64,000 nucleotides of DNA, from IMG/VR virus record IMGVR_UViG_3300044957_000763, positions 310,001-374,000 of that record, one strand, 5' to 3'. Under the pieces are notes generated by a model, which made no database searches, was not told the origin of the DNA, and worked only from the letters and a program-made list of their open reading frames with translations. The position numbers and the translations under genes were made by a program. How positions within the stretch are numbered: position 1 is the first letter of the stretch; the number at the start of each line of letters is the position of its first letter. Positions 1 to 64,000 of the stretch are shown here, piece after piece.

Positions 1-48
1 ACAAAAACCAGCCTGCTAGATGCTATACTAGAAACAGAAGTATGTTGA
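1..48 (+). CDS. 3' end of upstream paralogue of the 26-aa repeat proteins (partial)
   Basis: Frame 1 reads TKTSLLDAILETEVC*, nearly identical to the C-terminus of 42..485; overlaps next ATG. Confidence 0.8.
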   Translation, partial: TKTSLLDAILETEVC

Positions 49-485
49 CAATTACAAAAGACACTACACCAGAAGAAGCATACGCACACGCACTTAACGT
101 AATCCAAGACCGCTGGCCGGAGGCCGAACCAATCATCCAACAAAACAGGGAGTATGCATACTACTACGCAAACGGCGTCATCAAAGGACGTTGGCCGGAA
201 GCCGAACCAACTATCATGCAGAATTCAAAATACGCATTGTGTTACGCAACAGACGTAATCCAAGACCGTTGGCCGGAGGCCGAAGCAACCATCCAACAGG
301 ATGCATATTATGCGCGGCACTACACTGAACATTTCTTCCCAGGAATAAAAGTTGTTACAAAACAACAAATTAACAATAATTGGTTATGGGAGAAAAATGG
401 CGCAATAGGATTTTTTGCACCAAAAGAACTCTTCAAACCAACAACCAGCATTCTAGATACTATACTAGAAACAGAAGTATGTTGA
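42..485 (+). CDS. 26-aa repeat (RWPEAEP.IQQ..YAY.YA.DVI) solenoid-like protein, 3 repeats
   Basis: Repeat visible in translation; shares N- and C-terminal caps with 479..1714. Confidence 0.85.
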   Translation: MLTITKDTTPEEAYAHALNVIQDRWPEAEPIIQQNREYAYYYANGVIKGRWPEAEPTIMQNSKYALCYATDVIQDRWPEAEATIQQDAYYARHYTEHFFPGIKVVTKQQINNNWLWEKNGAIGFFAPKELFKPTTSILDTILETEVC

Positions 486-1714
486 CAATTACAGAAAACA
501 CCACACCAAAAGAAGCATACTGCTACGCACGAGACGTCATCAAAGGACGCTGGCCAGAGGCCGAATACATCATCCAGCAGGATGTACAACACGCATACTT
601 CTACGCACTTAACGTCATCAAAGGACGCTTTCTGGAAGCCGAACCAACTATCCAGCAGAATGCACAATACGCATACGAATACGCACGAGACGTAATCAAA
701 GGCCGCTGGGAAGAAGCTGAACCAGCCATCCAGCAGTGTAACGAGTGTGCATGCGCCTACGCACACGATGTAATCCAAGCCCGCTTCTTAGCGGCCGAAC
801 CAACTATTCAACAGTCTGCATATTACGCATACGAATACGCAAAAGACGTAATCAAAGACCGCTGGCCAGAAGCAGAACCAGCCATTCTGAAAAGTGCAAA
901 ATATGCATACTTATACGCATATGAAATCCTTGAAAACCGCTGGCCGGAGGCCGAATCAATCATCCAGCAGGATGCTGAATATGCATGTTGTTACGCACGC
1001 AACCTAATCGAAGACCGATGGTTAGAAGCCGAACCAACCATCCAGCAGGATGCAAAAGAAGCATACTTATACGCATTTAACATCATCAAAAACCGTTGGC
1101 CGGAGGCCGAATCAACCATCCAGCAGGATGCAAAATACGCATGCTTATACGCAGAATACCTAATCCAAGACCGTTGGCCGGAGGCCGAACCTATCATCCA
1201 GCAGAATGCAAAATGCGCATACAAATATGCACTGAACGTAATCCAAGACCGATGGCCGGAGGCCGAACCAATCATCCAACAAAACAGGGAGTATGCATAC
1301 TACTACGCAAACGACGTCATCAAAGGACGTTGGCCGGAGGCCGAACACATCATTCAGCAGAATTCAAAATACGCATACTACTATGCACGAGACGTAATAC
1401 AAGACCGATGGCTGGAGGCCGAACCGACCATCCGAAAGAATGCATTTTACGCATACTGCTACGCACGAGACGTAATCAAAGACCGCTTCCTAGCAGCCGA
1501 ACTAACTATCCAGCAGAGCGCCGAATACACGCAACAATACACTGACTGCTTCTTCTCAGGAACAAAAGTTGTTACAAAACAACAAATTAACGATGATTGG
1601 CTATGGGAGAAAAAGGGCGCAATAGGATTTTTTGCACCAGAAGAAATGTTCAAAACAAAAACCAGCATTCTAGATGCTATACTCCAAGAAAGTCCGCAAT
1701 GGGCCAACATATAA
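479..1714 (+). CDS. 26-aa repeat solenoid-like protein, ~13 repeats
   Basis: Start moved from 380 to ATG 479 (MLTITENTTP matches MLTITKDTTP of the paralogue; ATGTTGA overlap). Confidence 0.88.
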   Translation: MLTITENTTPKEAYCYARDVIKGRWPEAEYIIQQDVQHAYFYALNVIKGRFLEAEPTIQQNAQYAYEYARDVIKGRWEEAEPAIQQCNECACAYAHDVIQARFLAAEPTIQQSAYYAYEYAKDVIKDRWPEAEPAILKSAKYAYLYAYEILENRWPEAESIIQQDAEYACCYARNLIEDRWLEAEPTIQQDAKEAYLYAFNIIKNRWPEAESTIQQDAKYACLYAEYLIQDRWPEAEPIIQQNAKCAYKYALNVIQDRWPEAEPIIQQNREYAYYYANDVIKGRWPEAEHIIQQNSKYAYYYARDVIQDRWLEAEPTIRKNAFYAYCYARDVIKDRFLAAELTIQQSAEYTQQYTDCFFSGTKVVTKQQINDDWLWEKKGAIGFFAPEEMFKTKTSILDAILQESPQWANI

Positions 1715-1763
1715 CCCTACCAAATACCAAACAACATACTCGATACAATAAACAGGTGAAGAA

Positions 1764-2009
1764 ATGAGCGGAAATGCACTGCCAGAAGACTACGAAGAAC
1801 TATGGAGACAAGAAGAACTCAAATCAAAGAACAAGAAGGAAATCAAATGCGTGTGCGTCTGTGGAAGAGAAAGAATACTGGAAGTGGATAAAGACAACGA
1901 AGACCTGACACAAATCACAAATTACCCGTGCAAGTGCGGACTGTTTATGTGCGTGGTGGGAACAAAACCAGGACTCCATACACCAATAGACTTAATGTGG
2001 GAAAACTGA
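1764..2009 (+). CDS. small Cys-rich (zinc-ribbon-like) protein
   Basis: CVCVCG and CKCG motifs; AGGTG SD-like upstream. Confidence 0.65.
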   Translation: MSGNALPEDYEELWRQEELKSKNKKEIKCVCVCGRERILEVDKDNEDLTQITNYPCKCGLFMCVVGTKPGLHTPIDLMWEN

Positions 2010-2025
2010 AATAATGAGGTTTTGT

Positions 2026-2481
2026 TTACGATGCACCAATTGATACAGGTGCATCGTATTTTACACCACCTACACGCACCTTGAAACCCCTGGCACAAGA
2101 GCGTAACCAGCCCATGTCCATGCCGTAAAGACAATGCATGAGACTCATGTAAACACGGACGAAAGCAGGACCGTGAGAAGTAGAACGAGGCCAAAGAGTG
2201 TGGACAATATGGTGAGCCGCCTCATGTACTACAATGTCCACACGCATCATGTGAGGAGGCAAACTGATGTAACCACCATCGGGATAGTAGTACGCACACC
2301 GCTGGTTGTGAACCGTCTTGAAAACAATACGACATGGCTCGACACCATACAAAGCACAACACCGTTTTACTATGTCAATACAAGACTTGGCACTGCGACT
2401 ACGACCCAGTTTGTAACGGTCTGGAAGAATAAACAAATTACACCACAAATACACTCTGGAACGCTGAAAATCCTTTGGCAT
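2026..2481 (-). CDS. HEXXH zinc metalloprotease-like (SprT/Rv0185-like) protein
   Basis: VVHEAAHH...SHGPAF zincin motif; TGTGGTATAAT 8 nt upstream of ATG on the - strand. Confidence 0.75.
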   Translation of the reverse strand: MPKDFQRSRVYLWCNLFILPDRYKLGRSRSAKSCIDIVKRCCALYGVEPCRIVFKTVHNQRCAYYYPDGGYISLPPHMMRVDIVVHEAAHHIVHTLWPRSTSHGPAFVRVYMSLMHCLYGMDMGWLRSCARGFKVRVGGVKYDAPVSIGAS

Positions 2482-2513
2482 AGGAAACCATTATACCACA
2501 AATCACAACACTA

Positions 2514-3250
2514 GAAATATCACAAAATTATTACACTAGGTTCAAATATCAGAAAAATCCCCGGTGATGGACGCTGTTTTGCCTATATTGATATGCCTGG
2601 GACAAAGCCGGGAAGATACGAACAACCACGAACAACCACTTTAGGTTCAAAATGTGGCTGAAAATATCACAAAATTATTACACCAGGTTCAAATTTCTGG
2701 ATTTTCTCCGTGGTTTTGGTCCGTTTGGGACAAATCACGCAAACCACATAAAAAACCCGTAAACAAAGTATCGCAGGGTACTGTTTACATTTTCAATAAT
2801 GTGCCTCGCTCAAGTCTGGCGCGAGTTTTCCACATGATGGGGTAAAATCCTGGTTCAAATGAAAAAAGAAGGTCAGTACCTTTAGAAATCTGGTGGCTCA
2901 TTTGATGGAAATTTTTTCATGTGTCGAAAAAATACCGTAAACTAAGGGAATATCTTTTTTGAACCTAAATACCTTGTAAACAAAACCTATATGGTGTAAA
3001 AGTGGAGTAAAAGTGGTGGACCGTCCCACAAACGTCCCATGTTTGTCCCATGTGGTCCCATTTATCGGCACATGTGTCCTGTGTCCTTAGGTTCAGCATA
3101 TGGTGTCTCGCGAGACATGGTTCTGTTGAACCTAAAGTGGCGCACCTATGAGCAGCCAGCAGTCGCCGGCGCGCAGTGGTGATTTAGGTTCGTTCTAAAG
3201 TGGCATACCAATGGGTAGACCAGTGAACGTAGATTTAAGATTTAGGCATG
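2514..3250. repeat. non-coding, repeat-rich, origin-like region
   Basis: 33-bp direct repeat (2515-2547/2662-2694); TAGGTTCA copies in both orientations; 10-11 nt period GTGG and GTCCCA runs; strand-skew switch. Confidence 0.6.
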
Positions 3251-3258
3251 GTAGCTTG

Positions 3259-3567
3259 CTAGTACATGCGCATTGACACGGCCCTTTTCAGAAGGTCTTC
3301 TTTGCTTTGTGGGATGGTAAAAGACGAGGGTGTAAACGGCCCGGTGGAGAATGGTTTTGTGAATATCTTATTACCACCGTTACTGATTTTTGCGTTGGAA
3401 TTTATTGTACTAAAACTGGTCCCTGTCTGCAAGTATTGGTAGTTAAATTGCATCTGGTCAATAAACTCCGTGTTCACCTTGGCTTTCCCAGTATCCATCA
3501 TAAAATCCTTCTTCATATCCCTTTTGGTAAAGTCTCTGGTCGTTGATTTGTCTTGCTTTGTATGCAT
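3259..3567 (-). CDS. hypothetical protein
   Basis: 102-aa ORF filling the gap, divergent from 3733. Confidence 0.5.
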   Translation of the reverse strand: MHTKQDKSTTRDFTKRDMKKDFMMDTGKAKVNTEFIDQMQFNYQYLQTGTSFSTINSNAKISNGGNKIFTKPFSTGPFTPSSFTIPQSKEDLLKRAVSMRMY

Positions 3568-3732
3568 AAATCAATAAGGATATGCTCACAAGGAGCAATA
3601 TAAACGATTGTTTTTCTTTCAGCCAGCGTAGCATACGTGATTATAGCACTTTTCCTAAAAGCCATAATGGCTTTTAGGTTCATAATCAGTTTGTACCTGC
3701 ATGTTTTTGTTTTTTAGTGCGATAATCTAAGT

Positions 3733-4452
3733 ATGATGTTAGAACATCGAGAACATTACGCGCCGGGGTATTTGGTCGGCAAGCGTATAGGCGTATATGA
3801 TTTGGACGGTTGCATTGTGGACAGCAGCAATCGTTTGAAGAAGTACGTTGACACCGAGGCTTTGGCCGCCGGTGATTTAACAAAGTACACTCATAGTTTT
3901 TATCGCTATGGTCAAACGTCCGAAGGTGATGTACCTATCACTCGTGGGATTATGTTGGTCAAGGCTTTGGCTGAGATTTATGATGTGGACGTTTTGGTTG
4001 CTCTTACTTCTCGAGGTGAGGTAGGTCGTGGTGCAACCGAGCAATGGCTGTCCGCACATTTGCCATGGGCTGTTGGTGGTGAGTTATTAATCATGCACCG
4101 CGAGCGCCACTTTGGTCGTGGTGAAGAAAGTCTGAGGCGTATGTTGAGTGAGAAGCAGTGGGGTTATACTCCATCTTTGTCGGGTCGTAAAATCGAAGAG
4201 GCTCGTTGGGAAGATGACATTTGGTTTTTGGATGTTTCGCCTGGTGAGTTGTTCAGTCCTGAAAAATACAAGTATTGCGCTATGGAGAGGTTGCGTGCGT
4301 TTTCTGACGTGGTTTTTGCGATAGACGACCATCCTGGTATTATCCAGATGTATGATGAGATGGGTGGTTTCGATTCCTTCCGTTGTGTTTGGGACACTGT
4401 TGATTGTTTGACTCCTGCAGGCGACCCACGCACTTTAGAAACCAAGGTATAA
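3733..4452 (+). CDS. HAD-superfamily phosphatase (phage PNK 3'-phosphatase-like)
   Basis: YDLDGCI motif I, LTSR motif II, AIDDHP motif IV. Confidence 0.75.
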   Translation: MMLEHREHYAPGYLVGKRIGVYDLDGCIVDSSNRLKKYVDTEALAAGDLTKYTHSFYRYGQTSEGDVPITRGIMLVKALAEIYDVDVLVALTSRGEVGRGATEQWLSAHLPWAVGGELLIMHRERHFGRGEESLRRMLSEKQWGYTPSLSGRKIEEARWEDDIWFLDVSPGELFSPEKYKYCAMERLRAFSDVVFAIDDHPGIIQMYDEMGGFDSFRCVWDTVDCLTPAGDPRTLETKV

Positions 4453-4459
4453 TCAAGAT

Positions 4460-4759
4460 ATGTATGATAAGGTCTTGATTCAAGAATTCGAAGGCGGCAC
4501 GACTTACATTACGGAGGCTGATGATTTAGAAACAGCGAAGCGTTATATGCAGTATGCTATGATGGGTCAGCCTGGTTCTATTTGTTTGACTAATTCTGAC
4601 AAGAGTCTTTCCATGGTTGTTTATTGCGGCCCGGATTTCGAGAATCAAGAGATAAGCGAAGATTTGACCAAGGCGATGGTCAATGCTCTTGGATTATCCA
4701 TGGACGATTTGCGTGCTTGGATTTCGAGCAATAAAACTGAAGGAGGTGTATCATGTTAA
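4460..4759 (+). CDS. hypothetical protein
   Basis: ORF; TATAAT 6 nt before ATG. Confidence 0.7.
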   Translation: MYDKVLIQEFEGGTTYITEADDLETAKRYMQYAMMGQPGSICLTNSDKSLSMVVYCGPDFENQEISEDLTKAMVNALGLSMDDLRAWISSNKTEGGVSC

Positions 4760-4903
4760 CGACATTGTTCTTAATGGCGGTAGCTGGTGGAGTCGGTTAT
4801 GTTGCCGGTTCACTTAAAAAGAAGTAATCATTTCTTTTTGAGTTTATATTTTCATCCCCATTTTGCGCGAGGCTTTGGGGATTTTTTTGTGTAGAAGTGT
4901 AGT

Positions 4904-5167
4904 ATGGATACTGTTGACGCTTTTTCTGATGTGCTTTTGTCTATTGTTCTTCCTGGTGACAGGGCTGATGATATAATTGATGCTTGGTGTGCAAACGAGG
5001 GTTATGTTGAGACTATTTCTCAGAATGGTCAGATGATTCCGAATCCTGTTGACAAGACTACATTCACGATTGAATGTTTGCGCACATTGTTGACTCGTTG
5101 TTATGTACGTTCAGTTGCTGAAGCTGCTCGTATTGCTGCTGAAGTAGATGCGTCTGAGGGTTTGTAA
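4904..5167 (+). CDS. hypothetical protein, paralogue of 5169..5408
   Basis: Shared DA(W/F)CA.EGY...NP..K..FT pattern. Confidence 0.75.
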   Translation: MDTVDAFSDVLLSIVLPGDRADDIIDAWCANEGYVETISQNGQMIPNPVDKTTFTIECLRTLLTRCYVRSVAEAARIAAEVDASEGL

Positions 5168-5168
5168 T

Positions 5169-5408
5169 ATGGCTAATATTACGTTTGTTATTCCAGACAA
5201 CATGGTGGATGCAGTTGTCGATGCTTTTTGTGCGCAGGAGGGTTATCAAGATATGGTTTGGGAAAACGATGTCTTGGTTTCAAATCCTGAAACCAAGATT
5301 CAGTTTACTCGTCGCACTTTGAAAGGTATCATGAAGACGGCTTATGTCAACCAGCAATCGTTAGCTGCTAAATTGGCGACTGAGGCGGTTGCAAACGGAG
5401 AACTATAA
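5169..5408 (+). CDS. hypothetical protein, paralogue of 4904..5167
   Basis: Start moved to ATG 5169; same pattern. Confidence 0.75.
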   Translation: MANITFVIPDNMVDAVVDAFCAQEGYQDMVWENDVLVSNPETKIQFTRRTLKGIMKTAYVNQQSLAAKLATEAVANGEL

Positions 5409-5544
5409 GGAGAATTGCAATGTCGAAATTTTGGTATATTTTAGGTGTATTTGTGGCAGCGAGTATAGTTGCAGCCAGCTTGCGGCCGAGAGTGGTTAGA
5501 AATCGCGCTGTTCGAGAATTTCGAAAGTATTACGGTCTTCCGAA

Positions 5545-6192
5545 GTGAATTTCAACCATGTTGGGCCTGATGGCAAGCCATGGGCTAATATTCGCAGTGA
5601 GCTGGCTGGCAGTTTTTCGAACGGTCCAGGCAATCGTTATGTTGTTTGGTTCCAGGGTTGTGGTCATGGCTGTGTAGGTTGCTATAATCCTGGTTCCTGG
5701 GCCGGGAAAATAATCGAGCTCGTAGAGCCAGCTACGCTGGCTGCTCGAATTTTAGATTCAGGTTGCACTGGTGTAACATTCACAGGTGGTGAACCGATGA
5801 GCCAGCCTGCGGCTTTTTTCGAGATACTGATTTGTTTACAGTCACGGGCCGGTGTTTTAGACAGTAGGTTGTCCGATGGCATTTTGCTTTTTACTGGTCA
5901 CACAATGCGCGAAGTGGCCGAGGATTATCATTGCACCGAGGCTTTATCATTAGTTGATGTAGCCATTATGGGTCGTTACGAGCGTGACAAAAGAAGTGTC
6001 GAGGGTTTGCGTGGTTCTACGAATCAGGTAATATGGTGGAACCCTTTACCGGGTCGCGGACGTTCAATTATCGAAGAAAAGTCAATTACCACCGGTCAAA
6101 ATTTCGAAATGCACGCATATAACAATGGTGTGGTGCTCACTGGCTTTCCAGACCTCGAGGGTCTTAAAATTCGAGGGTTAAAGCGCAGCTAG
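5545..6192 (+). CDS. nrdG: anaerobic ribonucleotide reductase activating radical SAM protein-like
   Basis: NGPG.R.VVWFQGCGHGCVGCYNP (CxxxCxxC), GVTFTGGEP, LRGSTNQ. Confidence 0.8.
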   Translation: MNFNHVGPDGKPWANIRSELAGSFSNGPGNRYVVWFQGCGHGCVGCYNPGSWAGKIIELVEPATLAARILDSGCTGVTFTGGEPMSQPAAFFEILICLQSRAGVLDSRLSDGILLFTGHTMREVAEDYHCTEALSLVDVAIMGRYERDKRSVEGLRGSTNQVIWWNPLPGRGRSIIEEKSITTGQNFEMHAYNNGVVLTGFPDLEGLKIRGLKRS

Positions 6193-6231
6193 TTACATCA
6201 CATTCAATCACACTGGTATAGTAGTTAAAGG

Positions 6232-7089
6232 ATGAGTGGTATACTCATTATAGAGGTATTAATATCTGTGCCCAAACCAAAGCAATATACTGTCAGTAGT
6301 AATCTCGAGTTGCTACATGCGATTTTTAATGCTCGAGTTGTTTCTCCGTACTGTGATTTGTCCGATATTGAGCTTTGCACCATGGTTCATAGGTCTGAGC
6401 ATCGAAATGCGGCGCGAAGTGAGTTGTTGCGGCGGCATGCGCCACTTATAGCTTCGCACGTTGTTCGTTGTTTCAATCGAGGTGTTGGTGGTTCTGAGTT
6501 AGGTGACTATGAGAGTTTAGCTGTAACGATTGCGTTACAGGCATACGACGAATATGACCCCAATCGCGCAGCTTCGCCAAGTTCTTACATGTTTGGTTTG
6601 GTTTTACGGAGGTTGTTAGACGCCCAGCGTCGCACTTCGCTCGAGTCGGATTGTCGTTGGCCGATTCGCAAGTTTCAATTTCGAGCTTGGTTGAATGGCG
6701 ATTACGACCACAATCCAGAATTTCGAAAGAAATTCGAGATAGAGCACGGTGTCACTGAGGCCGACCGGGCCGAGATGATTGTGATGTATAGTCATTTGCT
6801 TCATGGTCATGGTGTATATGTCGCTCCGAGTTCTTTGGATGCCAGCCCTGCTAGTGGTTCATTGTTAAATGATTCCGGGGCCGCCAGTGAGGAAGTGATT
6901 ATCAACCGAGTTCTGATAGAGAAAGCGTTTTCGAGTTTGAATGATGATGTAGACCGCCAGGTACTACATCTTTTTGCTGTTGAAGACCGGTCGATGGTTG
7001 AAATTTCGAAGGAGTTAAAGTTGCCATTGCCAGAGGTGAGAAAAAGAATCAAACGCTCTCAGGCGCATTGTGTAGCAGTTTTGTCATAA
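6232..7089 (+). CDS. sigma70-family RNA polymerase sigma factor (divergent, group 3-like)
   Basis: Region 2-like ARSELLRRHAPLI...AYDEYDPNRAASPSSY; SLD; region 4 HTH DRQVLHLFAVEDRSMVEISKELKL. Confidence 0.75.
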   Translation: MSGILIIEVLISVPKPKQYTVSSNLELLHAIFNARVVSPYCDLSDIELCTMVHRSEHRNAARSELLRRHAPLIASHVVRCFNRGVGGSELGDYESLAVTIALQAYDEYDPNRAASPSSYMFGLVLRRLLDAQRRTSLESDCRWPIRKFQFRAWLNGDYDHNPEFRKKFEIEHGVTEADRAEMIVMYSHLLHGHGVYVAPSSLDASPASGSLLNDSGAASEEVIINRVLIEKAFSSLNDDVDRQVLHLFAVEDRSMVEISKELKLPLPEVRKRIKRSQAHCVAVLS

Positions 7090-7107
7090 GTGTGGTAGAA
7101 TAGAAAA

Positions 7108-7590
7108 ATGAGTGGTGCAGGAAAAGATTTGACGGTGGTTGGTGTCATCGAGATTGATGGCAAGACTCATCGAGTTGCGCTGCCATTGCCGTTGCTAGTG
7201 CAGGACGGATTCTTATATCTGGGAACTTTAGCTGCGCGATATTTCGAAGAGGCCGAAAAATCGAAAGCCAGCGCAGCAGCACTTCGTACATTGGGTGAAA
7301 ACATTTTGTCCGGGGCCGCTGGAAATATTTCGAAGACTGGTTGCGGGCTTGCGGACTTACGTTTAGCTGTATTGCCATTGGTGGTTTACGGTTCGGCTTT
7401 TGATTCATGGAAGCGTGCTTTGTTCAAAGTGTCTACACGTGCGTCTCGAGAAGACCGTTTGAGTTTTAGAATTTCGAGCACCGGTTTTGAAGTGTGTCCT
7501 GCGCTTTTTTGGCTTGGTGAGTACACGAGTGCTTGTGATTTCAGTATCAGTCGCAAGCTGGTTGCACCCAAAACGCTATTGGCTGTATAA
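7108..7590 (+). CDS. hypothetical protein
   Basis: ORF; TGGTAGAAT 6 nt before ATG. Confidence 0.65.
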   Translation: MSGAGKDLTVVGVIEIDGKTHRVALPLPLLVQDGFLYLGTLAARYFEEAEKSKASAAALRTLGENILSGAAGNISKTGCGLADLRLAVLPLVVYGSAFDSWKRALFKVSTRASREDRLSFRISSTGFEVCPALFWLGEYTSACDFSISRKLVAPKTLLAV

Positions 7591-7597
7591 GCGCAGT

Positions 7598-7987
7598 GTG
7601 AGAATCTTCAAGCGTGAGGCCCCGGCCTTCTGGGTCGACATTTATTTTTTCGGCAGCAAGGCGGCCGATGCTTTCAATCCGGACCAAGTCCCTGGTGTTT
7701 TACGTTGGAGCCGAATTGGCACCACTCAAATTCAGGTTCTTACGACCAATCATCGTTTACTTGAGGCCGCGGCCAAGGAACACGAGCGTGCGCAGCTCGA
7801 GCTCGTCCGGCAGCAGCGCCTCGAGCAATTGGCCGCGATGGCGGAGGCTGATGCCGAGGCCAAGTCTGGGCCCAAAAAATCGGCCGGCGGCTTTGAAGAA
7901 GTTGTTCCTCGAGCAGCCAGCGTCGCTGCTCCGGCGGCCCAGTCTGGGCCAAAAAAGAAACCATGTCGCGGCTGCGGCAAGAAATAG
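7598..7987 (+). CDS. hypothetical protein with C-terminal CRGCGKK
   Basis: GTG start chosen 6 nt after TATAAG, avoiding overlap with the upstream gene. Confidence 0.55.
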   Translation: MRIFKREAPAFWVDIYFFGSKAADAFNPDQVPGVLRWSRIGTTQIQVLTTNHRLLEAAAKEHERAQLELVRQQRLEQLAAMAEADAEAKSGPKKSAGGFEEVVPRAASVAAPAAQSGPKKKPCRGCGKK

Positions 7988-8022
7988 ATATTACTACAGC
8001 AAAAATGTGGTAATATGCGAGT

Positions 8023-8376
8023 ATGAAGTTCAAAGACACTATTACTAACTTCTTATTTGGCAATCGTTTTATCAACGGAATTCTCGGTAAACCTGCGGTG
8101 ATGGACTGGTCATGTACTGTCAGCAGCACCCAACGTATGGGTGATTATTCTCTTCTTGTGACTGATGTCATGAACAAGTCATATGTCTTGGATATTGGCG
8201 GGCTGGCTGGCATGCAGATTCCCAAGAACAGTTGGCGTCAGGTTTTCGATGAGATTGGTGAGGGCAGTGAATTGCGGTTTCGCGTGCTTACTTCAAACTT
8301 TATCGAGTCCCAGACGAATGCTATTCCGATTCTTCGTTTGAGCTCATATACGAAGAAGTATCCGAGTTCGTACTAG
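8023..8376 (+). CDS. hypothetical protein
   Basis: ORF; TGGTAATAT 6 nt before ATG. Confidence 0.7.
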   Translation: MKFKDTITNFLFGNRFINGILGKPAVMDWSCTVSSTQRMGDYSLLVTDVMNKSYVLDIGGLAGMQIPKNSWRQVFDEIGEGSELRFRVLTSNFIESQTNAIPILRLSSYTKKYPSSY

Positions 8377-8511
8377 GCCATTTTCACCGGGGGCCTTGAC
8401 ACAGAAAACTCGTTTTAGTGTATAATAGACAAAGCGTCGAGTTCAAAAGCGTGGAAACATGGAAACACTGCTTGGAGATTTGGCGCAAGATAGGAGAAAA
8501 AGAACAAAATC

Positions 8512-8976
8512 ATGAAGAAGTTCCTTATGAGTCTCGTGCTTGCCGTCAGCTTTGTTGCTGGCGCGTTTGCTCAGAGCAATCAACTGCCGGTTGACGCCGG
8601 CGTTCTTAAGCCTGGTCGTGGCCAGGTTGGTGCCCAGAGCACTTCTTTCACTATGACCGAGAAGGGTTTGAACTTTCTCTGGCTCAACGACGGTTATGAG
8701 TCGCTCGGTGCGATTTCGTACACTGTCGCGCCTATCAAGGGCACTAACGGTCGCCTTCGCCTTCAGGCGTTGGGTGCCGGAAACCCCGGCAACCTCGAAG
8801 ACAGGGCTTATCTGACTTTGGGTCTTGGTTACAATCTCTTCAATGCCGCTAGTGGTTTCCGTGTCGACTTGTTCGGCGGACCGAAGGGGTTCAACGTTGC
8901 TGATGGATTCAAGTTCCAGAGCGGCAAGGCCTCGTGGGTTTTTGGTGTTGGTGTTTCTATTCCTCTTGGCAACTAA
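8512..8976 (+). CDS. exported protein with signal peptide, outer-membrane beta-barrel-like
   Basis: MKKFLMSLVLAVSFVAGAFA|Q signal peptide; amphipathic Gly/aromatic strands ending WVFGVGVSIPLGN; AGGAG upstream. Confidence 0.7.
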   Translation: MKKFLMSLVLAVSFVAGAFAQSNQLPVDAGVLKPGRGQVGAQSTSFTMTEKGLNFLWLNDGYESLGAISYTVAPIKGTNGRLRLQALGAGNPGNLEDRAYLTLGLGYNLFNAASGFRVDLFGGPKGFNVADGFKFQSGKASWVFGVGVSIPLGN

Positions 8977-8997
8977 CGTCGAGTTAGGATAATTGTC

Positions 8998-9032
8998 ATC
9001 GGGGCACCGTGATGGTGCCCCGATTTGTTTTT
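8998..9032 (+). terminator. intrinsic terminator
   Basis: ATCGGGGCACC/GGTGCCCCGAT stem followed by T-rich tract. Confidence 0.8.
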
Positions 9033-9042
9033 CGAGAAGGCC

Positions 9043-9071
9043 TTGACAGGCATCTTTCGTTGTGGTATAAT
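9043..9071 (+). promoter_or_regulatory. consensus sigma70 promoter upstream of the tRNA
   Basis: TTGACA-17 nt-TATAAT with extended -10 TG. Confidence 0.85.
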
Positions 9072-9133
9072 AACACTGTAGATAACACAACAGGGAAAAC
9101 GACCTGAAGGAATATAAAGATATTCCGAGTGTT

Positions 9134-9203
9134 TTGGAATTAGTGTATGGCAACACATCCGGGGTTGAACCGGAAGATGCGGGTTCAATTCCTGCGTTCC
9201 GAT
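9134..9203 (+). tRNA. tRNA-Gln(UUG)-like, atypical anticodon loop, CCA not encoded
   Basis: Cloverleaf: acceptor TTGGAAT/GTTCCGA, D stem GTGT/ACAC, anticodon stem TCCGG/CCGGA with loop GGTTGAA, T arm GCGGG-TTCAATT-CCTGC. Confidence 0.75.
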
Positions 9204-9314
9204 AAAAACATGGTGTGTCGGGCACTGTTGTAAAATTTAGAACAAGAGCGCGGAAAACGACTTCGGTCGGGCATCGCTCACAAAATTAAACTTTACAAAC
9301 AAATTTGAAGAAAA

Positions 9315-9344
9315 GAAAAGCCACTACTAAAGTAGTGGCTTTTC
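9315..9344. terminator. bidirectional intrinsic terminator
   Basis: GAAAAGCCACTACT/AGTAGTGGCTTTTC perfect inverted repeat. Confidence 0.8.
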
Positions 9345-9480
9345 GCTTTATAAGAGTCTTGGTCTTAATTCACTTAGCGCAAAAAATCGAGCTACGGGGC
9401 AGCGGCGCTGGTTAGGTGTTTGGTAGACCAGGGAGCACGACGAGAGGTACGACTTCCACTTGATACATGCTGCCCCGCAA

Positions 9481-9576
9481 TCACTCATCTTGATTTTCGA
9501 GCCACTCGTCAAAGCACTCTATACACATGCCACGAAAGGTTCCGGTCACTTCTTTACCACAGATTTTGCATTTCAT
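9481..9576 (-). CDS. 31-aa zinc-ribbon peptide
   Basis: Manual translation MKCKICGKEVTGTFRGMCIECFDEWLENQDE (two CxxC). Confidence 0.5.
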   Translation of the reverse strand: MKCKICGKEVTGTFRGMCIECFDEWLENQDE

Positions 9577-9689
9577 CGGTGTAATATTCCGGCGGCCTAG
9601 GTTCAAACGGACAGATTTTCGAGCTTTTTTCGAAAAAAGTCTCTTAGGGCATTATATTTTCCGACGTTTCTGGGCATAATATAATGTAC

Positions 9690-10235
9690 TTCCGCGAATG
9701 GAACGAGAAAATCGAAACGAGAAATCGTGGCGCGATTAAACTCCTCCAGGTCGAGAGACAAACTACGAAAACACTGGTTTTTTATCAGAATATCAGAAAC
9801 GTGTCGCAAGTGGTCGCGGAATTCGAAGAACAAGCGTAAGCTAGACTCTGGAACGCCACCGAGTACGGTCTTCGATGCAGGCAAGCCTCAATCGCTTTGC
9901 CGAACGTGAAAAATTTCATATCACCGACTGAGGAACGAGTCTGGAATAGCCCCCAGACAGACTGCACGGACAGTGAGTATCCAACAGAGCTCGTGAACGA
10001 AAGGAAGCTAGTAACGAGAAGCCTGGCAGGCGGAAAGAAATCGAGTCGTGAGATTCGTCGGTGGTATGAAAACTCGATAATATTGCAGGGGAGGGCTCCG
10101 ACGAATCGTCCCCTTGGATGAAGCCGGTCCGCTTAACCCCTGCAATGTTGATTTGCCCTGTAGGTCTTCGGACTGACGACGACAGTTTCATTTGTTCAAA
10201 AAGAGGCAGACCTTCGGGTCTGTCTTTTTTGTTTT
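9690..10235 (+). ncRNA. candidate large structured ncRNA
   Basis: No convincing ORF; GNRA/UUCG-capped hairpins; 10-bp long-range stem; -10-like box upstream; terminator 10201-10235. Confidence 0.5.
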
Positions 10236-10339
10236 ATGCTATACTCTGTTTGAAATCATTTCGCGGCCCCGGAAACCAGCTTCGCTGGCTGAAGAATCTG
10301 AGCGGCCCCGGAAATCGCGGCGCAGGAGTAAAACGAATC

Positions 10340-10819
10340 ATGGGATTAGACATGTATCTCTCAAAGCGTACCTATGTCAAGAACTGGAGTCACATGAAAC
10401 CAGAAGAGCGACATGAGGTCAGTGTAACTCGTAACGGTTCGACCGTTACTGCTATCAAGCCCGAACGCGTTTCGTACATCGTCGAAGAGGTGGCGTACTG
10501 GCGCAAGGCAAATGCCATTCATGACTGGTTTGTCAAGAACTGTCAGGATGGTGTCGATGAGTGCCAGGAGTCATATGTTTCACGTGAACAGCTTCAGGAA
10601 TTGCTTGACGTTGTCAACGCGATTCTCGCTGCGCCGGCGGGTGAAGAGCGTGACCGTCTGGCCGCTGAGACCCTACCACCTGTGGCTGGTTTCTTCTTCG
10701 GAAGCACGGACATTGACGAGTACTACTACGAGGACCTTGAGTTCACGCAGGAAACTCTGACTGAGCTCTTAGCTGAACCGGACGAAGGCGAAAGATTCAT
10801 CTACCAGTCGTCCTGGTAG
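10340..10819 (+). CDS. conserved phage hypothetical protein (MGLDMYL.../YWRKANAIH type)
   Basis: Start moved to ATG 37 nt after motif 10303. Confidence 0.85.
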   Translation: MGLDMYLSKRTYVKNWSHMKPEERHEVSVTRNGSTVTAIKPERVSYIVEEVAYWRKANAIHDWFVKNCQDGVDECQESYVSREQLQELLDVVNAILAAPAGEERDRLAAETLPPVAGFFFGSTDIDEYYYEDLEFTQETLTELLAEPDEGERFIYQSSW

Positions 10820-10878
10820 AGTAAATCGAGTCCGGGGTTGCGGCCCCGGACTCACGAAATCGAAGAGAAAAAACAATC

Positions 10879-11490
10879 ATGGGAACACGTAACCTAACAA
10901 TCGTTCAATCTAACGGCGAATACAAAGTCGGTCAGTACTGCCAATGGGATGGCTACCCTGCTGGTCAGGGTGTCACTATCCTTGAAGCCCTTTGCAAGAT
11001 GGACATTCTGGCATTCAAGAAGAATGTCGACAATTTGAAGCAACTCACTGCAGATGAAGTGCAAGCATACTGGAAGAAATGCGGTGCTGATGATTCTGGG
11101 TGGGTGAGCTGGGATGTCGCTAACAAATTCAATGAGAAATACCCGCACCTACATCGCGATTTCGGTGGCAAGATTATCGAAGCGATTGCTTCGGGCGAAG
11201 TCAAGGAAGTCTATTCTGATGTGAGTTTTGCCGGCGATGGTCTCTTCTGTGAATGGGCGTATGTCATCGACTTGGACAAGAACACTTTTGAAGTGTACAC
11301 TGGTTTTAGCAAGGGACCAATGAAGCGCGGTGGCCGCTTCAATTCTCTCAAGCGTCGCAAGACGAAGAAAAACCCAGAACCGTACAACCCGGTGAGCCTG
11401 CTTGCTTCTTGGTCTTTGGACTCTCTTCCTACTCAAGAAGAATTCCTTATGCTCGAGAAGTGTGAGGATGAAGAGGAAGTGATGGCATGA
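10879..11490 (+). CDS. conserved phage hypothetical protein (MGTR...QWDGYP type)
   Basis: Motif +38; recognisable MGTR/YCQWDGYP/EWAYVIDLD pattern. Confidence 0.85.
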   Translation: MGTRNLTIVQSNGEYKVGQYCQWDGYPAGQGVTILEALCKMDILAFKKNVDNLKQLTADEVQAYWKKCGADDSGWVSWDVANKFNEKYPHLHRDFGGKIIEAIASGEVKEVYSDVSFAGDGLFCEWAYVIDLDKNTFEVYTGFSKGPMKRGGRFNSLKRRKTKKNPEPYNPVSLLASWSLDSLPTQEEFLMLEKCEDEEEVMA

Positions 11491-11810
11491 CACTCACGCA
11501 AAAAGCACAATACATCGCAAATAAGTGCGCTGACGCGTACTCATTTGACCGCTACAGTTCATGGATGTCCGTGGCTCGAGAATTGCTAAAACTGGGTTGG
11601 AAACCCATTGAGGTTGAGGCATTCATGCGCAGCAAGCACACCAGGTGGGCCGGCGACGTTTCAGGCAAGCCTTACGGTAAGTGCACCGGCAATGACGTGC
11701 TCAGATATCTAGAGAACGAGCGTAATATGCCACGCGGTATTCAAGCGGAGCTGGATGAACTGGTCGCCGGAACTTGGTCTGTTAATGACCAGCCGGTGTA
11801 TCCACTTTAG
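11487..11810 (+). CDS. hypothetical protein
   Basis: ATGA overlap with upstream gene. Confidence 0.75.
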   Translation: MTLTQKAQYIANKCADAYSFDRYSSWMSVARELLKLGWKPIEVEAFMRSKHTRWAGDVSGKPYGKCTGNDVLRYLENERNMPRGIQAELDELVAGTWSVNDQPVYPL

Positions 11811-11850
11811 CGGCCCCGGAAACCAAATTTCGGTCTCTAGATAAGACATC

Positions 11851-12012
11851 ATGAAACCAATCGAACCTACAAAGTTGCTTGTTTCAGCCCACAAGCCTGT
11901 AACTCCTAAGGAGTTCAGACCTGCAGGTTGTTACTGTGATTCAGTCAAGCGACGCTGTGGCGTCTGCAATCGTGACGCCGGCGTCAAAGCCGCGTTGAAG
12001 AGGCCGGTTTAA
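11851..12012 (+). CDS. 53-aa Cys-containing peptide
   Basis: Manual ORF filling the space between motifs 11811 and 12017; CYC...CGVC. Confidence 0.55.
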   Translation: MKPIEPTKLLVSAHKPVTPKEFRPAGCYCDSVKRRCGVCNRDAGVKAALKRPV

Positions 12013-12053
12013 CCACCGGCCCCGGAATCGAGAAGAAGGAAAAAGAAACAGAT

Positions 12054-13343
12054 ATGTCAACAATGACAGTAGTTCAGAACCCGGTCAATGAGACCTATTT
12101 TCGACCATACGACTTCAACATGACCGACGGTCGTCGGGCATATGTTGATGCGAATGGTACATTTCGCACTGCATTTGACGAGACCGCCGATGCTACCCAC
12201 ACCAAGGTGGCTCTAGACTGGCGTGCTCGATGCATTCCTGCGTTGCCGTTGTTCCAGCGTGTTTATGACGCCGCTCAATACAACGTTGACATTCAGACTG
12301 CTGAAAGCAACGTTCGCATCACGAATGACTTGACCCTGCCGGATGGCACCAAGTTCACTCATGGCGGACTGCGGTCTCTGATGTTTTTCGCTGGTATTCC
12401 AATCAAGATGCAGGATTGGCTTGCGATGTACGAATACCTGCCGGACCTAGCACGTTTCTGCAACGAGTCTCTCGACCGTCGCGAAATGGAATGGGCAGAC
12501 AAAGGTAAGCCTGCTCGAAACTTCATGGTTCGAATGCGCAAGGACGAGCATGGTCAGCACGTTGTGCGTGCTGTATTGTCTGGTCAGTATGCGCGATTCG
12601 ACAATCATGAGGCGTGCAAGATGGTGGAGACTGCTTTGTCCACGATGGACGACGTGCTCGTCACTCATGGTTGGACGAACCAAGATTCGCTCATGCTGGA
12701 CTTGCTCTTGCCTGACACGATGAAGGACGACCCTACCAATCAGTGGGGTGTCGGATTCAGCTTCTCGAACAACGAGATTGGTGGTGGCACGTTCAGTGTT
12801 GAGCCGTATGTGTTTCGTTCGATTAATCGCACCGGTTACCGATGGGGTGGATTCTCCACCATCGTCAGTGTTGACCAGCGTCACATCGGACGAATCAACT
12901 ACATCAAACTGCAGGCTGACGTCAAGCGTGCAATTGACATTGCGCTGACCGAAGGTCGTTCGATGTTGAATCTTCTGAGTCTGGCTCAGTCGGTTCGCAT
13001 TAATGACCCGGCTTTGGTTATCTCTGGCTTGTCCAAGGAAGCTAAGCTGACTCAGTCTGACATCGAACTGGTGGCTCGAAAGTACGTTAAGGGTCAGAGT
13101 GACCCGCGAACGAACGGTACTGCATTCGGTGTCGTGGAAGCGATTGCCGTTGCTGCTGCTGACGAGCATGGTGAGCGACGAACAGCACTTGAGGCTTCCG
13201 CTGGACGACTTGTTGCGCCTAAGCTGAATTCGACTGTCTCTGACATCGAAAAGCACTGGGCAGACATTGAGTCCACGGCTGCGCGAAAGGGTGATAAGGA
13301 TGTCATCCAGGCTGTTCGTGACATCTTGAGTGGTGCGAAGTGA
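12054..13343 (+). CDS. DUF932-like protein
   Basis: VRAVLSGQYARFDN and FSNNEIG...HIG resemble the DUF932 family; motif +37. Confidence 0.65.
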   Translation: MSTMTVVQNPVNETYFRPYDFNMTDGRRAYVDANGTFRTAFDETADATHTKVALDWRARCIPALPLFQRVYDAAQYNVDIQTAESNVRITNDLTLPDGTKFTHGGLRSLMFFAGIPIKMQDWLAMYEYLPDLARFCNESLDRREMEWADKGKPARNFMVRMRKDEHGQHVVRAVLSGQYARFDNHEACKMVETALSTMDDVLVTHGWTNQDSLMLDLLLPDTMKDDPTNQWGVGFSFSNNEIGGGTFSVEPYVFRSINRTGYRWGGFSTIVSVDQRHIGRINYIKLQADVKRAIDIALTEGRSMLNLLSLAQSVRINDPALVISGLSKEAKLTQSDIELVARKYVKGQSDPRTNGTAFGVVEAIAVAAADEHGERRTALEASAGRLVAPKLNSTVSDIEKHWADIESTAARKGDKDVIQAVRDILSGAK

Positions 13344-13377
13344 GCACCACTCAAGCACTCTTAAGGGCACGAGGTGC

Positions 13378-14001
13378 ATGGAAATGACAGGCGCGACATT
13401 AATCGTTCGCAAAGGCAATCAGTTTGCCTTGTGCAAGGTGCGATGTGATGGTTACGATTTGCCGAAAGCAATTCCACATATCAACCAGCATCTCGCAAAC
13501 ACACCGACACTGTATTGCCAGGCATTTCTTGCGTATCACATAAAGGATATTGTTCCGACTGAAGCGCAATTCGATGCCTACAATGCGGCTGTTGCGAAAT
13601 ACAACGAAGAGGTCAAGAATCTCACACCAACAGGTGATACTCTTGAAGACTTGATGGCCATGCAGGACTTGCAACGTGCTTGTGGTGTAATGGACGCAAG
13701 TTCTGGAATGATTACCTGGATGTCGCTATTGGAGTTGACCCGCCAAGGACGTCCGTTCGAGTTTGAACTAGATGTTCCAGAAGGGTTAAGCCCGTGGGAA
13801 ATCTATCGTTTAGCTGAAGACAAGGCTGACGAACTGATGGAAGCACTGGGCGAAGAGTTTGAAGATTATCTCTGCTCATATGCAGACTATATCATGTTGG
13901 TAGACCTTGATATTCCTCAGGCATATCAGTTCAACCATTCAGTAGTGGGAGACCACGACGACCGAATCGAGACAGGAAAAAACGAAAATGGGACGCACTA
14001 A
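13378..14001 (+). CDS. hypothetical protein
   Basis: ORF with GAGGTG SD; DGY...DYIMLVDLD loosely resembles 10879 product. Confidence 0.7.
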   Translation: MEMTGATLIVRKGNQFALCKVRCDGYDLPKAIPHINQHLANTPTLYCQAFLAYHIKDIVPTEAQFDAYNAAVAKYNEEVKNLTPTGDTLEDLMAMQDLQRACGVMDASSGMITWMSLLELTRQGRPFEFELDVPEGLSPWEIYRLAEDKADELMEALGEEFEDYLCSYADYIMLVDLDIPQAYQFNHSVVGDHDDRIETGKNENGTH

Positions 14002-14488
14002 GATTATGCGCAACTACAAAGACGCTCGCGATTTCGTTCGCGGGCTTGGACTCAAGGACACGGCTGCATGGCATGCCTATGCGGCTAGTGACCAGCGACC
14101 GAAGGACATCCCGGTGAATCCGTGGGTGGCTTATCGAAGCTACTTCGCCCAGACCGGCGAGAAGTTCTCGATTAACGACTTCATTGGTGCACGCGCCAAG
14201 CGTGGTCGACCGCGCAAGGACGAAAATCGTGGTACACCGGTGAAGACCGCGAAGACCGCGAAGCAGAAGACCGAGGTGCAGAAGAGTGCATACGAGATGG
14301 CGAAGGATATCGTGCGTGGGCTCAATTTGAAGAGTCGCGCCGCCTTCACCGAGCTCTCGAAGAATGGCGGCCGCCCCGAGGGTGTGCCAGCTCGCCCAGA
14401 CCTCACCTTTGCGGGTGACGAATGGGAAGGTTGGGCCGCATTCCTTGGCAATGCGCCGGCACCTGAGCGGGAGCTCGTCAACGCTTAA
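13988..14488 (+). CDS. putative DNA-binding protein: two integrase-repeat-like units plus an AT-hook
   Basis: Two Y..A...VRGL.LK....P...P..P units flanking KRGRPRK. Confidence 0.65.
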   Translation: MGRTKIMRNYKDARDFVRGLGLKDTAAWHAYAASDQRPKDIPVNPWVAYRSYFAQTGEKFSINDFIGARAKRGRPRKDENRGTPVKTAKTAKQKTEVQKSAYEMAKDIVRGLNLKSRAAFTELSKNGGRPEGVPARPDLTFAGDEWEGWAAFLGNAPAPERELVNA

Positions 14489-14535
14489 CCTTTATGCCCC
14501 GAGACCACATGGTCTCGGGGCTATCGGTGTTTATC

Positions 14536-15036
14536 ATGACGATTAACAACGCTTTTAACCAAATTGCGGCCGTGGTGGCCGAGCTTATTCTCATCATCGA
14601 CCGAGAAATCGGCGCGATGGAGATGCTCGATAACACCGGGGCCAAGAGTACATTCATCGAGGCTAAGAACGAACTCCAGGCCTCGACCGGTGGTAGCGGC
14701 TTTGCCGGCGGAGTCAGGATGTTGAATGCCATCAACACGTGTGCTAAAGCATTCGAAGAGCGCTCGTGTACAGAATCTGAAACACCTGAATATTGGCTAT
14801 ATCATGCCTATGAATTCCGCCGGAGTGCTGAGCACGCGGCTACTGATTTGTTGCACACTGTTGGTTGCGCTCCACAATTCGAGCGTTCATTGGCCGGTTT
14901 GCGAATCAGTTGCGCCTATCTTGCGAAGCAACTGGGTTATCGCGACGCGACCATGAGGTTCGCTCAAGGTGCCCTGCGTTTAGCGGCCCCGGAATCAGAT
15001 ATCGAACTTGTGAGAAAAGTAATGCAACCGCATTAG
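14536..15036 (+). CDS. hypothetical protein
   Basis: ATG after hairpin 14496-14521; motif 14984 lies inside the 3' end. Confidence 0.65.
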   Translation: MTINNAFNQIAAVVAELILIIDREIGAMEMLDNTGAKSTFIEAKNELQASTGGSGFAGGVRMLNAINTCAKAFEERSCTESETPEYWLYHAYEFRRSAEHAATDLLHTVGCAPQFERSLAGLRISCAYLAKQLGYRDATMRFAQGALRLAAPESDIELVRKVMQPH

Positions 15037-15045
15037 GAGAAAGAA

Positions 15046-16143
15046 ATGCAAATCGCTGGATACTCATTTGAAAATCCGACGCGACACGTATACCTGCACC
15101 TTTACAATCCGAGCGCAAACCATGACAAGGTCTATCACATTGTTGCTGACAAGAACAGTGAAGGCAAAGTCCAGGTCTCGGTAATGTGGGGTCGGCGTGG
15201 AAGTTCGCTTCGGCACATGGTGAAAACCAAAGACAGGAATCAGCCCGCTTACCTATCAGAATGGTCGGCTAGAGCCGTATTTGATAAGTTGCTTGGCGAA
15301 CAAATCAAAGGTGGTTATGAGGTGAAAAACGATGAAACGTTTACACCTGGTGCCCCGGTCGTCGTCAACGAAATCGAAATCGAGTCTGAAGAGAGCACAT
15401 TAATCTGGCCTCCGCGTTCATACGCTGAGAACCCGGTTCGTGCTACGGTCGTCAATCATGACTTTGAGCTCGCTGGTTATGGTATCGTGCTCCTGCCGGA
15501 AGGCAAGCGCATTATTACCCTGATTGAGAAGGACAAGAATAAGTTCTTCGACCAACATGGGGCTGAAATCACTGTCGAACAATCGCTGTTCAACGCGGTC
15601 TATGACCTTGAAGACAACACGATTATCGACGGGGTGTGGGATGGTGACCGCTACTTTGTGTTTGACATGCCTGGTGAGAGTGATTACACAGACCGCATCA
15701 AATCCTTGGCAGAGTATATTGACGGAACGGTCGATGAAAACGTGGTCCAGATGGCTGACATCTATCTAACCACGGCCGAGGCCCAGATGGCTGTGACCGA
15801 TGCTCGTGAGCGCGGCGCGGCGACTATTCTGGGTATTTTGATGTCCGGCGGAGAGCGGCCTGGACAGAACGACAAGTCACGAGTGATGTTAAGTTTGCGG
15901 CCCCGGGCTGTGCTTTGCGTGATGAAAACTGGTAGCGCATTTGCCACACTCGGAGTTGACGACGGGCTCGGACTTATCGAAGTCGGGTCGTTCTTAATTC
16001 CAGAAGACATCAAGGCTGGAGACAGCGTTCTTGTCGAGTACGATTCTTGGGATGGTCACGGAAGTGAACTCAAGAAGCCTGTGTTCATCAAGAAAGTAGA
16101 CCAGGGAACCGACTGCTCAATCGAACAACTGCTCGCGGTGTAA
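15046..16143 (+). CDS. WGR-domain protein fused to a degenerate ATP-dependent ligase/OB fold
   Basis: DKVY...WGRRG; LPEGKR in place of KxDG.R; IIDG, YFVFD. Confidence 0.7.
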   Translation: MQIAGYSFENPTRHVYLHLYNPSANHDKVYHIVADKNSEGKVQVSVMWGRRGSSLRHMVKTKDRNQPAYLSEWSARAVFDKLLGEQIKGGYEVKNDETFTPGAPVVVNEIEIESEESTLIWPPRSYAENPVRATVVNHDFELAGYGIVLLPEGKRIITLIEKDKNKFFDQHGAEITVEQSLFNAVYDLEDNTIIDGVWDGDRYFVFDMPGESDYTDRIKSLAEYIDGTVDENVVQMADIYLTTAEAQMAVTDARERGAATILGILMSGGERPGQNDKSRVMLSLRPRAVLCVMKTGSAFATLGVDDGLGLIEVGSFLIPEDIKAGDSVLVEYDSWDGHGSELKKPVFIKKVDQGTDCSIEQLLAV

Positions 16144-16170
16144 TATCCGCGAGCAGGGAGACTCGCGGAT

Positions 16171-17217
16171 ATGAAAAACAAAAACCAATACCTCAATGCT
16201 GATGGTGAGTATTTCGAAGTCGAAGGCAGTGAGGCGTATTACATGACAGAAGATGAATTATGTGACGCTTCAGACTTATTTCAAAACGAACTCCAAGATA
16301 TCAAAATGGATTTGCAAGACTTGGTGCACCGATGGATGGGTCATGCGAACTTCGTTTGGGCTACTCTAACACCTGACCACCTGACCGAATTAAACGCTCG
16401 GTGTGGGTATATCAAGAAGAACATTGGGTTATTTCTCGAAGACGTGTATCGAGTGCTAGGAACTCGTGGTTCAGACAGTTATTACCAAACAGCGGCTGAT
16501 TACGAAGATGAGATTTACTGCAATCACGAATTCGAGTTGAACTTGATGCAAGTGATTCAGAAGTCTTTCGAGTTCAGTTCTGGACAAAGCCAAGGTATGG
16601 ATGGCATCATTGACCTTGAATGGTTTGAACAGAAGTATGCTGGCACATGGATGCGTCGATTGTTAAATCCGGTGGCTGTCAAGCCTTGGAATATGCCTGC
16701 TGCGCCTGCTTTTATTGTGCCTGAGCGGCCGCGAGTAATTCTAAAGGTACTGTCGATAGCAGACTGTGCGCCACGAATCTCCGTAGGCCTCGATGACATC
16801 TTCTGCGATAAACCAATCGGCACTGGAATCCTAGTTGATGACGATGTGCGCGTAGGTGACAGAGTCATTATCAAGACCAGTGGTTGGAAAGGCTTGGGTC
16901 ACGAGATGGAAAAGCCAGAATACGACGGCTTGGCTGAGCGAGATTGTCCATGTTCTGACATGGTTGAGGTCATGGAAGCTAAATATAACTTCGACCTTGA
17001 GTTTGAACTTGAAAGACATGAAGCACAATGGCGTAAGTCATTTCTGGAAAAGCATTTCACACTCCGTACAGAAGGAGAAATCAAGGAATCCGGCAAACGT
17101 ACATGCAACATGATTGGAGAGCGAGAAGTGCGGCACCCGGTCGAGCTTTTTGGCAAAAACTATGAGCCAGAATACTACAACCATGAGCCAGAATACTACA
17201 ACTACGAAGACAAATAA
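16171..17217 (+). CDS. hypothetical protein with ligase OB-like remnant
   Basis: RPRVILKV...VGDRVII...GHEMEKP resembles the C-terminus of 15046 product; 21-nt tandem repeat at the 3' end. Confidence 0.7.
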   Translation: MKNKNQYLNADGEYFEVEGSEAYYMTEDELCDASDLFQNELQDIKMDLQDLVHRWMGHANFVWATLTPDHLTELNARCGYIKKNIGLFLEDVYRVLGTRGSDSYYQTAADYEDEIYCNHEFELNLMQVIQKSFEFSSGQSQGMDGIIDLEWFEQKYAGTWMRRLLNPVAVKPWNMPAAPAFIVPERPRVILKVLSIADCAPRISVGLDDIFCDKPIGTGILVDDDVRVGDRVIIKTSGWKGLGHEMEKPEYDGLAERDCPCSDMVEVMEAKYNFDLEFELERHEAQWRKSFLEKHFTLRTEGEIKESGKRTCNMIGEREVRHPVELFGKNYEPEYYNHEPEYYNYEDK

Positions 17218-17258
17218 TCCCGGCCCCGGAGCCGGGATTGTCTACTTTTGAACAAACC

Positions 17259-17948
17259 ATGAAGCAAATCAATCCGGCTAGTGCCATTGAATTGAGTCAG
17301 AATCGAAAGCTCGGTGCAGTCAGTGCAACCTATGCTTCGCAATCAACCTGTCCGTCGAGCTGTCCGCTTCGCAATGCTGGTTGTTATGCTGAGGCCGGCC
17401 GTATGGGACTCCACACGCGACGCTTGAATGATTCAGACATCACCAAGCCCGAAGCTGTAGCCCAAGTCGAGGCCGATGCCATCGACCGACTTACCGGCCG
17501 GTTTCCTTTGCGCCTGCACGTCGTTGGAGACTCGCCAAACGCCGAGTGCGCGAAGATTGTTTCCGCCGCCGCCGGTCGACATACTGCGAAGTATGGTCAG
17601 CCTGTTTGGACTTACACTCATGCGCTGGACGTTCCACGCGAAGCGTGGGGTTCAGTGAGCGTGCTTCGCTCATGTGAGCGCGTTTCCGACGTAGTCAAAG
17701 CTCTCGAAGATGGCTTTGGCGCTGCAATGGTGGTTCCTGAGTTCAAAAAGGATACCGCGTATGAGATTGCCGAAGGATTGACGGGTATTCCATGCCCTGA
17801 AATGACCGGCAAGGCTGATTCGTGTTTGAGCTGTGGTCTGTGCATGAAGGCAGACAAACTGCGGGCTGGTCGCAAGGTCATCCTGTTCGCAGCTCATGGA
17901 AGTCGGACCAAAACGGTCCAGAACAATCTCCGGGTGCTGGCTTCATAG
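17259..17948 (+). CDS. Cys-rich GP88-like (Fe-S) phage protein, paralogue of 37345..38028
   Basis: TCPSSCPL...GCYA, RLHVVGD, WTYTH, CP...C..CGLC; motif +38. Confidence 0.7.
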   Translation: MKQINPASAIELSQNRKLGAVSATYASQSTCPSSCPLRNAGCYAEAGRMGLHTRRLNDSDITKPEAVAQVEADAIDRLTGRFPLRLHVVGDSPNAECAKIVSAAAGRHTAKYGQPVWTYTHALDVPREAWGSVSVLRSCERVSDVVKALEDGFGAAMVVPEFKKDTAYEIAEGLTGIPCPEMTGKADSCLSCGLCMKADKLRAGRKVILFAAHGSRTKTVQNNLRVLAS

Positions 17949-17987
17949 CCGGCCCCGGAAACGGAAATCTGAGGAAAATCAAACAAC

Positions 17988-19136
17988 ATGATGACAATGA
18001 CAGTACATCGTTCAGCATCCTTGTTTTATCGCGAGGGTTCAAGTGACAAAGAATACAATCTGTTCATCGAGGAATCGGCCGCGGGGCCTGGACTGTTCGA
18101 TGTACGGGCAACATGGGGTCGACGCGGAAGCGCCAACGACACTCAGCACAAAGCCCAAGGGGTTTCCATGCTCCAAGCTGAAGCGACTTTTGAGTCGTTA
18201 AAGCGCGCCAAGGAAGCCAAGGGATATCGAGAAGACCCGAGCATGGCACAAGGAAAACCACTTATTTCAGTGCCTGCATCATTTATTGTTGGCAATGCTG
18301 GCACCGCATCTATGCCCCTGGAGCGCGAGCTCACTGAACTCAAGCCCCAGTTACTGAATCCAATCACCGTCGATGAGATGGAGCGGTTCATCACCAGCGA
18401 TGCGTGGTTGGTACAGGAAAAACTTGATGGCAAGCGCATCATGGTTGAAGTCAGCTTTGGAAATGTGACTGCAAGTAATCGACGCTCTTGGAAGGTTGGT
18501 ATTCCGCAGGATGTGGCTGAAGAGCTCGCAAAGTTCGATGATTGCATTTTGGATGGCGAGCTGGTTGGTGGTGTGTATTACGTTTTCGATTGCCTGTCTC
18601 ACAACAGTGAAGACTTGCGGCCGGATTCGTACTTAAATCGCTTTAACACGCTTGTCGAGGAGGTGATTGGCGACCGTATGCTGTATCAAGTGGACATCGT
18701 TCCAACTGCTTACGGTACGAACGAGAAGCGCAAGCTGGTTCAGAGTTTAGAGCACAAAGAAGGTGTGGTGTTCAAGGAATTGAGCGCACCACACACTGTT
18801 GGGCGTCCTAACTCTGGTGGTTCGCAATTCAAGTGCAAGTTCTGGAGTTCGGCTACTTGTGTGGTGAGTGCGGTCAATAACGAAGCTGGTTCTACCAAGA
18901 GCAAGCGAAGCGTGGCTGTGGCTGTCGATTCGCCGGAAGGATTCGTTCAGGTTGGCAACGTCACGGTTCCCCCGAACTACGATATGCCGAATCTTGGAGA
19001 TTACGTAGAAATCAAGTATCTCTACTTCAATCCAGGCGGAGCGTTGTACCAACCCCAATATCTTGGCGTTCGCGATGACGTTGAGATAGATTTACTGTCA
19101 TCGCTAAAACCAAAATCGGAGGATTCAGACGACTAA
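17988..19136 (+). CDS. WGR-domain ATP-dependent DNA ligase
   Basis: SDKEY..WGRRG; motifs QEKLDGKR, ILDGEL, YYVFD, EGVVFK, KCK; OB domain VEIKY..LYQP. Confidence 0.85.
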   Translation: MMTMTVHRSASLFYREGSSDKEYNLFIEESAAGPGLFDVRATWGRRGSANDTQHKAQGVSMLQAEATFESLKRAKEAKGYREDPSMAQGKPLISVPASFIVGNAGTASMPLERELTELKPQLLNPITVDEMERFITSDAWLVQEKLDGKRIMVEVSFGNVTASNRRSWKVGIPQDVAEELAKFDDCILDGELVGGVYYVFDCLSHNSEDLRPDSYLNRFNTLVEEVIGDRMLYQVDIVPTAYGTNEKRKLVQSLEHKEGVVFKELSAPHTVGRPNSGGSQFKCKFWSSATCVVSAVNNEAGSTKSKRSVAVAVDSPEGFVQVGNVTVPPNYDMPNLGDYVEIKYLYFNPGGALYQPQYLGVRDDVEIDLLSSLKPKSEDSDD

Positions 19137-19193
19137 ATCCACCGGCCCCGGAACTTCGGTTCCGGGGTAAACTGTTTTTGTGAGGAACTTCAA

Positions 19194-19598
19194 ATGAACC
19201 AATCCTTTGTAATCATGGCCCCATACTGGGACTACAACGACGAATACAGTTACACTGTTGGCGAAGGTTCGGGCAGTCCGGTTGCGGTTTTTGCAGACCG
19301 GGCGCAAGCCGATGCCGAATGTGAACGACTTGAACTCGCGGCCTGGCGAATGAATCTCCAAGGTGAATCCATTGGTGGTTGGATGTGGGACTCATACGGT
19401 TATATGGTTGGTGGTGACGAAGACGAAGCCAAGGCTAAGTTGCGCGCCGCTTTTCCAGACGACTATGAACCCGATGAGGACATTGACCTTGATGACTTCA
19501 TGGTTCCAAGTAAGTTGACCGACGCGCAAGTCAATGTCCTGCGCGACGTGTTTTCGTGGATTTACTTCAATCACGTGGTTGTGGTAGAATCACACTGA
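19194..19598 (+). CDS. acidic hypothetical protein, paralogue of 19616..20032
   Basis: Shared YNDE...PVAVF...L(T/S)D.Q. Confidence 0.8.
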   Translation: MNQSFVIMAPYWDYNDEYSYTVGEGSGSPVAVFADRAQADAECERLELAAWRMNLQGESIGGWMWDSYGYMVGGDEDEAKAKLRAAFPDDYEPDEDIDLDDFMVPSKLTDAQVNVLRDVFSWIYFNHVVVVESH

Positions 19599-19615
19599 CA
19601 TTCAGGAGATAAACA

Positions 19616-20032
19616 ATGCCATTCATCGTAACTGAAACCCATTACGAATACAACGACGAGACCTACAACTCGCCTGATGCTGAACACGGCAAGGAACCGG
19701 GTGTTCCTGTTGCTGTGTTCAGCAATCGCAATGATGCCGAAAGTGACCGTTGGGCGCGAGAAATCAACCACTGGCGCGACAATGACGAACTTGGAGGTTA
19801 TGTCTACGAAATCAGCGAAGGCGAACCTTGGAGTGGTTCCAGTCGGTATCAGGAAGAACTTGACAAGTACAATGAAAAGCGTCGCAAGTTCGCTGATATC
19901 ACAGGAGTAGACCCGCTGACTGTTGAGTTTGGATATGAATTCGAGATGCCAACCGGGCTCTCTGATACTCAAATCCGAGAAGTCATCGAACTGTTCGAAG
20001 GTCCACACTTCTACAATGTGTTCGAGGTCTAA
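19616..20032 (+). CDS. acidic hypothetical protein, paralogue of 19194..19598
   Basis: Same pattern; AGGAG SD. Confidence 0.8.
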   Translation: MPFIVTETHYEYNDETYNSPDAEHGKEPGVPVAVFSNRNDAESDRWAREINHWRDNDELGGYVYEISEGEPWSGSSRYQEELDKYNEKRRKFADITGVDPLTVEFGYEFEMPTGLSDTQIREVIELFEGPHFYNVFEV

Positions 20033-20034
20033 CC

Positions 20035-20241
20035 ATGACAAAACCAATGCTGAAGTTGATTCAGGATGCCCGTGAGGCAGGACTCAATGTAAGCGAGAAA
20101 GAAAACTTCGTGTCTGTGAAGCGTGGTAGTGTTATTGTCATTTTTTGGAATGACGGCACTATCCACCGAGGAGACGTGGAACTGGCTTTGGCCTCGAAAA
20201 TGACCCAGAAAATGGCACGCCAAGCACTGGGTTTGTCGTAA
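20035..20241 (+). CDS. hypothetical protein
   Basis: ORF ending just before motif 20245. Confidence 0.7.
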   Translation: MTKPMLKLIQDAREAGLNVSEKENFVSVKRGSVIVIFWNDGTIHRGDVELALASKMTQKMARQALGLS

Positions 20242-20298
20242 TCCCGGCCCCGGAGCTTGATGCTCTGGGGTCTTTTCATTCGGAGACATCAAAAAACC

Positions 20299-21339
20299 AT
20301 GAGTCACTTTGTAACAGCAGTGTTCGCTCCAACGAACATCGCAACTAACCCGACCCTCCTTGAGAGGTATTTGGAAGATAAGCTCGCACCTTTTGACGAA
20401 AATCTTCAGGTGGACGAGTACGACCGCGACTGCCACTGCATCGGTAACGCCGCGAGAATAGCGGCGCGTGAAAAGGCGGATGCCGAGTTTGGGACGATTG
20501 AATCGTTGCGAGATTCGTTTTCCGCCTTGGTGCTGACCGATGGCCGTTGTGTTGGCGATATGCAGAAGCGCAACAGTGAGCTGATGTTTGCAATAAGCAT
20601 CAGTGAAGAGGAGAAATCAGAGTATCAAGCCCTGGATTCTGAACTTGATAAGCTCTGGAAGGGGCATATCACACGACGGAACGATGCTGAGAAGCAATAC
20701 TTCGATACCCACCCGATGAAGGATGCCCCAGACCCTACTTGTGGTTTCTATTCTGGTGAACGACAAGACTGGTGGGGTGAAGGTGTCAAAGAAGGAGACC
20801 GATACAGCGATGGGTCTGGTTGCGGAGCCACTGGCACATATCGTTCGACATACAACCCTGATGCCCAGTGGGACTGGTGGGTGATTGGAGGCCGATGGAA
20901 TGGCTGGCTTGCACCACCAGAAGCACAGCCTGAGAAAGACCCAGACAACTGGGAAACCTGCTGGTTGTGCAACGGCACTGGTATGCGAAATGATGACCTC
21001 GGTCAAAAAGCGCGCGAGGCCGACCCGACGTACACCTGCAATGGTTGTGGTGGCAATGGCAAGAGTGTGGTGTGGCCGAGCGAACAAAAGGATTCGGGCT
21101 ACAATGTTGTTTCTCCGAAATACATTGAGTCTCTGGGTCTGATTGGCGACCTGCCCACGCCTTATGCTTTTATTGACCTTAATGGTGAATGGCATCAGAA
21201 GGGTGATATGGGTTGGTGGGGTATGTCGAGTAACGAAAAGGACAGAGATGCGTGGGTCGAAGAGTGGCGCACTGCTCTTGCCGACATCAGCGATGGTGTG
21301 GATGGTTTTCGTGTCGTCGTTGTCGATATGCACATCTAA
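20299..21339 (+). CDS. conserved phage protein (YNP..WDWW.IGGRW type) with inserted DnaJ-like CxxCxGxG zinc finger
   Basis: MSHF start, YNPDAQWDWWVIGGRW, CWLCNGTG, CNGCGGNG, GWWG, VDMHI end. Confidence 0.8.
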   Translation: MSHFVTAVFAPTNIATNPTLLERYLEDKLAPFDENLQVDEYDRDCHCIGNAARIAAREKADAEFGTIESLRDSFSALVLTDGRCVGDMQKRNSELMFAISISEEEKSEYQALDSELDKLWKGHITRRNDAEKQYFDTHPMKDAPDPTCGFYSGERQDWWGEGVKEGDRYSDGSGCGATGTYRSTYNPDAQWDWWVIGGRWNGWLAPPEAQPEKDPDNWETCWLCNGTGMRNDDLGQKAREADPTYTCNGCGGNGKSVVWPSEQKDSGYNVVSPKYIESLGLIGDLPTPYAFIDLNGEWHQKGDMGWWGMSSNEKDRDAWVEEWRTALADISDGVDGFRVVVVDMHI

Positions 21340-21390
21340 CGACCTGGCCCCGGAACTTCGGTTCCGGGGCTTTTTTGATAGGAGATAGAT

Positions 21391-21918
21391 ATGCCAAACT
21401 GGGTTGAAAATCAACTAAAAATTTCAGGAGAACCTGAACATCTCACTGCATTGCGTGAATTTATCTCAGGTACAAACAGCGACGGGGAACCCTTGATGTT
21501 TGACTTTGAGAAAGTAATTCCGACTCCAGAGGAACTTGCATTGACAAATGCTCCAAATACTGTCAATGCTCAAGAGATGATTGACAAATATGGTCATGCA
21601 GACTGGTATGAATTCCGTTACAAACGATGGGGGACTAAATGGAACCTGCATGACAATCCTGAAATCATCGACACCAGCGATACAGTGCTGAAAATCAGTT
21701 TTGACACAGCATGGTGGCCGCCTGATGGTGTCATCGCAGAACTGTCTGTGCGATTCCCGCAACTCCGTTTTGAGTTGTGGTCATGTGACCCTGCAATAGA
21801 CTGGGCGTTTTATATGGAGTTCGACTTAGGTAGTGTGATTCTATTCGAAGAAGTGCCCTATGACCAGGAAATCAAAGAGATGTTTGGTCACGAAGATTGG
21901 GATGATGACTATGAATAA
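21391..21918 (+). CDS. YubB/DUF1281-like ferredoxin-fold protein
   Basis: MPNW..N.L, FDFEKVIP.P, WGTKW, FDTAW.PP. Confidence 0.75.
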   Translation: MPNWVENQLKISGEPEHLTALREFISGTNSDGEPLMFDFEKVIPTPEELALTNAPNTVNAQEMIDKYGHADWYEFRYKRWGTKWNLHDNPEIIDTSDTVLKISFDTAWWPPDGVIAELSVRFPQLRFELWSCDPAIDWAFYMEFDLGSVILFEEVPYDQEIKEMFGHEDWDDDYE

Positions 21919-21956
21919 CCGGCCCCGGAACCGAAGTTCCAGGGCTTTTTTGCACC

Positions 21957-22148
21957 ATGCTAACGCACGAACAAGAAACCGATTACAAGCTCCCCGATGG
22001 TGAATCCTGTTGGATTACCGTTGGTGAGCTTAGTATTTACATCTCGAATGGAGCTGGCGTCAGCGGCCAGATTATCGAGGTGTACCCGCTAGGCAAAGAA
22101 GCCGAAGACCCTTTGCAGGCCATTCAACTGGAGTCACTACTACAATGA
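21957..22148 (+). CDS. hypothetical protein
   Basis: Motif +37. Confidence 0.7.
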   Translation: MLTHEQETDYKLPDGESCWITVGELSIYISNGAGVSGQIIEVYPLGKEAEDPLQAIQLESLLQ

Positions 22149-22537
22149 GCGAAACCGCATACGAGAAAGCAAAACGCGAAAGTGAAGAGAACATGAAGAA
22201 ACTCGGCCGCGTTTGGAATCCAATTGTCTGCGACATTCCCGAGGATGCTTGGGAACCAGTGGGCGATTTCGACAAAGATGAAAACGGGAACATCATCGAC
22301 GCCCGGACCAAACTCAAGGTTTGTATGAGGCTGTCCGGCATCATGATGCACGTCGAGGCCATCGAGGTTTACGAAGTCGAGAGTGGCTCGGAAGCTGGAT
22401 TCTTGAAGGCTACCAATCCGTATCTCGAAGTAGACGTTGAACGCATCTGGGCCATTGCTGGTTGGGAAGGCGACAGTCCTGACTTACTGGAGGTCCAGGG
22501 TCGTCAATACCTGCTCACGATGTTTCCGTTCGCATAA
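22145..22537 (+). CDS. hypothetical protein
   Basis: ATGA overlap. Confidence 0.75.
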   Translation: MSETAYEKAKRESEENMKKLGRVWNPIVCDIPEDAWEPVGDFDKDENGNIIDARTKLKVCMRLSGIMMHVEAIEVYEVESGSEAGFLKATNPYLEVDVERIWAIAGWEGDSPDLLEVQGRQYLLTMFPFA

Positions 22538-22579
22538 CCACCGGCCCCGGAACTTCGGTTCCGGGGCACACAAACCATT

Positions 22580-23059
22580 ATGATTCACATGATTGAGGTC
22601 GATTTCGCGAGCCCTGTGCTACGCAAGTTGATGACTTCCGACCGCACCATACAAGAAGACGAGCAGATGCTCGCCATCTTTAATGGTGTCCCTGAGAACC
22701 ACACGTTCGTTGACACTTATGGACCACAGTCTATTTTCGCCCAGATTGGGTTGAGCTGGTGGCGCGATGTGGTTCCTCGACTCGATGAGGATTTCGTTCT
22801 AGGCCCAGAGGAATGCAATGCAGTTTCACAGATGCTCATGAATGCTATGCCGCCTTCACCTACAAAGGTGATTCAGGCAATGGGCGATGGTACTGAGCTT
22901 GCACACTGTGTCGAGCAATATCCTGAGGCCAACGTAATTCGAGACCCGTCTTTGCCATATGACGCAGACGAAATTGCCACTTTGTTCTTCAAATTGGGCC
23001 AGCTCACTGGCTTCTTTTTCAATGGACACAGGGGCAACGGCATCGTTGTCTCACCATAG
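22580..23059 (+). CDS. hypothetical protein
   Basis: Motif +38; followed by a terminator. Confidence 0.75.
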   Translation: MIHMIEVDFASPVLRKLMTSDRTIQEDEQMLAIFNGVPENHTFVDTYGPQSIFAQIGLSWWRDVVPRLDEDFVLGPEECNAVSQMLMNAMPPSPTKVIQAMGDGTELAHCVEQYPEANVIRDPSLPYDADEIATLFFKLGQLTGFFFNGHRGNGIVVSP

Positions 23060-23064
23060 TTACT

Positions 23065-23094
23065 GGGCGTGCTCTTCGGAGCACGCCCTTTTTT
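23065..23094 (+). terminator. intrinsic terminator
   Basis: GGGCGTGCTC-TTCG-GAGCACGCCC + T tract. Confidence 0.85.
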
Positions 23095-23452
23095 GTTTCC
23101 GGGTTTATATAAATCCGGCTTTAATCCCGGATAAATATATAAATAGGCCTGGTTATAAATCCATTAATAACTGGTTTGAACCTAAATTAAATGGCCGAGC
23201 TGCACGCTCGCGGACCGGTCCGGCGATTAATTTCGAGCCCAGAATCACAAATCGAGGCGATTTCGAGCCGCGTAGGTTCAAAATCTTATTTTTTTGAGGC
23301 CAGGTAATTAGTGGATTAATTAGTTATATAGGGGTAATTAGTGGATTTAATCTAGTTGACTTGCCTGGACCAGCCAGGGCCAGCGTGCTCCGCCGGCTGT
23401 CAAGCTGAAAAATCCGGCCCCGGAACTACATTGAGGCCGGTTTAGGTTCAGC

Positions 23453-23938
23453 ATGACCGAGCTCAGACGACAACTCGAATGGATTGCAGGCCTCGGAAAC
23501 GAACTGCGCGGCATCGGCGCATATGAGCGATTCGTCCTGAAACACGGATACGAATTCTCTGGTGCCATCGAAATCCCAGAACATGTCCAGCGCGGAGAGA
23601 TGAAGTTATGTTTTGGTAACGCAGCCTTGGTGGCCCTGGCGTTCCCAGAAGAGTTCATCTACACCGAAGGATATGCATGGCAAGAAGGAATACCAATCAC
23701 TTTGGCCCATGGTTGGATTATCAATCGACAGGGCCAAGTTATCGACCCCACATGGGGCACTGATAAGTGCGTCGACTACTTCGGCGTGCTCGTGAAACCC
23801 GAATATGTTCGGCCTCGAGCTGGACTTTCAATGATTGACGACTGGCAGAACGGCTGGCCGTTAATCCAGTCAGAAACGCCTGAAGACCACCTCGTCGAAC
23901 TTGAGCAGTGGATTTCGGGCTCCGGCCCCGGAGCTTGA
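23453..23938 (+). CDS. conserved hypothetical protein (C..NA...Y.EG.A...HGW...DPTW, transglutaminase-like triad)
   Basis: Motif +38; CFGNA, YTEGYA, AHGW, IDPTW. Confidence 0.7.
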   Translation: MTELRRQLEWIAGLGNELRGIGAYERFVLKHGYEFSGAIEIPEHVQRGEMKLCFGNAALVALAFPEEFIYTEGYAWQEGIPITLAHGWIINRQGQVIDPTWGTDKCVDYFGVLVKPEYVRPRAGLSMIDDWQNGWPLIQSETPEDHLVELEQWISGSGPGA

Positions 23939-23987
23939 TTAAGCCCCGAATTTTGAATCAAATCGGTTAGAAACCGAGAGCACGCTT

Positions 23988-25169
23988 ATGGAAACAACTA
24001 CGAAAACGATTAGGTACAATGAGGCTGTGAAAAGCCTCCCTGACGAGATTAAGGTTGAGGATTTGAAAGCCAATCCTGGAAACTACCACGCACGACAGCT
24101 CCGTAATATCGTGGTAGCCTACGGTATTGGTGATGCAAAGTGGCGCAACCTTGCACCTAAGGACGAACTGATTCAGGCACTTCAGGAGAACTTCCCTAAT
24201 GGTGTCATCAAGGTTCTGAAGGCTGGCGATGAGGTCGTAAAGACCACAGGCACACCAGCGAAGCCGAAAGTCGAAATGCCGGCACCGACGAACATCCTTC
24301 CTGGCTTGTTCATCCCTGCCGAAGATGAGTCTTTCGTCTTTGATTCAAACCTGCGTTCGTACTTGTCCGCTCTGCGACGTATGTCTCAACTTACCAAGCA
24401 AGAAGAGGCAGATGGTGTCAGAAAGGACATTATGAACACCTTGCTGGTCGGACCACAGGGATGCGGTAAGACTTCGGTGGCTTATGAGTTCGCCGCAAAG
24501 ACGGGGATGCCTTTGCTGAAGATGAACTGCCCGCTGGTTCGCGAACCCCGTGACTGGTTCGGTGCAAAACGTGCCGAAAACGGTTCGGTGTTCTGGGATA
24601 AGGCTTTGTTCGCTGAGGCAATCGCCCAAGGTGGTTTGGTCGTCCTTTTGGACGAAATCACTCGCGCAACTCCGAACGTACTGAACTCGCTTCTGCCTCT
24701 TCTGGACTGGACGCGAGAATCGTACATCGAAGAAGCCAAGGAGAAGCTGAAGGTTGGACCAAGGACTTTCTTCTTCGCAACCGCCAACATCGGTGCGCAA
24801 TTCACAGGCACTTTCAAGCTGGACTCGGCTTTGGCTGACCGGTTTGGTGCAATTGTGGAATGCTCGTTCTTGCCTGAGCAAGACGAATCCGAATTGCTGG
24901 TTAAGCGAAGTGGCATCTCGCAAGATGTTGCGAATCGCCTGGTCAGGGTGGCTAACATGGTGCGAAATGAGAATCAGACTAGCGGTAAGCTGACTGAGAC
25001 GATTTCAACCCGTGTCCTTCTTGACGTGGCACGACTGTACGTTCCTCTCAAGGAGACGGCTTTTCGGTTCACGATTTTGCCGAAATTCTCTGCTGATGGT
25101 GGAAAGCAGTCCGAACGAGCGCAAGTCATTGCGTTCATTCAGGGTCAGTTCCCCAATCTTGTTCTCTAA
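23988..25169 (+). CDS. MoxR/CbbQ/CobS-type AAA+ ATPase
   Basis: Walker A GPQGCGKT, Walker B LLDEITR, ATAN, ALADRF, ISTR. Confidence 0.9.
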   Translation: METTTKTIRYNEAVKSLPDEIKVEDLKANPGNYHARQLRNIVVAYGIGDAKWRNLAPKDELIQALQENFPNGVIKVLKAGDEVVKTTGTPAKPKVEMPAPTNILPGLFIPAEDESFVFDSNLRSYLSALRRMSQLTKQEEADGVRKDIMNTLLVGPQGCGKTSVAYEFAAKTGMPLLKMNCPLVREPRDWFGAKRAENGSVFWDKALFAEAIAQGGLVVLLDEITRATPNVLNSLLPLLDWTRESYIEEAKEKLKVGPRTFFFATANIGAQFTGTFKLDSALADRFGAIVECSFLPEQDESELLVKRSGISQDVANRLVRVANMVRNENQTSGKLTETISTRVLLDVARLYVPLKETAFRFTILPKFSADGGKQSERAQVIAFIQGQFPNLVL

Positions 25170-25264
25170 TCGGAACGGGGTTGAGCTGACCCCGAACCGA
25201 CGTGCTCAAAACGGGGTCGGCTATGCCGGCCCCGTAACTACAAAACCCAAGGAAAACAAGAATC

Positions 25265-27172
25265 ATGAAGCGTTCAGCATCACAAGTTATCACGTCCATG
25301 TTTGGCTTTGACCGACCAGACAAGATGGACGAAAAAGCACTTTTGAAGGATGGTCTACGAACCGTCAGCCGTGTCTTGTATGCTGCTGGTGGTTTGCATG
25401 ACAGGCACCTGTCGGTGGCTTATTCCAATGGAGAATCGGTCAACCAAGTTAGCGGTCGTGTTGTCTATCTGGACTCTGACGTGGTTTTACAACCGCGAAA
25501 AGAGTTTCAAGACTACGATGTGCGCAACGACGTTCTGGTTGGTTCTGCTCTGGTTGGCGCAAACGTCAAACTGACCGCAGATGCCCAATTTTACGATACG
25601 TTACAAGAAGAGGATGAGAACATCAAGCGGATTTACCAATCCACTGAGTTTCGCGCCTCTGAAATGCGCGTTGAGAACGAAGCACCTGGTTTGGTGCCGT
25701 ACTTGGATACTCGGTCTGACTACTATGTTGATGACCAGCTTGTTCAGACACTGAGCGATGCGGTACAGAATCCTGAGACGCATTCGGAAGTGGCTTGTGC
25801 GCTATTGAACAACGCACTGCTACACCGCAACGCCGGCAATGCTGTTGACATGGGTGTTTACACCGAAGCAGTCAACGAAGCTGTTGGGCGTCTTGAGCGA
25901 TGCAAAAATTCAGAAGTTCGCCATTCGGAAGCAACTGAAATCGTCAACTGGTTCAGGGAAATGTTCGACCCCGAACCTCCTCCCCCGCCTCCATCTGGTG
26001 GTAGTGGTGAGGACGAGCAGGAAGACCAAGACAATCAGGACGAAAACGAAGGTCAAGGTGGCGGGCAGGGTGACCAAGACGCAAACCAAGACCAAGGTAA
26101 AAACCAAGGTGGTCAAGGTGATGACGGTGACGGTGACGGTGACGGAAACGGTCAACCAGCGAAGCCTGATATGTCCGAAGCCAACAAGAAGTTCGACCAA
26201 GAACTGACTGCGGTTTCCGGTCAAGTCGAGAACGAAACTGGTGATAGCCAAGCAGTGCAAGCTGTTTATGGTCAACCATCGAATGGCAACAATACTCCTA
26301 GTGAGGGTGAATGTGGCTTGGAGATTGGAGCAGAAATGCCTTGCAATGGCTGGGGCGATGAAGTCGAACCAGCAACTATCACGGTGCAAAAAGTCGCAAT
26401 TGGTTATGTTGACCGATACGAAGCAATCAAGGCTGAGGTTCGCGTTGGCACTCGTGCCCTTGTGAACAAACTTGCCTGGACTGCTCAACTTCCGACCATG
26501 ACCGAACACGGTTATCGAAGTGGTGACTTGGACGAAGGTTCTTTGTCCAACCTGTTCTTGAATGACCAAAACCCTGCGGTGTTTCAGCGAACAGAGATTA
26601 CAGCACGTCCTGACGTGGCTGTAGGCATCATGGTAGACGAATCTGGTTCTATGTACGGGGAAAAGATTGAGGCTGCTAGACGGGTAACCGTCATGCTGAC
26701 CGAAGCCTTCAGCCAAGTAGCAGGAACACGGGTTCGGGTTTGGGGACACACCACCGGGTATTATCGTGATGATGAATGCGTCGTGATTCCGTATGTCACG
26801 GCACAACACAAGTCACCTCACGGTATCTCAACAATGGAAGCCAGAAGTGGCAACATTGACGGTGCCGCCTTGTGGTATGCCGCCCAAGAACTTGCCAAGT
26901 TTGACGCTGACGCCGAACGTCGTATCTTATTCTGCATCTCTGACGGATTGCCTAGCGGTGGTCAAGAGGACGGTGTGGAATACAACCGACGCAAGGCAGA
27001 AGCATCAAGGAACATCGGCGTCGAAGTGTTCGGCATCGGCATCTTGAATGCCTACACCCCTCACGTTGGCGAACGGTTGTTCGGCAAGGATGCTTTCTGC
27101 GTCTTTTCAGATGTGGAATCGGCTGGACAAGTAATCGGTGCGTTCATCACCCGTGTGGTGAACCGCCTCTGA
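25265..27172 (+). CDS. CobT/NorD-like VWA (MIDAS) protein
   Basis: VDESGSM, ISDGLP, acidic Gly/Gln/Asp linker; directly after the AAA gene. Confidence 0.9.
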   Translation: MKRSASQVITSMFGFDRPDKMDEKALLKDGLRTVSRVLYAAGGLHDRHLSVAYSNGESVNQVSGRVVYLDSDVVLQPRKEFQDYDVRNDVLVGSALVGANVKLTADAQFYDTLQEEDENIKRIYQSTEFRASEMRVENEAPGLVPYLDTRSDYYVDDQLVQTLSDAVQNPETHSEVACALLNNALLHRNAGNAVDMGVYTEAVNEAVGRLERCKNSEVRHSEATEIVNWFREMFDPEPPPPPPSGGSGEDEQEDQDNQDENEGQGGGQGDQDANQDQGKNQGGQGDDGDGDGDGNGQPAKPDMSEANKKFDQELTAVSGQVENETGDSQAVQAVYGQPSNGNNTPSEGECGLEIGAEMPCNGWGDEVEPATITVQKVAIGYVDRYEAIKAEVRVGTRALVNKLAWTAQLPTMTEHGYRSGDLDEGSLSNLFLNDQNPAVFQRTEITARPDVAVGIMVDESGSMYGEKIEAARRVTVMLTEAFSQVAGTRVRVWGHTTGYYRDDECVVIPYVTAQHKSPHGISTMEARSGNIDGAALWYAAQELAKFDADAERRILFCISDGLPSGGQEDGVEYNRRKAEASRNIGVEVFGIGILNAYTPHVGERLFGKDAFCVFSDVESAGQVIGAFITRVVNRL

Positions 27173-27220
27173 CCAGGAACGCCCGGCCCCGGAGCCGGGC
27201 GTTTCCTCATTTATCAAACT

Positions 27221-27670
27221 ATGGAAAACTCCAGAGACCCAATGGAAACAGGCACATATCCAATGCCTGACTTTGATGCGCCAAGTACGCATGAAAACCT
27301 CATCCTTCAGAACATGGCACTGTTGTTGACGGGTAGGTTTGCTGGCAAGGTCGTACAGTACCTTAGACCGGTAGACGACGTTAGCTACATTGATATGTTC
27401 TCCGCCTTGACCTTAGATGTATTGCTGGTCGCCGCTATGTCTATGGAAATGTCCAAGCCTTCACCTGATGCGCCAAAGGACTTTGGGACATGTCTTCAGG
27501 CGGCCAGTGAACGAACATTAAAACTGATGGAAGAAGGCCTAGACCCTAAAATCAAGGCGGAAATTGATGCGAACCTTGATGCACTTACGGCTATGGCATC
27601 AGCAGTTGACATGATAACTTCACTGATGAATAGGTTAAGCGGCCCCGGAAACCAACCAAAAGCCGATTGA
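27221..27670 (+). CDS. hypothetical protein
   Basis: Motif +37. Confidence 0.75.
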   Translation: MENSRDPMETGTYPMPDFDAPSTHENLILQNMALLLTGRFAGKVVQYLRPVDDVSYIDMFSALTLDVLLVAAMSMEMSKPSPDAPKDFGTCLQAASERTLKLMEEGLDPKIKAEIDANLDALTAMASAVDMITSLMNRLSGPGNQPKAD

Positions 27671-27676
27671 AACATC

Positions 27677-28045
27677 ATGAAAATTGATTGGAAACTCTTA
27701 GCAAACCAGAAAGCTACGCTGTTGGACTTAATCTCCAACGGCGTACTTACTGAACAACAGCGCGATGACCTCCAGGGTCTTGTGCACTTCATTGACTCAG
27801 AGCAAGACATGGCCGTAGAAAGGCTTGGTGCAGAAGCTGTAGTTTTCTTGTATGAAGACAGCTACCGCGATGGCGATGGAAAATTCATTAGCCATAGCGA
27901 ATGGAAGCCCGGGCCAAACTGGCGCGAACTTCTGAGCGATGTGGTAGACTCCGAGGATGACACAGGATGTGACGGCTTGACAGTCATTGACAAAGATGCA
28001 TACCGCAAGTTGTACGATGCCTGGTTGGAGGTGCCATGTGATTAG
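27677..28045 (+). CDS. hypothetical protein
   Basis: Motif +37. Confidence 0.75.
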   Translation: MKIDWKLLANQKATLLDLISNGVLTEQQRDDLQGLVHFIDSEQDMAVERLGAEAVVFLYEDSYRDGDGKFISHSEWKPGPNWRELLSDVVDSEDDTGCDGLTVIDKDAYRKLYDAWLEVPCD

Positions 28046-28352
28046 AGCAGAAGTACACGACGACGATTTCCGCACATCAGCGCGATTCGACGCTACACCT
28101 TGGTTTGAGCAAGCATCTGACAAGGAGATTGTAGATTTGGCAAAGATTGACTGGGGAGGAGACTTGGAAGCCGACGAGGTTGCTGAGTTCTTCGAGGGTC
28201 GTGATGTTGGCACGCCTGACACCGTTGATGATGTATTCAAGGCTGTAAATGTTCTAGATGTGGGTTTTGAATGCTCGGTCGAACCAGATGATGCAATTCG
28301 ATGGGTCGAGAAGAACCGTCCGCATCTGATGGAGCAATTGAACGACCTTTGA
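28038..28352 (+). CDS. hypothetical protein (FDATPWF type)
   Basis: GTG start with GGAGG SD. Confidence 0.7.
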   Translation: MIRAEVHDDDFRTSARFDATPWFEQASDKEIVDLAKIDWGGDLEADEVAEFFEGRDVGTPDTVDDVFKAVNVLDVGFECSVEPDDAIRWVEKNRPHLMEQLNDL

Positions 28353-28394
28353 ACCACCGGCCCCGGAGCATTAGCTCCGGGGCTTTTTTGCTTT

Positions 28395-28919
28395 GTGCCC
28401 GAACAGGGCGAGGAATTAACAAAAATGGGTATGGGATTTTCCGGCGCATACGCCGAAGTAATCGAGCCTGACAAGCTACAATCGCTTGTCCCTGACGTAT
28501 GGAAGAAACTCAAGGGTCTTCTGTCAGAAGACGTGAAAGATGAGTCCATGGAAATGACAGTTCTGGCATATTTGTGGATGCCAGACAACTACGGTTTGGA
28601 CATCGTAGACCCTGAATGGTTAAACGAGTCATCTAATTTGCTCAACGACGAAGACGACACTATCGTAGACCAGCGTATCGCTGAATACGACCAGGCCTTT
28701 GACGAACTCCGAAAGGCATTCACAGATGCCACGGCTGTTGGTGATAGCAAGCTGGAGCTCGACATGGGTTATCACGATTGCGACGCCGTTGGCGACCGAT
28801 ACGATGAAGTCAACGGCCCGTACTTCTGTGTTGACGGGTGCTACGCTGTCACACCGGCCGCGAAACAACTCATCGAAGATAGGGTTATCGAGCGGTGCTG
28901 GTTTGTGGTACTCTGCTGA
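28395..28919 (+). CDS. hypothetical protein
   Basis: GTG at motif +37 (alternative ATG 28425). Confidence 0.75.
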   Translation: MPEQGEELTKMGMGFSGAYAEVIEPDKLQSLVPDVWKKLKGLLSEDVKDESMEMTVLAYLWMPDNYGLDIVDPEWLNESSNLLNDEDDTIVDQRIAEYDQAFDELRKAFTDATAVGDSKLELDMGYHDCDAVGDRYDEVNGPYFCVDGCYAVTPAAKQLIEDRVIERCWFVVLC

Positions 28920-28988
28920 TGATGCGAGATGGCGAAGAATATCTCGCGCGGCCCCGGACCTAACCAAATCGAAGGACAAACAAATCTG

Positions 28989-29294
28989 ATGGATGCATTT
29001 GAAATCCCCGTAACAGACGAGCAACTTCCTGCTCCACCGACAAAGTTCTGGAAGACCACCATCACTGTGACAATTCTCACAGAGGGTGATGAGCCCCCGA
29101 GCTACAACTCACTTGAAGAAGTGGCTATGCATATGTTTGACGGCGACGCAAGTGGCCAGTGGACCACTAACGAATCCGAGGAACTCCAGCCGCAGGCCAT
29201 GGCCGATGAGCTATACGCACAAGGCTCTGACCCTGAATTCCTTGGCATCCAGGTGGATGACGACGGCAATGTGACAGGTATCGGCTATGACTAA
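28989..29294 (+). CDS. hypothetical protein
   Basis: ATG at motif +40. Confidence 0.7.
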   Translation: MDAFEIPVTDEQLPAPPTKFWKTTITVTILTEGDEPPSYNSLEEVAMHMFDGDASGQWTTNESEELQPQAMADELYAQGSDPEFLGIQVDDDGNVTGIGYD

Positions 29295-29478
29295 GTTCGA
29301 AGTCCGGTCTACCGGCTATGCTCTCATGGAGCAGGTGGTCGTGGTTGAGGCCGAAGATGCAGAGGAGGCCGAAAACATGGTCCGCTCTGACGAGTTCGAC
29401 ACCTACCACGGCAACCAAGAGTGGCAATATCGAGGCATTAAAGACACCTCAATCGAGGTCACAGTCTCCGCCATCTGA
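29287..29478 (+). CDS. small VEA.DAEEA-type protein
   Basis: VVVEAEDAEEA. Confidence 0.7.
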   Translation: MTKFEVRSTGYALMEQVVVVEAEDAEEAENMVRSDEFDTYHGNQEWQYRGIKDTSIEVTVSAI

Positions 29479-29519
29479 CATCCGGCCCCGGAATCAAACC
29501 GGGGCCTCAAAACAAAATC

Positions 29520-30065
29520 ATGAGTAAAATCATCATCATCACGGACACCGAGGAACCTGGTGCATTTGACAGCACGAGCAGCATGGCCGTTGTTACAATC
29601 GACGCGGCCCAGGTGTATCGTTTCCAGGTCCTAACCACAGAACTCAAGAAGAACCATCCTGATTTCTCAGAACTCAGGTTTTGGGGCTCCAATGCTGAGT
29701 ATTACGACAGTCTGACCCCGGACCAGTTGCTTGACGCTCTGAGCAAAATCGCAGAGGAAGATGCAACCAAGGCCAAGCCCAGAATCACCCAGGAACAGGT
29801 TGATGAGATTCATCAACTTTATGGTGACAATGGCTCATTTAAGTGGCCGAGCCACATCGAGTTCAATCTGCGTGATTTGCTCAATATGACCGCAGAAGAC
29901 TACGGAGAGGAACCATGGGAAGACGAACCTGAGTCCATGCGCGTGGACATCGAGGAAATCGTAGCCGAAGATGACGAATTTCGATGTGCGGCGTACTATG
30001 GTGACCAACAGGTCTACACCAAGTATATTCCTTACTCTTGGGCACTTGACGAGGCGGCAGTCTAA
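29520..30065 (+). CDS. hypothetical protein
   Basis: Motif +37. Confidence 0.75.
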   Translation: MSKIIIITDTEEPGAFDSTSSMAVVTIDAAQVYRFQVLTTELKKNHPDFSELRFWGSNAEYYDSLTPDQLLDALSKIAEEDATKAKPRITQEQVDEIHQLYGDNGSFKWPSHIEFNLRDLLNMTAEDYGEEPWEDEPESMRVDIEEIVAEDDEFRCAAYYGDQQVYTKYIPYSWALDEAAV

Positions 30066-30289
30066 TGTGGGTGCTCGACCTTACCGAAGAAGGTGGCGAT
30101 AGCTATGGGATGTATCTCATGGACTGCGACTTTGGAGAGAAAAACGAAGTCGCTGGGCTCATTGGCAAGATTATCGAGGATTTCGACGCGGCCGGTAACG
30201 ATGAATGGACTGTCACGGACATTTCAGAAGAACTGGCCAATCGCGGCTATCCGAACAAGTACATCGACTGCCTTAGTGTCAGTGTTTGA
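30065..30289 (+). CDS. hypothetical protein
   Basis: TAATG overlap; GAGG SD. Confidence 0.7.
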   Translation: MWVLDLTEEGGDSYGMYLMDCDFGEKNEVAGLIGKIIEDFDAAGNDEWTVTDISEELANRGYPNKYIDCLSVSV

Positions 30290-30349
30290 CCACCGGCCCC
30301 GGAGCTTCGGCTCCGGGGCTTTGTTTTGCAACGGATTGGGAATCTAACC

Positions 30350-31108
30350 ATGCCATACAGCACAAAAGAACTCAACATCATTGGCTACGCAAAGCCGCAG
30401 CCATTCAACATCACCAGCGGCCAGATGATTGTCACCGACCCTTGTTACAACAAGGAGACGTGGTGTCAGGCTAAGCTGGACAACGTCAAAATTGGCCCAT
30501 GGAAGGCTACTGTCGAATACTCGAACGAAGGCGATTGGGGCGACCGCGTTGCTCAAATCTGGGCTTGGCACGACAGCCTTGGCATCGACAATCCTGGCCG
30601 CGATATGCCGCCTTGTTCGGAATACATTCCTGCAGATATCGGAGTTGACTCTGGTCAGGCTGGTTTCTTCGACCTCCAGAAGTATCCTGATGACCCGCAC
30701 CAGGATGATGCCTTCTATCAGGCAGTTTGCAAGCTGACGCTATCTGGTGTTCCATACAGCGCTCTAGAGGAAGCCGGTGTGTATCCGATGGCAGATGTGG
30801 CCAATATGGACGATGGGCTGAAAGCGAAGCGGACGAGTTCTGATTACGATGACCGCAATGAATATTACGGCAACAAACTCCACGACCGCAAAGCTGACCA
30901 AAGCAAGCTGGCTGACGCCATTGAAATCTACGGTTCGCTCGGTTCGTTCGGCGTTCTGGACTTTGGTGCGGTGTCTTCGTCCGGCTTTGGTGATGGCGGA
31001 TACGACCTGTACGTAGAGCGAGACTCTGCAGGTGAGATTGTCGCCGCTCGTATCGAGTTCATCGTTGAGGACGACGACGACTTCTCCGACGACGAAGACG
31101 ACGAATAA
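30350..31108 (+). CDS. DUF4241-like protein
   Basis: VTDPCY, IGVDSGQAGFFD, SSSGFGDGGY. Confidence 0.75.
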   Translation: MPYSTKELNIIGYAKPQPFNITSGQMIVTDPCYNKETWCQAKLDNVKIGPWKATVEYSNEGDWGDRVAQIWAWHDSLGIDNPGRDMPPCSEYIPADIGVDSGQAGFFDLQKYPDDPHQDDAFYQAVCKLTLSGVPYSALEEAGVYPMADVANMDDGLKAKRTSSDYDDRNEYYGNKLHDRKADQSKLADAIEIYGSLGSFGVLDFGAVSSSGFGDGGYDLYVERDSAGEIVAARIEFIVEDDDDFSDDEDDE

Positions 31109-31186
31109 TCAGTCATGCCCGGAACTTAGGTTCCGGGCATTTTCACTCCGGCCCCGGAATCAAAAAAACAATCAAAACAAACAATC

Positions 31187-32848
31187 ATGGGATTAACAAC
31201 CACAGCGCCTAGCGCACATGACTTTCAGATGCACCCCGAACTACTTCGTTCGGTTATCAAGAAGCAAGCTGGTACCTTGGACAAGGCACTGCTTGAAGGC
31301 ATCATGAACTCCATCGACGCCGGCGCAAAGCGCATCGACGTCACGATTGAACCGTTGAGTGTGACCATCAACGACGACGGTCGTGGTTTCCGCGATGCCG
31401 ATGAAGTTCGAGACTTTTTCGCCACCTTTGGCACCCCGCATGAAGAAGGCGACGCCACCTATGGTCGGTTCCGTATGGGTCGTGGTCAAATGTTCGCATT
31501 TGGCATCAACTCATGGCGAACTGGCACGTTCAAGATGGACGTTGACATCAACAAGCGTCTTGGATTTGAACTGGAAACCGAACTACCCATGCAGGTTGGT
31601 TGCAGTATCGAAATCAAGCTGTATGACGTCTTGTCGTTGGCAGATGTCCACAACACGACTCGTGCTATTACGAAGATGGTCAAGTACACACCTGTCCCCG
31701 TTTTCATCAACGGCGAAAGGGCGAACGTTGACATTGACCCCAAGAAATTCCCGCAAACCATTGACGAAGCGTACATCAACACGCAATCGGCGCAATATGG
31801 TGGGTTGGATGTTTACAATCTTGGTGTTCTTGTCTGCACCATACCTGCATGGAAGTTCGGTGTGTCTGGTGTTGTCATTAGTCGTCAACAACTTGATGTC
31901 AACTTCGCACGAAACGACATTCTTTCGACGTGCAAAGTGTGGCGCAAAATCAAGGCAATTGTTGACGCATCTGGAAAGAGAGAAGTCACACGACGTGCAA
32001 CACTGACCGAAGATGAACAAGAGAACATCATTAATCGGTTGGTCACGAAAGGTCTTAATGTTTTCGAAGCAGACGGTATTCGGTTCTTGCGTGACGTAAC
32101 AGGTAAGGCTTGGACACCTGCACAAGTGCGACGCGCAAGGTTTGAAGCCTATAGTGTTGCACCGCGTGGTAACACCTACGGCGATAAGCTGATACAAACT
32201 GGCAAAGCTATCGTGTTTGACGAAGCGTGTATTGCACTATTCGAGTGTGAACCGCACGAAGTATTCAAGAAGTTCCCGTTCAAGGGTATGCCGTCGTTTG
32301 CGACTCTTGATAGTCTGACTACTGGCATTTCTGCGACTGGTACAATCTTGCCTAAAAAGCAATGGAAACCAACCGAAAAGGCTTGGAATGCTGTGGCACG
32401 TCGAATGCAAGGCTATTTGACACAAAGCAGATGGGATTCTACGCAACGCCGATACGTCTATGACTACAAGTCAAGACGCATTGACATTGGCACAAGTGAT
32501 GTTGCTAACGGTTGGACTGACGGTGCGACGTACATCGCTATTGGACGTGAATATCTGAAAAGGATTCCAATGTTCCAAAGTGGTGTACCGTCTATTCAGG
32601 CATTTACCAAGTTGGCACTTCTGCTTATTCATGAAGCCTGTCATAACACAGATTCGAGAGATAACGTACACTCTCCAGACTTCTATCGTGAGTATCACGA
32701 CACCACCATGAAACTGGTTGGTGCAATGGTGCAGGACGCTATTGCGTACATGACACCCGCACGATACAAGCATCTGTCAGGCAAGGACGTGGATTTGGAT
32801 GAAGCGGTGGAATTGCCTACTGAATTAGGCGATGAACTAGACGAGTAG
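31187..32848 (+). CDS. GHKL (Hsp90/MutL-like) ATPase with C-terminal HEXXH motif
   Basis: EGIMNSIDAGA, DDGRG, GRFRMGRG; LIHEACH...H; motif +38. Confidence 0.85.
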   Translation: MGLTTTAPSAHDFQMHPELLRSVIKKQAGTLDKALLEGIMNSIDAGAKRIDVTIEPLSVTINDDGRGFRDADEVRDFFATFGTPHEEGDATYGRFRMGRGQMFAFGINSWRTGTFKMDVDINKRLGFELETELPMQVGCSIEIKLYDVLSLADVHNTTRAITKMVKYTPVPVFINGERANVDIDPKKFPQTIDEAYINTQSAQYGGLDVYNLGVLVCTIPAWKFGVSGVVISRQQLDVNFARNDILSTCKVWRKIKAIVDASGKREVTRRATLTEDEQENIINRLVTKGLNVFEADGIRFLRDVTGKAWTPAQVRRARFEAYSVAPRGNTYGDKLIQTGKAIVFDEACIALFECEPHEVFKKFPFKGMPSFATLDSLTTGISATGTILPKKQWKPTEKAWNAVARRMQGYLTQSRWDSTQRRYVYDYKSRRIDIGTSDVANGWTDGATYIAIGREYLKRIPMFQSGVPSIQAFTKLALLLIHEACHNTDSRDNVHSPDFYREYHDTTMKLVGAMVQDAIAYMTPARYKHLSGKDVDLDEAVELPTELGDELDE

Positions 32849-32903
32849 TCAACATTGGGCAGGTGGAAACACCTGCCCTTTTTTGTTGTATAAGTCCACT
32901 GCC

Positions 32904-33239
32904 ATGAACGAAAAAGCCACACCAAAAACAGAAGAAAAAGCCAAAGCTGTTGAAGCTGAGGTTAAGCCAGAACCCAAGCCGGAACCCATCGTAGTCAAAG
33001 CCGAATCAGCAGCACCAGCACCAGCACCTGCAAAAGTCGAAGCACCAGCGGTCGAAGCATCATCTGAACTGTTCTCTGCCAAGACCCCTGCATATAGCGC
33101 ATGGGTGTCAAAGAACAGCGAAGAGTCATACTATGCCAACCTAGAACTGGTTAGTGGTTCTGCATACAGTTGGCCAGCAACCTCAGCCAGCGAAGCAGAA
33201 GAGCTACTCAAGTATCACATCACCAATCAAAAGCTGTAA
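32904..33239 (+). CDS. Pro/Ala/Glu/Lys-rich protein
   Basis: Follows terminator 32857-32885; TATAAG upstream. Confidence 0.65.
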   Translation: MNEKATPKTEEKAKAVEAEVKPEPKPEPIVVKAESAAPAPAPAKVEAPAVEASSELFSAKTPAYSAWVSKNSEESYYANLELVSGSAYSWPATSASEAEELLKYHITNQKL

Positions 33240-33319
33240 AAGATACTTGTCGGTTCATCCATGACTGCACCTCCAATTAGCGCGGCCCCGTAAACGGGGT
33301 TGCGCTTTTTTAGTTTATC

Positions 33320-33763
33320 ATGCCCACAATGGACGCAGATACATTCTTTGAACACTACAAACCCATCCAGAACCATTTGGTGCAAAGCGCATCGCATGAT
33401 GGATGTATGTTTGAGACATACGGCGAAGAACTGGAATTCGTCAGAAAACAAGAGCCCAAGAAAATTTGGACTATTGTCGATGGTGATAACGGCAACCTGT
33501 TCTATATGGCCGGCTTTCACACAGTAAACCGAATCGGATACTTCGTTACCGAAGTCCCTTGGGTGACTGGCGACGAGGAAATCGAAGTTGAGGTGACACT
33601 CAGCGAGGAAGAATTCGAGGCCCGGGTTGATGCAAAGCTGATTGAAGTCAGGAACGAGTGCGGCGAATACGGCGAAAAAATCAGACCCGAGGTGGCATAC
33701 CTAATCGCCAGAGATATGGTCTGGGCCGGCGGTAAGCCGGCCCCGGAAATCAAATCGAGGTAA
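33320..33763 (+). CDS. conserved phage protein (FETYGEE...VNRIGY type)
   Basis: Motif variant +37. Confidence 0.8.
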   Translation: MPTMDADTFFEHYKPIQNHLVQSASHDGCMFETYGEELEFVRKQEPKKIWTIVDGDNGNLFYMAGFHTVNRIGYFVTEVPWVTGDEEIEVEVTLSEEEFEARVDAKLIEVRNECGEYGEKIRPEVAYLIARDMVWAGGKPAPEIKSR

Positions 33764-33774
33764 AATCAAACATC

Positions 33775-34479
33775 ATGGCAAACCCACAGGTTCATGCACG
33801 TTCTTCAGCCCGCCGCTTTGGCGGCCGCTGGGAAGACTACATCGAGTTGCACGCCTTTCTTGACAGTTCCAAGCTGCATTATGCGAAGGCAAGTCACCGA
33901 GCTTTATTGCACCACGACTTTGGCAAGCAACTTGCTATTGTCATCTTTGGCAAAACTGAACTCGACGGTCGTGTGACCATGCCAATCTCAGAGGCTTATC
34001 TGCCTGGTAAATACCCTACGGTCGAGTCTGTGGTTGACCAGCACTTTGCTGAGGACTTCACTCGATTCACGCCAAGCGTGAGCAAGTGGTTCGAGGGGTC
34101 ATATGCTTGCGACCGGCCCGGGATGTCCAAGCCGCCGCTTACGGTTGACGAGCAATGTGCCGAAAGCGTGCGCCACTTTGGTGGCGACCCAGAGGATTAT
34201 CGAGGACTCCACGAGTTTATCGACTCCATTATGGGTGAAGTCGAAGGCGCATGGGGTATCACTCACTCCACTTTTGGGCTTGGGCTTGCAGAGCAGTATT
34301 TCGGCTACACCATCGGACCGCGATGCGTGCCAACCAGAACGGTTGCTGAGAAGCATATCCTTGCTGAGTATTATGCAATCCCTTCAGCCCAAGATTGGCT
34401 GATGGCTGTGCCGATTCAGCCTTGGATGTATAACCAAGCGGCTTCCCTGAGCGTCGAACTGGAAATGCAAAATGCTTAG
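33775..34479 (+). CDS. duplicated DUF6915-like His-rich protein
   Basis: HARSSARRFGG..EDY..LH.F.D occurs twice; motif +37. Confidence 0.7.
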   Translation: MANPQVHARSSARRFGGRWEDYIELHAFLDSSKLHYAKASHRALLHHDFGKQLAIVIFGKTELDGRVTMPISEAYLPGKYPTVESVVDQHFAEDFTRFTPSVSKWFEGSYACDRPGMSKPPLTVDEQCAESVRHFGGDPEDYRGLHEFIDSIMGEVEGAWGITHSTFGLGLAEQYFGYTIGPRCVPTRTVAEKHILAEYYAIPSAQDWLMAVPIQPWMYNQAASLSVELEMQNA

Positions 34480-34669
34480 TCCAATCTACGAGCAATGCCT
34501 TCAGGCTTACAACAAGGGTGGCTTCACAGCCGCCCTTGAAGTGGCCGAGGCCAATGGAATCACCGACAGCCGCTACTGTGAGCCATGTGAGGCCCAGTCG
34601 TTGTGCGTCGATGGCGTCTGCGCTGCGTGCGGCTCCGCCATGCCGGCCCCGGAAACAACCGGGGCTTAG
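34472..34669 (+). CDS. small zinc-finger protein
   Basis: CEPC...CAAC. Confidence 0.7.
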   Translation: MLSPIYEQCLQAYNKGGFTAALEVAEANGITDSRYCEPCEAQSLCVDGVCAACGSAMPAPETTGA

Positions 34670-34681
34670 GCCTAAACCAAC

Positions 34682-34915
34682 ATGGACGTTCTGACCGAAC
34701 ACGTCAATCATACGGTCTGGGTGTTTGAGACCGAGGTTGGTCCAAACGAATACCCACGCGACTATCACTTCGATGCAGAAGGCTTTGATGCCGCCATGCT
34801 CCACGCCAAGAAACTGCTCAAGGAAGCACTAGACGAAGGTCAAGAAGTGTTGTGGCCACGTTTGAGGCCATACGGCCTCAATGCCGATGAGACCTATGAG
34901 GTTAAGTTGGACTAG
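34682..34915 (+). CDS. hypothetical protein
   Basis: Motif +38. Confidence 0.7.
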   Translation: MDVLTEHVNHTVWVFETEVGPNEYPRDYHFDAEGFDAAMLHAKKLLKEALDEGQEVLWPRLRPYGLNADETYEVKLD

Positions 34916-34952
34916 CGGCCCCGGAGCTAAATCGAACAAGGAACAAACAATC

Positions 34953-35420
34953 ATGCAAATTGAACAAATTGCTCAAATCCTTTCCCAGCGCGAAGCTGGT
35001 CAGGTCTTCACGGTCGAGATGATTCGCCCTGCTAAGGTGCGAAAGGGCACGTCGCAGGACATTCAGAAGCACAGCGTGTTTCAGGGTCAGCATTGCGACT
35101 ACGCCAACCGCTCGCCGGTTCGTGAAGCAATCGAAGCCGGTGTTCGTGGCGAACCGGAACTTCCTGGTCACATCGCATACTCGTTCCAAGAGGACGGAGT
35201 GCGGTTCTGGCAGGGCAAGAACGGCGAAGTCTACCTTCCCGTGGTGGTGTTTGATAGCCACAAGAAGGCAACGTGGTACAGCAACGGGGTTGAAGTGCTC
35301 AAGAGCGACATTGCCATGTACCTTCTGGCTTCGGAGACTTCCAAGCCGAAGGACAATACCGACAAGGGGCAAGTGCCGTTCGTCGGTATCAACGTCAAAC
35401 ACATTCTGGACATCCGGTAA
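34953..35420 (+). CDS. hypothetical protein
   Basis: Start moved to motif +37. Confidence 0.75.
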   Translation: MQIEQIAQILSQREAGQVFTVEMIRPAKVRKGTSQDIQKHSVFQGQHCDYANRSPVREAIEAGVRGEPELPGHIAYSFQEDGVRFWQGKNGEVYLPVVVFDSHKKATWYSNGVEVLKSDIAMYLLASETSKPKDNTDKGQVPFVGINVKHILDIR

Positions 35421-35478
35421 TGTGCGACGCTTCCGGGGTTCCGGCCCCGGAAGTCAAACTTCGAGAGAAACAACAATC

Positions 35479-36015
35479 ATGGGATGGATGTCAGGCTGGA
35501 ATAGCCGCAAAGAACTCGTTGAACACCTTACTTGTCCTCAGACCGCTCAAACCAATGACGGCAAGGAACGTAAGTGGATTGTGACCAAGAAAGTGTTTCG
35601 TGGTAACAATCTATGGACTATTCTGGAAACATGGGTAGATGGCGTACTTGAAAGCAAGGGTATCGTTCTGTTCATGATGAAGCGCTTTGGTCACAATGAC
35701 TGGGGCTACAAGGACGTTTGTGAAACTTCTGGTCCGACTTACACAAATTGCCCAGTGAGTTGGCTAGACGAAGTACCGGACCCTGGCTCGTTTGCTACAG
35801 ACTGGCGAGCTGCTGTCCGCCAAGGCTCGGTTGCGCTCAAGTCATTCAAGGACGGTCAAAGAATCAAGTTTGACTTTACCGTTCGATTCAGTGACGGTGG
35901 TGAATGCAAAGAGTTCACCGTCGAGAAGTATCACCGGCTCACGAGATTCCGAAGACCAGATGGTGTGCTATGCAGGCTCACCAGACGGATGCAACAGGAG
36001 GCGAAACCCGCATAA
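35479..36015 (+). CDS. conserved protein (MGW...WGYK...GP...CP, DUF6927-like)
   Basis: Start moved to motif +37. Confidence 0.75.
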   Translation: MGWMSGWNSRKELVEHLTCPQTAQTNDGKERKWIVTKKVFRGNNLWTILETWVDGVLESKGIVLFMMKRFGHNDWGYKDVCETSGPTYTNCPVSWLDEVPDPGSFATDWRAAVRQGSVALKSFKDGQRIKFDFTVRFSDGGECKEFTVEKYHRLTRFRRPDGVLCRLTRRMQQEAKPA

Positions 36016-36056
36016 CGCCCGGCCCCGGAGCTACGGCTCCGGGGCTTTTTTCTATC

Positions 36057-36281
36057 ATGCCGGAAATCACAAACATTCGAGTAGTCAACGTGTCGTCTTT
36101 GTTCAGCGAGGACGACCTGGAACTCTTTCAAGATGAAGTCGAGAACAGGTGGACATGGGGCGATACGACTATGTCGTTGGTGCCCATCACAGATGTACGA
36201 GATGTAGCTTTCGAGCTTTCGATTCTGAAGGACGAACACAACGCCCTGGACGACGAAATCTTCGTCAACCTCAACGAATAA
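36057..36281 (+). CDS. hypothetical protein
   Basis: Motif +37. Confidence 0.7.
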   Translation: MPEITNIRVVNVSSLFSEDDLELFQDEVENRWTWGDTTMSLVPITDVRDVAFELSILKDEHNALDDEIFVNLNE

Positions 36282-36283
36282 CA

Positions 36284-36442
36284 ATGCCAAAAGTCGAGCT
36301 AAAACCGCCATACGATGAGATTCTTCGCATCGTCCTGAACTATGCACGGTCCAATGCGGCCGATATTGCAGAGGCTATCGAGTTTCCGTTCGCGGAGTCG
36401 GACGTTGAGGAACTTGCTGAAATCATGGGAGTCGAACTATGA
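36284..36442 (+). CDS. hypothetical protein
   Basis: Fills gap; ATGA overlap with next gene. Confidence 0.55.
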   Translation: MPKVELKPPYDEILRIVLNYARSNAADIAEAIEFPFAESDVEELAEIMGVEL

Positions 36443-36834
36443 AGAAGTATAACTTCGCTGTATCTTACAAGGCATCTACCACGATGTCTGTGATTGCCGA
36501 GTCTGAGGAAGCGGCGCAACAGGAAGCACAAAAGCGCTTTCAAAATCAGTCAGATTTGACCATAAGTCTGTCTGACACCAAGGAACTCGAGTGGTTCGCG
36601 TCACGTTGTGACACCGAACTCGGAGTATGGTACAACGACGAATACGAGCGAATCGAGAGCAATCACGAGAAACTCGGACCGTTTAAGTCTGCTGAGGAAG
36701 CGCTCAATGCAACACGAACTCAGTGGGGATTCTGTGGCACATTCCACAAGTCATTCAACGAATCATATACGGCGTCAGACACACAGCTCTCCGGCCTCAA
36801 GGACTATACAGTCTACGCCAAAGAGGTCGTTTGA
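36439..36834 (+). CDS. hypothetical protein
   Basis: GGAG SD. Confidence 0.7.
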   Translation: MKKYNFAVSYKASTTMSVIAESEEAAQQEAQKRFQNQSDLTISLSDTKELEWFASRCDTELGVWYNDEYERIESNHEKLGPFKSAEEALNATRTQWGFCGTFHKSFNESYTASDTQLSGLKDYTVYAKEVV

Positions 36835-36875
36835 CCACCGGCCCCGGAGCTACGGCTCCGGGGCTTTTTTGTGTC

Positions 36876-37121
36876 ATGTCCAAGCACGATTTTTCAGTCG
36901 ATGACCATGGTTCAATCTTCATTGTCACTCCACATAGCGATGCAGCTCAAGAGTGGTGGACGGAAAATGTGCCAGAAGCACAATCTTTCGGTCTCGGATA
37001 TGTAGTTGAACACCGATACATCAAAGACCTGAGTCATGGAATTCTTGAGAATGGACTCACCATTACCAAGGATGACAAGACAATGCAGGTTTCGGACACA
37101 GGAGAACTGATACTGATATGA
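36876..37121 (+). CDS. hypothetical protein
   Basis: Motif +37. Confidence 0.75.
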   Translation: MSKHDFSVDDHGSIFIVTPHSDAAQEWWTENVPEAQSFGLGYVVEHRYIKDLSHGILENGLTITKDDKTMQVSDTGELILI

Positions 37122-37344
37122 AACTCAAAATCTCAGGGGTCACTGGCTGCTATGCCACTTACAGCGGAATCCGCAAATGGCATTGGTACACCTACAATGG
37201 CGGACTCAAGTTCAGACTTGAGCGATTGTGGAACTACATCCGCTCACGATTCGGATGGGACCCTTTCAAAGATGAGTAAGCCGGATACGCTACCTGCGTA
37301 TGGCGACCGGCCCCGGAACTTCGGTTCCGGGGCAAACCTACATC

Positions 37345-38028
37345 ATGAGCAAACCGGCAACCGCAGTCGAACTGAGTCGAAACTCGAAGATTGGCGACGC
37401 AAGCGCAACCTACGTTTCGCAAGCGTCGTGCCCGCCCACTTGCCCTTTCCAGAATTCTGGCTGCTATGCAGAAACTGGAATGACGGGTATTCATACCCAC
37501 CGACTTAACCGCTCGGTTATAAGCGACCCCGAGGCTATCGCACAGTGCGAGGCTGAAGAGATTCGCAAGCTGACCGGTCGCTTCCCGTTGCGTTTGCACG
37601 TTGTCGGAGACTGTACAACCGACGCCTGTGCGGATATCGTTTCGCTCGCGGCCTCGGAACATCAGTCCAAGCACGGACAACCGGCATGGACGTACACTCA
37701 TGCCCACAACGTCCGACGTGAGTCGTGGCGTGACATCAGTGTACTTCGGTCGTGCGAGAACATCGAGCAGGTTCAGCAAGCCCACGAGGATGGCTTCGCC
37801 ACCGCGATGGTCGTGCCTGAATTCGAGCGTGACACCGCCTATCCGATTGCCGAGGATATTGTGGGTATTCCGTGCCCGCAACAGACCGGCAAGGTTGCGA
37901 ACTGTATGGAGTGTCGCCTGTGTATGCAGGACGTCAAACTGCACCGCTCGCGACGCACCATTCTATTCGAGGCACATGGCACCGGGCGAACTCGCCTTGT
38001 GAACGTCCTCGCCGGCCCCGGAGCTTAA
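37345..38028 (+). CDS. Cys-rich GP88-like protein, paralogue of 17259..17948
   Basis: LTGRFPLRLHVVGD identical; WTYTHA; motif +37. Confidence 0.75.
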   Translation: MSKPATAVELSRNSKIGDASATYVSQASCPPTCPFQNSGCYAETGMTGIHTHRLNRSVISDPEAIAQCEAEEIRKLTGRFPLRLHVVGDCTTDACADIVSLAASEHQSKHGQPAWTYTHAHNVRRESWRDISVLRSCENIEQVQQAHEDGFATAMVVPEFERDTAYPIAEDIVGIPCPQQTGKVANCMECRLCMQDVKLHRSRRTILFEAHGTGRTRLVNVLAGPGA

Positions 38029-38049
38029 CTCCGGGGCGCAACAAACATC

Positions 38050-38250
38050 ATGGCAAATCCGAAAACATTTCAATGCCTAACCTTGGCGGCGGCCATCGAC
38101 CTGTACGCTAAGACTGGAGTCAAGGCAAACAGGTCGTATACTCCGACCAATATGCTCAGAACTGCCAGCCAATTGACTGGCAAGACGTTCAAACGAGGTC
38201 AATATCAAGCGGCCTCGGATGCGCTCAGGGAGTGCGCACAAACATCATGA
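38050..38250 (+). CDS. hypothetical protein
   Basis: Motif +37. Confidence 0.75.
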   Translation: MANPKTFQCLTLAAAIDLYAKTGVKANRSYTPTNMLRTASQLTGKTFKRGQYQAASDALRECAQTS

Positions 38251-38648
38251 AACTCACGTTCGACGCAAAACTAGTCCAACAACTGCTGGACGATTCAAAG
38301 AACGCCAAGGAATGGCGACTAGCATACGGTGAAGAGTTTAGCGACAAATCTGAAGCCCAACCAGGGCTATGGATTGTCGGAGACCAGGGCGTGTACCTGA
38401 TGTCCAACTCTAAGACCGGAGTCTTCAAGCCGAGCAAGGCTGGAGAGGAACCGAGTCACCTTGTGGCATATGCTCATCAATGTGACCCAACGGGTGACTT
38501 TGACACTTGGTGGGAGAACAAGCGCGCATCTTTTGGTGGCGATGATGGTGTCGAGTTTCTCGGTGCTGGTTTAATCGAATCTGCGCTGGCTAAGGCAAAA
38601 AACGGCAAGGTTGCACTCAACGTGACTCCGACCCGAATCTCGGTCTAA
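38247..38648 (+). CDS. DUF3085-like protein
   Basis: VGDQGVYLMSN, VAYA..CDP, FGGDD. Confidence 0.75.
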   Translation: MKLTFDAKLVQQLLDDSKNAKEWRLAYGEEFSDKSEAQPGLWIVGDQGVYLMSNSKTGVFKPSKAGEEPSHLVAYAHQCDPTGDFDTWWENKRASFGGDDGVEFLGAGLIESALAKAKNGKVALNVTPTRISV

Positions 38649-38690
38649 CGAACCGGCCCCGGAGCTTCGGCTCCGGGGCTTTTTTCATTC

Positions 38691-39275
38691 ATGTCAAGTT
38701 TCGAAGTCTATCGAGAACTCAAAGGCGTCGAGCCGCACCGGCTTACCAGAAAAGAGTATGCGGTCTTGGTCCGCGCCGCGTCGCAACGAGTCATCAAGCG
38801 ATACATCAACGACCGAAATGAGGCCCGAGCCGCCTTTAATGCTTGGAACGAAGCCAACCCAGGCCCAGACCCAAAGAAATTTGGATACAGCGAAATCAAT
38901 GGCTGGCCCAGCGCTGCCGCACAAGACCGGTACGTCGATGTCTATGAGCCGCATCGTGGACTATGGGGGCAGCAATATCAGGCACTCTATCAACTGGGCC
39001 AATATGTCACTCAGCTCAAGAAGAACATCATCTTGTCTCGAATGATTGAAAATGGTCGATATGAAGCGGCAAGCCGAGAGAACAACTTCTTTGTGAACTT
39101 TGGAGGCGTGAACAATCCACTCCTTAACCATGGCCAGGACGTATTCCGAGCCCTCTATGCTAAACTTGACATCCCAGAACAAGTTCTGGCCGAATGGCCT
39201 GAGGGTGTCGAACAAGTCCGCAAAGAAATCGCGGCCCGGGAACGATGGAATCAACTAAATCCTGAATACACATGA
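38691..39275 (+). CDS. hypothetical protein
   Basis: Motif +37. Confidence 0.75.
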   Translation: MSSFEVYRELKGVEPHRLTRKEYAVLVRAASQRVIKRYINDRNEARAAFNAWNEANPGPDPKKFGYSEINGWPSAAAQDRYVDVYEPHRGLWGQQYQALYQLGQYVTQLKKNIILSRMIENGRYEAASRENNFFVNFGGVNNPLLNHGQDVFRALYAKLDIPEQVLAEWPEGVEQVRKEIAARERWNQLNPEYT

Positions 39276-40150
39276 GCATTCGAAACAACCTACACACCGA
39301 CCACGGCCTTGAAACTTATGCACAAGGAATGTGCAACTCGGCCGGCGACAAAGCACGCATCAACCACTACCTGGTCCCAGGAACTATCTTGGAACTGGGA
39401 TGTGGCAACGGTGCATACCTGCAAACACTTCCAGAAGACAGGCTTAAGCAAACTACAGCCGTGGACATGAACGCACTGCTGCTGCTAAAAGCCCAAGCCA
39501 ATCTTCGAGACAAGGCCCGGTTGGTGACATTCAAACGCGCCAATGTGCTTCGAGACGACTTCTTAGAAGAGTTCGACAGCACACAATACGATAACGTCGT
39601 ACTGTGCAGCGTGCTCCACGAGTTGTACTCAGAAGCAAGGACTCAATCACTTGGCATACGCCACGATGAGCAGATTGCTGAGGTGGAAGCGCGGCAGGTT
39701 ATAACCAGCTTGCTTTCAAGCATCTGGGACTTGCTGAAGGTCGGTGGTCGACTGATTATCCGAGATGGATGCAAGGCACCGAACGACGACGTGACTATCC
39801 GGTTTAAGAACGCTGAAGTGCGACAGGCCTTTGCGAAGTTCGTGGACGACCACCCTTGGTTTATCACGTACACCGAACTGGACTACGGCGTTACCCTGAG
39901 TATGCCAGATGCCTACGAGTTCCTAACCAAATACTTCTATACGGAGAATTGGAATGTCGAGGTGCTGGAAAGATTCGGCTGGTGCAACTATAATGACATC
40001 ATCCAGATGCTCGGAGATAGAGAACTGCAAACCATCGAAGTCACTTCGTACCTGATTCCTTGGCTTGGTTCCAAGTGGGAACAAGACTTCGAGCTATCTG
40101 ACAGGTATCCACACAGCACTATGCTGGTGGCGATTCAGAAAATCGGGTAA
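39272..40150 (+). CDS. class I SAM-dependent methyltransferase
   Basis: ILELGCGNG, AVD, SVLHE, LKVGGRLIIRD. Confidence 0.85.
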   Translation: MSIRNNLHTDHGLETYAQGMCNSAGDKARINHYLVPGTILELGCGNGAYLQTLPEDRLKQTTAVDMNALLLLKAQANLRDKARLVTFKRANVLRDDFLEEFDSTQYDNVVLCSVLHELYSEARTQSLGIRHDEQIAEVEARQVITSLLSSIWDLLKVGGRLIIRDGCKAPNDDVTIRFKNAEVRQAFAKFVDDHPWFITYTELDYGVTLSMPDAYEFLTKYFYTENWNVEVLERFGWCNYNDIIQMLGDRELQTIEVTSYLIPWLGSKWEQDFELSDRYPHSTMLVAIQKIG

Positions 40151-40195
40151 ACGAAACCGGCCCCGGAGCTACGGCTCCGGGGTATAACAAACATC

Positions 40196-40798
40196 ATGGG
40201 AACAAACTTCTATTGGAATACCGAAGAACCCAGGGTACTCGAAACTATCGAGACACTTGGTTCGTGGCGTGCTCCTTTGCGGTCTGGATACAGTGAACCA
40301 GCGAAGCCTGAAACGATAGAGGAACTGCGAGGTCTAGGTGTGCCAGAGGGCGTACTCGAAAACATGGCCAATCCGACACCTCCGTCGTTGAATGACTTGA
40401 GCCACATCGGCAAGCGGTCGGCTGCTGGGTTGTACTGTTACAGTTGCAACTCGTGGTTTCACGACCCTGCAAACTGCGATAGCCGGCCAGAACGTGAGCG
40501 AACGTCATGCCAGTATTGCGGCACGAAACATGATAACCAGATGGGTCGCTCGGCCTCGGTTGAACTGGGCTTCTCCGAGGCGGCCAAGCAAAGACCAGAC
40601 TCTGGAGTCAATGGTACATGCTCATTCAGTTGGGCTAACTGGCCAGATACGGTGTATCGCATCGCACTGACCGCACCAGCCGAGATGCCATTGGTGATTG
40701 ACGAATATGGCCGGACCATGACAGGACAAGAGTTTTTGGACATGCTTCGAGCCAACGTCGATATCACCAAAATGTCGATTGGCCAAATGTTTTCGTGA
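40196..40798 (+). CDS. conserved phage protein (MGTNFY...HIGKRS) with zinc ribbon
   Basis: Motif +38; CYSC...CQYC; IDEYGR. Confidence 0.8.
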   Translation: MGTNFYWNTEEPRVLETIETLGSWRAPLRSGYSEPAKPETIEELRGLGVPEGVLENMANPTPPSLNDLSHIGKRSAAGLYCYSCNSWFHDPANCDSRPERERTSCQYCGTKHDNQMGRSASVELGFSEAAKQRPDSGVNGTCSFSWANWPDTVYRIALTAPAEMPLVIDEYGRTMTGQEFLDMLRANVDITKMSIGQMFS

Positions 40799-40840
40799 AC
40801 CACCGGCCCCGGAGTTCAACTCCGGGGCTCAACAAACATC

Positions 40841-41131
40841 ATGAGTAATCAGGGCATACTCACCAAGTCCGTCAGCGGAATTCCATGCATCTGCATAGAC
40901 AACACATCTCCAGAATGGGAGAAGGCATGGGCTGCTCTCTACGAGAAGTACGAGAATCATATCTCCGTTGGGTGTGAAGTCTGGCAGTACATGGGAACAT
41001 GGCTGACTGAAGGCACGACGTGGGTTCACCAGTTCCGACACAGGGACTATCACGGTGAGCGCAAGTACGTCGACATCACGCCCACCGACGAGTTCTTAGC
41101 GAGCATCCCAGATATTCTGGCTGCGAGCTAA
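40841..41131 (+). CDS. hypothetical protein (WQYMG...HQFRHR type)
   Basis: Motif +37. Confidence 0.75.
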   Translation: MSNQGILTKSVSGIPCICIDNTSPEWEKAWAALYEKYENHISVGCEVWQYMGTWLTEGTTWVHQFRHRDYHGERKYVDITPTDEFLASIPDILAAS

Positions 41132-41175
41132 ATCGACGCGGCCCCGGATTTCAAATCCGGGGCTCAACAAGCATC

Positions 41176-41517
41176 ATGACATTCAAAGTCTTTCAGTTTT
41201 GGAACGGCCAACCGGCCACTATTCGAGAAGTCGAGTTGCCACCTTCCGTGGTCGATGACAACAAGGCCAAGCACATCACTCACGGAAACGAAGGCGTGCG
41301 CATTGGGTTCCTCAATGCCATTTACCACTATGGGCAGAATGAGGTTCAGAACCGAATGTCACCAAGCGTGTCGGTTGGTGACATTATCGAACTCGCGTTG
41401 GATGGAGAATACGAGTTTTGGATTGTGGCCAACGCTGGATTCGAGAACTTCGGCCGCGAGAAGCACTTTCTCTTCCAGCCCCGTTTTCAAAGCAACGCCG
41501 GAGTGGTCGCCGGCTAA
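41176..41517 (+). CDS. YodL-like protein
   Basis: SVSVGDII...GF; motif +37. Confidence 0.6.
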   Translation: MTFKVFQFWNGQPATIREVELPPSVVDDNKAKHITHGNEGVRIGFLNAIYHYGQNEVQNRMSPSVSVGDIIELALDGEYEFWIVANAGFENFGREKHFLFQPRFQSNAGVVAG

Positions 41518-41562
41518 GCTAGACCCGGTCCCGGATGTTGTTCCCCGGGACCACCCCTTTTT

Positions 41563-41760
41563 ATGGAAAATCCGCTCGAAGGTCGAGTACGCAAAGGTAG
41601 TCCGGCATACAACGAGGTTTATGACCCAACCCGAGTACCTACACTCAGAGTGTGCTACAATCGTTATTGTGGCTGGACATGGAACGAAGAACACAAACAA
41701 TGGACATGGACACACCGGGGATGCAATACCCAACTAACACCCAAGAACTCTTCGACTTAG
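41563..41760 (+). CDS. hypothetical protein
   Basis: Motif +37 (first T-variant copy). Confidence 0.55.
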   Translation: MENPLEGRVRKGSPAYNEVYDPTRVPTLRVCYNRYCGWTWNEEHKQWTWTHRGCNTQLTPKNSST

Positions 41761-41939
41761 CAGTGCAAAGCACAAGAGTTAGGCATAGTGAATTCGGAAA
41801 CACCGAAGACCTCGAAAACCTCTACTCATGGGCTCGGGCTTACGCTCTGAGCAATGGTTTGAAACTTCCAACCAAAGAAGACTGCGGACTTTGGGAATAA
41901 CCGGTCCCGGAAACCGAAACAACCAAACAAACAACCAAC

Positions 41940-42197
41940 ATGGCAAACCCATACGGCAAATCTCGAAAAAAAGAAGACCCATACGCCACGTACAAAGATG
42001 GCGATTGGGAGTACCGAATCCTCAAACTCAACCAGGCTCCGGCGAACGCCGCGAAGAACCAGTATGCTACTGCGTTCTGTGCAGTTAGTTCCCCGCATAC
42101 CTACGGCTCGTTCGACATGGGCGACACCTACCTGAATGACATCAGCGGCGTGCTCGTGCAGGGTCCGGATATCCTCAAGGAGTGCGGCCGGCGATAG
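41940..42197 (+). CDS. hypothetical protein
   Basis: Motif +38. Confidence 0.75.
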   Translation: MANPYGKSRKKEDPYATYKDGDWEYRILKLNQAPANAAKNQYATAFCAVSSPHTYGSFDMGDTYLNDISGVLVQGPDILKECGRR

Positions 42198-42288
42198 AGT
42201 ACACTACGTCGGATGACCACGGCCCCGGAGCTACGGCTCCGGGGCTTTCTTACTTTGTGCCACAAAGAGTGGTATAATTCGAGAACGA

Positions 42289-42468
42289 ATGTACGTAATC
42301 GCACAACCCAACAACGAATTCGTCACGGATGGCGCGGGGAAAATCCAGCGCTTCAAGAACCCAAGGTCTGCAAGAGACTTTTTGCGCGATATTGGAATTC
42401 GCAAGCCTGACAAGGAAGGAATCCGAATCATTCCGCAAGCCGAAGCGGTCCCGGAACCAGCGAAGTAA
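42289..42468 (+). CDS. 59-aa hypothetical protein
   Basis: Manual ORF MYVIAQPNNEF...; TGGTATAAT upstream. Confidence 0.55.
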   Translation: MYVIAQPNNEFVTDGAGKIQRFKNPRSARDFLRDIGIRKPDKEGIRIIPQAEAVPEPAK

Positions 42469-42482
42469 TCGAAACAACCATC

Positions 42483-42827
42483 ATGTTCCAAGTAACCGAA
42501 GAACAAGCATTGCAAATTCGGAGTAAATACTCCCACCTACTCGCAAAGAAAAGCGAAGCCTATCAGGCTGGTGCTATTCGCGCCATCGCAGCGGCGCAGT
42601 CCCTGTCAAACTCGGTCAACGAGATGGGATTCGACTACGAGACGTTCGCACAGGTTCTGGCAAGCGACCACCGCACACTGCAACAGAACTCCATGAGGGC
42701 GTTCATCGCGTTTTGCCAAGAACTTGCCAAAAGCTACGAGACTGATTTCTATGACGGTCGCAATGAGGCAAGTTGCAAGCTGGCTGCAGAAATCGTCAAG
42801 TTGCCCGTGTATCTGCCTAGCGTTTAA
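42483..42827 (+). CDS. hypothetical protein (HRTLQQ...DGRNEA type)
   Basis: Motif +37. Confidence 0.8.
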   Translation: MFQVTEEQALQIRSKYSHLLAKKSEAYQAGAIRAIAAAQSLSNSVNEMGFDYETFAQVLASDHRTLQQNSMRAFIAFCQELAKSYETDFYDGRNEASCKLAAEIVKLPVYLPSV

Positions 42828-42869
42828 GGCACCGGTCCCGGAACTTCGGTTCCGGGACTTTTTTCATTT

Positions 42870-43034
42870 ATGCTCACGAACTACACCGTAATGTTCCGTG
42901 AACCAGGGCACTATACTGCATGGGTTCGCATTGACGACACAGATATGTACTCGGCATTGCAAAGTGCCAAAGACCGATTCGGATATGATGACAACAGCAG
43001 GACATCGTTCTCTATTTGGCGCACAAATCCGTAG
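42870..43034 (+). CDS. 54-aa hypothetical protein
   Basis: Manual ORF from motif +37 to a stop 1 nt before the next motif. Confidence 0.65.
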   Translation: MLTNYTVMFREPGHYTAWVRIDDTDMYSALQSAKDRFGYDDNSRTSFSIWRTNP

Positions 43035-43073
43035 CCGGTCCCGGAACCAAAGAAACACAGGAGAACTTGAATC

Positions 43074-43370
43074 ATGGCGACAATCTACGCAATCGCACTT
43101 GGCAGTCGAGACGGCGACACGTCTACCGAACTCAAAATGGCAAACGGTGCAAAAGCCGCACTTGATGTCATGAAGGAACTTGCATCCAGGCATATTGGCT
43201 ATGTGCTGGAAGGCGAAGAGGATGCTCAGCAATTCGTTGATGAAATCAATGCTTCAATATCTATGGACATGGTAATGTCAAAGTTCAATGATGCTATGCA
43301 GGAAGCAATCAATAGCGAACTCGAAAACGCCTACTCTGCCGAACTCGTTCTTGAAGCACTAGAAGTTTAG
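43074..43370 (+). CDS. hypothetical protein
   Basis: Motif +38. Confidence 0.75.
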   Translation: MATIYAIALGSRDGDTSTELKMANGAKAALDVMKELASRHIGYVLEGEEDAQQFVDEINASISMDMVMSKFNDAMQEAINSELENAYSAELVLEALEV

Positions 43371-43414
43371 GCATCGCCGGTCCCGGAACTTCGGTTCCGG
43401 GACAAACAAGCATC

Positions 43415-43828
43415 ATGGGAATCACACCTGAAGAAATTCAAACGTTCGCCAGTGGCATCAACTGGGACAATATTCATGACGGTCTTGTGGCAAGAGCAAA
43501 AAATGGCGACCCTCGGGCAATGCTGGCATTAGCCAAGAATGATGCCGAGGCAAAAGTCGCCATCGAAAAGTGGCTTGGTGCCGACCTCATCCCGGTCAGT
43601 GCAGGCGTAATGATGAGCAATGCGCGACAATCTATGTCGCTTGCTCATATGCACGCATATACCGAGAAGGACTTCCGTACCAGCGAACCGACAGGTAATA
43701 TCCGGGTCTACGGATACCTGAAAGGCTTGAAACGTCGTGGCGAACTCATACCATCATTCGAGCTAACGCTCGACAAGGAATCAGCAAAGGCACTTGCTGA
43801 AGAGCTACTTGCCCAACTGGGCGAGTAG
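43415..43828 (+). CDS. hypothetical protein
   Basis: Motif +37. Confidence 0.75.
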   Translation: MGITPEEIQTFASGINWDNIHDGLVARAKNGDPRAMLALAKNDAEAKVAIEKWLGADLIPVSAGVMMSNARQSMSLAHMHAYTEKDFRTSEPTGNIRVYGYLKGLKRRGELIPSFELTLDKESAKALAEELLAQLGE

Positions 43829-43866
43829 CGGTCCCGGAACTACGCAAAACATCGAAACAAACAATC

Positions 43867-44457
43867 ATGGAAGCAACGCTACCTAAAACCATTGCCACTA
43901 CCGTGGCTAATCTCACCAAGAAGCCGTGGACTACGCTTGCACAAGCGGACGCCGCCGCTGACTTCATTCGAGAACTTCGACTTGAGGCTCAATCACTCGG
44001 TGCTCTCACCGATGAGGAACTCAGTTGGAAGCGACAGATTGACGCCAAGCTGGCTGCCGAAGCGAATGCTCGCAAAGACGCGAATGCGGTGGAAGCGGAA
44101 CTCAAGCCGTACTTCCTCACTTTCACCAAAGACGAAACGGAGCGAGTAAACGCCACCCTGCCCGTGAGCAAGCATCGCAAGTTCATCGAGGGCAAAGGCT
44201 GGAAGGTTCAGCTCAAGGATAAGCCTGGTCAAGTCGTGGTCACCAACCAAGGCGAAGCTATCAAGTGGCTTGAAGCCAATGAACCGACAGCGGTCAGAAC
44301 TGTCAAGACAGTCGATATGTCCGAAGTCGGACGCGAGTCGGTTGTCGCCAAGCTGAAGAAACTGGGCGCAAAACTCGCCAAAATCGGCATCATGGTGGTA
44401 GCCACCGTGCCAGATGGAAACTCCAGTCTGAAGATTCAGGACTTGGATATCCAGTAA
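43867..44457 (+). CDS. Mu Gam/Gp157-like coiled-coil DNA end-binding protein
   Basis: Helical N-half, then K......G.V..K...., AIKWLE, VRTVKTVD pattern; motif +38. Confidence 0.5.
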   Translation: MEATLPKTIATTVANLTKKPWTTLAQADAAADFIRELRLEAQSLGALTDEELSWKRQIDAKLAAEANARKDANAVEAELKPYFLTFTKDETERVNATLPVSKHRKFIEGKGWKVQLKDKPGQVVVTNQGEAIKWLEANEPTAVRTVKTVDMSEVGRESVVAKLKKLGAKLAKIGIMVVATVPDGNSSLKIQDLDIQ

Positions 44458-44500
44458 GCTCGCCGGTCCCGGAACTTCGGTTCCGGGACTTTCTTCAATC

Positions 44501-44734
44501 ATGCGACTTGACCAACTAAAACAGTTCGCCACCGTGGACGATAGCCTGCCGGTTGTGCCACAACGACCGCTGATTCGACTGAACGCAAAAACCTATGAGG
44601 AAGCAATCCGACACAACGGTACCGTATGGGCAAAGATTCCGAACGGTCTGATTGACTGGTGGATTGTCAAGGAAGGTGGCAAGGTAAAGCACAGTCCTGA
44701 TACGCTGGTCGAAGATATTCGACGGATGATGTAA
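44501..44734 (+). CDS. hypothetical protein
   Basis: Motif +37. Confidence 0.75.
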   Translation: MRLDQLKQFATVDDSLPVVPQRPLIRLNAKTYEEAIRHNGTVWAKIPNGLIDWWIVKEGGKVKHSPDTLVEDIRRMM

Positions 44735-44780
44735 ACTTCACCCGGTCCCGGAACCGAAGTTCCTAGACAAACAAAACATC

Positions 44781-44990
44781 ATGAGCGAAGCAAGAACGCG
44801 AAGAATCCGAGTCTATGAAATCGAACACGACGGCGACCTACAAAATGCCGTATACGAAATCAGACGCTGCGGCGCATCGCAAATTGAGGTGGTATCCAGC
44901 GACTTCGACTCCGAAGATGCTATAATCAGTTTTGTCGCCACCGATGAGGTGTACGACAAAGTCAAGAACGAGGCAGACATTTGTCTGTAA
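44781..44990 (+). CDS. hypothetical protein
   Basis: Motif +38. Confidence 0.75.
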   Translation: MSEARTRRIRVYEIEHDGDLQNAVYEIRRCGASQIEVVSSDFDSEDAIISFVATDEVYDKVKNEADICL

Positions 44991-44997
44991 ACAAAAC

Positions 44998-45165
44998 ATG
45001 AACATCACGTTTATCGTACTCTGCATCACCTGCCTAGTAGTGGCAGTGTTCATTGCCTTTGGCAATAAGACAGCCGAGATGGCTGCTGTCAACGCCGAAC
45101 TTGCCAAAGTTTGGGTTGGTATCGCTGCCGTTATCTTGGCACTTGGTCACTTCTGGTCGGGCTAA
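44998..45165 (+). CDS. small two-helix membrane protein
   Basis: Two hydrophobic stretches. Confidence 0.6.
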   Translation: MNITFIVLCITCLVVAVFIAFGNKTAEMAAVNAELAKVWVGIAAVILALGHFWSG

Positions 45166-45207
45166 CGCCCGGCCCCGGACACGACCTTACATTCGACTGA
45201 CTACCAC

Positions 45208-45420
45208 ATGAGCAGGTTCAAAGAAGGCGACAAGGCACTCTTCGGTTCGTTGAAGGTGCCTTGTACCGTAAAGTGCGTGAATACCTCCAGTATCGGAATT
45301 GAGGGTCTAACGCATCGAATCACTGTGCAGTTTGATGAAAGTCGGCGCACTTCGACCAAATGGGAATGGGAACTAACGCCGGCCCCGGAATCCAACATCG
45401 AACAGGAGCAAACATCGTGA
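45208..45420 (+). CDS. hypothetical protein
   Basis: Motif +38. Confidence 0.7.
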   Translation: MSRFKEGDKALFGSLKVPCTVKCVNTSSIGIEGLTHRITVQFDESRRTSTKWEWELTPAPESNIEQEQTS

Positions 45421-45692
45421 GCAACAGTACAGAACTCATCAGTCTCGCACAACAGATTGCACGACAAGACCGCGAAACCTGGAGGCGCGAGAACAATGGC
45501 AAGCAGATAGTGCTTCCAGATTTCGTTTATCACGACTTCGAGCAAAAGCGGTATATTCATCTGCTCGAAGAAATCGTCAAGGGCGAGTATGACGAAAGCA
45601 ACTTACTGTTCTTCAAACGATTGAACGACAAACGGTTGTCAGAACTCCGGGCGGCCCCGGAAACCAACACCAAACAGGAGCAAATAGCGTGA
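45417..45692 (+). CDS. hypothetical protein, tandem duplicate of 45689..45967
   Basis: GTG at motif +37; LAQQIARQDRE.WRRE. Confidence 0.75.
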   Translation: MSNSTELISLAQQIARQDRETWRRENNGKQIVLPDFVYHDFEQKRYIHLLEEIVKGEYDESNLLFFKRLNDKRLSELRAAPETNTKQEQIA

Positions 45693-45967
45693 GCAACATT
45701 TCGCAAATCATCAATCTCGCACAACAGATTGCGCGACAAGACCGCGAAATCTGGAGGCGCGAGCATCATGTCAAGGGGGCTGTGTTACCAGATTCAGCCT
45801 ATGACAAATACGAGAACTTGCGATATATTCATCTGCTCGAAGAAACCATCAAGAACGAGCGTATGCTTAGGAATCAGGATACACTAAAAATCCTACTAGG
45901 CTTGAAGCAATTGAACGACAATCGTTTACAGGCCCAAACCACCGGCCCCGGAAACCAACATTTATAG
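45689..45967 (+). CDS. hypothetical protein, tandem duplicate of 45417..45692
   Basis: GTG at motif +37. Confidence 0.75.
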   Translation: MSNISQIINLAQQIARQDREIWRREHHVKGAVLPDSAYDKYENLRYIHLLEETIKNERMLRNQDTLKILLGLKQLNDNRLQAQTTGPGNQHL

Positions 45968-45979
45968 GAATTCAACATC

Positions 45980-46423
45980 GTGAAGAAACACACTTTCACC
46001 AGCAAGACATTCTGTGGCACTCCATGGTCCTCTCCCGAAGAAAAAGCCAAGTTCGCGAACGACTTAGCCGCTCTCGTGCGGTCTGGTTTCAATCGGAATA
46101 GGTTCCACAAGGGACTCTACAATCGACTGAGCACGACGTTTGGCCATATTGCCCACTACAATATCGAGGGCTTTTATGGCGAGTGGTTCGAGACTCCGGC
46201 AAGACAGCTTGCATGGGTGCAGAACGCACTTAGGTATCCGTGCTACGGTGACCCTGGGTTTACTTACTCAGACGCTGAGCGCCAGTTCCAGAATTGGCTG
46301 CAGTCCGACGAAGGCCAAGAGCTTATCGCCGGAATCGAGCAGTTAGCAAGGGACGCCGCGATTGCCTCAGCTCGGGCGCAGAAGGAGTGCGCCGAAGCTA
46401 CGCTGGCATCATACGGTGTGTAA
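45980..46423 (+). CDS. hypothetical protein (FGHIAHYN..GFY type)
   Basis: GTG at motif +37. Confidence 0.8.
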   Translation: MKKHTFTSKTFCGTPWSSPEEKAKFANDLAALVRSGFNRNRFHKGLYNRLSTTFGHIAHYNIEGFYGEWFETPARQLAWVQNALRYPCYGDPGFTYSDAERQFQNWLQSDEGQELIAGIEQLARDAAIASARAQKECAEATLASYGV

Positions 46424-46466
46424 CCCAACCGGTCCCGGAGCTACGGCTCCGGGACTTTTTTCATTC

Positions 46467-46871
46467 ATGCCCAAACGCAGTTACGAAAACATGAAACAGG
46501 GCGGGAACGAAGAACCTATGATGACACAGATACTCAGTCAAACAACACCGTGGCTCGGTACTCAGCAAGCTGAGGACTATGTAGAAGGCAAGGAAGACGT
46601 TACCGACTTCAAAGTTATCACACTATTCGGTGAGACCAAGCTGCGCCGATTTGGAGTGATTGTCGAGATGTACGACAAGAAAGAATATGGCCGAGCTAAT
46701 CGAGCATACCTGAGCCAGTTTACAGAAGCAGAGCGCAAGGTCATGTCCGCATGGTATCTCAAGATTTATGCTTGGTTCATGCGTTCTGGCATACCGAGAG
46801 GTGGTGTGCGAATGTCCATCAAGACTTACCACACGCTTTGCAGGTTCGCGGACTTTTTCGCGACCATTTGA
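46467..46871 (+). CDS. hypothetical protein
   Basis: Motif +37. Confidence 0.7.
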   Translation: MPKRSYENMKQGGNEEPMMTQILSQTTPWLGTQQAEDYVEGKEDVTDFKVITLFGETKLRRFGVIVEMYDKKEYGRANRAYLSQFTEAERKVMSAWYLKIYAWFMRSGIPRGGVRMSIKTYHTLCRFADFFATI

Positions 46872-46913
46872 AATCCCGGTCCCGGAACTGAAGTTTCGGG
46901 ACTTTCATCAATC

Positions 46914-47456
46914 ATGCCATCCACAACCGAACGAACCCGAGAGGAACAAAAGCGTGGTGAAAACACACTACTTGTTGCTCTTTATCGCGCAAATGACCAT
47001 TACTCTTTGATGTATATGGACAGCCGCGAGTTGCGTGTGCAGTGTGAAGGTCAATTCAGGTCTTTCTTAAGTGATGGACCAGTGCTGGTGATGTACGATA
47101 ACGGCCATCTCATTCCTATCTTGTGGTCGGAATCTAAGTACCAAGAATCAGCAGGTAGCGCAATGGATAGACTGATTGCCCAGGCGACCAAAATCCAAAC
47201 GCATTTTACCATGCGCGGTTTTTCGCCCTTTGTAGCTTTCTGCGATGGTGCTGCATTTGGGATAGACCATGCAAGACGTGATATTAAACTCCACTTTCGA
47301 GAAGGGTTTGAGTCTACGTTGCCTTGCGAGTATGGCAATGCCTTTATCAAAGCCACACCTTGGAGCATCGAAGAAATCACAGAAATCCTAATCGAAATCA
47401 TTGACCGGCGGCTCAAAATCGCCGGTCCCGGAAACAAGAAATCAATCGGAAACTAA
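46914..47456 (+). CDS. hypothetical protein, possible PD-(D/E)xK-like fold
   Basis: SDG...WSESKYQ...GSAMDR; motif +37. Confidence 0.65.
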   Translation: MPSTTERTREEQKRGENTLLVALYRANDHYSLMYMDSRELRVQCEGQFRSFLSDGPVLVMYDNGHLIPILWSESKYQESAGSAMDRLIAQATKIQTHFTMRGFSPFVAFCDGAAFGIDHARRDIKLHFREGFESTLPCEYGNAFIKATPWSIEEITEILIEIIDRRLKIAGPGNKKSIGN

Positions 47457-47460
47457 CATC

Positions 47461-48369
47461 ATGTTCAACGCACAAGTCGACCAGAACAAGCCTGACCACT
47501 TCATGGCTCAGTTGCCACTATCGGCACTCGAAGCTAACCTGATTGCAAGTGATGTACAGCGCCAACCCGACTTTCGAAGGGCGAAAGAAATCACCGATGA
47601 GCTGCTCGCTGGTGGAGAAATCCACGGTGTCTTAACCGCCGAGTATCGCCCAGGAACTCTAGAATTCCGAAACGGAAAGCTCAAAATTCTCAAACCCGCA
47701 GAGCTGTTTGACGCGATGACGCGACGCAACGGTGGTGTTGGAGCGGTTCGAATCGACCCGGTAACGCAAGGTAACAAGACTGCGTGGGTACACTTCATCC
47801 CGTATGTTGACCGACGCACATCGGAGTATCGCATCGCTGAATGGAACAAGGCTCGAACTATGGACCCAGGAGTCATCCAGTTCGGTTCGTTAGAGCCAGC
47901 CGACGTATGGGCACGAGACGTGTTTGAGGCTTCTAAGTTTCTTGTGAAAGACGAGAATGTTTGCTTAGAAAGCAGGGGCAAGGGCGATAAGTTCCACTAC
48001 AACGCTATTGCAAACTTGCTCAAGCTGTTCTTGCCATTGTCTCGACAATACGGCTGGAATACAGCGCAAGCAGCGGATGCTGTGGACTATGTCCTGTCAC
48101 GGTTGTTTACCTTGGAGAACTCACTCTTGAAGAAGCCAAACATCATGAGGGCAGTAAGCACTGCTATCGTTTGGTTCATTGAAGAGAACCCAACCAACTG
48201 GAAGAGTCAGCTTCGAGTCTCGATTCCAAAGCTGAAGCTGAATGTCAACAATCCAGCATGGGAAGGTATCCTGTACTTCAATCGCGAAGGCAAGCCGCCT
48301 ACTATGGTCACCGGCGCCGGTAACGTACTATCGGCATCCCGAACTATCCGCCAGCAACTTGGCGGATAG
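47461..48369 (+). CDS. DndB/DGQHR-like (ParB-fold) protein, divergent
   Basis: VQR..D.RRAKEI, LFDAMTR at the DGQHR-equivalent position, W.GIL; motif +38. Confidence 0.5.
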   Translation: MFNAQVDQNKPDHFMAQLPLSALEANLIASDVQRQPDFRRAKEITDELLAGGEIHGVLTAEYRPGTLEFRNGKLKILKPAELFDAMTRRNGGVGAVRIDPVTQGNKTAWVHFIPYVDRRTSEYRIAEWNKARTMDPGVIQFGSLEPADVWARDVFEASKFLVKDENVCLESRGKGDKFHYNAIANLLKLFLPLSRQYGWNTAQAADAVDYVLSRLFTLENSLLKKPNIMRAVSTAIVWFIEENPTNWKSQLRVSIPKLKLNVNNPAWEGILYFNREGKPPTMVTGAGNVLSASRTIRQQLGG

Positions 48370-48421
48370 GGTAACGCGAGCCACCGGTCCCGGAACTGAA
48401 GTTTCGGGCAAACTAAGAATC

Positions 48422-49156
48422 ATGGACACCATCGGTCACATCCTAACTAACTTCGGACCTGCAATAGTCATCGCCACCACCTACGAAAATGGTGCCACGG
48501 CTGTTGTCATTAAATGCGTAGACGGTTCGCCACTCTGTATCTTGTCGGTCAATCTCGGAGACGTCAAGCTGAAGGATGGCGAGTTCCTCGCCAAGACCTG
48601 GAGCGAGAATGAAGATATTGCAAAATCTGCCTTGGATTCCGGCTTGTTTGAAGACACGGGTCGGCGGATTCCCACCGGATGGGTTGAGGCACAAGTATGG
48701 CGCTTCAAAGTGCCTGTGCCGATGCAGTGCTACGATGCCTGTATCGTGCAGGATGCCTGCAACCCAAGCGGAGTCCTGAACTCATTCATCAACCTGTGGA
48801 AGATGGAGAACTGGGGACCAAGCAACCCGATTGCAGTCATGTATGCCAGCAAGCTGTGCGACATGAGCGGAACCCGTGACGATAAAACGTCGCTGAATCT
48901 CGACTGGAAAGCTCTACTGCCCCTTGCAGAGTCCGTACTGGCAGAGATGAACGGTCTCGACACTTACGATAAGGCGAATCTTGAATCGTTCAAGAGTTGG
49001 TGCGCTACGCTTGCTGCATGGACACGATGCTGCAACTCCCAAGTATCGAACGTAGTCTTCCGACGCGTTGTGGAACTCGCTGACTGGACTGGGAAGGAAA
49101 CCCAACGCGAAGGCTTTGTAAACCGCTATTGCCGAGATATGGCAGTCAGCGGTTAA
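48422..49156 (+). CDS. two-domain hypothetical protein (DUF4313-like N-terminus)
   Basis: LSVNL...K.WSENE...GLFEDTG; motif +37. Confidence 0.7.
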   Translation: MDTIGHILTNFGPAIVIATTYENGATAVVIKCVDGSPLCILSVNLGDVKLKDGEFLAKTWSENEDIAKSALDSGLFEDTGRRIPTGWVEAQVWRFKVPVPMQCYDACIVQDACNPSGVLNSFINLWKMENWGPSNPIAVMYASKLCDMSGTRDDKTSLNLDWKALLPLAESVLAEMNGLDTYDKANLESFKSWCATLAAWTRCCNSQVSNVVFRRVVELADWTGKETQREGFVNRYCRDMAVSG

Positions 49157-49203
49157 ACCGAATACCGGTCCCGGAGCTGTAAGCTCCGGGGCTTTTTTCA
49201 TTC

Positions 49204-49581
49204 ATGAGCGAAGAACTCGATATGATGAAAGCCATGCTTGGTTGTCACTTGCTACGGGCACCAGGTCAAATCTTGTTGCAACGCGGAAGAGAAACCAAAG
49301 AAGGTGGTCACATCACGGTTGTAGGCGCCATTCTGCATACTCCAGAACCGCTATTCAGCCCGCAAGCTGTAGAAATGGGTGCTGTGCATGAGCTGATTAT
49401 TGGCGAAATGTTGATTAGACCGTTAGGAAAGTTCGCAAGTACCAGATACAAAGGGCGCGGTATTGCGGCTTGCCTGACCGGCGATGCTATGTTCCCATAT
49501 GGTCACGAAGTAGTGACACTGGATAACGGATACCCTGACCACATCCGGCCCCGGAACCCGGAACCCACAACTTCAAGTTAA
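49204..49581 (+). CDS. hypothetical protein
   Basis: Motif +38. Confidence 0.7.
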   Translation: MSEELDMMKAMLGCHLLRAPGQILLQRGRETKEGGHITVVGAILHTPEPLFSPQAVEMGAVHELIIGEMLIRPLGKFASTRYKGRGIAACLTGDAMFPYGHEVVTLDNGYPDHIRPRNPEPTTSS

Positions 49582-49583
49582 TA

Positions 49584-49937
49584 ATGGACGTAAAAGACGC
49601 CAACAAAATTATGCTGTCTGCTCGACAAGTCGCCAAAGACGAAATCGAACATCAGTTCCAAACGGCCATTGACGCAATCGAGACTGCGGTTTCAACAGCC
49701 GCTAAAAAAGGTCTCGGCCGCGTCAAAGTGTTTTTCAACACTAATCCCAAGGTAAGAGGTTGCGCCCGACACTGGTTGGGCGAACTTAGTGTCATCAAGT
49801 GGGATGGTGGAGAGCGGACTGAAATCAGTGAACAATGTGTCGAACTTGCCAGGAGAATAAGCACAAAAGGCTTTCAGGCTTCAATTGAGTTCGATGGTAT
49901 TGACATCATCTGGGAGAACGCCGGTCCCGGAACCTAG
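49584..49937 (+). CDS. hypothetical protein
   Basis: Motif +38. Confidence 0.7.
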   Translation: MDVKDANKIMLSARQVAKDEIEHQFQTAIDAIETAVSTAAKKGLGRVKVFFNTNPKVRGCARHWLGELSVIKWDGGERTEISEQCVELARRISTKGFQASIEFDGIDIIWENAGPGT

Positions 49938-49959
49938 GTTCCGGGGTTTCCCAAACATC

Positions 49960-50304
49960 ATGGACGCATTCACCCAAGCATACATCGAAGCACTACTGTG
50001 GTCGTCTTCTGGCGACCATGGGTCACCACTGGGGAAGGAAGCCAACGTCAGCGAAATCAGCCCGGAACTGATGTCTCGGATTGAATCTGATTGCAAGAAC
50101 TTTCAGCTATTCAACTCCGAGCACTTCGATGGAGACTACAAACAAGCTGGCCACGACTTCGCACTCACGAGAAACCGAGTCGGTACCGGCTTCTGGGACG
50201 GAGACTGGCCAGAACCTGCTGCCACGCTACTCACCGATGCGGCACGTGCCGTTGGTGAACTCGAGTTGTACCGTGGCGACGATGGTCTCATCTACGCACT
50301 GTAA
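49960..50304 (+). CDS. conserved phage protein (AGHDF.LTRN..G.GFWD type)
   Basis: Motif +38. Confidence 0.8.
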   Translation: MDAFTQAYIEALLWSSSGDHGSPLGKEANVSEISPELMSRIESDCKNFQLFNSEHFDGDYKQAGHDFALTRNRVGTGFWDGDWPEPAATLLTDAARAVGELELYRGDDGLIYAL

Positions 50305-50347
50305 ACGAACCGGCCCCGGAGTTTGAACTCCGGGGCTTTTTTTATTC

Positions 50348-51040
50348 ATGTTCCACACATTCACTCAAAAACACGACGATGAGCGAGGGTATTCGGGCTG
50401 GGTGCTCGATGCTAAGCCGTATTTCGACCCCATGAATGGGGCAGGTGTGGCACACGATGTGCTCGAAGAGATGCCGCACGGTGGAGAACAGCCACACGAC
50501 GAACTGATTGCACTTGGTGCTGCGATTTTCGGCCGAGCTAGTCTTTCTGGTGCATTCAACAATCGACCCGCTTCCGAGGTGCTTTCATATGAGTTTAGCG
50601 AACTGTTTCGCCATGCTTTCAATGAAGACCACTATTGGCTTAGTCCAGCACCCAAAACATTAAGACTAGACCAGGGTCGCTATGGTGAAGACTACGAACG
50701 AGAAGAGGCTATTATTCAAGCCGTCGGACCACTTGTACTCGAATACATCGACAAGTACGGTGCGGATGAGTTTAGCGACAATGAAGACAATCTCGAAGAG
50801 GCACGGGCGTGGATACCACATGCTCAAAACTGGCTTCGAATCGGCTTCAGACGGGCACGCCGACGCTTTTACCCACACATGGACGGGTGCGATGTTGCGT
50901 TCATGTTTGAGCGCATTGAGCGAGAAGTAGAAGCACTTAAAGGCGTAGAACTTGGCGACCGATTGACCATACAAGTCAAGTACCAACGCAACGACCTTAA
51001 ACTATGGCATACGCCATACTACGAACTGCCTCAGTGGTAA
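50348..51040 (+). CDS. hypothetical protein (AHD.LE)
   Basis: Motif +37. Confidence 0.8.
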   Translation: MFHTFTQKHDDERGYSGWVLDAKPYFDPMNGAGVAHDVLEEMPHGGEQPHDELIALGAAIFGRASLSGAFNNRPASEVLSYEFSELFRHAFNEDHYWLSPAPKTLRLDQGRYGEDYEREEAIIQAVGPLVLEYIDKYGADEFSDNEDNLEEARAWIPHAQNWLRIGFRRARRRFYPHMDGCDVAFMFERIEREVEALKGVELGDRLTIQVKYQRNDLKLWHTPYYELPQW

Positions 51041-51084
51041 AACCACCGGTCCCGGAGCTACGGCTTCGGGACTTTTTTCATTTC

Positions 51085-51366
51085 ATGATACACGGTTTCG
51101 ACTGGACACACACACCGAACAAAGAAGACCTCGAACGCGATGAGCAAGCACCGGAAACGTACAGATACTGGAAGAAGTTCCGGTATATTAGAACCGCAAA
51201 GAGATTCGGTATAATCGTACACACCGAGGTAATCACCGTATACGTTCGCACTGAAAGGATTTTCCATACTTTGCTTCGGTGGTGGAATGGAAGCAGTACG
51301 TCGAGCGCACCCCTGAACCCGGGCTTAACGTGGCACTACGCCCCGGCCCCGGATTCGATTTATTGA
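51085..51366 (+). CDS. hypothetical protein
   Basis: Motif +38. Confidence 0.65.
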   Translation: MIHGFDWTHTPNKEDLERDEQAPETYRYWKKFRYIRTAKRFGIIVHTEVITVYVRTERIFHTLLRWWNGSSTSSAPLNPGLTWHYAPAPDSIY

Positions 51367-51382
51367 TTCAATCTAAAACATC

Positions 51383-51787
51383 ATGGGAAGCATCAAACTT
51401 TCACCAAAACACGGGGTAAACCCAAGCATCGCCACTTGCTTCTGGTGCGGAGAAGCCACTAACTCGCTAGTACTGTTTGGCAGATTACCAAACGACCAAG
51501 AAGCGGGCATGTATTGTGGTGCTCTGGATTACGAACCTTGCGACAAGTGCAAGGAAAACTGGTCTCAGGGTATCTTGCTCATCGAGGCTGGTATGTCTCC
51601 ACAATCGGAGAACCAGCCCGAAATGCAGAAGGGCGTATACCCTACTGGTCGATATCTAGTCTTGAAGCCTGAAGCAGTAAACCGTATCTTTACCCCAGAT
51701 GCAGCGGCCGAAATACTGAAGCATCGAAAATGTTTCATGGACTTCGAGACCTTCGGTCAGTTCGTCCCGGTCCCGGAACCCCGATAG
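51383..51787 (+). CDS. zinc-binding phage protein (SPKHGVNP...CFWCG...CDKC)
   Basis: Motif +39. Confidence 0.8.
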   Translation: MGSIKLSPKHGVNPSIATCFWCGEATNSLVLFGRLPNDQEAGMYCGALDYEPCDKCKENWSQGILLIEAGMSPQSENQPEMQKGVYPTGRYLVLKPEAVNRIFTPDAAAEILKHRKCFMDFETFGQFVPVPEPR

Positions 51788-51805
51788 ACGGGGTTCCTTC
51801 AAATC

Positions 51806-52132
51806 ATGGACAAAGTGCTCTACAACCTGCACAAAGCCCGCCCTGGTGTTGGCGGCTTTTACTGCAATTGCTGCAACCCGGCATTTGGTAACTTTAAGGG
51901 TCCGAACTCTCGTTGCCATCGCCAAGCCGCCAAGCGTGCTTTTCGTCGCTCCGAGAAGCAGAAGAACCACAATGCTGGTGCCATTTATCTACACCAGCGG
52001 TTTATTGAGTCTATCCATGAATACAACAATTGTATGATTGATGTTGGTATGGAGCACAAGTGCCTAGAATACAATGTGCTTTTTGGTGTGATTACTAAGC
52101 CGGTCCCGGAACCCGACTTCATCGCTTTCTAA
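51806..52132 (+). CDS. hypothetical protein (CNCC)
   Basis: Motif +38. Confidence 0.65.
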   Translation: MDKVLYNLHKARPGVGGFYCNCCNPAFGNFKGPNSRCHRQAAKRAFRRSEKQKNHNAGAIYLHQRFIESIHEYNNCMIDVGMEHKCLEYNVLFGVITKPVPEPDFIAF

Positions 52133-52139
52133 ACTTACA

Positions 52140-52469
52140 ATGAACATCACAATGAGTCCAATGAATTTCATCGAATTCGACACGACGCCGGCAAACGAAT
52201 CGTGCGTTAGTGTCAGCAAGACCGAGGAATACATGCCTGCAATGCGGGCTGAAGCCAATCGTATGAAGGAGTTGCTTGAAAAGCGGTTCCCTGATGTGAA
52301 TGGGTACTTCACAATCAAGAGCATTACACACGACTTTGGTTCGTACCTCGAGATGCGCTTCTACTACGAGGACAACGACGCAGGCATTAAGGAGATGCAA
52401 CACGTCGAAGCGAACTACCCTCAAACGTGGTTGGACGCCGAACCCGTTTTGCTGTACGCCACGACTTAA
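52140..52469 (+). CDS. conserved phage protein (HDFGSY.E type)
   Basis: Motif +39. Confidence 0.75.
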   Translation: MNITMSPMNFIEFDTTPANESCVSVSKTEEYMPAMRAEANRMKELLEKRFPDVNGYFTIKSITHDFGSYLEMRFYYEDNDAGIKEMQHVEANYPQTWLDAEPVLLYATT

Positions 52470-52514
52470 AACCCAACCGGCCCCGGAGCTACCGCTCCGG
52501 GGCTTTTTTCATTC

Positions 52515-52835
52515 GTGCTAAAACTTCCAAGCAACATCCCTCTGCTCTATGCCACTAAAAAAGTGGATGCTGACCACAAGACCATCCACGCTCGCCTGTT
52601 TGCTCTCGGTTGTAACGCAACCTGGTTGATTGCGGAGTATGACCCCAAGAAAAAACTGGCTTACGGCTATTGTGACCTATACGGTCAAGGTCGAGAAGGT
52701 GGTGCTGAATGGGGGTACGTCTCCATCGAAGAACTGGAATCGCTCAAGTTCATGGGCATTCCCCGTGTCGAGGTTGACGCGCACTTCACACCCAAGCCGT
52801 TCAAGGATTGCGTGCGACCTGACGGTCGCATCTAA
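52515..52835 (+). CDS. DUF2958-like protein
   Basis: ATWLIAEYD...YG.CDL...EWGYVSIEEL...E.D.HF; GTG at motif +37. Confidence 0.75.
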   Translation: MLKLPSNIPLLYATKKVDADHKTIHARLFALGCNATWLIAEYDPKKKLAYGYCDLYGQGREGGAEWGYVSIEELESLKFMGIPRVEVDAHFTPKPFKDCVRPDGRI

Positions 52836-52881
52836 ACAAACCCCGGTCCCGGAACCAAAGTTTCGGGAACTTTTTTCATTC

Positions 52882-53052
52882 ATGCCGAAAACAAAGAAAC
52901 GCTGGTATATCAAGTTTCCGCTCGATGCTTACGCACTTGGACCCATTGAGGCAGATAGCGAAGCCGATGCGCGGCGCTGGGCACGAGAGTTCTCCGGCGT
53001 CAAGCGATTGCCTGCCGGGTTCGAGTGTTGGGAAACCGGTCCCGGATTTTAA
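52882..53052 (+). CDS. hypothetical protein
   Basis: Motif +38. Confidence 0.65.
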   Translation: MPKTKKRWYIKFPLDAYALGPIEADSEADARRWAREFSGVKRLPAGFECWETGPGF

Positions 53053-53215
53053 TGGCTAATCACAAACGAAAGAAATGCAAGCGGTCGACCCGTACCATTA
53101 CAGGTAACCGGTCTAACATGACGGGCAACAGCGAAAGCAAAGCATACGGTCACCACAAGGCTGGAGTGCGATGCGCTCGAAACGTCCGCAACAGACTCAC
53201 ACAGGAGGAACTATA

Positions 53216-53401
53216 ATGCCAGTTGAAATCGGACTTGCTGATGCTATCGAAGAGGTGCTGCGCACTGGTGCTGCCGACATCTACTACGATTCCTCGTTCG
53301 ATACCACGGAGGACATCGCAGAAGGCGCAACACACTCCAAAGGTGTCCAAAGACACCAGGAAGCACTGCAACGTCTCAAAGAGGCGTATAACAGCCAATA
53401 A
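53216..53401 (+). CDS. hypothetical protein
   Basis: GGAGG SD; TAATG overlap. Confidence 0.65.
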   Translation: MPVEIGLADAIEEVLRTGAADIYYDSSFDTTEDIAEGATHSKGVQRHQEALQRLKEAYNSQ

Positions 53402-53443
53402 GAGCCGGCCCCGGAAATCCGGGGTTGGCCAATCTATTCAACC

Positions 53444-53698
53444 ATGCCGAAACCAAGAAAGCCAATTCGTGTAAGTCACACACCACCACTCCGACCAGGG
53501 TGGTATGCGTATAGCCACTGTGGTGGCGAGTTTGAAGCAGTCAAGCTGGCACAAGCTGACGTAGACGACGCACAAAGCCGCTATAAGTTATCCGTATTGC
53601 TCGACTTACCTTTTGTCGATGTCTGGAGCACGCGAAAGCTGAAGAAGCGCGAGTATGATTGCAACCGGTCCCAGAATCACTCAACTTGTGCGGCATAA
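53444..53698 (+). CDS. hypothetical protein
   Basis: Motif +38. Confidence 0.65.
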   Translation: MPKPRKPIRVSHTPPLRPGWYAYSHCGGEFEAVKLAQADVDDAQSRYKLSVLLDLPFVDVWSTRKLKKREYDCNRSQNHSTCAA

Positions 53699-53704
53699 CC
53701 CATC

Positions 53705-53875
53705 ATGGTAATCAGCTTCAAGTGCCCACATTGCAAGGAACAAGTGCCACGTGACATCAAGCAAAGAACGCGTGGAACGCGATATGCCATTCTGTTTGAC
53801 TGCCCTCGATGCCGGAGAACAATTCACATCGAGGGAATCGCCCAACAATCGCCGCCTAAGGTTGTAAAACTGTAG
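53705..53875 (+). CDS. 56-aa zinc-ribbon protein
   Basis: Manual ORF with CPHC...CPRC; variant motif CGGTCCCAGA 39 nt upstream. Confidence 0.65.
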   Translation: MVISFKCPHCKEQVPRDIKQRTRGTRYAILFDCPRCRRTIHIEGIAQQSPPKVVKL

Positions 53876-53914
53876 GCGGCCCCGGAAAACAAAAACCCAG
53901 AAAACAAAAACATC

Positions 53915-54265
53915 ATGCGAAAAGCATTAACGCTCATCGAGCTACTTATCGCCACATTCATCGCCGCTATCTTGATTACGGTGATACTTGCCGGAATTCG
54001 TGGTTGCACCACCCAAGGTGTCGCTGCAGAAGACTCTATGCGGGAGTATGTAAGCAGGCTGTATCCTGGCCGCGAGGTCATTGGTGTTGCTTGCACCAAC
54101 ATGGACACTGACGGCGACGGTTACATCAGTTGCACCGCAACCATCGACATCGACAACGGACCGAATGTCGTGGAAAGACAAATCAATGCCCAGTGTGCAA
54201 CAGGACTCTTGTCCTTCAACAGTGGTTGTAAGGCTGCGATTCCTCAAGCATATCCACAACAGTAA
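53915..54265 (+). CDS. prepilin-type N-terminal cleavage/methylation domain protein
   Basis: MRKA|LTLIELLIA (E+5), hydrophobic helix, Cys residues, DTDGDG; motif +38. Confidence 0.7.
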   Translation: MRKALTLIELLIATFIAAILITVILAGIRGCTTQGVAAEDSMREYVSRLYPGREVIGVACTNMDTDGDGYISCTATIDIDNGPNVVERQINAQCATGLLSFNSGCKAAIPQAYPQQ

Positions 54266-54308
54266 CCTACCGGCCCCGGAGTTCCGTGCTCCGGGGCTTT
54301 TCTCATTC

Positions 54309-54503
54309 ATGCCAAGTTGCGAACGCTGCCAAAAGCCAACAAACGTCACAATTATGTCCATGTTCAATACCCAAACCATTTGCATGGACTGCAAGGACTC
54401 GGAGAAGAAACATCCGAAGTACAAAGAGGCACAGCAAGCCGAACTTGAAGCCGTAAAAGCCAATAACTACAACTTCCAAGGAATCGGATTTCCGGGCAAC
54501 TGA
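54309..54503 (+). CDS. small zinc-finger phage protein (C.RC...MSMFNT..IC..C)
   Basis: Motif +38. Confidence 0.75.
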   Translation: MPSCERCQKPTNVTIMSMFNTQTICMDCKDSEKKHPKYKEAQQAELEAVKANNYNFQGIGFPGN

Positions 54504-54544
54504 ACCCGGCCCCGGAAGCCCAAATCAGGGCAACATTACACATC

Positions 54545-54697
54545 ATGAGCAAGAAGCAAAAAGCACAAAAGCCCGCCTACACCCCGGTGCCCTTCACACG
54601 GGCACACTCCAAGCCACATCGACTTGAGGAGAACAGTCGTGCCCGACGAAAGCGCGAAGAACGCGATGCCAAGAACGGCAACTGGAGACAGGATTGA
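54545..54697 (+). CDS. 50-aa basic peptide
   Basis: Manual ORF at motif +38; TTGA overlap with next gene. Confidence 0.6.
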   Translation: MSKKQKAQKPAYTPVPFTRAHSKPHRLEENSRARRKREERDAKNGNWRQD

Positions 54698-55065
54698 TAA
54701 CTGAGTTCAAAGGTGAAAGGGGACAATTCTCAGTATGCCATGATGGTGAAACGCGGAGTCTTCAGGCTATCGTGTATGCATTGGAACCACCGGATGAGTT
54801 CGGAGTCAAACACAAGGAACCAATTGACTGGCGATTAAGTGAGAAAAATCATTCACCGACCGGCCTTGAATGGGGATATGGTGGCTCCGGACCAAGCCAA
54901 CTTGCATGGTGTCTGCTTCGTGAATGTGGACTGACAAAACCCCAGACAGAAGCACTCTATATGCGATTCAAAGCAGATGTAATAGCTAACCTGCCGCGAG
55001 AAGGCTTTACCCTGACAAAGAAACAAGTGATGGACTGGGTCAAGAAAAGCGGCCCCGGAAAGTAA
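54694..55065 (+). CDS. DUF6166-like protein
   Basis: HSPTGLEWGYGGSGPSQLA. Confidence 0.75.
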   Translation: MITEFKGERGQFSVCHDGETRSLQAIVYALEPPDEFGVKHKEPIDWRLSEKNHSPTGLEWGYGGSGPSQLAWCLLRECGLTKPQTEALYMRFKADVIANLPREGFTLTKKQVMDWVKKSGPGK

Positions 55066-55086
55066 ACCGTGGCATACTCATCAAGC

Positions 55087-55362
55087 ATGCCACGATACAC
55101 ACTCGACACACCAAGTCAGCACTTGCTGAACCAGAAGGATAAGGACATCACCTACTACGGTATCCTGCTGGACGGCAGGGTGCAGATTACTGGTGCCCTG
55201 TTTAATAGCAAGGCACAAGTTGTCAAGGCTATCAAAAAGCTCAACAATGCCATCGAGCAAGGCTTGCCCAAGGTAGAGGTCGAAATTCATCGCGGAATGT
55301 ACTTGTGGGACTTGCAAGAGCACAATCAAGGCATACCCGTAAAAGGTGTGGAAGTGTCCTGA
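55087..55362 (+). CDS. hypothetical protein
   Basis: Motif +37. Confidence 0.65.
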   Translation: MPRYTLDTPSQHLLNQKDKDITYYGILLDGRVQITGALFNSKAQVVKAIKKLNNAIEQGLPKVEVEIHRGMYLWDLQEHNQGIPVKGVEVS

Positions 55363-55430
55363 CTGTGGACACTCTGTCACCAAATGAAACAATCGGTCCC
55401 GGAGCTTAGGCTCCGGGACTTTTTTGCTTT

Positions 55431-55730
55431 ATGAGAAACATCCTCACGAGAAAAGTCTTGTTTCCAGTATGGTTGCTGTGCTTACTGGTCATGGCTGATA
55501 CAGCATGGACTATTTGGGTTGTCCATCGCGAACTAGCTATCGAAGCCAATCCACTGATGGCACACCTGGTCAATTACAATGTGCCAGCTTTTGTTGCCAT
55601 CAAAACTAGTGTTGTGCTTGCGTTTGCCGTAATGCTCGAACTCATACCCGACCAACGACGCAAGAACAGATTCGCACATACAGCATTTGGATTGTTTGTT
55701 GTGCTATACTGTATCTGGAGTATTTGTTAA
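55431..55730 (+). CDS. DUF5658-like membrane protein
   Basis: D...T......EANPLM......F...K; motif +37. Confidence 0.7.
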   Translation: MRNILTRKVLFPVWLLCLLVMADTAWTIWVVHRELAIEANPLMAHLVNYNVPAFVAIKTSVVLAFAVMLELIPDQRRKNRFAHTAFGLFVVLYCIWSIC

Positions 55731-55774
55731 AAATTCGGCCCCGGAATCCCAAAACAACACAAACCCAAAAGAGT

Positions 55775-55984
55775 ATGAAGAAAATTCAACGCATCGCCAC
55801 TACCCTTGGTATTCCGGCGAATGAAATCACCAAAGCCGAGCGTAAAGCTATTCAAAAAGCCAACTCGGCCACTGAAGTTTGTCGAATACTTGGGGTCGAA
55901 GTCGCCGGTAATGTACAATATGTGCAAGCCGCTATGAAGCGACCGAAGAAAAAGAAAACGCAGGTGTATGCGTATGCCGCGTAA
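55775..55984 (+). CDS. small basic protein
   Basis: Motif +39. Confidence 0.65.
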   Translation: MKKIQRIATTLGIPANEITKAERKAIQKANSATEVCRILGVEVAGNVQYVQAAMKRPKKKKTQVYAYAA

Positions 55985-56170
55985 AGGAGGACACAAATGA
56001 CACTACAAAGCTCAGGATGTATGTTCATTCTTGGAATGATATTCTGTGGAATTTTCTGGGGTGGACAAGGCGTGTTTTGGTGGGTGATTGCAAGCATCAT
56101 CATAACCATTTTGGAATCCGATAAAATCTAAGCGACCCCGGAACCACCAAGACCACTGAATCAACAAATC

Positions 56171-56545
56171 ATGTGGAAAACACAGCAACAAGCCGACACC
56201 TTCAACCGATGCCTTGATGGCGCAAAGCAGACAGGATTCAACGGTTGTATCACTTATGCCAACAAAGCAGACGCTGACAAGGCTTGCGCCACGCTCGTGC
56301 CGACGATTGATGAGGCGTATGAACTAACAGCCCATCAGGGCAAAGTCTATGCCGAAGTCAACCAAGAGTACATGAGCGAACCACGTTTGCGAGTTACAGG
56401 GTTTCTCGAAGCTATCATCGACACCAACCCGGTGAGTGCCGAGTTTGAAGCCGAGGGCGAGGATGGTGAGCAGTATCAGATACACTTTGAGTCTGGCAAA
56501 TGGGTGCTACTTCAACGCCCTTACAACTTCACAGAGGTAGCCTAA
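56171..56545 (+). CDS. hypothetical protein
   Basis: Variant motif +38. Confidence 0.75.
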   Translation: MWKTQQQADTFNRCLDGAKQTGFNGCITYANKADADKACATLVPTIDEAYELTAHQGKVYAEVNQEYMSEPRLRVTGFLEAIIDTNPVSAEFEAEGEDGEQYQIHFESGKWVLLQRPYNFTEVA

Positions 56546-56586
56546 GATGCGGTCCCGGAACTTCGGTTCCGGGACTTTTTTTATTC

Positions 56587-56751
56587 ATGCCAACAGCAAA
56601 AACACTCAGGGAACTTGGCGAAATCATCACCAAAAACTTTTCGCAGGAAAGCATTCGCGAAGGGTACCAAATCGACCCCGCCGACTTGGAAGAAGTTGGT
56701 CGCCAAGCATTACTCTTTGGCGACATTCAACAAGACGGGACACTCAATTAG
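56587..56751 (+). CDS. hypothetical protein
   Basis: Motif +37. Confidence 0.65.
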   Translation: MPTAKTLRELGEIITKNFSQESIREGYQIDPADLEEVGRQALLFGDIQQDGTLN

Positions 56752-56794
56752 GCGGTCCCGGAACCCGGACTAATTCGGACTCCCAACAAGCATC

Positions 56795-57175
56795 ATGAAG
56801 ACATGGCTAAGTGACGAGGACGCCAAGGCAATCTGCCGACATCGTGCGAAGTCAAACGATTACATTCGACGTCAATTGTCCTCGGGCACCCAAGTACCAC
56901 GAGCAACTTGGATGCAATGGGCACACGAATACGATGCCGTCCGTACAATCCTTCAGACACTTGCTAGAGTCTGTGACGGCGCAAAGTCGCACGATGGATG
57001 CGGGTTTAACAAACACGATTCAAGGAAAGGGAAGCAACTTGCTTATCAATCCGAACTTACGAACGAGGAATTTTGGATTGGAGTCAGAATCGTCCGCAAG
57101 TATCACCAACAAATAAACCCGGCACTAATGGCGTGGATACCCCGGTCCCGGAAGTCCAATAGTCCGGGTTCCTAA
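56795..57175 (+). CDS. hypothetical protein (CDGA...DG.GFNK.D...KYH.Q type)
   Basis: Motif +42. Confidence 0.75.
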   Translation: MKTWLSDEDAKAICRHRAKSNDYIRRQLSSGTQVPRATWMQWAHEYDAVRTILQTLARVCDGAKSHDGCGFNKHDSRKGKQLAYQSELTNEEFWIGVRIVRKYHQQINPALMAWIPRSRKSNSPGS

Positions 57176-57180
57176 CTCAC

Positions 57181-57498
57181 ATGAGTGAAACAGAAAACTC
57201 AGCCGACCGCTTCATCAAGTGGTTGGACTCAATCGCCAATTCAACGCTCGGCAAAATCGGGGTGTCAAAAGGATTCCATATCTGGCACTCAGGTGGTGGT
57301 TGCCATCACTTCCGAAAGGACGCCGAGAACGGGTGCTACGTTCTTGTGTGCCACGAGGGGGAGATTCCTGAAACCGACCCAGGTATTTGGATGGTGGGAA
57401 CCTACGACGCCGAAGGCGAGGAAATCCACGTTCTTGACCTCGAATACACGCTTGAGGAAGCGTTGGACTCGGCAAGCAAGTTGCTTGCCGAAGTCTGA
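57181..57498 (+). CDS. hypothetical protein (HSGGGC)
   Basis: Motif +38. Confidence 0.75.
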   Translation: MSETENSADRFIKWLDSIANSTLGKIGVSKGFHIWHSGGGCHHFRKDAENGCYVLVCHEGEIPETDPGIWMVGTYDAEGEEIHVLDLEYTLEEALDSASKLLAEV

Positions 57499-57560
57499 AA
57501 ACCACCGGTCCCGGAACCCCGAAAAGCGGGGTTCCCTAGCAATGTCCTAAGGAAAGGAAA

Positions 57561-57869
57561 ATGAGTCGACACACAACCAACACCAGCAAGTTCGAAATCG
57601 TACTCGGAGTAGACCGACCGCTCAATCATGTGTTCGCGTCGGTTTTCGACCGAAAAGGCGAAGATGCCAAGGGTTTTGACCCGTTCTCGTGGTTCGCTCC
57701 GACTTCCGCCGGCGTCGAAGATGCTATCAAGGCGGTTGAAGGATTTACCAAGTCAAAGTTGCCCGAAAGCATCAGGGAGGCACTGCTGGCTGACCTGATG
57801 GCTATGCAGGAAGGTCAAAGCATCAACTATTCCAAGACCCACGGTGCTGCCCTGTTCGGGTTCGCATAA
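57561..57869 (+). CDS. hypothetical protein (G.DRPL..F type)
   Basis: AGGAAAGG SD. Confidence 0.75.
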   Translation: MSRHTTNTSKFEIVLGVDRPLNHVFASVFDRKGEDAKGFDPFSWFAPTSAGVEDAIKAVEGFTKSKLPESIREALLADLMAMQEGQSINYSKTHGAALFGFA

Positions 57870-57936
57870 CCCTCCGGTCCCGGAACCCCGATAACGGGGT
57901 TCCTCTACTTCATCACCACGAAAGGTGAAACGAATC

Positions 57937-58224
57937 ATGGAAGATAACAAGACAGGTTTTCAACTATGCCTGGAGCGTGCCGCCGTCAAGGTAGCATGGG
58001 GCATTCTCGTCACTACTATGGCACTCCCCACTGCATGGAAGTGGGCGGTCGCCATCGACCCTGATGGCATCTTGGGCGTCACGATTGCGCTTGGCTTCCT
58101 TGGAAGCGTTGCGCTAACGCCACTGATGCTTGGATGCGGGTTCGCATCCGATGACTTGCGCAAGGCACGACGTATATGGCGTGCTTCACGACCAAGCCGG
58201 TCCCGGAACCACCGAATCGGCTAA
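57937..58224 (+). CDS. small membrane protein
   Basis: Two hydrophobic segments. Confidence 0.65.
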   Translation: MEDNKTGFQLCLERAAVKVAWGILVTTMALPTAWKWAVAIDPDGILGVTIALGFLGSVALTPLMLGCGFASDDLRKARRIWRASRPSRSRNHRIG

Positions 58225-58277
58225 ACCACTTATCATCGCCAAGCAAGAAAGCAAAGCGATAAAGGAGCAACAACACA

Positions 58278-58475
58278 ATGATGAAGGTTCTTAAATTTGA
58301 CGCAAAGACTGGTGTAGCCACCATCGAACTTCAACTCGACATGAAAGGTCGCCCGTCGACCTCTGGCAAGACCACCGTTCACTTCAGCACGAACGGAAAC
58401 CAGCGCGTTGATGAAATCCAGGTGGGCGGTCGCCCGTTGGTCATCGGCATCAACGCCTACACTCCCAAGGGGTAA
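58278..58475 (+). CDS. conserved small protein (PS.SGKT...ST.GN type)
   Basis: AAGGAG SD. Confidence 0.75.
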   Translation: MMKVLKFDAKTGVATIELQLDMKGRPSTSGKTTVHFSTNGNQRVDEIQVGGRPLVIGINAYTPKG

Positions 58476-58549
58476 CACCTATATCGCCGGTCCCGGAACC
58501 CGCCTAGTGCGGGTTCCCCTACAATGTCCCAAGGGACAGGAGCAACACG

Positions 58550-58789
58550 ATGCCAAAGCAAGACACAAGTATCGTCAATGCCGTTGCACAATACACGCAA
58601 CGCCAGACTCGTCAGCAGGTCAAAAGGTTGCTGATTCGTGCCGATAAACTCAACGGCGACCGGCTTGCCCGCATCCCTGGTGCCGGGGATGAGTTACGCA
58701 AGCTCTTGGACAAAGTCGCAACCTTAGACCAAAAGGCTGCCCATGATTTTGCCGTGAGCATCGGGTGGGGCGACCGAATCCCCGCATAA
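58550..58789 (+). CDS. hypothetical protein
   Basis: AGGAG SD in the extended leader. Confidence 0.7.
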   Translation: MPKQDTSIVNAVAQYTQRQTRQQVKRLLIRADKLNGDRLARIPGAGDELRKLLDKVATLDQKAAHDFAVSIGWGDRIPA

Positions 58790-58854
58790 ATCGCCGGTCC
58801 CGGAACCCCGCTAGGCGGGGTTCCCTAGCAATGTCCCAAGGGACAGGAGGCACC

Positions 58855-59070
58855 ATGAAGGTAGTTGATATTAGCCTGACCGCAACGTCGGAAGGCACGC
58901 TTGTCAATCTCCGCAACGCTCTCGGCCAACGCGTTGCGAAAACCCACTTGCCAGGATGCGGGGACTTTAACGTCCTCGGTTGCGATGTCATGGTCAAGAT
59001 GCCGGCAAACCTCGTCCGCTCGCTTCTGAAAGGGAAGGGTGCATACATCACGACCAACAAGACCGCCTAA
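58855..59070 (+). CDS. hypothetical protein
   Basis: GGAGG SD; in-frame upstream ATG at 58831. Confidence 0.7.
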   Translation: MKVVDISLTATSEGTLVNLRNALGQRVAKTHLPGCGDFNVLGCDVMVKMPANLVRSLLKGKGAYITTNKTA

Positions 59071-59137
59071 TCGCCGGTCCCGGAACCCCGCCTAGCGGGG
59101 TTCCCTACCAATGTCCCAAGGGACAGGAGGAACAAGC

Positions 59138-59242
59138 ATGAAACTCGCCATCTCCCTCGTCGTAGTCTACGGACTGGTCTTTCACACGACCATGACCGTT
59201 GTCATCGTTGTCGCGTTAGCGGTAATCAAGGCGATGAAATAA
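59138..59242 (+). CDS. 34-aa hydrophobic peptide
   Basis: GGAGG SD; in-frame upstream ATG at 59111. Confidence 0.55.
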   Translation: MKLAISLVVVYGLVFHTTMTVVIVVALAVIKAMK

Positions 59243-59572
59243 CGCGGCCCCGGAACTCAACCGCGTCCGCCTACCTAAAACATGGCAAGCAAGGTGCAAT
59301 CATGAAGTATTGAACGGAACGAAATTTGGAACCGACAAGCCGGGGGTGGTGCCCCGGCTCCACAAGCCATGCCGGCCCCGGACATCGAAGATGCCGGCGG
59401 TGATTAACTCCCGCCACAAACTCTTTGGTCGCCGCGGCCTGGCTGGCGACCAGCTTTGCGTTTCTCTAAGGATAGGGGGTGGCATCAAGGTTTAGGTACC
59501 ATATCTGAAATAGTAACGTCCGTATACGGGATGTTATTTTTTCTCTGTGAGCCACATAGGGGGGTGGACCTA

Positions 59573-60340
59573 GAAAACCGATTTTTGATTTGAAAAGGCC
59601 ATTTTCGAAAAAATACCACACAAAAATTTAGCTTAAAGTTTTTGACCCTTGAATTCTGACCATGATATGTTTTCAATAAACCACTTTGGCACACTCTTTT
59701 TGTGTTTGCCCCTGTGACATGTGGCACACAACAGCTCGCATTTGTCTAACTCTTTGGTAATTGCATCAATGTTATATGAATCGCTCTTATTTATTTCAAA
59801 CAATTTGTCTCTTGTGTGGTGAAAATCAAATTCACCAAAATCGTCAAAGCGATTAGACTCTCGACCACAAGATTCGCACCGCCACCCCTTATATGACATA
59901 CAAAAATAACGATACTTGTATCTATTGAATGAATTACGACATGTAATGCACAACTGTTGTTTGCGCTTGCCTAAAACTGTATTACAGCATTGACAAGTAT
60001 AATAGTCAGGTTTGGGCACACGAGTTCCTCTAGCAATGTATGGTTGTCTAGTAGTATGCGCAACTGGCAATCGTTCTGCGTTTTCACCACAATACGGTTT
60101 ACACTTAAAACAGTTCAGGCGTTTATACCCACCAACTCTAACACCAACAGAAACAACAGGTCTTGCATTAAATAACTCGCCACATGTCTTACAAATCTTT
60201 GTCATGTTTGTTTTATACAGTCATCTAGTTCGTATTTTTTCAAATATGGTACCCCCGGTGGGTCGGAAAAACCGATTTTGGTTTGAAAAGGGCCATTTTC
60301 GAAAAAATACCGCACAAAATTTTTGCCAAAAGTTTTCGAC
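59573..60340. repeat. ~75-bp imperfect A/T-tract direct repeats (59573-59646, 60266-60340)
   Basis: AAAACCGATTTT..TTTGAAAAGG(G)CCATTTTCGAAAAAATACC.CACAAAA in both copies. Confidence 0.85.
59633..60205 (-). CDS. zinc-finger HNH endonuclease
   Basis: YKG.RCESCG, FDFHH, ELDKCELLCATCHR..H; several N-terminal CxxC. Confidence 0.85.
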   Translation of the reverse strand: MTKICKTCGELFNARPVVSVGVRVGGYKRLNCFKCKPYCGENAERLPVAHTTRQPYIARGTRVPKPDYYTCQCCNTVLGKRKQQLCITCRNSFNRYKYRYFCMSYKGWRCESCGRESNRFDDFGEFDFHHTRDKLFEINKSDSYNIDAITKELDKCELLCATCHRGKHKKSVPKWFIENISWSEFKGQKL

Positions 60341-60376
60341 TTGCAAAATCCGGGCGCATGTGGTAAACTGGTTGTA

Positions 60377-60490
60377 ATGAGCGTTGCTTTGCCTGAAACA
60401 CCGATACAGCCTGAACCTGGAGCTGAAGTTCCACCACCGCAACAACCACCGAAGGCACCTCCTGTGAGTCCGCCGGAGGACGACCAATGA
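60377..60490 (+). CDS. 37-aa Pro-rich peptide
   Basis: Manual ORF MSVALPETPIQPEPG...; TGGTAAACT upstream. Confidence 0.45.
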   Translation: MSVALPETPIQPEPGAEVPPPQQPPKAPPVSPPEDDQ

Positions 60491-60502
60491 CAGGGGATAG
60501 AC

Positions 60503-61045
60503 ATGACAATTAGAAAAATCACACCTGTTAAGCCACGCTCTGAGTTCAACTGTACACTGTACTTAGCAGATTTGGGTATCGCTATCAAAATGCAAGGCCA
60601 CACAAGCTATCAAAGCCATGGTTGGCGAGACCACATTCTTATGTTGACATTTACCCCATCATACCCGCAACAAGCGGTGTATCATGGTTCTCAAAATGTC
60701 GTTGTGTTTCATGAGGCTGGCCGCACACATCATTTAACTAACTTGCGTATTCACAAGTTACACAATGGTTCGATGTATTTGGAGTGCAATGGTGTCAACC
60801 TGGTGCAATTCGAAGAACCAGCTTGCGAGTGGTTCTCATTCGACTTGGCACGATTTGATGAAGTCCTGCAGTTGCCACGGCCTACCATGGATGGTTTTTG
60901 GTGGCGGTATTCTGAAAGTCACCATGAATCTAGCTTATGTGTAGAGTATAGATACACAACACGCCAGCCCAGCGTAAATTCTCTTGGCACAAAATACATG
61001 AAACCCAACAAGTTGGACATAATGCTCGAGGAGTTAGTACAATGA
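60503..61045 (+). CDS. hypothetical protein (C-terminal LDxxL)
   Basis: ORF in a translationally coupled run. Confidence 0.75.
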   Translation: MTIRKITPVKPRSEFNCTLYLADLGIAIKMQGHTSYQSHGWRDHILMLTFTPSYPQQAVYHGSQNVVVFHEAGRTHHLTNLRIHKLHNGSMYLECNGVNLVQFEEPACEWFSFDLARFDEVLQLPRPTMDGFWWRYSESHHESSLCVEYRYTTRQPSVNSLGTKYMKPNKLDIMLEELVQ

Positions 61046-61725
61046 AAAAGCCAGTTGCAATCAAACGCGTCGACCAGGGTTCACGGGGAATTTCTGACAG
61101 TATCAGCACAAAGACATTGCTCAAAACCCATAGAGTGCGCAATTTATTCAGGAATCATTACATTGGCCATCTGTGGAATTCCTCAGAGAGCCACGAAGAC
61201 GACACCTGCCACATCCAGATTACATGGGCTGAAAAAGACTCTGATGGTCTCAGTTTACTAATTGACCCTGGTTTTGAGTATGCGATTGGCGAGTGTCTTA
61301 AAGACAAACACATGAAGCACTCTGGTGCAGTGAGCGAAGCTCAATCTCAATGGTTCCGCGCATTCGGCCGCAGAAACGACGGCATGCTGGCTATCAACCC
61401 ACTTGACAGGGTTTTGGAATACGAAAAGTACTTCGGCAATAACATCGCGCAAGACCGCATTGCCTATGCAGAGGTCGTTCCACCTGGCAACGTGCTTTGC
61501 TTTAGCTGGCTAAAAGCCAACTACATGCACTTAGAATTCAATGAAGACCGCACAGTAGACGTGTGGATGAAATACCATACTCAAATTAACCCTAAAATGT
61601 ATGCTTCGCCAGACGATATTGATTATGATGAGGATGAAGAAGAATTTATTGATTCAATGCTTGTAAATATTCGTGGACTTCAAGGGGCGTCCATGTTGGA
61701 TGAACTACTCAATGGGCTCATATAG
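61042..61725 (+). CDS. hypothetical protein (C-terminal LDxxL)
   Basis: ATGA overlap; GAGGAG SD. Confidence 0.75.
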   Translation: MKKPVAIKRVDQGSRGISDSISTKTLLKTHRVRNLFRNHYIGHLWNSSESHEDDTCHIQITWAEKDSDGLSLLIDPGFEYAIGECLKDKHMKHSGAVSEAQSQWFRAFGRRNDGMLAINPLDRVLEYEKYFGNNIAQDRIAYAEVVPPGNVLCFSWLKANYMHLEFNEDRTVDVWMKYHTQINPKMYASPDDIDYDEDEEEFIDSMLVNIRGLQGASMLDELLNGLI

Positions 61726-62281
61726 AACACCAATTAAGCACGACTGGCGATTAAGGAATATTGTTTATGTGTTTCTTGGTGATGCCAACCTGGTCATGCG
61801 TATCGAACTAAGTGTGGTTCAAAAGCCATCTTGGTATGACAAAAGGGTTTGGCTTGCGTGTCACATGCACGAAATTCAGTATGCACCGTACTCAGGGCAT
61901 TTGAACATGATACACACGCCAGCAACGCGCCGAACTCACCCGTTGATTTCATTCAAATTAAACAACAACGTGTGCGCGAACGATAAAGTCCGCTGGGTTA
62001 TTCTTGAGATTAACGCCATTGACAAATACGAACACCCATCCATACCAGAAGATTTCCAATATCTAAGCCCTCTCGATGTCATACGCATATCAAGATGTCC
62101 GGTTCCACAGCGACTTGACATAGATTGGAGTGCCGGGCATAAAACCTCCACCTTAGAAATGTCCGCAGTAAGTCAGGAGACTGGAACACCAACCGATGCC
62201 GGCGCAAGAAGGCGCATGGAATCAGACCCAAGCTACCTTGATGACATATTCCAAACATGGGGTTTGGCAAATATCACATAG
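61712..62281 (+). CDS. hypothetical protein
   Basis: Start moved to ATG 61712. Confidence 0.65.
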   Translation: MGSYRTPIKHDWRLRNIVYVFLGDANLVMRIELSVVQKPSWYDKRVWLACHMHEIQYAPYSGHLNMIHTPATRRTHPLISFKLNNNVCANDKVRWVILEINAIDKYEHPSIPEDFQYLSPLDVIRISRCPVPQRLDIDWSAGHKTSTLEMSAVSQETGTPTDAGARRRMESDPSYLDDIFQTWGLANIT

Positions 62282-62299
62282 TTATGGTATACTAATACC

Positions 62300-62824
62300 A
62301 TGAGCAAACGAACACCATTGAAGAAAGGGGAGACCGGTTACGCCTATGTGTTTTTGTCTGACCCAGGCGTTGTGTTAAAGATTCGAGGTAGTGTTGAGCA
62401 TTATTCATGGAATGGCAAGCGTTTGCATTTGGATATGAAGTCCAAGAGTATTTCGATTGCAGAGTACACCGGGAACCGTGACATTGTGTATTTCCCTGGC
62501 GTTGACCGTTGCCGTCCACTAGAGAGTTTTGATTGTTATTTCAGCAATAGTGGTTCTGAGCGTATCACGATGGAATTTAATGGCGTTGACACTGCTAATC
62601 GGCCGCAGGTTCCAGATAATTTTGACCCCAACGCATCTACGTTGAATCTTTTACGTCATTTACGTGTACCACCTCCGGTGAGTATACGGTTGAATTGGGT
62701 TGCATCAGACTATCGCAGTAAGCAGTCAAAATATTCATGCAAGCTGGAGTGCGTAGAGGGCGACCGTAAGACTTCTTCTCGTCGTCAGAGTGAAGTGGAT
62801 AGAGTTTTAGATTCACTGCTATGA
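62300..62824 (+). CDS. hypothetical protein
   Basis: TGGTATACT 6 nt before ATG. Confidence 0.75.
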   Translation: MSKRTPLKKGETGYAYVFLSDPGVVLKIRGSVEHYSWNGKRLHLDMKSKSISIAEYTGNRDIVYFPGVDRCRPLESFDCYFSNSGSERITMEFNGVDTANRPQVPDNFDPNASTLNLLRHLRVPPPVSIRLNWVASDYRSKQSKYSCKLECVEGDRKTSSRRQSEVDRVLDSLL

Positions 62825-63531
62825 AACCAAGAGTTTACAAAGACCTAAGGTCAAAGCACCGCTATCAAAGCAGTTCTTTCTGGGTCACTCTTGTAAAAAA
62901 GGGCTACCACCCTCGGACTGGCGCACATAAGCCTACAGTGAGCGTTGCAGATTACAACGATTATCTTCTCGAGGCGCAATTGAATGCTGGTTTCTTTGAA
63001 TTTGATGGTTGGAGCTATCCAGTTATTAGTTGGTCGCTTGTCGGCCGCGTGCATGACGACAGATATGATTACACCAGGTGTTTTTATGAACTTGTGCTGG
63101 GTACAACCGCATTGCCAGCTCGCAAGCCCGAGCGGATTATTTTGGACAACGAGCGTGGCTACGGTGTGCAAGACGCCAAGACAAGACACTGTTATCGGAT
63201 TAGCAACTATCGTTGCAAGCTGGTTAAGAAAAGCGTGAACGTTGACCAGTCGCACCATGTCATAGTTGTTTCAATGAAATACTATCACTATGACGCATTA
63301 AAGTATTGGCTCAAAACCAACGATGTTGTTTCTTTCAACCATATGCTATACTTGGTTCTAGGCTGTGAAGATATTCCTCGCCACGGTGCGTTGAAGAAAG
63401 ACGGCACACCTTATTGCAGCAACAATGTTTATGTTCAATTGAAACTCAAGGCCCCAGGCCGCAAAATCCAATACGACCATGAACGGCCCAGAAGCATTTT
63501 AGACGAGATACTTGAGAATGTACATTTATGA
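62821..63531 (+). CDS. hypothetical protein (C-terminal SILDEILE)
   Basis: ATGA overlap. Confidence 0.75.
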   Translation: MKPRVYKDLRSKHRYQSSSFWVTLVKKGYHPRTGAHKPTVSVADYNDYLLEAQLNAGFFEFDGWSYPVISWSLVGRVHDDRYDYTRCFYELVLGTTALPARKPERIILDNERGYGVQDAKTRHCYRISNYRCKLVKKSVNVDQSHHVIVVSMKYYHYDALKYWLKTNDVVSFNHMLYLVLGCEDIPRHGALKKDGTPYCSNNVYVQLKLKAPGRKIQYDHERPRSILDEILENVHL

Positions 63532-63925
63532 CGACCGTTGGATATTGAAGAAACCTCTAACGATTGTCGAGTTCAATTTAGACGAGGTTACTATTTTCGA
63601 ATGCAGGGCTCTGAGCGGAGAGTTTTACAACAATCGTCTTCGCAAGTTAATTGTAGCCGACCTCATCAATATTCATCGCGCAGAAGCCTACGATGGTCAC
63701 AGCACGCCAATTACTGAATCCTTTCGCATTCAGCATGGAGAACCAATGCCCAACACACGTTATATTGGAATTGCACAAACAGCGTGTGTAGTAGACCGTT
63801 ATTTCCGCATTCTATCGCAGCGCGTTACGTCCCCAGTAGGTTATTTCATGGGCATATACGAGCTCGCTGGCTTACCTGGAGAGGGGCAAGGTATGCTGGA
63901 CGATGTGCTAGAGGAGTTTGTATGA
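63518..63925 (+). CDS. hypothetical protein (C-terminal MLDDVLEE)
   Basis: Overlaps the upstream stop. Confidence 0.7.
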   Translation: MYIYDDRWILKKPLTIVEFNLDEVTIFECRALSGEFYNNRLRKLIVADLINIHRAEAYDGHSTPITESFRIQHGEPMPNTRYIGIAQTACVVDRYFRILSQRVTSPVGYFMGIYELAGLPGEGQGMLDDVLEEFV

Positions 63926-64000
63926 GTGAATTAGAACTTGAAATAATTACAACCAGCTTGCTTCTGGCCGCGTTCTGTGTGTACCATGTTGTTCGGGGTG

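What the first reader, a model, noticed from the sequence alone, without database searches (positions are those of the whole stretch)
19143..56585. The decamer doubles as one arm of the upstream gene's terminator, with compensatory changes
Seen: about a third of copies continue as a hairpin, CCCCGGARC-loop-GYTCCGGGG, often followed by a T tract that ends a few nt before the next ATG (21345, 28358, 36020, 36839, 38654, 50311, 52478). T-variant copies carry the matching change, GTCCCGG...CCGGGAC (42833, 43378, 44464, 46430, 55394, 56550). Loops are mostly C-TTCG-G or C-TACG-G, the established extra-stable cUNCGg RNA tetraloops. Elsewhere the motif is the 3' arm (10841, 35442), spans stem and loop (17221, 27184), or has no hairpin. 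Inference: the linear motif is the primary constraint, and terminators were built from it several times. The result is ~37-nt terminator+promoter junctions that insulate the units.
Basis: partly seen in the sequence, partly recalled or inferred. Interest (0 to 1): 0.72.

Follow-up and report, generated by a model that had tools for sequence, protein, structure and literature searches.

The report
Promoter motif reused as terminator arm
In a 49-kb block of a 479-kb lake-water phage, a 10-base promoter-like motif sits 37-38 bases before almost every start codon, and in about 38% of copies it also forms one arm of an RNA hairpin ending the upstream gene; related phages confirm the compensatory changes, but no RNA data exist.

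Summary
CGG[C/T]CCCGGA occurs 80 times on the + strand and nowhere else on that strand in the 478,840-bp phage. 58 copies lie exactly 37 or 38 nt before a start codon with no Shine-Dalgarno. 30 of 80 copies pair with a downstream complement, against 0.5 expected. C-variants pair with G (17/17). T-variants pair with A (9), G (2) or neither (2). T runs follow 17 of 30 hairpins but only 2 of 46 other copies.

Related phage contigs keep a hairpin at orthologous junctions while the stems change in a compensated way. Phages with other motif variants carry matching 3' arms. Non-Watson-Crick pairs are mostly G.U, and half the loops are cUNCGg. Both point to selection on the + strand RNA.

Best reading: the decamer is a -35-like element, probably for the sigma factor encoded just upstream, and it launches leaderless mRNAs. 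The terminators of the upstream genes are fitted onto it. Copying between junctions also blurs "built several times". The closest known analogue is the PeSL promoter-terminator cassette of T4-like phages. Promoter use, start sites and termination remain untested.

The parts
10264..59382 (+). Array of 80 copies of CGG[CT]CCCGGA in a block of about 100 small + strand genes; GC is 0.50-0.53 here against 0.43-0.45 elsewhere in the genome
6232..7089 (+). Sigma-70-family (ECF/SigI-like) factor gene, 285 aa, just upstream of the block; candidate reader of the decamer
   Evidence: Pfam Sigma70_r2 24.9 bits and r4 18.7 bits; TIGR02937 41.3 bits; genome scans; orthologues are syntenic with motif blocks in relatives
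3733..8376 (+). Cluster of genes with host-type extended -10 promoters (TGnTAnWWT) ending 6-7 nt before the ATG, the presumed early leaderless genes; it includes the sigma gene
20245..20280 (+). Decamer as 5' arm, loop TTGAT, tail CTTTTC; the downstream gene starts at 20299 with an SD
21345..21380 (+). Degenerate decamer (TGGCCCCGGA) hairpin with a T6 tract; terminator followed by an SD-led gene
21920..21956 (+). Hairpin with one C.A mismatch plus T6; ATG at +37; the whole junction is absent in relative R
28358..28392 (+). Hairpin (loop ATTA) plus T6
30294..30330 (+). Hairpin (loop TTCG) plus TTTGTTTT
33278..33319 (+). Hairpin GCGCGGCCCCG-taaa-CGGGGTTGCGC plus T6 on a degenerate decamer (CGGCCCCGTA); ATG at +37; the motif is intact in R
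36020..36056 (+). Complete 37-nt junction: decamer, cUACGg hairpin, T6, ATG at 36057
36839..36875 (+). Complete 37-nt junction: cUACGg hairpin plus T6
38654..38690 (+). Complete 37-nt junction: cUUCGg hairpin plus T6; left edge of a gene module that is replaced in relative R
42220..42255 (+). cUACGg hairpin plus TTTCTT, followed by a host-type TGGTATAAT promoter
42833..42869 (+). T-variant junction with a T:A pair, cUUCGg loop and T6; the orthologues in R and L054 have C:G
44464..44500 (+). T-variant hairpin (T:A) plus TTTCTT
46430..46466 (+). T-variant hairpin (T:A), cUACGg loop, T6; the L054 orthologue has C:G
46877..46913 (+). T-variant hairpin (T:A, one G.U) plus TTTCAT
49166..49203 (+). 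T-variant hairpin with an uncompensated T.G wobble, plus T6
50311..50347 (+). C-variant hairpin (GGAGT/ACTCC) plus T7
51047..51084 (+). T-variant hairpin (T:A, one G.U) plus T6
52478..52514 (+). C-variant hairpin (loop TACC) plus T6; GTG start
52844..52881 (+). T-variant hairpin (T:A) plus T6; the L054 orthologue has the GGAACCCCG-type hairpin instead
54271..54308 (+). C-variant hairpin (5-nt loop) plus TTTTCT
55394..55430 (+). T-variant hairpin (T:A) plus T6
56550..56586 (+). T-variant hairpin (T:A), cUUCGg loop, T7
19143..19169 (+). Long hairpin with no adjacent T tract (a T5 lies 7 nt later); SD-led gene downstream
22542..22568 (+). T-less hairpin; the R orthologue has GGAAT/ATTCC (compensated) and is also T-less
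37308..37334 (+). T-less hairpin; the R orthologue has GGAGT/ACTCC (two compensated pairs)
38013..38038 (+). T-less hairpin; the L078 orthologue has T:A where the window and R have C:G
40158..40184 (+). T-less hairpin, conserved in L078
40804..40829 (+). T-less hairpin; the stems differ in R and in L078/L083 (T.G there); right edge of the replaced gene module
41139..41164 (+). T-less hairpin (GGATT/AATCC); relatives have GGAGT/ACTCC
43378..43404 (+). T-variant T-less hairpin; the L054 orthologue has no hairpin
48385..48411 (+). T-variant, 8-bp stem; the variable base is unpaired (T/C)
49922..49948 (+). T-variant T-less hairpin with a T.G wobble
29483..29507 (+). Short hairpin GGCCCCGG/CCGGGGCC; extended to 11 bp in R
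34644..34667 (+). Short hairpin on the decamer, conserved in R
41526..41553 (+). T-variant 8-bp stem (T:A) with a 10-nt loop
53406..53428 (+). Short hairpin CGGCCCCGG/CCGGGGTTG
10828..10853 (+). Decamer as the 3' arm (GAGTCCGGGG...CCCCGGACTC); conserved in R and L022
35430..35454 (+). Decamer as the 3' arm; conserved in R and L078
17214..17241 (+). Decamer spans stem and loop; R keeps a hairpin in a shifted register, with the T-variant
27178..27204 (+). Decamer spans stem and loop; conserved in R
51768..51798 (+). Hairpin GGAACCCCG/CGGGGTTCC, which uses only the 3' end of the decamer
57506..59105 (+). Five further GGAACCC(C)G-type hairpins (57506, 57875, 58488, 58795, 59075); four of them (not 57875) are followed by a conserved leader with an SD

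Best explanation
The window holds a 49-kb accessory-gene block of a 479-kb phage that appears to use the host RNA polymerase.

The decamer CGG[C/T]CCCGGA lies at -37/-38 to -28/-29 relative to the start codon. I read it as a -35-like promoter element, most likely bound by region 4 of the phage sigma factor encoded at 6232-7089. Transcription would start at or within a few bases of the A of the conserved A-T-C-ATG, giving leaderless mRNAs. That would explain why nearly every gene carries its own copy at a fixed distance and has no Shine-Dalgarno.

The stop codon of the upstream gene usually lies 3-9 nt before the decamer, and the next start site is only about 37 nt further on. Any terminator for the upstream transcript must therefore overlap the promoter. 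The solution seen here is that the decamer plus 1-2 further bases forms the 5' arm of an RNA hairpin, with a complementary 3' arm placed in the sequence-free promoter spacer. In about 21 junctions a U tract then fills the AT-rich region at about -14 to -8, making a standard intrinsic terminator that ends some 5-8 nt before the next start.

The motif is fixed by its DNA reader, and the 3' arm evolves to match it.

Shown here: the anatomy, the statistics, and the compensatory evolution within this genome and across relatives. Inferred: promoter activity, which sigma is involved, the leaderless start sites, actual termination, and the role of the ten T-less hairpins. Those may attenuate or pause transcription, or protect 3' ends.
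For: Motif and spacing:
- 80 + strand copies, all inside one block.
- 58 copies lie 37 or 38 nt before a start codon. A-T-C is conserved at -3 to -1, and G is nearly absent from -11 to -1.

Leaderless reading:
- SD-like 4-mers occur before 10 of 65 motif-linked genes against 16 of 33 unlinked genes, p = 7e-4. Three of the four motif-linked GTG-start genes (45417, 45689, 45980) carry an SD-like 4-mer; 52515 does not.
- Copies with longer spacing are followed by an SD.
- Elsewhere in the genome, host-type extended -10 boxes end 6-7 nt before start codons 24 times on the + strand.

Polymerase and sigma:
- No T7-like, beta or beta' polymerase is detectable.
- Four sigma-like genes exist, one of them adjacent to the block.
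- Sigma-70-type promoters are not enriched in 36-56 kb: 13 found, 14.8 expected.
- Sigma orthologues are syntenic with motif blocks in all relatives. The motif changes with sigma divergence: CGGCCTCGGA, CGGCCTAGGA, CGGCCCCAGA.

Hairpins:
- 30 of 80 copies form them against 0.54 expected; covariation at the Y base has p = 8e-6.
- 99.1% of cells are paired, with three pairs showing double changes; 0 of 500 shuffles reach this.
- T runs follow 17 of 30 hairpins against 2 of 46 other copies.
- 21 of the genome's 38 + strand terminator-like sites lie in the block, and 16 of them use the motif.
- Hairpin status agrees in 62 of 67 mapped orthologous junction pairs. At least 9 of 17 hairpin pairs between the window and R differ in the stem with full compensation.
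- G.U outnumbers A.C 12 to 3, and half the loops are UNCG.
- Predicted energies are -21 to -26 kcal/mol, z about -5.
Against: - There are no RNA data. No RNA run was listed. The one read-laying run gave DNA contigs only and no variant letters.
- No recognisable -10 element lies between the decamer and the ATG, only W at -11, -10, -7 and -6. This is unusual for a sigma-70-family promoter.
- Assigning the decamer to this sigma rests on adjacency and co-variation, which overall divergence confounds.
- Ten long hairpins lack a U tract yet are conserved, which intrinsic termination does not explain.
- Identical hairpins between unrelated genes show that the copies are not independent. The covariation counts therefore overstate the number of events.
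Confidence: 0.68

Rival explanations
1. The junctions are mobile or recombining regulatory cassettes, like the PeSLs of T4-like phages. One or a few hairpin-promoter cassettes spread by recombination or gene conversion between junctions. The apparent compensatory changes are then whole-cassette replacements, not stepwise mutation and compensation. This adds to the main explanation more than it excludes it.
For: - Identical 26-nt hairpins sit between unrelated genes (42833, 43378, 44464, 56550; also 36020, 36839, 42220), and only 5 paralogous protein pairs exist in the block.
- Only a handful of stem alleles occur: GGAAC, GGAGC, GGAGT, GGAAT, GGATT.
- 19 of 38 homology breakpoints between the window and relative R lie within 10 nt of a junction, against 2.8 expected by random placement. 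One 2.1-kb module is replaced exactly between junctions 38654 and 40804.
- PeSL precedent: PMC2839356, PMC4122927.
Against: - G.U intermediates exist (49166, 49922, L078 7315). There are no mismatched chimeric stems such as GGAAC...GCTCC, so pairing is still selected.
- Loops and tails differ among otherwise similar hairpins.
- The breakpoint control used random positions, not other intergenic positions, so the enrichment is overstated.
Confidence: 0.45
2. The decamer acts in RNA, not DNA. It would be a site for processing or protein binding, or a translation-start signal placed 27 nt before the AUG in polycistronic transcripts. The hairpins would modulate access to it.
For: - The motif is strictly strand-specific and lies at a fixed distance from the start codon.
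- No -10 element was found.
- The structure is selected at the RNA level.
Against: - In 30 copies the motif would be locked in a -21 to -26 kcal/mol stem, while in 50 it would be single-stranded. One RNA reader is unlikely to accept both.
- U tracts right after the hairpins would end the RNA before the gene it is supposed to serve.
- The motif co-varies with a DNA-binding sigma orthologue.
- The position matches a -35 element if transcription starts at the ATG.
Confidence: 0.1
3. The hairpins are DNA-level promoter features, either extruded hairpins like the early promoters of phage N4 or palindromic binding sites for a dimeric regulator.
For: The inverted repeats overlap the putative promoter, and ten of the hairpins have no U tract.
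Against: - 50 of 80 motif copies have no such repeat.
- G.U outnumbers A.C 12 to 3, which implies only the + strand needs to fold.
- UNCG loops with C-G closing pairs are stabilising in RNA specifically.
- Loop sequence and stem-extension bases vary freely, so no protein-contact pattern is conserved.
- T tracts associate strongly with the hairpins.
Confidence: 0.07

Closest known systems
PeSLs (promoter-early stem-loops), the composite promoter-terminator cassettes in hyperplastic regions of T4-like phages (PMC2839356, PMC4122927)
   Same: - A conserved intergenic cassette combines a promoter with a stem-loop that terminates or attenuates upstream transcription.
- The stem-loop may overlap the -35 or -10 box.
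- G-T pairs occur in the stems.
- The cassettes flank small genes of unknown function.
- Indel and replacement breakpoints between related phages fall at the cassettes (here 19 of 38).
   Different: - PeSLs use the host sigma-70 consensus, span about 100 bp and end with a Shine-Dalgarno. Here the recognition element is a GC-rich decamer unlike sigma-70 boxes, with no sigma-70 promoter enrichment.
- The whole junction here is 37-38 nt with no SD, and appears leaderless.
- The promoter element itself is the 5' arm of the stem, so arm and motif co-evolve.
- No minicircles or reporter assays are available here.
Intrinsic (Rho-independent) terminators of bacterial RNA polymerase
   Same: A GC-rich stem of 10-11 bp, a 3-5 nt loop that is often UNCG, and a run of 6-7 U directly after the stem. 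The sites lie just after stop codons on the coding strand.
   Different: Sixteen of them share one 5' arm sequence dictated by another signal. Ten otherwise identical hairpins lack the U tract and stay that way in relatives.
Phage sigma-factor regulons (SPO1 gp28, phiEco32 gp36; from my own knowledge)
   Same: A phage-encoded sigma-family protein is expressed from host-type promoters, alongside a large set of phage promoters sharing one non-host motif.
   Different: The assignment is untested here. The motif is only a -35-like element with no clear -10, and its density is one per gene.
Leaderless phage transcripts from extended -10 promoters (lambda cI from PRM; Thermus phage P23-45 middle and late genes; from my own knowledge)
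   Same: The start codon is placed where transcription would begin, with no SD. Extended -10 boxes sit 6-7 nt before start codons elsewhere in this genome.
   Different: Here a second, phage-specific promoter class would do the same for about 60 genes in a row. Start sites have not been mapped.
N4 early promoters (DNA hairpin recognised by the virion RNA polymerase; from my own knowledge)
   Same: A short GC-rich hairpin overlaps a conserved promoter sequence.
   Different: In N4 the hairpin is required at every promoter and acts as DNA. Here 62% of copies lack it, and the evidence points to RNA-level pairing.

Membership tests
Intrinsic terminator | Stable GC-rich stem-loop in the transcript | tested here: met
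   10-11 bp stems, -21 to -26 kcal/mol, z about -5. 30 of 80 copies form them against 0.54 by chance.
Intrinsic terminator | U tract immediately 3' of the stem | tested here: inconclusive
   Met at 17 hairpins by T run of 4 or more, about 21 counting TTTCTT-type tails and 21345. Not met at 10 long hairpins.
Intrinsic terminator | Located downstream of a stop codon on the coding strand | tested here: met
   The upstream stop lies 3-9 nt before the decamer at most hairpin junctions.
Intrinsic terminator | RNA 3' ends in the U tract | not testable with these tools
   No RNA run was listed.
Sigma-70-family promoter | -35 element about 35 nt upstream of the start site | tested here: inconclusive
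   The decamer spans -37/-38 to -28/-29 relative to the ATG. The position fits only if transcription starts at the ATG, which has not been mapped.
Sigma-70-family promoter | Conserved -10 element | tested here: not met
   Only W at -11, -10, -7 and -6, plus A-T-C at -3 to -1. There is no hexamer.
Sigma-70-family promoter | A cognate sigma factor that binds the motif | not testable with these tools
   A candidate gene is present at 6232-7089.
PeSL cassettes | Repeated intergenic cassette joining a promoter and a stem-loop | tested here: met
PeSL cassettes | Host sigma-70-like -35/-10 consensus | tested here: not met
   13 sigma-70-like sites against 14.8 expected in 36-56 kb. The motif is unrelated to TTGACA or TATAAT.
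PeSL cassettes | Shine-Dalgarno and ATG at the 3' end of the cassette | tested here: not met
   The ATG is present, but an SD-like 4-mer occurs in only 10 of 65 motif-linked genes.
PeSL cassettes | Breakpoints of gene gain, loss or replacement between related phages lie at the cassettes | tested here: met
   19 of 38 breakpoints lie within 10 nt of a junction, against 2.8 expected. The control was random positions only.
PeSL cassettes | Membership in T4-like myoviruses, and minicircle formation | not tested
   Phage taxonomy was not examined. Minicircles would need deep read data.
N4-type hairpin promoter | Hairpin present at every promoter copy | tested here: not met
   50 of 80 copies lack it.
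cUNCGg tetraloop hairpins | UNCG loop closed by a C-G pair | tested here: met
   15 of 30 hairpins: TTCG 9 times, TACG 6 times.
Leaderless mRNA | 5'-terminal AUG | not testable with these tools
   The support is indirect only: fixed spacing, lack of SD, and host-type extended -10 boxes 6-7 nt before start codons.

The most novel reading that the evidence does not exclude
A family of huge freshwater phages expresses a 50-kb accessory block as about 60-80 monocistronic leaderless mRNAs. The family may infect Armatimonadota. A phage sigma would read a GC-rich -35-like decamer. Because a leaderless gene needs its own promoter, the stop codon, terminator, promoter and start codon are compressed into 37-38 nt. 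This is done by making the promoter element the terminator's 5' arm. The terminator stems therefore co-evolve with the sigma's DNA specificity across the family. Polymerase released at the U tract sits on the next promoter, which would favour immediate re-initiation. The conserved U-less hairpins would be a second, non-canonical class, either attenuators or 3'-end protectors.
Probability: 0.35. Interest if true: 0.78.

Novelty: new variant of a known kind. Interest (0 to 1): 0.62.

Why it matters
Composite promoter-terminator cassettes are already known from T4-like phages. Here the two signals are not just adjacent: they share the same bases. That produces a natural experiment in which a DNA-recognition motif and an RNA structure constrain each other, and the outcome can be followed across related phages whose motif has drifted.

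If the leaderless reading is right, this is an unusually clean case of one promoter per gene being forced by the mode of translation initiation. It also suggests a minimal 37-nt part that ends one transcription unit and starts the next, which would interest synthetic biologists.

The conserved hairpins without a U tract are a concrete handle on non-canonical termination or RNA stabilisation in a little-studied host lineage.

All of this is prediction from sequence. It needs transcript-end mapping.

Tried and rejected
- RNA evidence: no RNA run was listed for the stretch. The single read-laying run on four DNA runs showed no variant letters. Contigs simply break, or cross-align, at the repeated junctions. 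The one \"joint\" (36048 to 37306) has only 26 letters on one side, and I read it as cross-alignment of junction copies.\n- Sigma region 4 folded with decamer DNA: the tool did not fold it, so it counts as no evidence.\n- Close relatives in the phage collection and IMG/VR: megablast found none. The hairpin pattern gave 4 unrelated single hits. The sigma search gave one weak hit.\n- Metagenome scan for the hairpin pattern: this returned over 100 unrelated single palindromic hits, so such GC-rich stems are common in other genomes. Only the multi-copy, one-strand contigs (L054/L083 and L078) are relatives.\n- A second strand-specific GC-rich repeat (TGGCCGGAGGCCGAAC): this turned out to be a 78-nt tandem coding repeat, not a regulatory motif.\n- The two antisense decamers in and beside the sigma gene as a feedback promoter: rejected. 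There is no start codon at the right spacing, and the copies are degenerate in relatives.\n- ATCGAA or GGG as a shared -10-like element: its position is not fixed, and it is absent from the logo of non-hairpin copies.\n- A phage-encoded polymerase: no T7-like, beta or beta' Pfam match. Very divergent enzymes cannot be excluded.

Full report
**What the window is.** The window is bases 310,001-374,000 of a 478,840-bp virus record with direct terminal repeats, judged complete. DNA runs that hold it are lake-water metagenomes. No T7-like polymerase and no beta or beta' homologue was detectable in the genome. Four sigma-70-family genes were found.

**The motif.** The "decamer" is CGG[CT]CCCGGA.
- It occurs 80 times on the + strand, 50 with C and 30 with T, between 10264 and 59382.
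- Only two copies lie on the - strand.
- With one mismatch allowed there are 94 matches against 5.7 expected from shuffles.
- All 80 + strand copies of the whole genome lie in this one 49-kb block.
- The block is also set apart by composition, with GC 0.50-0.53 against 0.43-0.45 elsewhere.
- Its roughly 100 genes are all on the + strand. They are mostly small, with few paralogues, and mostly of unknown function (DUFs, WGR, a ligase, MoxR/VWA, a methyltransferase).

**Spacing and the leaderless reading.**
- In 58 of 80 copies a start codon opening an ORF lies exactly 37 nt (33 copies) or 38 nt (25 copies) after the first base of the motif.
- Between the two, only A-T-C at -3 to -1 is conserved. 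A/T is preferred at -11, -10, -7 and -6, and G is almost absent from -11 to -1. There is no Shine-Dalgarno.
- SD-like 4-mers precede 10 of 65 motif-linked genes against 16 of 33 unlinked genes in the block, p = 7e-4.
- Three of the four motif-linked GTG-start genes (45417, 45689, 45980) carry an SD-like 4-mer. The fourth, 52515, does not.
- Copies with longer spacing (14984, 19143, 28358, 57506 and others) are followed by an SD.
- Outside the block, host-type extended -10 boxes (TGnTAnWWT) end 6 or 7 nt before ORF start codons 24 times on the + strand. This includes the gene cluster at 3.7-8.4 kb just upstream of the block.

Together these findings make it likely that this phage-host pair uses leaderless mRNAs widely, and that the decamer units start at or next to the ATG. 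The decamer would then sit at -37/-38 to -28/-29, the place of a -35 element. This is inference. No RNA run was listed.

**A candidate reader.**
- The ORF at 6232-7089 has sigma-70 region 2 and region 4 (Pfam 24.9 and 18.7 bits). It matches the ECF superfamily model at 41.3 bits, just under the 42.9 cut-off, and SigI models more weakly.
- It lies in the cluster with host-type promoters, 3 kb before the first decamer.
- Its homologues are always syntenic with a motif block, and the motif drifts with the sigma:

| Sigma identity to the window's | Motif |
|---|---|
| 77% | CGGCCCCGGA |
| 57% | CGGCCTCGGA |
| 58% | CGGCCTAGGA |
| 46% | CGGCCCCAGA mixed with CGGCCCCGGA |

- The predicted region 4.2 helix differs among these groups and is identical within the first. 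This is suggestive only, because overall divergence confounds it.
- Sigma-70-type promoters are not enriched in 36-56 kb: 13 against 14.8 expected.

**The hairpins.**
- Requiring only that motif positions 5-10 pair with a downstream complement, 30 of 80 copies qualify. Shuffled tails give 0.54 per 80, with a maximum of 5 in 2000 trials.
- The typical form is GG[C/T]CCCGGA(R)(C) - 3-5 nt loop - (G)(Y)TCCGGG[G/A]C(U). It has 10-11 pairs at -21 to -26 kcal/mol, z about -5. A non-hairpin junction folds at -4.3 kcal/mol, z = +0.4.
- The partner of the variable base was scored without using that pair as a criterion. For C it is G in 17 of 17. For T it is A in 9, G in 2, C in 1 and T in 1. Fisher p = 8e-6.
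- An alignment of 28 standard-geometry hairpins has 99.1% of cells paired. Three pairs show changes on both sides: C:G/U:A at the Y base, A:U/G:C, and C:G/U:A. No shuffle out of 500 reached the observed score. That alignment was selected for pairing, so the percentage paired is by construction, and its rows are not independent events.
- Loops are TTCG (9) or TACG (6) with a C-G closing pair in 15 of 30 hairpins.
- Further geometries exist. There are short stems GGCCCCGG/CCGGGGCC (29483, 34644, 53406). There is also a family using only the last bases of the motif, GGAACCCCG/CGGGGTTCC (51768 and 57506-59075).

**Terminator features.**
- A T run of at least four follows 17 of 30 hairpins but only 2 of 46 hairpin-less copies, p = 3e-7. 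Counting TTTCTT-type tails and the degenerate copy at 21345 gives about 21.
- At these junctions the upstream stop codon lies 3-9 nt before the motif, and the T run ends 5-8 nt before the ATG.
- A simple genome-wide scan finds 38 terminator-like sites on the + strand. 21 of them lie in the block, which is a tenth of the genome, and 16 of those use the motif as the 5' arm. Terminators elsewhere each have their own stem sequence.
- The independent scan tool ranks the motif hairpins as the best terminator-like sites in 36-56 kb.
- Ten long hairpins have no T tract (19143, 22542, 37308, 38013, 40158, 40804, 41139, 43378, 48385, 49922).

**Evidence from relatives.** I joined 40 kb of a JGI contig ("R": L030, L034, L035). 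It is colinear with the window at about 80% nucleotide identity. I also recovered two further contigs from the metagenome scan (L054/L083 and L078), a more distant phage (L027), and a block inside a MAG contig ("Arm", L036-L038).
- Hairpin status agrees in 62 of 67 mapped junction pairs: 31 hairpin-hairpin, 31 none-none, 5 discordant.
- At least 9 of the 17 hairpin junctions shared by the window and R differ in the stem, always with both partners changed. Examples:
  - 22542: GGAAC/GTTCC against GGAAT/ATTCC.
  - 37308: GGAAC/GTTCC against GGAGT/ACTCC.
  - 42833: GGTCCCGGAAC/GTTCCGGGAC against GGCCCCGGAGC/GCTCCGGGGC.
- The C/T switch at the Y base has happened at different junctions in different lineages.
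  - It is T:A in the window and C:G in relatives at 42833, 46430, 46877 and 51047.
  - It is T:A in L078 and C:G in the window and R at 38013.
  - G.U intermediates occur at 49166, 49922 and L078 7315.
- The 3' arm follows the motif where the motif differs. In L027, whose motif is CGGCCTCGGA, three hairpins read ...CCTCGGAAY/RTTCCGAGG and one keeps a T.G wobble. In Arm, a CCCAGA copy pairs with TCTGGG.
- Over all four sets, allowing any single non-Watson-Crick pair, G.U occurs 12 times and A.C 3 times. Two of the three A.C are loop-closing positions.

The G.U excess, together with the UNCG loops, points to selection on the + strand RNA and not on a DNA palindrome. Junctions with T-less hairpins are T-less in the relatives too, and they show compensated stem changes. 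They are therefore a conserved class that canonical intrinsic termination does not explain.

**Is the motif primary, and were the terminators built several times?** The motif is clearly primary.
- Most copies have no hairpin.
- The 5' arm is invariant apart from the Y base.
- Stem variation lies in the 3' arm.
- The 3' arm follows the motif across phages.
- Several unrelated geometries exist.
- Orthologous junctions can carry different geometries. For example, W52844 is the standard type, while L054 9745 is the GGAACCCCG type.

However, some hairpins are identical 26-mers between unrelated genes, and only a few stem alleles occur. Copying between junctions must therefore also contribute. In line with this, 19 of 38 homology breakpoints between the window and R fall within 10 nt of a junction, against 2.8 for random positions. 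A 2.1-kb module is replaced exactly between junctions 38654 and 40804. The control did not use other intergenic positions, so this enrichment is an upper estimate.

**Comparison with what is known.** The closest described system is the PeSL of T4-like phages. PeSLs are conserved composite promoter-terminator cassettes in hyperplastic regions. Their stem-loop can overlap the -35 or -10 box, and they mediate modular gene shuffling (PMC2839356; PMC4122927). The present junctions work like PeSLs but fail three of their defining features:
- They do not have the host sigma-70 consensus.
- They have no SD.
- They are about a third of the length.

They add one feature of their own: the promoter element itself is the stem's 5' arm. 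N4-type hairpin promoters are excluded, because most copies have no hairpin. In phiKZ, no leaderless transcript was detected (PMC8244752). I therefore rate this a new variant of a known kind.

**Limits.** Nothing here shows transcription. Promoter activity, the identity of the sigma, the start sites, termination efficiency and the role of the T-less hairpins are all inferred. The absence of a recognisable -10 element is a real weakness of the sigma-promoter model.

Noticed in passing
window 1-1714 (genome 309369-311335): About eleven tandem 78-nt (26-aa) coding repeats carrying TGGCCGGAGGCCGAAC, inside ORFs that include 380-1714. Pfam hits to Phage_FRD3 and DUF982 are weak.
   Followed up: partly
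window 10000-60000 against the rest of the genome: The motif block has GC 0.50-0.53 against 0.43-0.45 elsewhere in the 479-kb genome. It is a compositionally distinct region.
   Followed up: no
window 3733-8376 and genome-wide: Host-type extended -10 boxes (TGnTAnWWT) end 6-7 nt before start codons 24 times on the + strand. This implies leaderless mRNAs from host-type promoters too.
   Followed up: partly
window 6874-6883 and 7309-7318, - strand: Two antisense copies of the decamer lie inside the sigma gene and its neighbour. No start codon sits at the usual spacing, and the copies are degenerate in relatives, so this is probably a coding coincidence.
   Followed up: yes
L032 and L036-L038 (G001:C5:243000-298200): A syntenic relative lies inside a 1.36-Mb contig of a MAG labelled Armatimonadetes. 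It has the radical-SAM activase, the sigma and a 55-kb block with 32 motif copies. The MAG's rpoB is on another contig. Whether this is a prophage, a host clue or mis-binning is unresolved.
   Followed up: partly
window 57506-59105: Four copies (57506, 58488, 58795, 59075) share a conserved leader after a GGAACCCCG-type hairpin: CTAGCAATGTCCCAAGGGACAGGAGG. It contains a second small hairpin and an SD. An in-frame ATG at +36 leaves the true start ambiguous.
   Followed up: no
window 42220-42290: A motif hairpin with tail TTTCTT is followed by a host-type TGGTATAAT box about 10 nt before the ATG at 42289. This would be a host-type promoter inside the block.
   Followed up: no
L030 12936-13532 and L035 13462-13935: Relative R carries GIY-YIG and HNH homing-endonuclease-like ORFs inside the block. 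They are absent from the window.
   Followed up: no
window 9134-9203: A tRNA-Gln (UUG) gene lies just upstream of the first decamer.
   Followed up: no
window 25227, 33283, 38210, 53666, 56133: One-mismatch decamers (CGGCCCCGTA, CGGCCTCGGA, CGGTCCCAGA, CGACCCCGGA) also sit 37-39 nt before start codons. The orthologues of 25227 and 33283 in R have the intact motif.
   Followed up: partly
metagenome scan, L039-L118: Single palindromic GCCCCGGAGC...GCTCCGGGGC-type hairpins are common in unrelated metagenome contigs. The stem sequence alone is therefore not diagnostic of this phage family.
   Followed up: partly

What the first reader, a model, noticed from the sequence alone, without database searches (positions are those of the whole stretch)
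41139..59382. Positional switch of motif variant suggests polar growth or local homogenisation
Seen: every copy from 10264 to 41139 has C at position 4. The T variant first appears at 41526 and is then the majority, with C copies in small runs (45170-45943, 53877-55050). Motif density rises and gene size falls from left to right. Inference: neighbouring junctions share ancestry. That is expected if the array grows by local duplication or insertion at the motif, or is homogenised by recombination between adjacent copies, as with repeat polarity in CRISPR or superintegron arrays.
Basis: partly seen in the sequence, partly recalled or inferred. Interest (0 to 1): 0.68.

Follow-up and report, generated by a model that had tools for sequence, protein, structure and literature searches.

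The report
Motif dialect switch in megaphage cassettes
A 10-letter signal in front of about 80 small genes of a giant lake phage changes one letter halfway along the array, most likely because the far half is constantly reshuffled by recombination at that signal; this is a larger, differently built version of the regulatory-cassette shuffling known from T4-like phages.

Summary
CGGYCCCGGA occurs 80 times on the + strand between 10264 and 59382 (0.18 expected). The first 33 copies all have C at position 4, then 30 T against 17 C.

The array is a 49-kb GC-rich island of about 100 same-strand accessory genes in a 479-kb lake phage, and the motif occurs nowhere else in that genome. It lies just after the previous stop codon and 37-38 nt before an ATG that lacks a Shine-Dalgarno. 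In about half of the junctions it is also the 5' arm of a terminator-like hairpin.

Relatives from metagenomes keep the island, the 37/38 register and a general motif CGGYCYNRGA. Each lineage has its own variant: T at position 4 here and in one relative, T at position 6 in sister strains, often at the same junctions.

Between strains, 33 of 44 synteny break ends fall in junctions: genes are gained, lost, replaced and moved there. The genome has no integrase.

The switch therefore marks the border between a stable proximal half and a recombining distal half in which the junctions evolve in concert. End-wise growth as in CRISPR, and integron mechanics, are not supported.

The closest known systems are PeSL cassettes of T4-like phages and SAS/ESAS of cluster K mycobacteriophages. 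What reads the motif is unknown.

The parts
10264..59382 (+). The whole array: 80 copies of CGGYCCCGGA in a GC-rich island (51% against 43-44% elsewhere) of about 100 same-strand genes
10264..41148 (+). Proximal part: 33 copies, all C at position 4; larger genes; largely collinear with the relative OFQY
41526..41535 (+). First T copy. The orthologous junction does not carry T4 in the strains that cover it (non-T4 form in OFQY, canonical in L064, T at position 6 in L063), so this T is probably a recent gain in this strain
42446..44752 (+). T block. Most copies are also T at position 4 in relative OFQY, and most of those covered are T at position 6 in strain L062
45170..45952 (+). C run of 4 junctions around a tandem gene pair (45417-45692 and 45689-45967, 53% identical). 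OFQY lacks 45424-45942, with ends in the junctions
46430..49175 (+). T block specific to this strain (C in OFQY). It includes a segment, 46886-48378, that is replaced in OFQY
49166..49947 (+). Two junctions with a T.G wobble in the hairpin, flanking genes 49204-49937 that OFQY lacks. Read as chimeric junctions left by a crossover inside the hairpin
56550..59084 (+). Right-end T block of 9 copies. The three with both flanks orthologous are T4 in OFQY too; 57875 matches one T4 and one C junction there. The 8 of 9 covered in L062 are T6. The block includes a junction subfamily with its own hairpin, a second small palindrome and a Shine-Dalgarno (57506, 58488, 58795, 59075), in front of unrelated genes
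59245..59382 (+). Two terminal C copies. The first is followed at +37 by a 7-codon open frame that OFQY also has. The second is followed by about 250 nt without a gene
38654..38693 (+). Typical hairpin junction: motif as 5' arm, tetraloop, 3' arm, T run, then ATG at +37
33738..33777 (+). Typical junction without a hairpin: motif, A-rich G-poor spacer, ATG at +37
38210..38219 (+). Rare copy of the T6 form CGGCCTCGGA, with ATG at +37. This is the form that dominates in sister and outgroup lineages
10199..10245 (+). Terminator followed by a host-type extended -10 (TGCTATACT) just before the first two motif copies; a possible entry promoter of the island
6232..7089 (+). Divergent sigma-70 family gene 3 kb left of the island. 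It sits in the same place in all relatives found and is a candidate reader of the motif (inference only)
6874..7318 (-). Two exact antisense motif copies inside the sigma gene and the next gene. A third, looser one is at 5695-5704. Similar antisense matches occur at the same places in three relatives

Best explanation
The motif is the invariant core of an intergenic control cassette that heads most genes of a hyperplastic accessory island in a family of very large freshwater phages.

Across the family its form is CGGYCYNRGA. It follows the preceding stop codon by a few bases and sits 37-38 nt before an ATG without a Shine-Dalgarno. In about half of the junctions it doubles as the 5' arm of a terminator-like RNA hairpin.

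Positions 4 and 6-8 are soft. Which soft position carries a T is a lineage-specific dialect.

The C-to-T switch at 41.5 kb is the border between two parts:
- a conservative proximal part that keeps the canonical CCCC form;
- a distal part where genes are continually gained, lost, replaced and moved by homologous recombination with crossovers in the junctions.

That recombination also copies junction sequence from one junction to another (gene conversion). As a result the T4 form has replaced the older T6 form at many junctions in concert and is still spreading.

Shown: the motif statistics, the register, the hairpin covariation, breakpoints at junctions, and lineage dialects at orthologous junctions.

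Inferred: that recombination between junctions is the homogenising force; that the motif is an expression signal, most likely the recognition element of a phage-directed promoter giving leaderless or near-leaderless mRNAs; and what reads it.
For: Motif and register:
- 82 copies against 0.18 expected; none elsewhere in 479 kb.
- A start codon at +37 or +38 in 63 of 80 junctions. The same register holds in relatives: 34 of 48 in L062 and 14 of 15 in L063.
- The stop codon lies 0-8 nt before the motif in most junctions.
- Genes headed by the motif start with ATG in 59 of 64 cases, and only 5 of 64 have a Shine-Dalgarno core. For the others the figure is 13 of 41.

Hairpins:
- 38 of 80 junctions fold at -15 kcal/mol or better with the motif as 5' arm.
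- Over five strains, position 4 pairs C-G 77 times, T-A 12, T.G 4 and C.A 0. Position 6 pairs C-G 80, T-A 11, T.G 2 and C.A 0.

Turnover:
- 33 of 44 synteny block ends fall in junction windows that cover 11.7% of the region (P about 3e-22).
- Whole genes are present or absent with ends in junctions, and one gene sits in another slot in the relative.
- 5 of 6 T.G junctions flank strain-specific genes.

Dialects:
- window: 50 C and 30 T4;
- OFQY: 35 C and 21 T4;
- L062: 18 canonical and 25 T6;
- L064: 16 canonical and 7 T6;
- L063, L055 and L057: T6 forms.

Concerted change:
- Junctions that are T4 in both the window and OFQY are T6 in L062 in 11 of 14 cases. Junctions that are C in both are T6 in 2 of 8 (p = 0.026).
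- At some of these the junction body is the same, with only the motif swapped.
- Position 4 differs at 9 of 37 paired junctions between the window and OFQY, while the other nine motif positions never differ.

No tyrosine or serine recombinase is detectable.
Against: - Spacer similarity between neighbouring junctions is barely above background (0.41 against 0.38), so any conversion tracts would have to be short or confined to junction subfamilies.
- The window, OFQY, L062 and L064 are almost equally distant in protein identity.
- Breakpoints at intergenic junctions are partly what selection for intact genes alone would give.
- No excised circles, deletions or transcripts could be seen. The reads were assembled contigs that break at the hairpins, and no RNA run holds the phage.
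- The junctions have no -10 hexamer, so the promoter reading is not shown.
Confidence: 0.5

Rival explanations
1. Two functional classes of the signal. Canonical CCCC junctions and junctions with one T in the pyrimidine run are read differently, for example at different times or strengths, by one factor or by two. The T6-to-T4 change is co-evolution of the sites with a reader whose specificity shifted.
For: - Blocks of the non-canonical form occupy the same places in lineages that use different dialects: 42.8-44.5 kb and 56.7-59.1 kb (Fisher p = 0.026).
- The change looks fast on a short internal branch.
- Three sigma-70 family genes are present, one of them next to the island in every relative.
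- T4 copies are more often followed by AC (13 of 22 against 7 of 41).
Against: - Class is not well conserved. 9 of 37 paired junctions flip between the window and OFQY. Over all window-L062 pairs the association is not significant (p = 0.16).
- At several junctions T4 in this strain (41526, 41902, 46430, 51768) corresponds to the canonical form in most or all of the strains that cover them, which looks like spread rather than a kept class.
- No other feature (register, hairpin, T run) separates the two forms.
Confidence: 0.22
2. Independent point mutation at a neutral pyrimidine position, for instance deamination of a methylated C in GGCC. There is no copying between junctions, and the clustering reflects regional mutation rate or chance.
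For: - Position 4 changes about as fast as unconstrained spacer positions: 75% identity between paired junctions.
- Only C and T occur there.
- Some flips differ from the relative only at the compensating pair, for example 46430.
Against: - Each lineage uses almost only one dialect: 30 T4 and 2 T6 here, 25 T6 and 1 T4-like copy in L062.
- Two specific changes at 11 of 14 junctions cannot plausibly be independent.
- There are 33 C copies in a row on the left.
Confidence: 0.06
3. Integron-like or CRISPR-like array: a site-specific recombinase inserts units at the motif, with polar addition at one end.
For: - A one-directional array of small genes separated by a conserved, partly palindromic repeat.
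- Gene-sized insertions and deletions at the repeats.
Against: - No tyrosine or serine recombinase is detectable in the genome.
- Half of the junctions have no inverted repeat.
- The motif keeps a fixed register with the next start codon, which a recombination site does not need.
- Turnover is spread over 18 kb, not concentrated at one end.
Confidence: 0.05
4. Assembly chimera: a foreign GC-rich segment was wrongly joined into the phage contig.
For: A sharp GC step, 43% to 51%, at both ends of the island.
Against: - The same flank-to-island junction, with the sigma gene 3 kb upstream, is present in independent ENA, JGI, Logan and NCBI assemblies.
- Contigs from four other lake samples match 42.0-48.0 kb at 99-100%.
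Confidence: 0.01

Closest known systems
PeSL (promoter-early stem-loop) cassettes of T4-like phage hyperplastic regions (Arbiol et al. 2010, PMC2839356; Comeau et al. 2014, PMC4122927)
   Same: - Short composite intergenic motifs repeated in a region rich in orphan genes.
- A stem-loop terminator overlaps the upstream part of the signal.
- Insertions, deletions and replacements between related phages have their ends in the motifs.
- Crossovers lie in or beside the loop.
- No dedicated recombinase is involved.
   Different: - PeSLs carry recognisable sigma-70 -35 and -10 boxes, a Shine-Dalgarno and a variable leader.
- Here the core is a GC-rich 10-mer with no -10 or -35 hexamers and no Shine-Dalgarno, and it keeps a fixed 37-38 nt register to the ATG.
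- The scale is far larger: 80 copies in one 49-kb block.
- The host phage is a 479-kb freshwater phage.
- Lineage-specific dialects are seen here.
- Mini-circles were not observable.
Start-associated sequences (SAS) and extended SAS of cluster K mycobacteriophages (Pope et al. 2011, PMC3203893)
   Same: - An asymmetric motif in one orientation.
- It is tied in register to the start codons of many unrelated non-structural genes.
- There is a strong ATG preference.
- About half of the sites have an added inverted repeat.
- The consensus differs by lineage at single positions.
- The function is unknown, and a phage or host reader has been suspected.
   Different: - SAS lies 3-7 bp before the start codon and contains the Shine-Dalgarno core.
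- Here there are 27 nt between motif and ATG, and no Shine-Dalgarno.
- The inverted repeat uses the motif itself as one arm and looks like a terminator.
- Gene turnover at SAS sites was not the reported feature.
Integron and superintegron cassette arrays
   Same: A one-directional array of small, mostly unknown genes separated by a conserved repeat, with gene-sized gain and loss at the repeats.
   Different: There is no integrase, no attI, and no attC-type long imperfect palindrome. The repeat is locked to the next start codon.
Leaderless expression with a -10 box next to the start codon (Deinococcus-Thermus, PMC12340547; Thermus phage phiYS40 from memory)
   Same: - Genes headed by the motif lack a Shine-Dalgarno and start with ATG.
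- The sigma gene at 6232 and two neighbouring genes at 7108 and 8023 have an extended -10 (TGGTAnAnT) close before the ATG: 6-7 nt for 7108 and 8023, about 11 nt for 6232. Leaderless or short-leader expression therefore seems available in this host.
   Different: Island junctions have no -10 box before the ATG. The conserved element lies at -37 to -28, and only a W-rich, G-poor tract and the context (A/T)TC precede the ATG.

Membership tests
PeSL cassettes | Composite intergenic motif repeated within a hyperplastic region rich in orphan genes | tested here: met
   80 copies in a 49-kb island. Most proteins have no family or only DUFs.
PeSL cassettes | Contains a sigma-70-like early promoter (-35 and -10 boxes) | tested here: not met
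   No conserved hexamers in junction logos aligned on the motif or on the ATG. The consensus scan found no excess of promoter-like sites.
PeSL cassettes | Contains a stem-loop that can terminate upstream transcription | tested here: met
   38 of 80 junctions fold strongly and about 20 have a T run. Covariation is strong and no C.A pair occurs. Termination itself was not assayed.
PeSL cassettes | Insertions, deletions and replacements between related phages end in the motifs | tested here: met
   33 of 44 block ends fall in junction windows; individual cases.
PeSL cassettes | Excised mini-circles formed by exchange between neighbouring motifs | tested here: inconclusive
   Only assembled contigs were available, and they break at the hairpins. 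One weak joint, 42248 to 46871, has a 29-nt side.
Integron | IntI-type tyrosine recombinase next to the array | tested here: not met
   PF00589 and PF00239 have no match in the 479-kb genome, while the controls rang.
Integron | attC sites: long imperfect inverted repeats at the 3' end of every cassette | tested here: not met
   About half of the junctions have no inverted repeat at all.
CRISPR array | Short non-coding spacers of near-constant length between repeats, with polar addition at a leader | tested here: not met
   The units are genes of 0.1-3 kb. Strain differences are spread over 18 kb.
SAS/ESAS | Motif 3-7 bp before the start codon, containing the Shine-Dalgarno core | tested here: not met
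   The gap between motif and ATG is 27-28 nt, and a Shine-Dalgarno core is present in 5 of 64.
SAS/ESAS | One orientation, ATG preference, restricted to the non-structural part, half of the sites with an added inverted repeat | tested here: met
   80 copies on + against 2 on -; 59 of 64 start with ATG; no structural genes were found among the island proteins scanned; 38 of 80 have a hairpin.
Leaderless promoter with -10 next to the ORF | -10 hexamer 6-7 nt before the start codon | tested here: not met
   Absent at island junctions. Present at flank genes 7108 and 8023, and at about 11 nt before 6232.
Regulon of the adjacent sigma factor | The motif is bound, and transcription started, by RNA polymerase carrying the phage sigma | not testable with these tools
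   Only co-location in all relatives and a weak SigI/ECF-like family assignment.

The most novel reading that the evidence does not exclude
The motif is the recognition element of a phage-directed expression system not described so far, perhaps read by the sigma factor next door. It would start leaderless or near-leaderless transcripts a fixed 37-38 nt downstream and overlap the previous gene's terminator. The same sites would serve as the recombination scaffold that lets a megaphage keep about 100 plug-and-play accessory genes.
Probability: 0.25. Interest if true: 0.8.

Novelty: new variant of a known kind. Interest (0 to 1): 0.6.

Why it matters
Very large phages carry many small genes of unknown function, and how these are acquired, expressed and exchanged is poorly understood.

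Here one short signal organises about 100 such genes into standard units. These units can be traced across strains, counted as they are gained and lost, and assigned to lineages by dialect.

This gives three things:
- a natural system for studying concerted evolution of regulatory sites;
- a likely new promoter or translation signal to test;
- a simple sequence handle, the motif plus an ATG at +37/38, for finding accessory-gene islands of this phage family in metagenomes.

Tried and rejected
Searches for relatives and sources:
- IMG/VR has no relative of the island or its flanks: the motif-hairpin pattern gave one chance hit, and three flank proteins gave nothing.
- GTDB genomes gave only single chance hits in high-GC bacteria, so there is no host or donor clue.
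- Rfam found only tRNA-Gln.
- A literature search for the motif letters found only primers and unrelated sequences.

Reads:
- Seventeen freshwater studies hold the phage and none is RNA.
- Contigs of four runs laid on 42000-47999 (6,000 letters) are 99-100% identical but break at the hairpins.
- The loose ends are cross-matches of other junctions, so they are no evidence for or against circles or deletions.

Candidate readers:
- No T7-like RNA polymerase match was found, but that control rang nowhere, so it is not informative.
- No multisubunit polymerase and no NusG/RfaH-like gene were found.
- A SigI-type -10 (CGAA) was looked for in the spacers. CGA is common but has no fixed position, so this was dropped.
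- The classical leaderless layout (-10 next to the ATG) is not present at island junctions.
- The first island gene (10340-10819) was considered as a regulator. It has no family and only viral hypothetical look-alikes, and it is conserved only in the closer relatives.

Limits:
- More of record OFQY01000001.1 could not be fetched: the per-record limit was nearly reached and the record is not held by the genome search.
- No alternative genetic code was used.

Full report
**Observation**

It has 82 matches in the window against 0.18 expected from shuffles. Eighty are on the + strand between 10264 and 59382.

Position 4 reads C in the first 33 copies (10264-41139). T appears first at 41526. The remaining 47 copies are 30 T and 17 C. 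So long an all-C start is very unlikely by chance (about 4e-11 for a run of 35; somewhat larger for the 33 observed). Inside the right part the order is only weakly clustered (p = 0.09).

Spacing falls from a median of 675 nt to 366 nt.

**What the array is**

- The window is bases 310001-374000 of a 478,840-bp virus record with terminal repeats. All copies of the motif in that genome lie in this window. With a looser form, 84 of 87 + strand matches lie in the island.
- The array coincides with a GC island: 51% against 43-44% elsewhere.
- The island holds about 100 genes, nearly all on the + strand, and 91% of it is coding.
- The larger proteins are accessory types: WGR domains, an ATP-dependent ligase, a MoxR-type ATPase with a VWA partner, a GHKL ATPase, a methyltransferase and several DUFs. 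Most of the small ones match nothing. No virion or replication core genes were seen.
- No other comparably repeated intergenic word was found among the most frequent 9-, 10- and 12-letter words of the genome.

**Anatomy of a junction**

- The motif starts 0-8 nt after the previous stop codon in most cases.
- An ATG, rarely GTG, stands at +37 in 36 junctions and at +38 in 27, together 63 of 80.
- Genes headed by the motif use ATG in 59 of 64 cases, and only 5 have a Shine-Dalgarno core. Genes inside small operons that lack the motif often have a good one, 13 of 41.
- The last bases before the ATG are (A/T)TC. The tract from -11 to -1 is rich in A or T and almost free of G. No -10 or -35 hexamer is present.
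- In 38 of 80 junctions the motif is the 5' arm of a strong hairpin, and about 20 of these are followed by a T run.
- The T form is matched by an A in the 3' arm. Over five strains, position 4 pairs C-G 77 times, T-A 12, T.G 4 and C.A never. Position 6 gives 80, 11, 2 and 0. Tolerating T.G but not C.A is what selection on an RNA helix would give.
- The other junctions have the motif but no hairpin. The motif therefore has a role of its own, and the hairpin re-uses it.

**Relatives**

A strict motif-hairpin pattern found nothing real in IMG/VR or in GTDB genomes. In metagenome contigs it found one diverged relative, at 75-85% DNA identity. This is OFQY01000001.1, together with its near-identical copy OFRM01000225.1.

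Homologs of the sigma gene at 6232-7089, and of the island protein 50348-51040, led to further strains from ENA, JGI, Logan and NCBI assemblies.

All of them keep the same order: radical-SAM gene, sigma gene, a few small genes, a gap, then the island. This also rules out an assembly chimera.

All keep the 37/38 register. The motif itself differs by lineage:

| Strain or locus | Forms of the motif |
|---|---|
| Window | 50 CGGCCCCGGA, 30 CGGTCCCGGA |
| OFQY | 35 and 21 of the same two forms |
| L062 | 18 canonical, 25 CGGCCTCGGA |
| L064 | 16 canonical, 7 CGGCCTCGGA |
| L063, L055, L057 | CGGCCT followed by C, T or A, then GGA |
| Deepest relative (L059, L065) | mostly CGGCCCC followed by G or A, then GA |

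The family form is thus CGGYCYNRGA, with positions 4 and 6-8 soft.

**Gene turnover at junctions**

When OFQY is aligned to 32.4-59.4 kb of the window, 33 of 44 block ends fall within junction windows that make up 11.7% of the region (P about 3e-22).

- Present here and absent in OFQY: 44501-44734, 45417-45967 and 49204-49937.
- Extra genes in OFQY: at junctions 40804, 41139, 50311 and 51768.
- Replaced: 46886-48378.
- Moved: gene 57561-57869 sits in another slot in OFQY.

Selection for intact genes would by itself favour intergenic ends. But adjacent blocks overlap by 25-40 nt of junction sequence. Also, 5 of the 6 hairpins with a T.G pair flank strain-specific genes, as expected for chimeric junctions made by a crossover between the motif and the 3' arm.

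Turnover starts at about 40.8 kb and is spread through to 58.5 kb. In the stretches of the left part that the relative covers, it is mostly collinear.

Only five paralogous pairs exist among about 105 ORFs, so the array was not built by duplication of units.

**What the C/T switch means**

Between the window and OFQY, position 4 differs at 9 of 37 paired junctions, while the other nine positions never differ. The position is free to be C or T.

The dialects nevertheless do not mix: there are 30 T4 against 2 T6 here, and 25 T6 against one T4-like copy in L062.

At orthologous junctions, those that are T4 in both the window and OFQY are T6 in L062 in 11 of 14 cases. Those that are C in both are T6 in 2 of 8 (p = 0.026). 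In several cases the junction body is the same and only the motif is swapped.

Two specific changes at a dozen junctions cannot be independent, so the junctions evolve in concert.

Outgroups carry T6 or the canonical form, which makes T4 derived. At four junctions (41526, 41902, 46430, 51768) this strain's T4 corresponds to the canonical form in most or all of the strains that cover them, so T4 seems still to be spreading. The left edge of the T zone is therefore specific to this strain.

I read the switch at 41.5 kb as the border between a stable half and a recombining half. The T form is a dialect that moved through the recombining half by junction-to-junction exchange.

Any copying must therefore involve short tracts or junction subfamilies. 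One such subfamily is the right-end group 57506, 58488, 58795 and 59075, whose 65-nt junctions are 77-92% alike in front of unrelated genes.

A rival I cannot exclude is that the non-canonical form marks a functional class whose sites co-evolved with a reader. The four closest strains are nearly equidistant, so the change was fast.

**What the motif does**

This part is inference. The fixed register kept across lineages whose sigma proteins are only 57% identical, the ATG-only starts and the lack of a Shine-Dalgarno all point to an expression signal.

- Leaderless or short-leader expression seems available in the host. The sigma gene and two neighbouring genes have an extended -10 close before the ATG: 6-7 nt at 7108 and 8023, about 11 nt at 6232 (background).
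- The island junctions lack that box and carry the motif at -37 to -28 instead.
- A phage-directed promoter is my first choice. It might use the neighbouring divergent sigma and would overlap the previous gene's terminator.
- An RNA-level signal for translation or processing is second.
- No phage RNA polymerase, NusG-like factor or recombinase was found.

**Comparison with known systems**

The closest system in behaviour is the PeSL cassette of T4-like phages: a promoter plus stem-loop, often with the stem-loop between -35 and -10. PeSLs mediate insertions, deletions and replacements between related phages, with crossovers in the loop and without a dedicated recombinase. The present junctions meet the repeat, stem-loop and breakpoint features. 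They fail the sigma-70 promoter and Shine-Dalgarno features.

The closest in register and orientation is the SAS/ESAS system of cluster K mycobacteriophages. It also shows ATG preference, an inverted repeat at half of the sites and lineage-specific consensus positions. It differs in that it sits on the ribosome-binding site.

Integron and CRISPR membership fail on their defining features.

I file the array as a new variant of a known kind.

**Limits**

- No RNA data exist for this phage.
- The reads available were assembled contigs that break at the hairpins.
- Only parts of the relatives' islands could be fetched.

Noticed in passing
window 5695-5704, 6874-6883, 7309-7318 (- strand): Three antisense copies of the motif (two exact) lie inside the radical-SAM gene, the sigma gene and the next gene. 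Of only 11 loose matches on the - strand in 479 kb, these three sit within 1.6 kb beside the island. Matches at the same offsets occur in L052, L054 and L061. In the sigma gene they encode a conserved D-S-(G/R)-A stretch, so coding constraint may explain them; antisense control of the sigma operon is the other reading.
   Followed up: partly
window 6205-6232, 7085-7108, 8000-8023: The sigma gene and two neighbours have an extended -10 (TGGTAnAnT) 6-11 nt before the start codon, the layout of leaderless or short-leader genes. Relatives show the same. This hints at a host in which leaderless mRNAs are common.
   Followed up: partly
L059 and L065 (NCBI JAFDWS010000002.1, 1.36 Mb, labelled Armatimonadetes MAG): A 1.36-Mb contig of a bacterial MAG carries the syntenic sigma region and, about 47 kb away, island genes with the motif. 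It could be an integrated relative (a host clue), or a mis-binned or chimeric contig.
   Followed up: no
window 10000-59500 against L055, L057, L063: The island is GC-rich relative to its flanks only in the lineages whose motif is C-rich (window, YANG21, JGI contig). In L055 and L057 the island has the flank's GC and the motif carries T or A at the soft positions. GC-biased gene conversion in a recombination hot region would produce both.
   Followed up: no
window 70-1586: A tandem array of 78-nt units (12 or more copies, 66-73% alike) inside the open frame 380-1714, which would encode 26-residue repeats.
   Followed up: no
window 9043-9203: A perfect sigma-70 promoter (TTGACA, 17 nt, TATAAT, with TG) stands in front of tRNA-Gln (9134-9203). 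It is followed by about 1 kb without a convincing gene before the island; relatives also have a gap here.
   Followed up: partly
window 59560-59620 and 60253-60300; also 9600-9640: Similar elements of about 50 nt, with a palindromic TTTTCGAAAAAA core, flank the Cys-rich - strand ORF 59633-60205 at the right edge of the island. A related element lies near 9620, and one lies in L061. This may be a small mobile element or a homing-endonuclease unit.
   Followed up: no
window 59245-59305: The next-to-last motif copy is followed at +37 by an open frame of only 7 codons. OFQY has a 7-codon frame at the same place with a different peptide.
   Followed up: no
window 8455-8475 and the same place in L052, L054, L057, L059, L061: A direct repeat, GGAAACA then TGGAAACAC, precedes the conserved 154-residue gene (8512-8976) in most relatives examined. 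It is a likely operator or other binding site.
   Followed up: no
L052 (ENA scaffold_28, 220 kb) and L062 (scaffold_18, 278 kb) of sample ERZ23499452: The left part of the island ends one scaffold, and the right part lies in the other. The two scaffolds add up to about 498 kb, close to this phage's 479 kb. They are probably one genome whose assembly broke in the repeat-rich island.
   Followed up: no

What the first reader, a model, noticed from the sequence alone, without database searches (positions are those of the whole stretch)
57504..59137. Last units share a longer ~55-nt leader in front of unrelated genes
Seen: 58486, 58793 and 59073 read GCCGGTCCCGGAACCC..hairpin..GGGTTCCC(C)TA(N)CAATGTCCCAAGGGACAGGAG, and 57504 is a close variant. 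Each has a second mini-hairpin (TGTCCC-AA-GGGACA), an ATG at motif+36 and then an SD. In two cases that ATG is in frame and adds MSQGTGGT to the protein. The downstream ORFs are unrelated. Inference: a complete expression leader was recently copied in front of different genes, the best sign of cassette-like accretion at the right end. It could also simply be the strongest or earliest promoter form.
Basis: partly seen in the sequence, partly recalled or inferred. Interest (0 to 1): 0.66.

Follow-up and report, generated by a model that had tools for sequence, protein, structure and literature searches.

The report
Conserved leadered promoter units, huge phage
The shared ~55-nt "leader" is real, but it is an old, conserved variant of a regulatory unit that stands before nearly every gene of a 49-kb block in a 479-kb lake-water phage, not a sign of fresh gene accretion at the block's right end.

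Summary
Units at 58487, 58794 and 59074 share motif, stem-loop, CAATG, TGTCCCAAGGGACA and GGAG; 57505 is a decayed variant; the ORFs behind them are unrelated.

The context changes the reading. The window lies in a 478,840-bp IMG/VR virus record. The motif CCGG(C/T)CCCGGA occurs about 90 times, only in one 49-kb block and only on the + strand. In 79 of 91 copies an ATG/GTG without a Shine-Dalgarno (SD) sequence follows 37-41 nt later. About half the units also form a GC hairpin, and 19 of these add a T-run.

The last units are "leadered" versions. The canonical +38 position is kept, a short stem-loop starts there, then comes an SD and the real ATG.

Diverged relatives (50-83% aa identity) carry the same last genes in the same order, with the same leader before the 58550 and 58855 orthologues. 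Only the 59074 copy is lineage-specific; relatives have a standard unit there. The 57561 gene with its unit occupies a different slot in each of three genomes.

Best reading: composite promoter/hairpin units like the PeSLs (promoter-early stem-loops) of T4-type phages, with transcription starting near +38. That gives leaderless mRNAs in most units and a 5'-terminal stem-loop plus SD in the last ones. The start site is inferred; no RNA data exist.

The parts
10263..59545 (+). One-strand array of about 88 small genes, about 95% coding, GC 0.51 against 0.44 for the rest of the genome. Nearly every gene is preceded by CCGG(C/T)CCCGGA.
57505..57560 (+). Decayed leadered unit: motif 57505-57517, stem-loop 1 57513-57535, ATG-TCC-TAA 57542-57550, purine run 57551-57560.
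57561..57869 (+). ORF of 102 aa with no family match. Homologues are 58-71% identical. It sits in different array slots in L247 and L249.
57874..57936 (+). Leadered unit of another sequence: motif, stem-loop 1 (57882-57903), TCA at the +38 position, then stem-loop UCACC-ACGAAA-GGUGA and AACGAATC before the ATG. The leader is conserved in L247, L249 and L252.
57937..58224 (+). ORF of 95 aa with hydrophobic stretches. Conserved in all relatives examined.
58197..58277 (+). Leadered unit: motif, ATCA at the +38 position, stem-loop AUCGC..GCGAU, AAGGAG, then ATG at 58278. The L249/L252 orthologue has a TGTCCCA-AGCAA-TGGGAC stem-loop instead.
58278..58475 (+). ORF of 65 aa, 83% identical in relatives. 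Small viral family of unknown function.
58487..58549 (+). Leader copy 1: motif 58487-58499, stem-loop 1 58495-58517, upstream ATG 58524-58526 (out of frame), stem-loop 2 58525-58538, GGAG 58539-58542.
58550..58789 (+). ORF of 79 aa. The N-terminus MP(K/Q) is conserved at this ATG in four genomes.
58794..58854 (+). Leader copy 2: motif 58794-58806, stem-loop 1 58802-58824, upstream ATG 58831-58833 (in frame), stem-loop 2 58832-58845, GGAGG 58846-58850.
58855..59070 (+). ORF of 71 aa. The N-terminus MKV(V/T)DI is conserved at this ATG.
59074..59137 (+). Leader copy 3, specific to this lineage: motif 59074-59086, stem-loop 1 59082-59104, upstream ATG 59111-59113 (in frame), stem-loop 2 59112-59125, GGAGG 59126-59130.
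59138..59242 (+). ORF of 34 aa, a hydrophobic peptide. The L247 orthologue has the same length and starts at the canonical +38 ATG of a standard unit. The gene is 5'-truncated in L252.
59244..59545 (+). End of the array: two gene-less motif copies (59244, 59372), non-coding sequence conserved in relatives, and a hairpin plus T-run at 59512-59545.
6232..7089 (+). Sigma-70-family gene (regions 2 and 4; ECF/SigI-like), 3 kb left of the array. One of three such genes in the genome and a candidate reader of the motif. This link is an inference.

Best explanation
The four units belong to a family of about 90 composite regulatory units. These punctuate a 49-kb, single-strand, ORFan-rich block of a 479-kb virus record from lake water.

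Standard unit: the 11-13-nt motif CCGG(C/T)CCCGGA(A/G)C; then about 25 nt that either fold with the motif into a GC hairpin (19 with a T-run, i.e. terminator-like) or are A-rich; then ..ATC|ATG at 38 +/-1 nt, with no Shine-Dalgarno (SD) sequence.

Inferred mechanism: the motif is the -35-type element of a phage-specific promoter. Its GC core spans -36 to -29 if the A of the ATG is +1. Transcription would then start at or next to that A, so most genes of the block would be made from leaderless mRNAs. The hairpins would stop or attenuate upstream transcripts.

The last six units (57505 to 59074) are leadered versions. The motif and stem-loop 1 are kept and the +38 position is kept (TCA / CAATG). 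The transcript would begin with a short 5'-terminal stem-loop (UGUCC-CAAG-GGACA in three of them), run on into a purine-rich SD and reach the real ATG 19-42 nt further on. Such a stem-loop is the classic way to protect a 5' end (established knowledge, e.g. the ompA leader).

Shown here: the leaders are old and travel with their genes, because orthologous genes in diverged relatives have them. Copies drift and are occasionally overwritten from a neighbour (59074 in this genome; the two L247 copies are 96% alike). Whole unit-plus-gene modules occasionally change slot. This matches what is described for PeSL elements (promoter-early stem-loops) of T4-type phages.

Inferred only: the promoter function, the start site at +38, and the role of the 5' stem-loop.

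The confidence of 0.6 is a blend: about 0.85 that these are conserved variants of the array's regulatory unit, and about 0.55 for the mechanism.
For: Distribution of the motif:
- 65 hits against 1.4 expected, 63 of them on the + strand.
- Found only between 320 and 369.5 kb of the genome; it is the commonest 11-mer there.

Spacing and start context:
- A start codon lies 37-41 nt from the motif in 79 of 91 copies.
- The -3 to -1 consensus is ATC (52, 56 and 60 of 79). This is absent from gene starts outside the array.

SD use:
- GGAG/GAGG lies 4-10 nt before the start in 3 of 68 standard units against 7 of 15 leadered units (p = 1.4e-4).
- Genes outside the array show an SD peak at -14 to -9.

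Hairpins:
- Unit hairpins are the top + strand terminator hits (23 found, 12.3 expected). There is no excess of sigma-70 promoters (9 against 8.1).
- A T-run hairpin ending 6-8 nt before an ATG leaves no room for a leader.
- 10 of 15 leadered units have a hairpin starting 0-3 nt after +38. Shuffles gave a mean of 2.2 and a maximum of 7, and 0 of 500 reached 10.
- Stem-loop 1 is 99.3% paired, and its two inner pairs show 4 and 3 pair types (0 of 500 shuffles).

Relatives:
- Same motif or the co-varying variant CCGGCCTCGGA, same 38-39 nt spacing, syntenic genes.
- Leaders are conserved at orthologous genes.
- The 59138 orthologue in L247 starts exactly at the +38 ATG of a standard unit.
- Slot changes and a slot replacement occur.
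- An unrelated lineage (L258) has a different motif at the same 36-39 nt from the ATG, sometimes followed by TATAAT.

Other:
- Three sigma-70-family genes are present, one beside the array. No RNA polymerase core domains were found.
- PeSL properties are taken from PMC2839356 and PMC4122927.
Against: - No RNA data exist for this element: all 18 runs found are DNA. The start site, promoter activity and termination are therefore unproven.
- There is no conserved -10 element. The -12 to -6 region is T-rich in terminator units and A-rich in the others, which is odd for a sigma-70-family promoter.
- The factor that reads the motif is unknown.
- Two GTG-start standard units carry GGAG at 8 nt, so some genes are probably also translated from read-through transcripts.
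- In L247 the purine block lies 12-14 nt from the ATG, which is far for an SD.
- The three TGTCCC copies are not independent data points in the hairpin and SD counts.
- The 'virus' label rests on IMG/VR and the terminal repeats. The Pfam models for terminase, capsid and gp23 gave no hit.
Confidence: 0.6

Rival explanations
1. One reading: the leader was copied recently in front of newly acquired, unrelated genes, and the array grows by cassette accretion at its right end.
For: Three copies within 650 bp share an exact 21-mer. The ORFs are unrelated. The 59074 copy is indeed lineage-specific.
Against: The last five genes, the two terminal gene-less motif copies and the right flank are collinear in L247, and partly in L249/L252/L255. 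The 58550 and 58855 orthologues already carry the leader. The variable spots lie further in, at 55.0-56.7 kb and in the slot at 57.5 kb.
Confidence: 0.07
2. The motif and hairpins act on RNA. The block is transcribed as long polycistronic RNAs, and a phage factor binds or cuts at the motif, as a punctuation or processing signal or a translational operator. Stem-loop 2 would be a protein-binding site that controls translation of the last genes.
For: Strict strand bias and fixed distance to the ATG. UUCG/UACG-type loops and G-U pairs in the hairpins: 55 G-U against no A-C in the predicted stems. Stem-loop 2 abuts the SD. Some standard units have an SD, which implies read-through mRNAs.
Against: Nineteen units are canonical hairpin plus T-run terminators, which would end a polycistronic RNA unless transcription restarts. 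A third or more of the units have the motif without any hairpin. Strong hairpins 6-8 nt before an SD-less ATG would block ribosome loading on a leadered RNA. The 38-nt geometry fits a -35 element. The stem-loops that follow +38 have at least six unrelated sequences, which argues against one specific binding protein.
Confidence: 0.2
3. TGTCCC-AA-GGGACA is a DNA operator for a dimeric regulator that sits on the start site of the last three genes.
For: It is a 14-bp near-palindrome placed at +2 to +15 of the presumed start. There are only three copies in 479 kb.
Against: In relatives the half-sites are kept but their spacing and inner sequence change: loops CAAG, AAAG, CAGG and ACACACA; inner stems are inserted in L249 9340 and L255 5364. 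This fits a hairpin, not a fixed-spacing operator. Other leadered units have unrelated hairpins at the same place.
Confidence: 0.07
4. The ATG at +37 is the true (leaderless) start. The 'leader' then encodes an N-terminal extension (MSQGTGGT) or a short upstream ORF.
For: The ATG sits exactly where standard units have their start codon. It is kept in W, L247, L249, L252 and one L255 unit. It is in frame in W at 58831 and 59111, and in L247 and L252 for the 58855 orthologue.
Against: The distance from the upstream ATG to the real ATG is 26/31/26/26 nt for the 58550 orthologues (never in frame) and 24/30/26/27 nt for the 58855 orthologues. It gives MS-stop at 57542. Protein N-termini align from the downstream ATG (MPK.., MKV.DI..). 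The 59138 orthologue in L247 lacks the extension.
Confidence: 0.1

Closest known systems
PeSLs (promoter-early stem-loops) of T4-type phages (Arbiol et al. 2010, PMC2839356; Comeau et al. 2014, PMC4122927)
   Same: Short composite intergenic units that join a promoter and a GC-rich stem-loop acting as terminator or attenuator. The stem-loop lies between or over the promoter boxes. There are tens of copies, clustered in plastic regions in front of ORFans. They act as homology patches for insertion, deletion, replacement and movement of unit-plus-gene modules. Sub-classes differ in stem-loop position.
   Different: The motif here is GC-rich and not a sigma-70 -35/-10 pair. Density is far higher: about 90 units in one 49-kb block, before almost every gene. 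Most units place the ATG 38 nt from the motif with no SD, whereas PeSLs end in an SD. The genome is not shown to be T4-like. Promoter and terminator activity and mini-circles are untested.
Start-associated sequences (SAS/ESAS) of Cluster K mycobacteriophages (Pope et al. 2011; cited from memory)
   Same: A conserved 13-nt motif at a fixed short distance before the start codons of a subset of genes on the coding strand. Its function is not settled.
   Different: SAS lies 3-8 nt before the start and contains the SD. There are about 10-20 copies. It has no hairpin partner.
Stoperators of Cluster A mycobacteriophages (cited from memory)
   Same: An asymmetric 13-nt site, with tens of copies in short intergenic gaps, oriented with the direction of transcription.
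   Different: Stoperators are repressor-binding sites that block elongation in a lysogen. They have no fixed distance to start codons and no hairpin or terminator component.
Integron gene-cassette arrays (attC sites)
   Same: A one-directional row of small unrelated ORFs separated by repeated structured sites, with cassette gain, loss and reshuffling.
   Different: attC sites are 57-141-nt imperfect palindromes downstream of each ORF. They are recombined by an adjacent IntI integrase, and the cassettes are promoterless. Here the repeat is 11-13 nt, tied to the next start codon, and no integrase was seen among the families listed by the array's Pfam scan (25 of 36 matched families shown). New cassettes do not pile up at one end.
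5'-terminal stem-loop stabilisers of bacterial and phage mRNAs (e.g. the ompA 5' UTR; cited from memory)
   Same: A short hairpin within 0-3 nt of the presumed 5' end, followed by the ribosome-binding site.
   Different: Here the 5' end is inferred, not mapped, and stabilisation is untested.

Membership tests
PeSL-type composite promoter/terminator cassette | Intergenic unit that combines a conserved promoter motif with a stable stem-loop | tested here: met
   The motif plus a hairpin is present in about 55 of 91 units. Stem-loop 1 of the last units co-varies. The promoter role of the motif is inferred only.
PeSL-type composite promoter/terminator cassette | Sigma-70-like -35/-10 consensus with an AT-rich upstream region | tested here: not met
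   There is no excess of sigma-70-like sites (9 against 8.1 expected) and none lies at the units. The motif is GC-rich, and no -10 consensus was found.
PeSL-type composite promoter/terminator cassette | Clustered in plastic regions, upstream of ORFans | tested here: met
   All copies lie in one 49-kb block. The Pfam scan of the 88 array proteins listed hits for roughly a fifth of them (25 of 36 matched families shown).
PeSL-type composite promoter/terminator cassette | Differences between relatives are insertions, deletions, replacements or moves of unit-plus-gene modules bounded by the units | tested here: met
   Gene 57561 sits in three slots. The slot at 57.5 kb has three unrelated occupants. 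The 55.1-55.7 kb genes are replaced in L247. Breakpoints were not mapped to the base.
PeSL-type composite promoter/terminator cassette | Promoter and terminator activity shown; mini-circles formed | not testable with these tools
   No RNA runs were found. The DNA runs hold one identical strain as short contigs.
PeSL-type composite promoter/terminator cassette | Host genome is a T4-type myovirus | tested here: inconclusive
   The Pfam model Gp23 gave no hit, but its control rang nowhere. No terminase or capsid hit was obtained.
Integron cassette array | Adjacent tyrosine-recombinase integrase and attC-type sites downstream of each ORF | tested here: not met
   No recombinase family appears among the array's listed Pfam hits (25 of 36 families shown) or in the scanned flanking ORFs. 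The repeat is 11-13 nt and is tied to the next ATG.
Intrinsic terminator (stem-loop 1 of the last units) | GC hairpin directly followed by a T-run | tested here: not met
   The hairpins at 57513, 57882, 58495, 58802 and 59082 are followed by C(C)TA.., not by T-runs. No terminator-like site lies between 56576 and 59512. Nineteen other units of the array do meet this feature.
Shine-Dalgarno-led translation start (last units) | GGAG-type purine block 4-10 nt before the conserved start codon | tested here: met
   The spacers are 7, 4 and 7 nt in this window, and protein N-termini align from these ATGs. In L247 the spacer is 12-14 nt, so the SD is weaker there.
Leaderless mRNA (standard units) | Transcript 5' end at the A of the start codon; no SD | tested here: inconclusive
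   Absence of an SD was shown (3 of 68), and so was the fixed 38-nt spacing to the motif. The 5' end itself is not mapped.

The most novel reading that the evidence does not exclude
A lineage of huge lake-water phages runs a block of about 90 genes as a dedicated 'leaderless regulon'. A GC-rich 11-nt element is read by a phage-encoded factor, perhaps the ECF/SigI-like sigma gene beside the block. It fires transcription exactly at the start codon of each gene and doubles as the 5' arm of the previous gene's terminator. A minority of genes, including the last five, have switched to a 5'-stem-loop plus SD leader. A second, unrelated lineage (L258) shows the same 36-39-nt geometry with a different motif, so the design may be widespread in large phages. 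The units would also serve as recombination linkers.
Probability: 0.4. Interest if true: 0.7.

Novelty: new variant of a known kind. Interest (0 to 1): 0.45.

Why it matters
Huge phages carry long runs of small unknown genes, and how these are expressed and exchanged is largely unknown. This array gives a compact, testable grammar: motif, optional terminator hairpin, start codon at +38.

The leadered units of this finding serve as an internal control that points to where transcription starts. If confirmed, one short motif would let annotators call gene starts and early or host-takeover regulons in a whole phage lineage. It would also provide a minimal promoter/terminator part and extend the PeSL idea of regulatory cassettes as recombination linkers beyond T4-type phages.

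For the scan itself, the lesson is that near-identical leaders within one genome need not be recent. Orthologues in relatives show that they are old.

Tried and rejected
- Exact-pattern scans for the motif and for the leader core in viral and metagenome contigs gave only single chance matches. None of those loci holds the array motif, and they were not studied further. One search failed and was repeated.
- The search for related loci with single proteins found nothing in IMG/VR.
- blastn of the region against GenBank phages gave no match.
- Sequencing runs: 18 DNA runs from lake water and none from RNA. Laying four of them gave only identical sequence in short, low-depth contigs. Their loose ends are cross-mapping between array units, not recombinants. 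There is therefore no strain-level variation and no expression data.
- Rfam found only the tRNA-Gln.
- Pfam, PHROGs and NCBIfam found nothing for the ORFs behind the leaders. The Atlas places the 65-aa protein in small viral clusters of unknown function.
- An ECF-type reading of GGAAC as the -35 'AAC' element was considered and dropped. Positions 12-13 of the motif vary (AC, GC, AA, AT, TT), and the implied start site would fall inside the ORFs.
- The operator reading of the palindrome and the N-terminal-extension reading were weighed and ranked low (see rival explanations).
- RNAalifold on the conserved non-coding tail was inconclusive: three sequences, three compensated pairs.
Full report
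OBSERVATION

The sequence is as described. GCCGGTCCCGGAAC begins at 58486, 58793 and 59073. A 9-10-bp stem-loop (GGAACCC(C)G..C(G)GGGTTCC) follows, then (C)CTA(N)CAATG, then TGTCCCAAGGGACA and GGAG. The 21-mer CAATGTCCCAAGGGACAGGAG is present exactly three times against 0 expected. The 14-mer palindrome occurs nowhere else in the 478,840-bp genome. The unit at 57505 is a diverged copy.

RNAfold gives stem-loop 1 with 9-10 pairs, and stem-loop 2 as 5 pairs with a 4-nt loop. The upstream ATG lies 37 nt from the first C of CCGG. It is in frame with the real start at 58831 and 59111, out of frame at 58524, and followed by a stop after two codons at 57542. The ORFs behind the units show no similarity to each other and match no Pfam or PHROG family.

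CONTEXT

The window is part of a single-contig IMG/VR virus record of 478,840 bp with direct terminal repeats, from lake-water metagenomes. I could not confirm phage hallmark genes with Pfam models, so the virus label rests on IMG/VR.

The motif CCGG(C/T)CCCGGA is the commonest 11-mer of the genome. It occurs only between 320 and 369.5 kb (window 10.3-59.4 kb). At two mismatches or fewer there are 63 hits on the + strand and 2 on the other strand, against 1.4 expected. That block is about 95% coding on one strand, has GC 0.51 against 0.44 elsewhere, and holds about 88 mostly small genes. The Pfam scan of those 88 proteins lists hits for roughly a fifth of them (25 of 36 matched families shown): WGR, ATP-dependent ligase, MoxR AAA+/VWA, HATPase, a methyltransferase and several DUFs.

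THE STANDARD UNIT

Of 91 motif copies, 79 have an ATG (72) or GTG (7) at 37-41 nt, mostly 38 or 39. The only other conserved positions are ATC just before the start codon (52, 56 and 60 of 79). Gene starts outside the block do not show this.

The rest of the unit comes in three forms:
- The motif is the 5' arm of an 11-bp hairpin with a UUCG/UACG-type loop and a T-run (19 units).
- The same kind of hairpin without a T-run.
- No hairpin, with an A-rich spacer instead.

When the motif has T at position 5, the 3' arm has A; when it has C, the arm has G. These hairpins head the + strand terminator-like hits (23 found, 12.3 expected), whereas sigma-70-like promoters are not enriched (9 against 8.1).

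Standard units almost never have an SD: 3 of 68, two of them tandem paralogues. Genes elsewhere in the genome do show an SD peak at -14 to -9.

A terminator that ends 6-8 nt before an SD-less ATG leaves no room for a leader. If the A of the ATG is +1, the GC core of the motif spans -36 to -29. I therefore infer that the motif is the -35-type element of a phage-specific promoter and that most genes of the block are expressed from leaderless mRNAs. This is inference. No RNA run holds the sequence.

THE LAST UNITS IN THAT LIGHT

Fifteen units have their real start further downstream. They include all six units from 57505 to 59074. In these units:
- The canonical position keeps a TCA/CAATG-like sequence.
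- In 10 of 15 a hairpin starts 0-3 nt after +38. Shuffles gave a mean of 2.2 and a maximum of 7, and 0 of 500 reached 10. The three TGTCCC copies count as three here.
- GGAG/GAGG lies 4-10 nt before the real start in 7 of 15, against 3 of 68 standard units (p = 1.4e-4).

The hairpins have at least six unrelated sequences: UAAUGC.., UCGGUU.., GCCCG.., GCCAC.., UCACC.., AUCGC.. and UGUCC... What is shared is therefore an architecture: 5'-terminal stem-loop, SD, ATG. Similar pairs exist elsewhere, for example at 28357 and 42219.

RELATIVES

Homologues of the MoxR-like protein at 64-89% identity lie in syntenic arrays. These carry the same motif, or CCGGCCTCGGA in the more distant L124 and L247. 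Spacing is again 38-39 nt and the hairpin arms co-vary with the motif.

Homologues of the 57561 and 58278 proteins led to five loci: L247 (a 278-kb scaffold), L249, L252, L255 and L256. BLASTP maps window 48-59.3 kb and the right flank 60.5-63.9 kb collinearly onto L247, and the array part onto L249.

Genes 57937, 58278, 58550 and 58855 follow each other in every relative that covers them. L247 also has 59138 (same 34-aa length), both terminal gene-less motif copies and the conserved non-coding tail.

The leader is present at the 58550 and 58855 orthologues in L247, L249 and L252:
- L247: CAATGTCCAAAGGGACAAGGAAC
- L249: (C/T)AATGTCCCAAGGGACAAAGGAG
- L252: the same with CAGG or CAAG loops
- L255: GUCC-ACACACA-GGAC, and UGUC-A-CCGC-CGAACA-GCGG-GACA

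The stem base is thus kept while the loop length and the inner stem change. This fits a hairpin and argues against a fixed-spacing DNA operator. The 57937 leader stem (UCACC..GGUGA) and the 58197 leader are likewise conserved.

Stem-loop 1, compared over 16 distinct copies from four genomes, is 99.3% paired. Its two inner pairs occur as CG/GC/AU/UA and GC/CG/UA (0 of 500 shuffles reach the covariation score). The outer pairs were fixed by my selection pattern; the inner ones were not.

HOW OLD ARE THE COPIES

Among W, L249 and L252, each leader is closest to its orthologue (86-95%), not to its neighbour (78-86%). In L247 the two copies are 96% identical to each other and 56-74% to their orthologues. 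So most of the similarity is inherited, with occasional homogenisation.

The 59074 copy is the exception. L247 has a standard unit there (..GGGGTTCCGACTAATC|ATG, offset 38). L252 has a standard-type unit with the very same stem-loop 1 as this window, but a 5'-truncated gene. The about 27-nt leader was therefore added in this lineage. It was most likely copied from the 58794 unit 280 bp upstream, with which it shares ..GGTTCCCTA(G/C)CAATGTCCCAAGGGACAGGAGG.

Gene 57561 behaves as a module. It lies after the 57181 gene here, before its orthologue in L247, and between the 54694 and 55724 orthologues in L249, where it keeps the half-leader CAATGTCCCAAGGAG. The slot it fills here holds unrelated genes in L249/L252 and in L247. 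Other replacements lie at 55.1-56.7 kb.

WHICH ATG

The distance from the +37 ATG to the real start is 26/31/26/26 nt for the 58550 orthologues and 24/30/26/27 nt for the 58855 orthologues. Protein N-termini align from the downstream ATG. The MSQGTGGT extension is therefore not a conserved part of these proteins. Some initiation at a 5'-terminal AUG cannot be excluded.

COMPARISON WITH KNOWN SYSTEMS

The closest described elements are the PeSLs of T4-type phages. These are small composite promoter plus stem-loop cassettes, about 50 per genome, in hyperplastic regions before ORFans. They have sub-classes by stem-loop position and act as homology patches for modular shuffling (PMC2839356, PMC4122927).

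The present units work like that in every respect I could test. They fail the sequence definition, because there are no sigma-70 boxes. They are much denser, and they mostly lack the SD that ends a PeSL. Integron cassettes, Cluster K SAS and Cluster A stoperators share single features only.

No paper in the library holds the motif in a phage context. A different large-phage scaffold (L258) has its own intergenic motif, GGGGTTAGCC(C). It lies 36-39 nt before SD-less ATGs, sometimes inside terminator loops and sometimes followed by TATAAT. This supports the promoter geometry by analogy.

The reader of the motif is unknown. The genome has three sigma-70-family genes, one of them (ECF/SigI-like) 3 kb left of the block, and no detectable RNA polymerase core domains.

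VERDICT

- The interpretation as recent accretion at the right end is refuted by synteny.
- One of the three copies is a recent local copy, and unit-plus-gene modules do move.
- The units are best read as leadered members of a PeSL-like family of promoter/hairpin units.

Confidence is about 0.85 that they are conserved variants of the array's regulatory unit. It is about 0.55 for the specific mechanism: start at +38, leaderless standard units, and a 5' stem-loop plus SD in the last units.

No operator restriction was triggered.

Noticed in passing
window 59244-59545: Behind the last gene lie two gene-less motif copies (59244, 59372). There is a three-codon ORF, ATGAAGTATTGA (MKY-stop; MKF-stop in L247), behind AAGGTG. 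About 150 nt of non-coding sequence is nearly identical in L247 and L252, and it ends in a hairpin plus T-run at 59512-59545. This could be a small RNA made from the last motif. The alignment fold is inconclusive.
   Followed up: partly
window 59563-59646 and 60257-60340: An 84-nt direct repeat (81% identical) brackets the minus-strand ORF 59633-60205 (190 aa, no family). L247 has a single copy of the repeat and no such ORF, so this looks like an insertion that duplicated or recombined the site.
   Followed up: partly
L258 (223-kb scaffold of another lineage), whole locus: This locus has its own intergenic motif, GGGGTTAGCC(C), 14 times on the coding strand. In about 9 cases an ATG lies 36-39 nt from the motif start. 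Some copies lie in the loop of a terminator hairpin and some are followed by TATAAT.
   Followed up: partly
window 10263-59384 (whole array): The motif variants are regional. CCGGCCCCGG lies left of 41.5 kb, and CCGGTCCCGG dominates to the right. L124 and L247 use CCGGCCTCGG. The 3' arms of the hairpins change with the variant.
   Followed up: partly
window 515-1517: A 78-nt (26-aa) tandem repeat, about 13 copies at about 71% matches, lies inside ORF 380-1714. The repeat family starts upstream of the window (genome 305-311 kb).
   Followed up: no
L121 3692-4321, L122 3565-4101, L126 833-1474: Relatives carry a GIY-YIG/NUMOD3 homing-endonuclease-like gene next to the ligase gene. This window lacks it: the ligase gene at 17988-19136 is followed directly by the unit at 19142.
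   Followed up: no
window 17259-17948 / 37345-38028 and 45417-45692 / 45689-45967: These are the only clear paralogue pairs inside the array (60% and 53% aa identity). The second pair is a tandem duplicate whose units share GGAG and a GTG start.
   Followed up: no
genome 1-45 and 478,787-478,825; tRNA-like T-arms genome-wide: Short repeats of about 40 nt (7 copies) mark the genome ends. The tRNA T-arm word GGATTCGAACC occurs 12 times, which suggests many tRNA genes. One of them, tRNA-Gln, lies at window 9134-9203.
   Followed up: no
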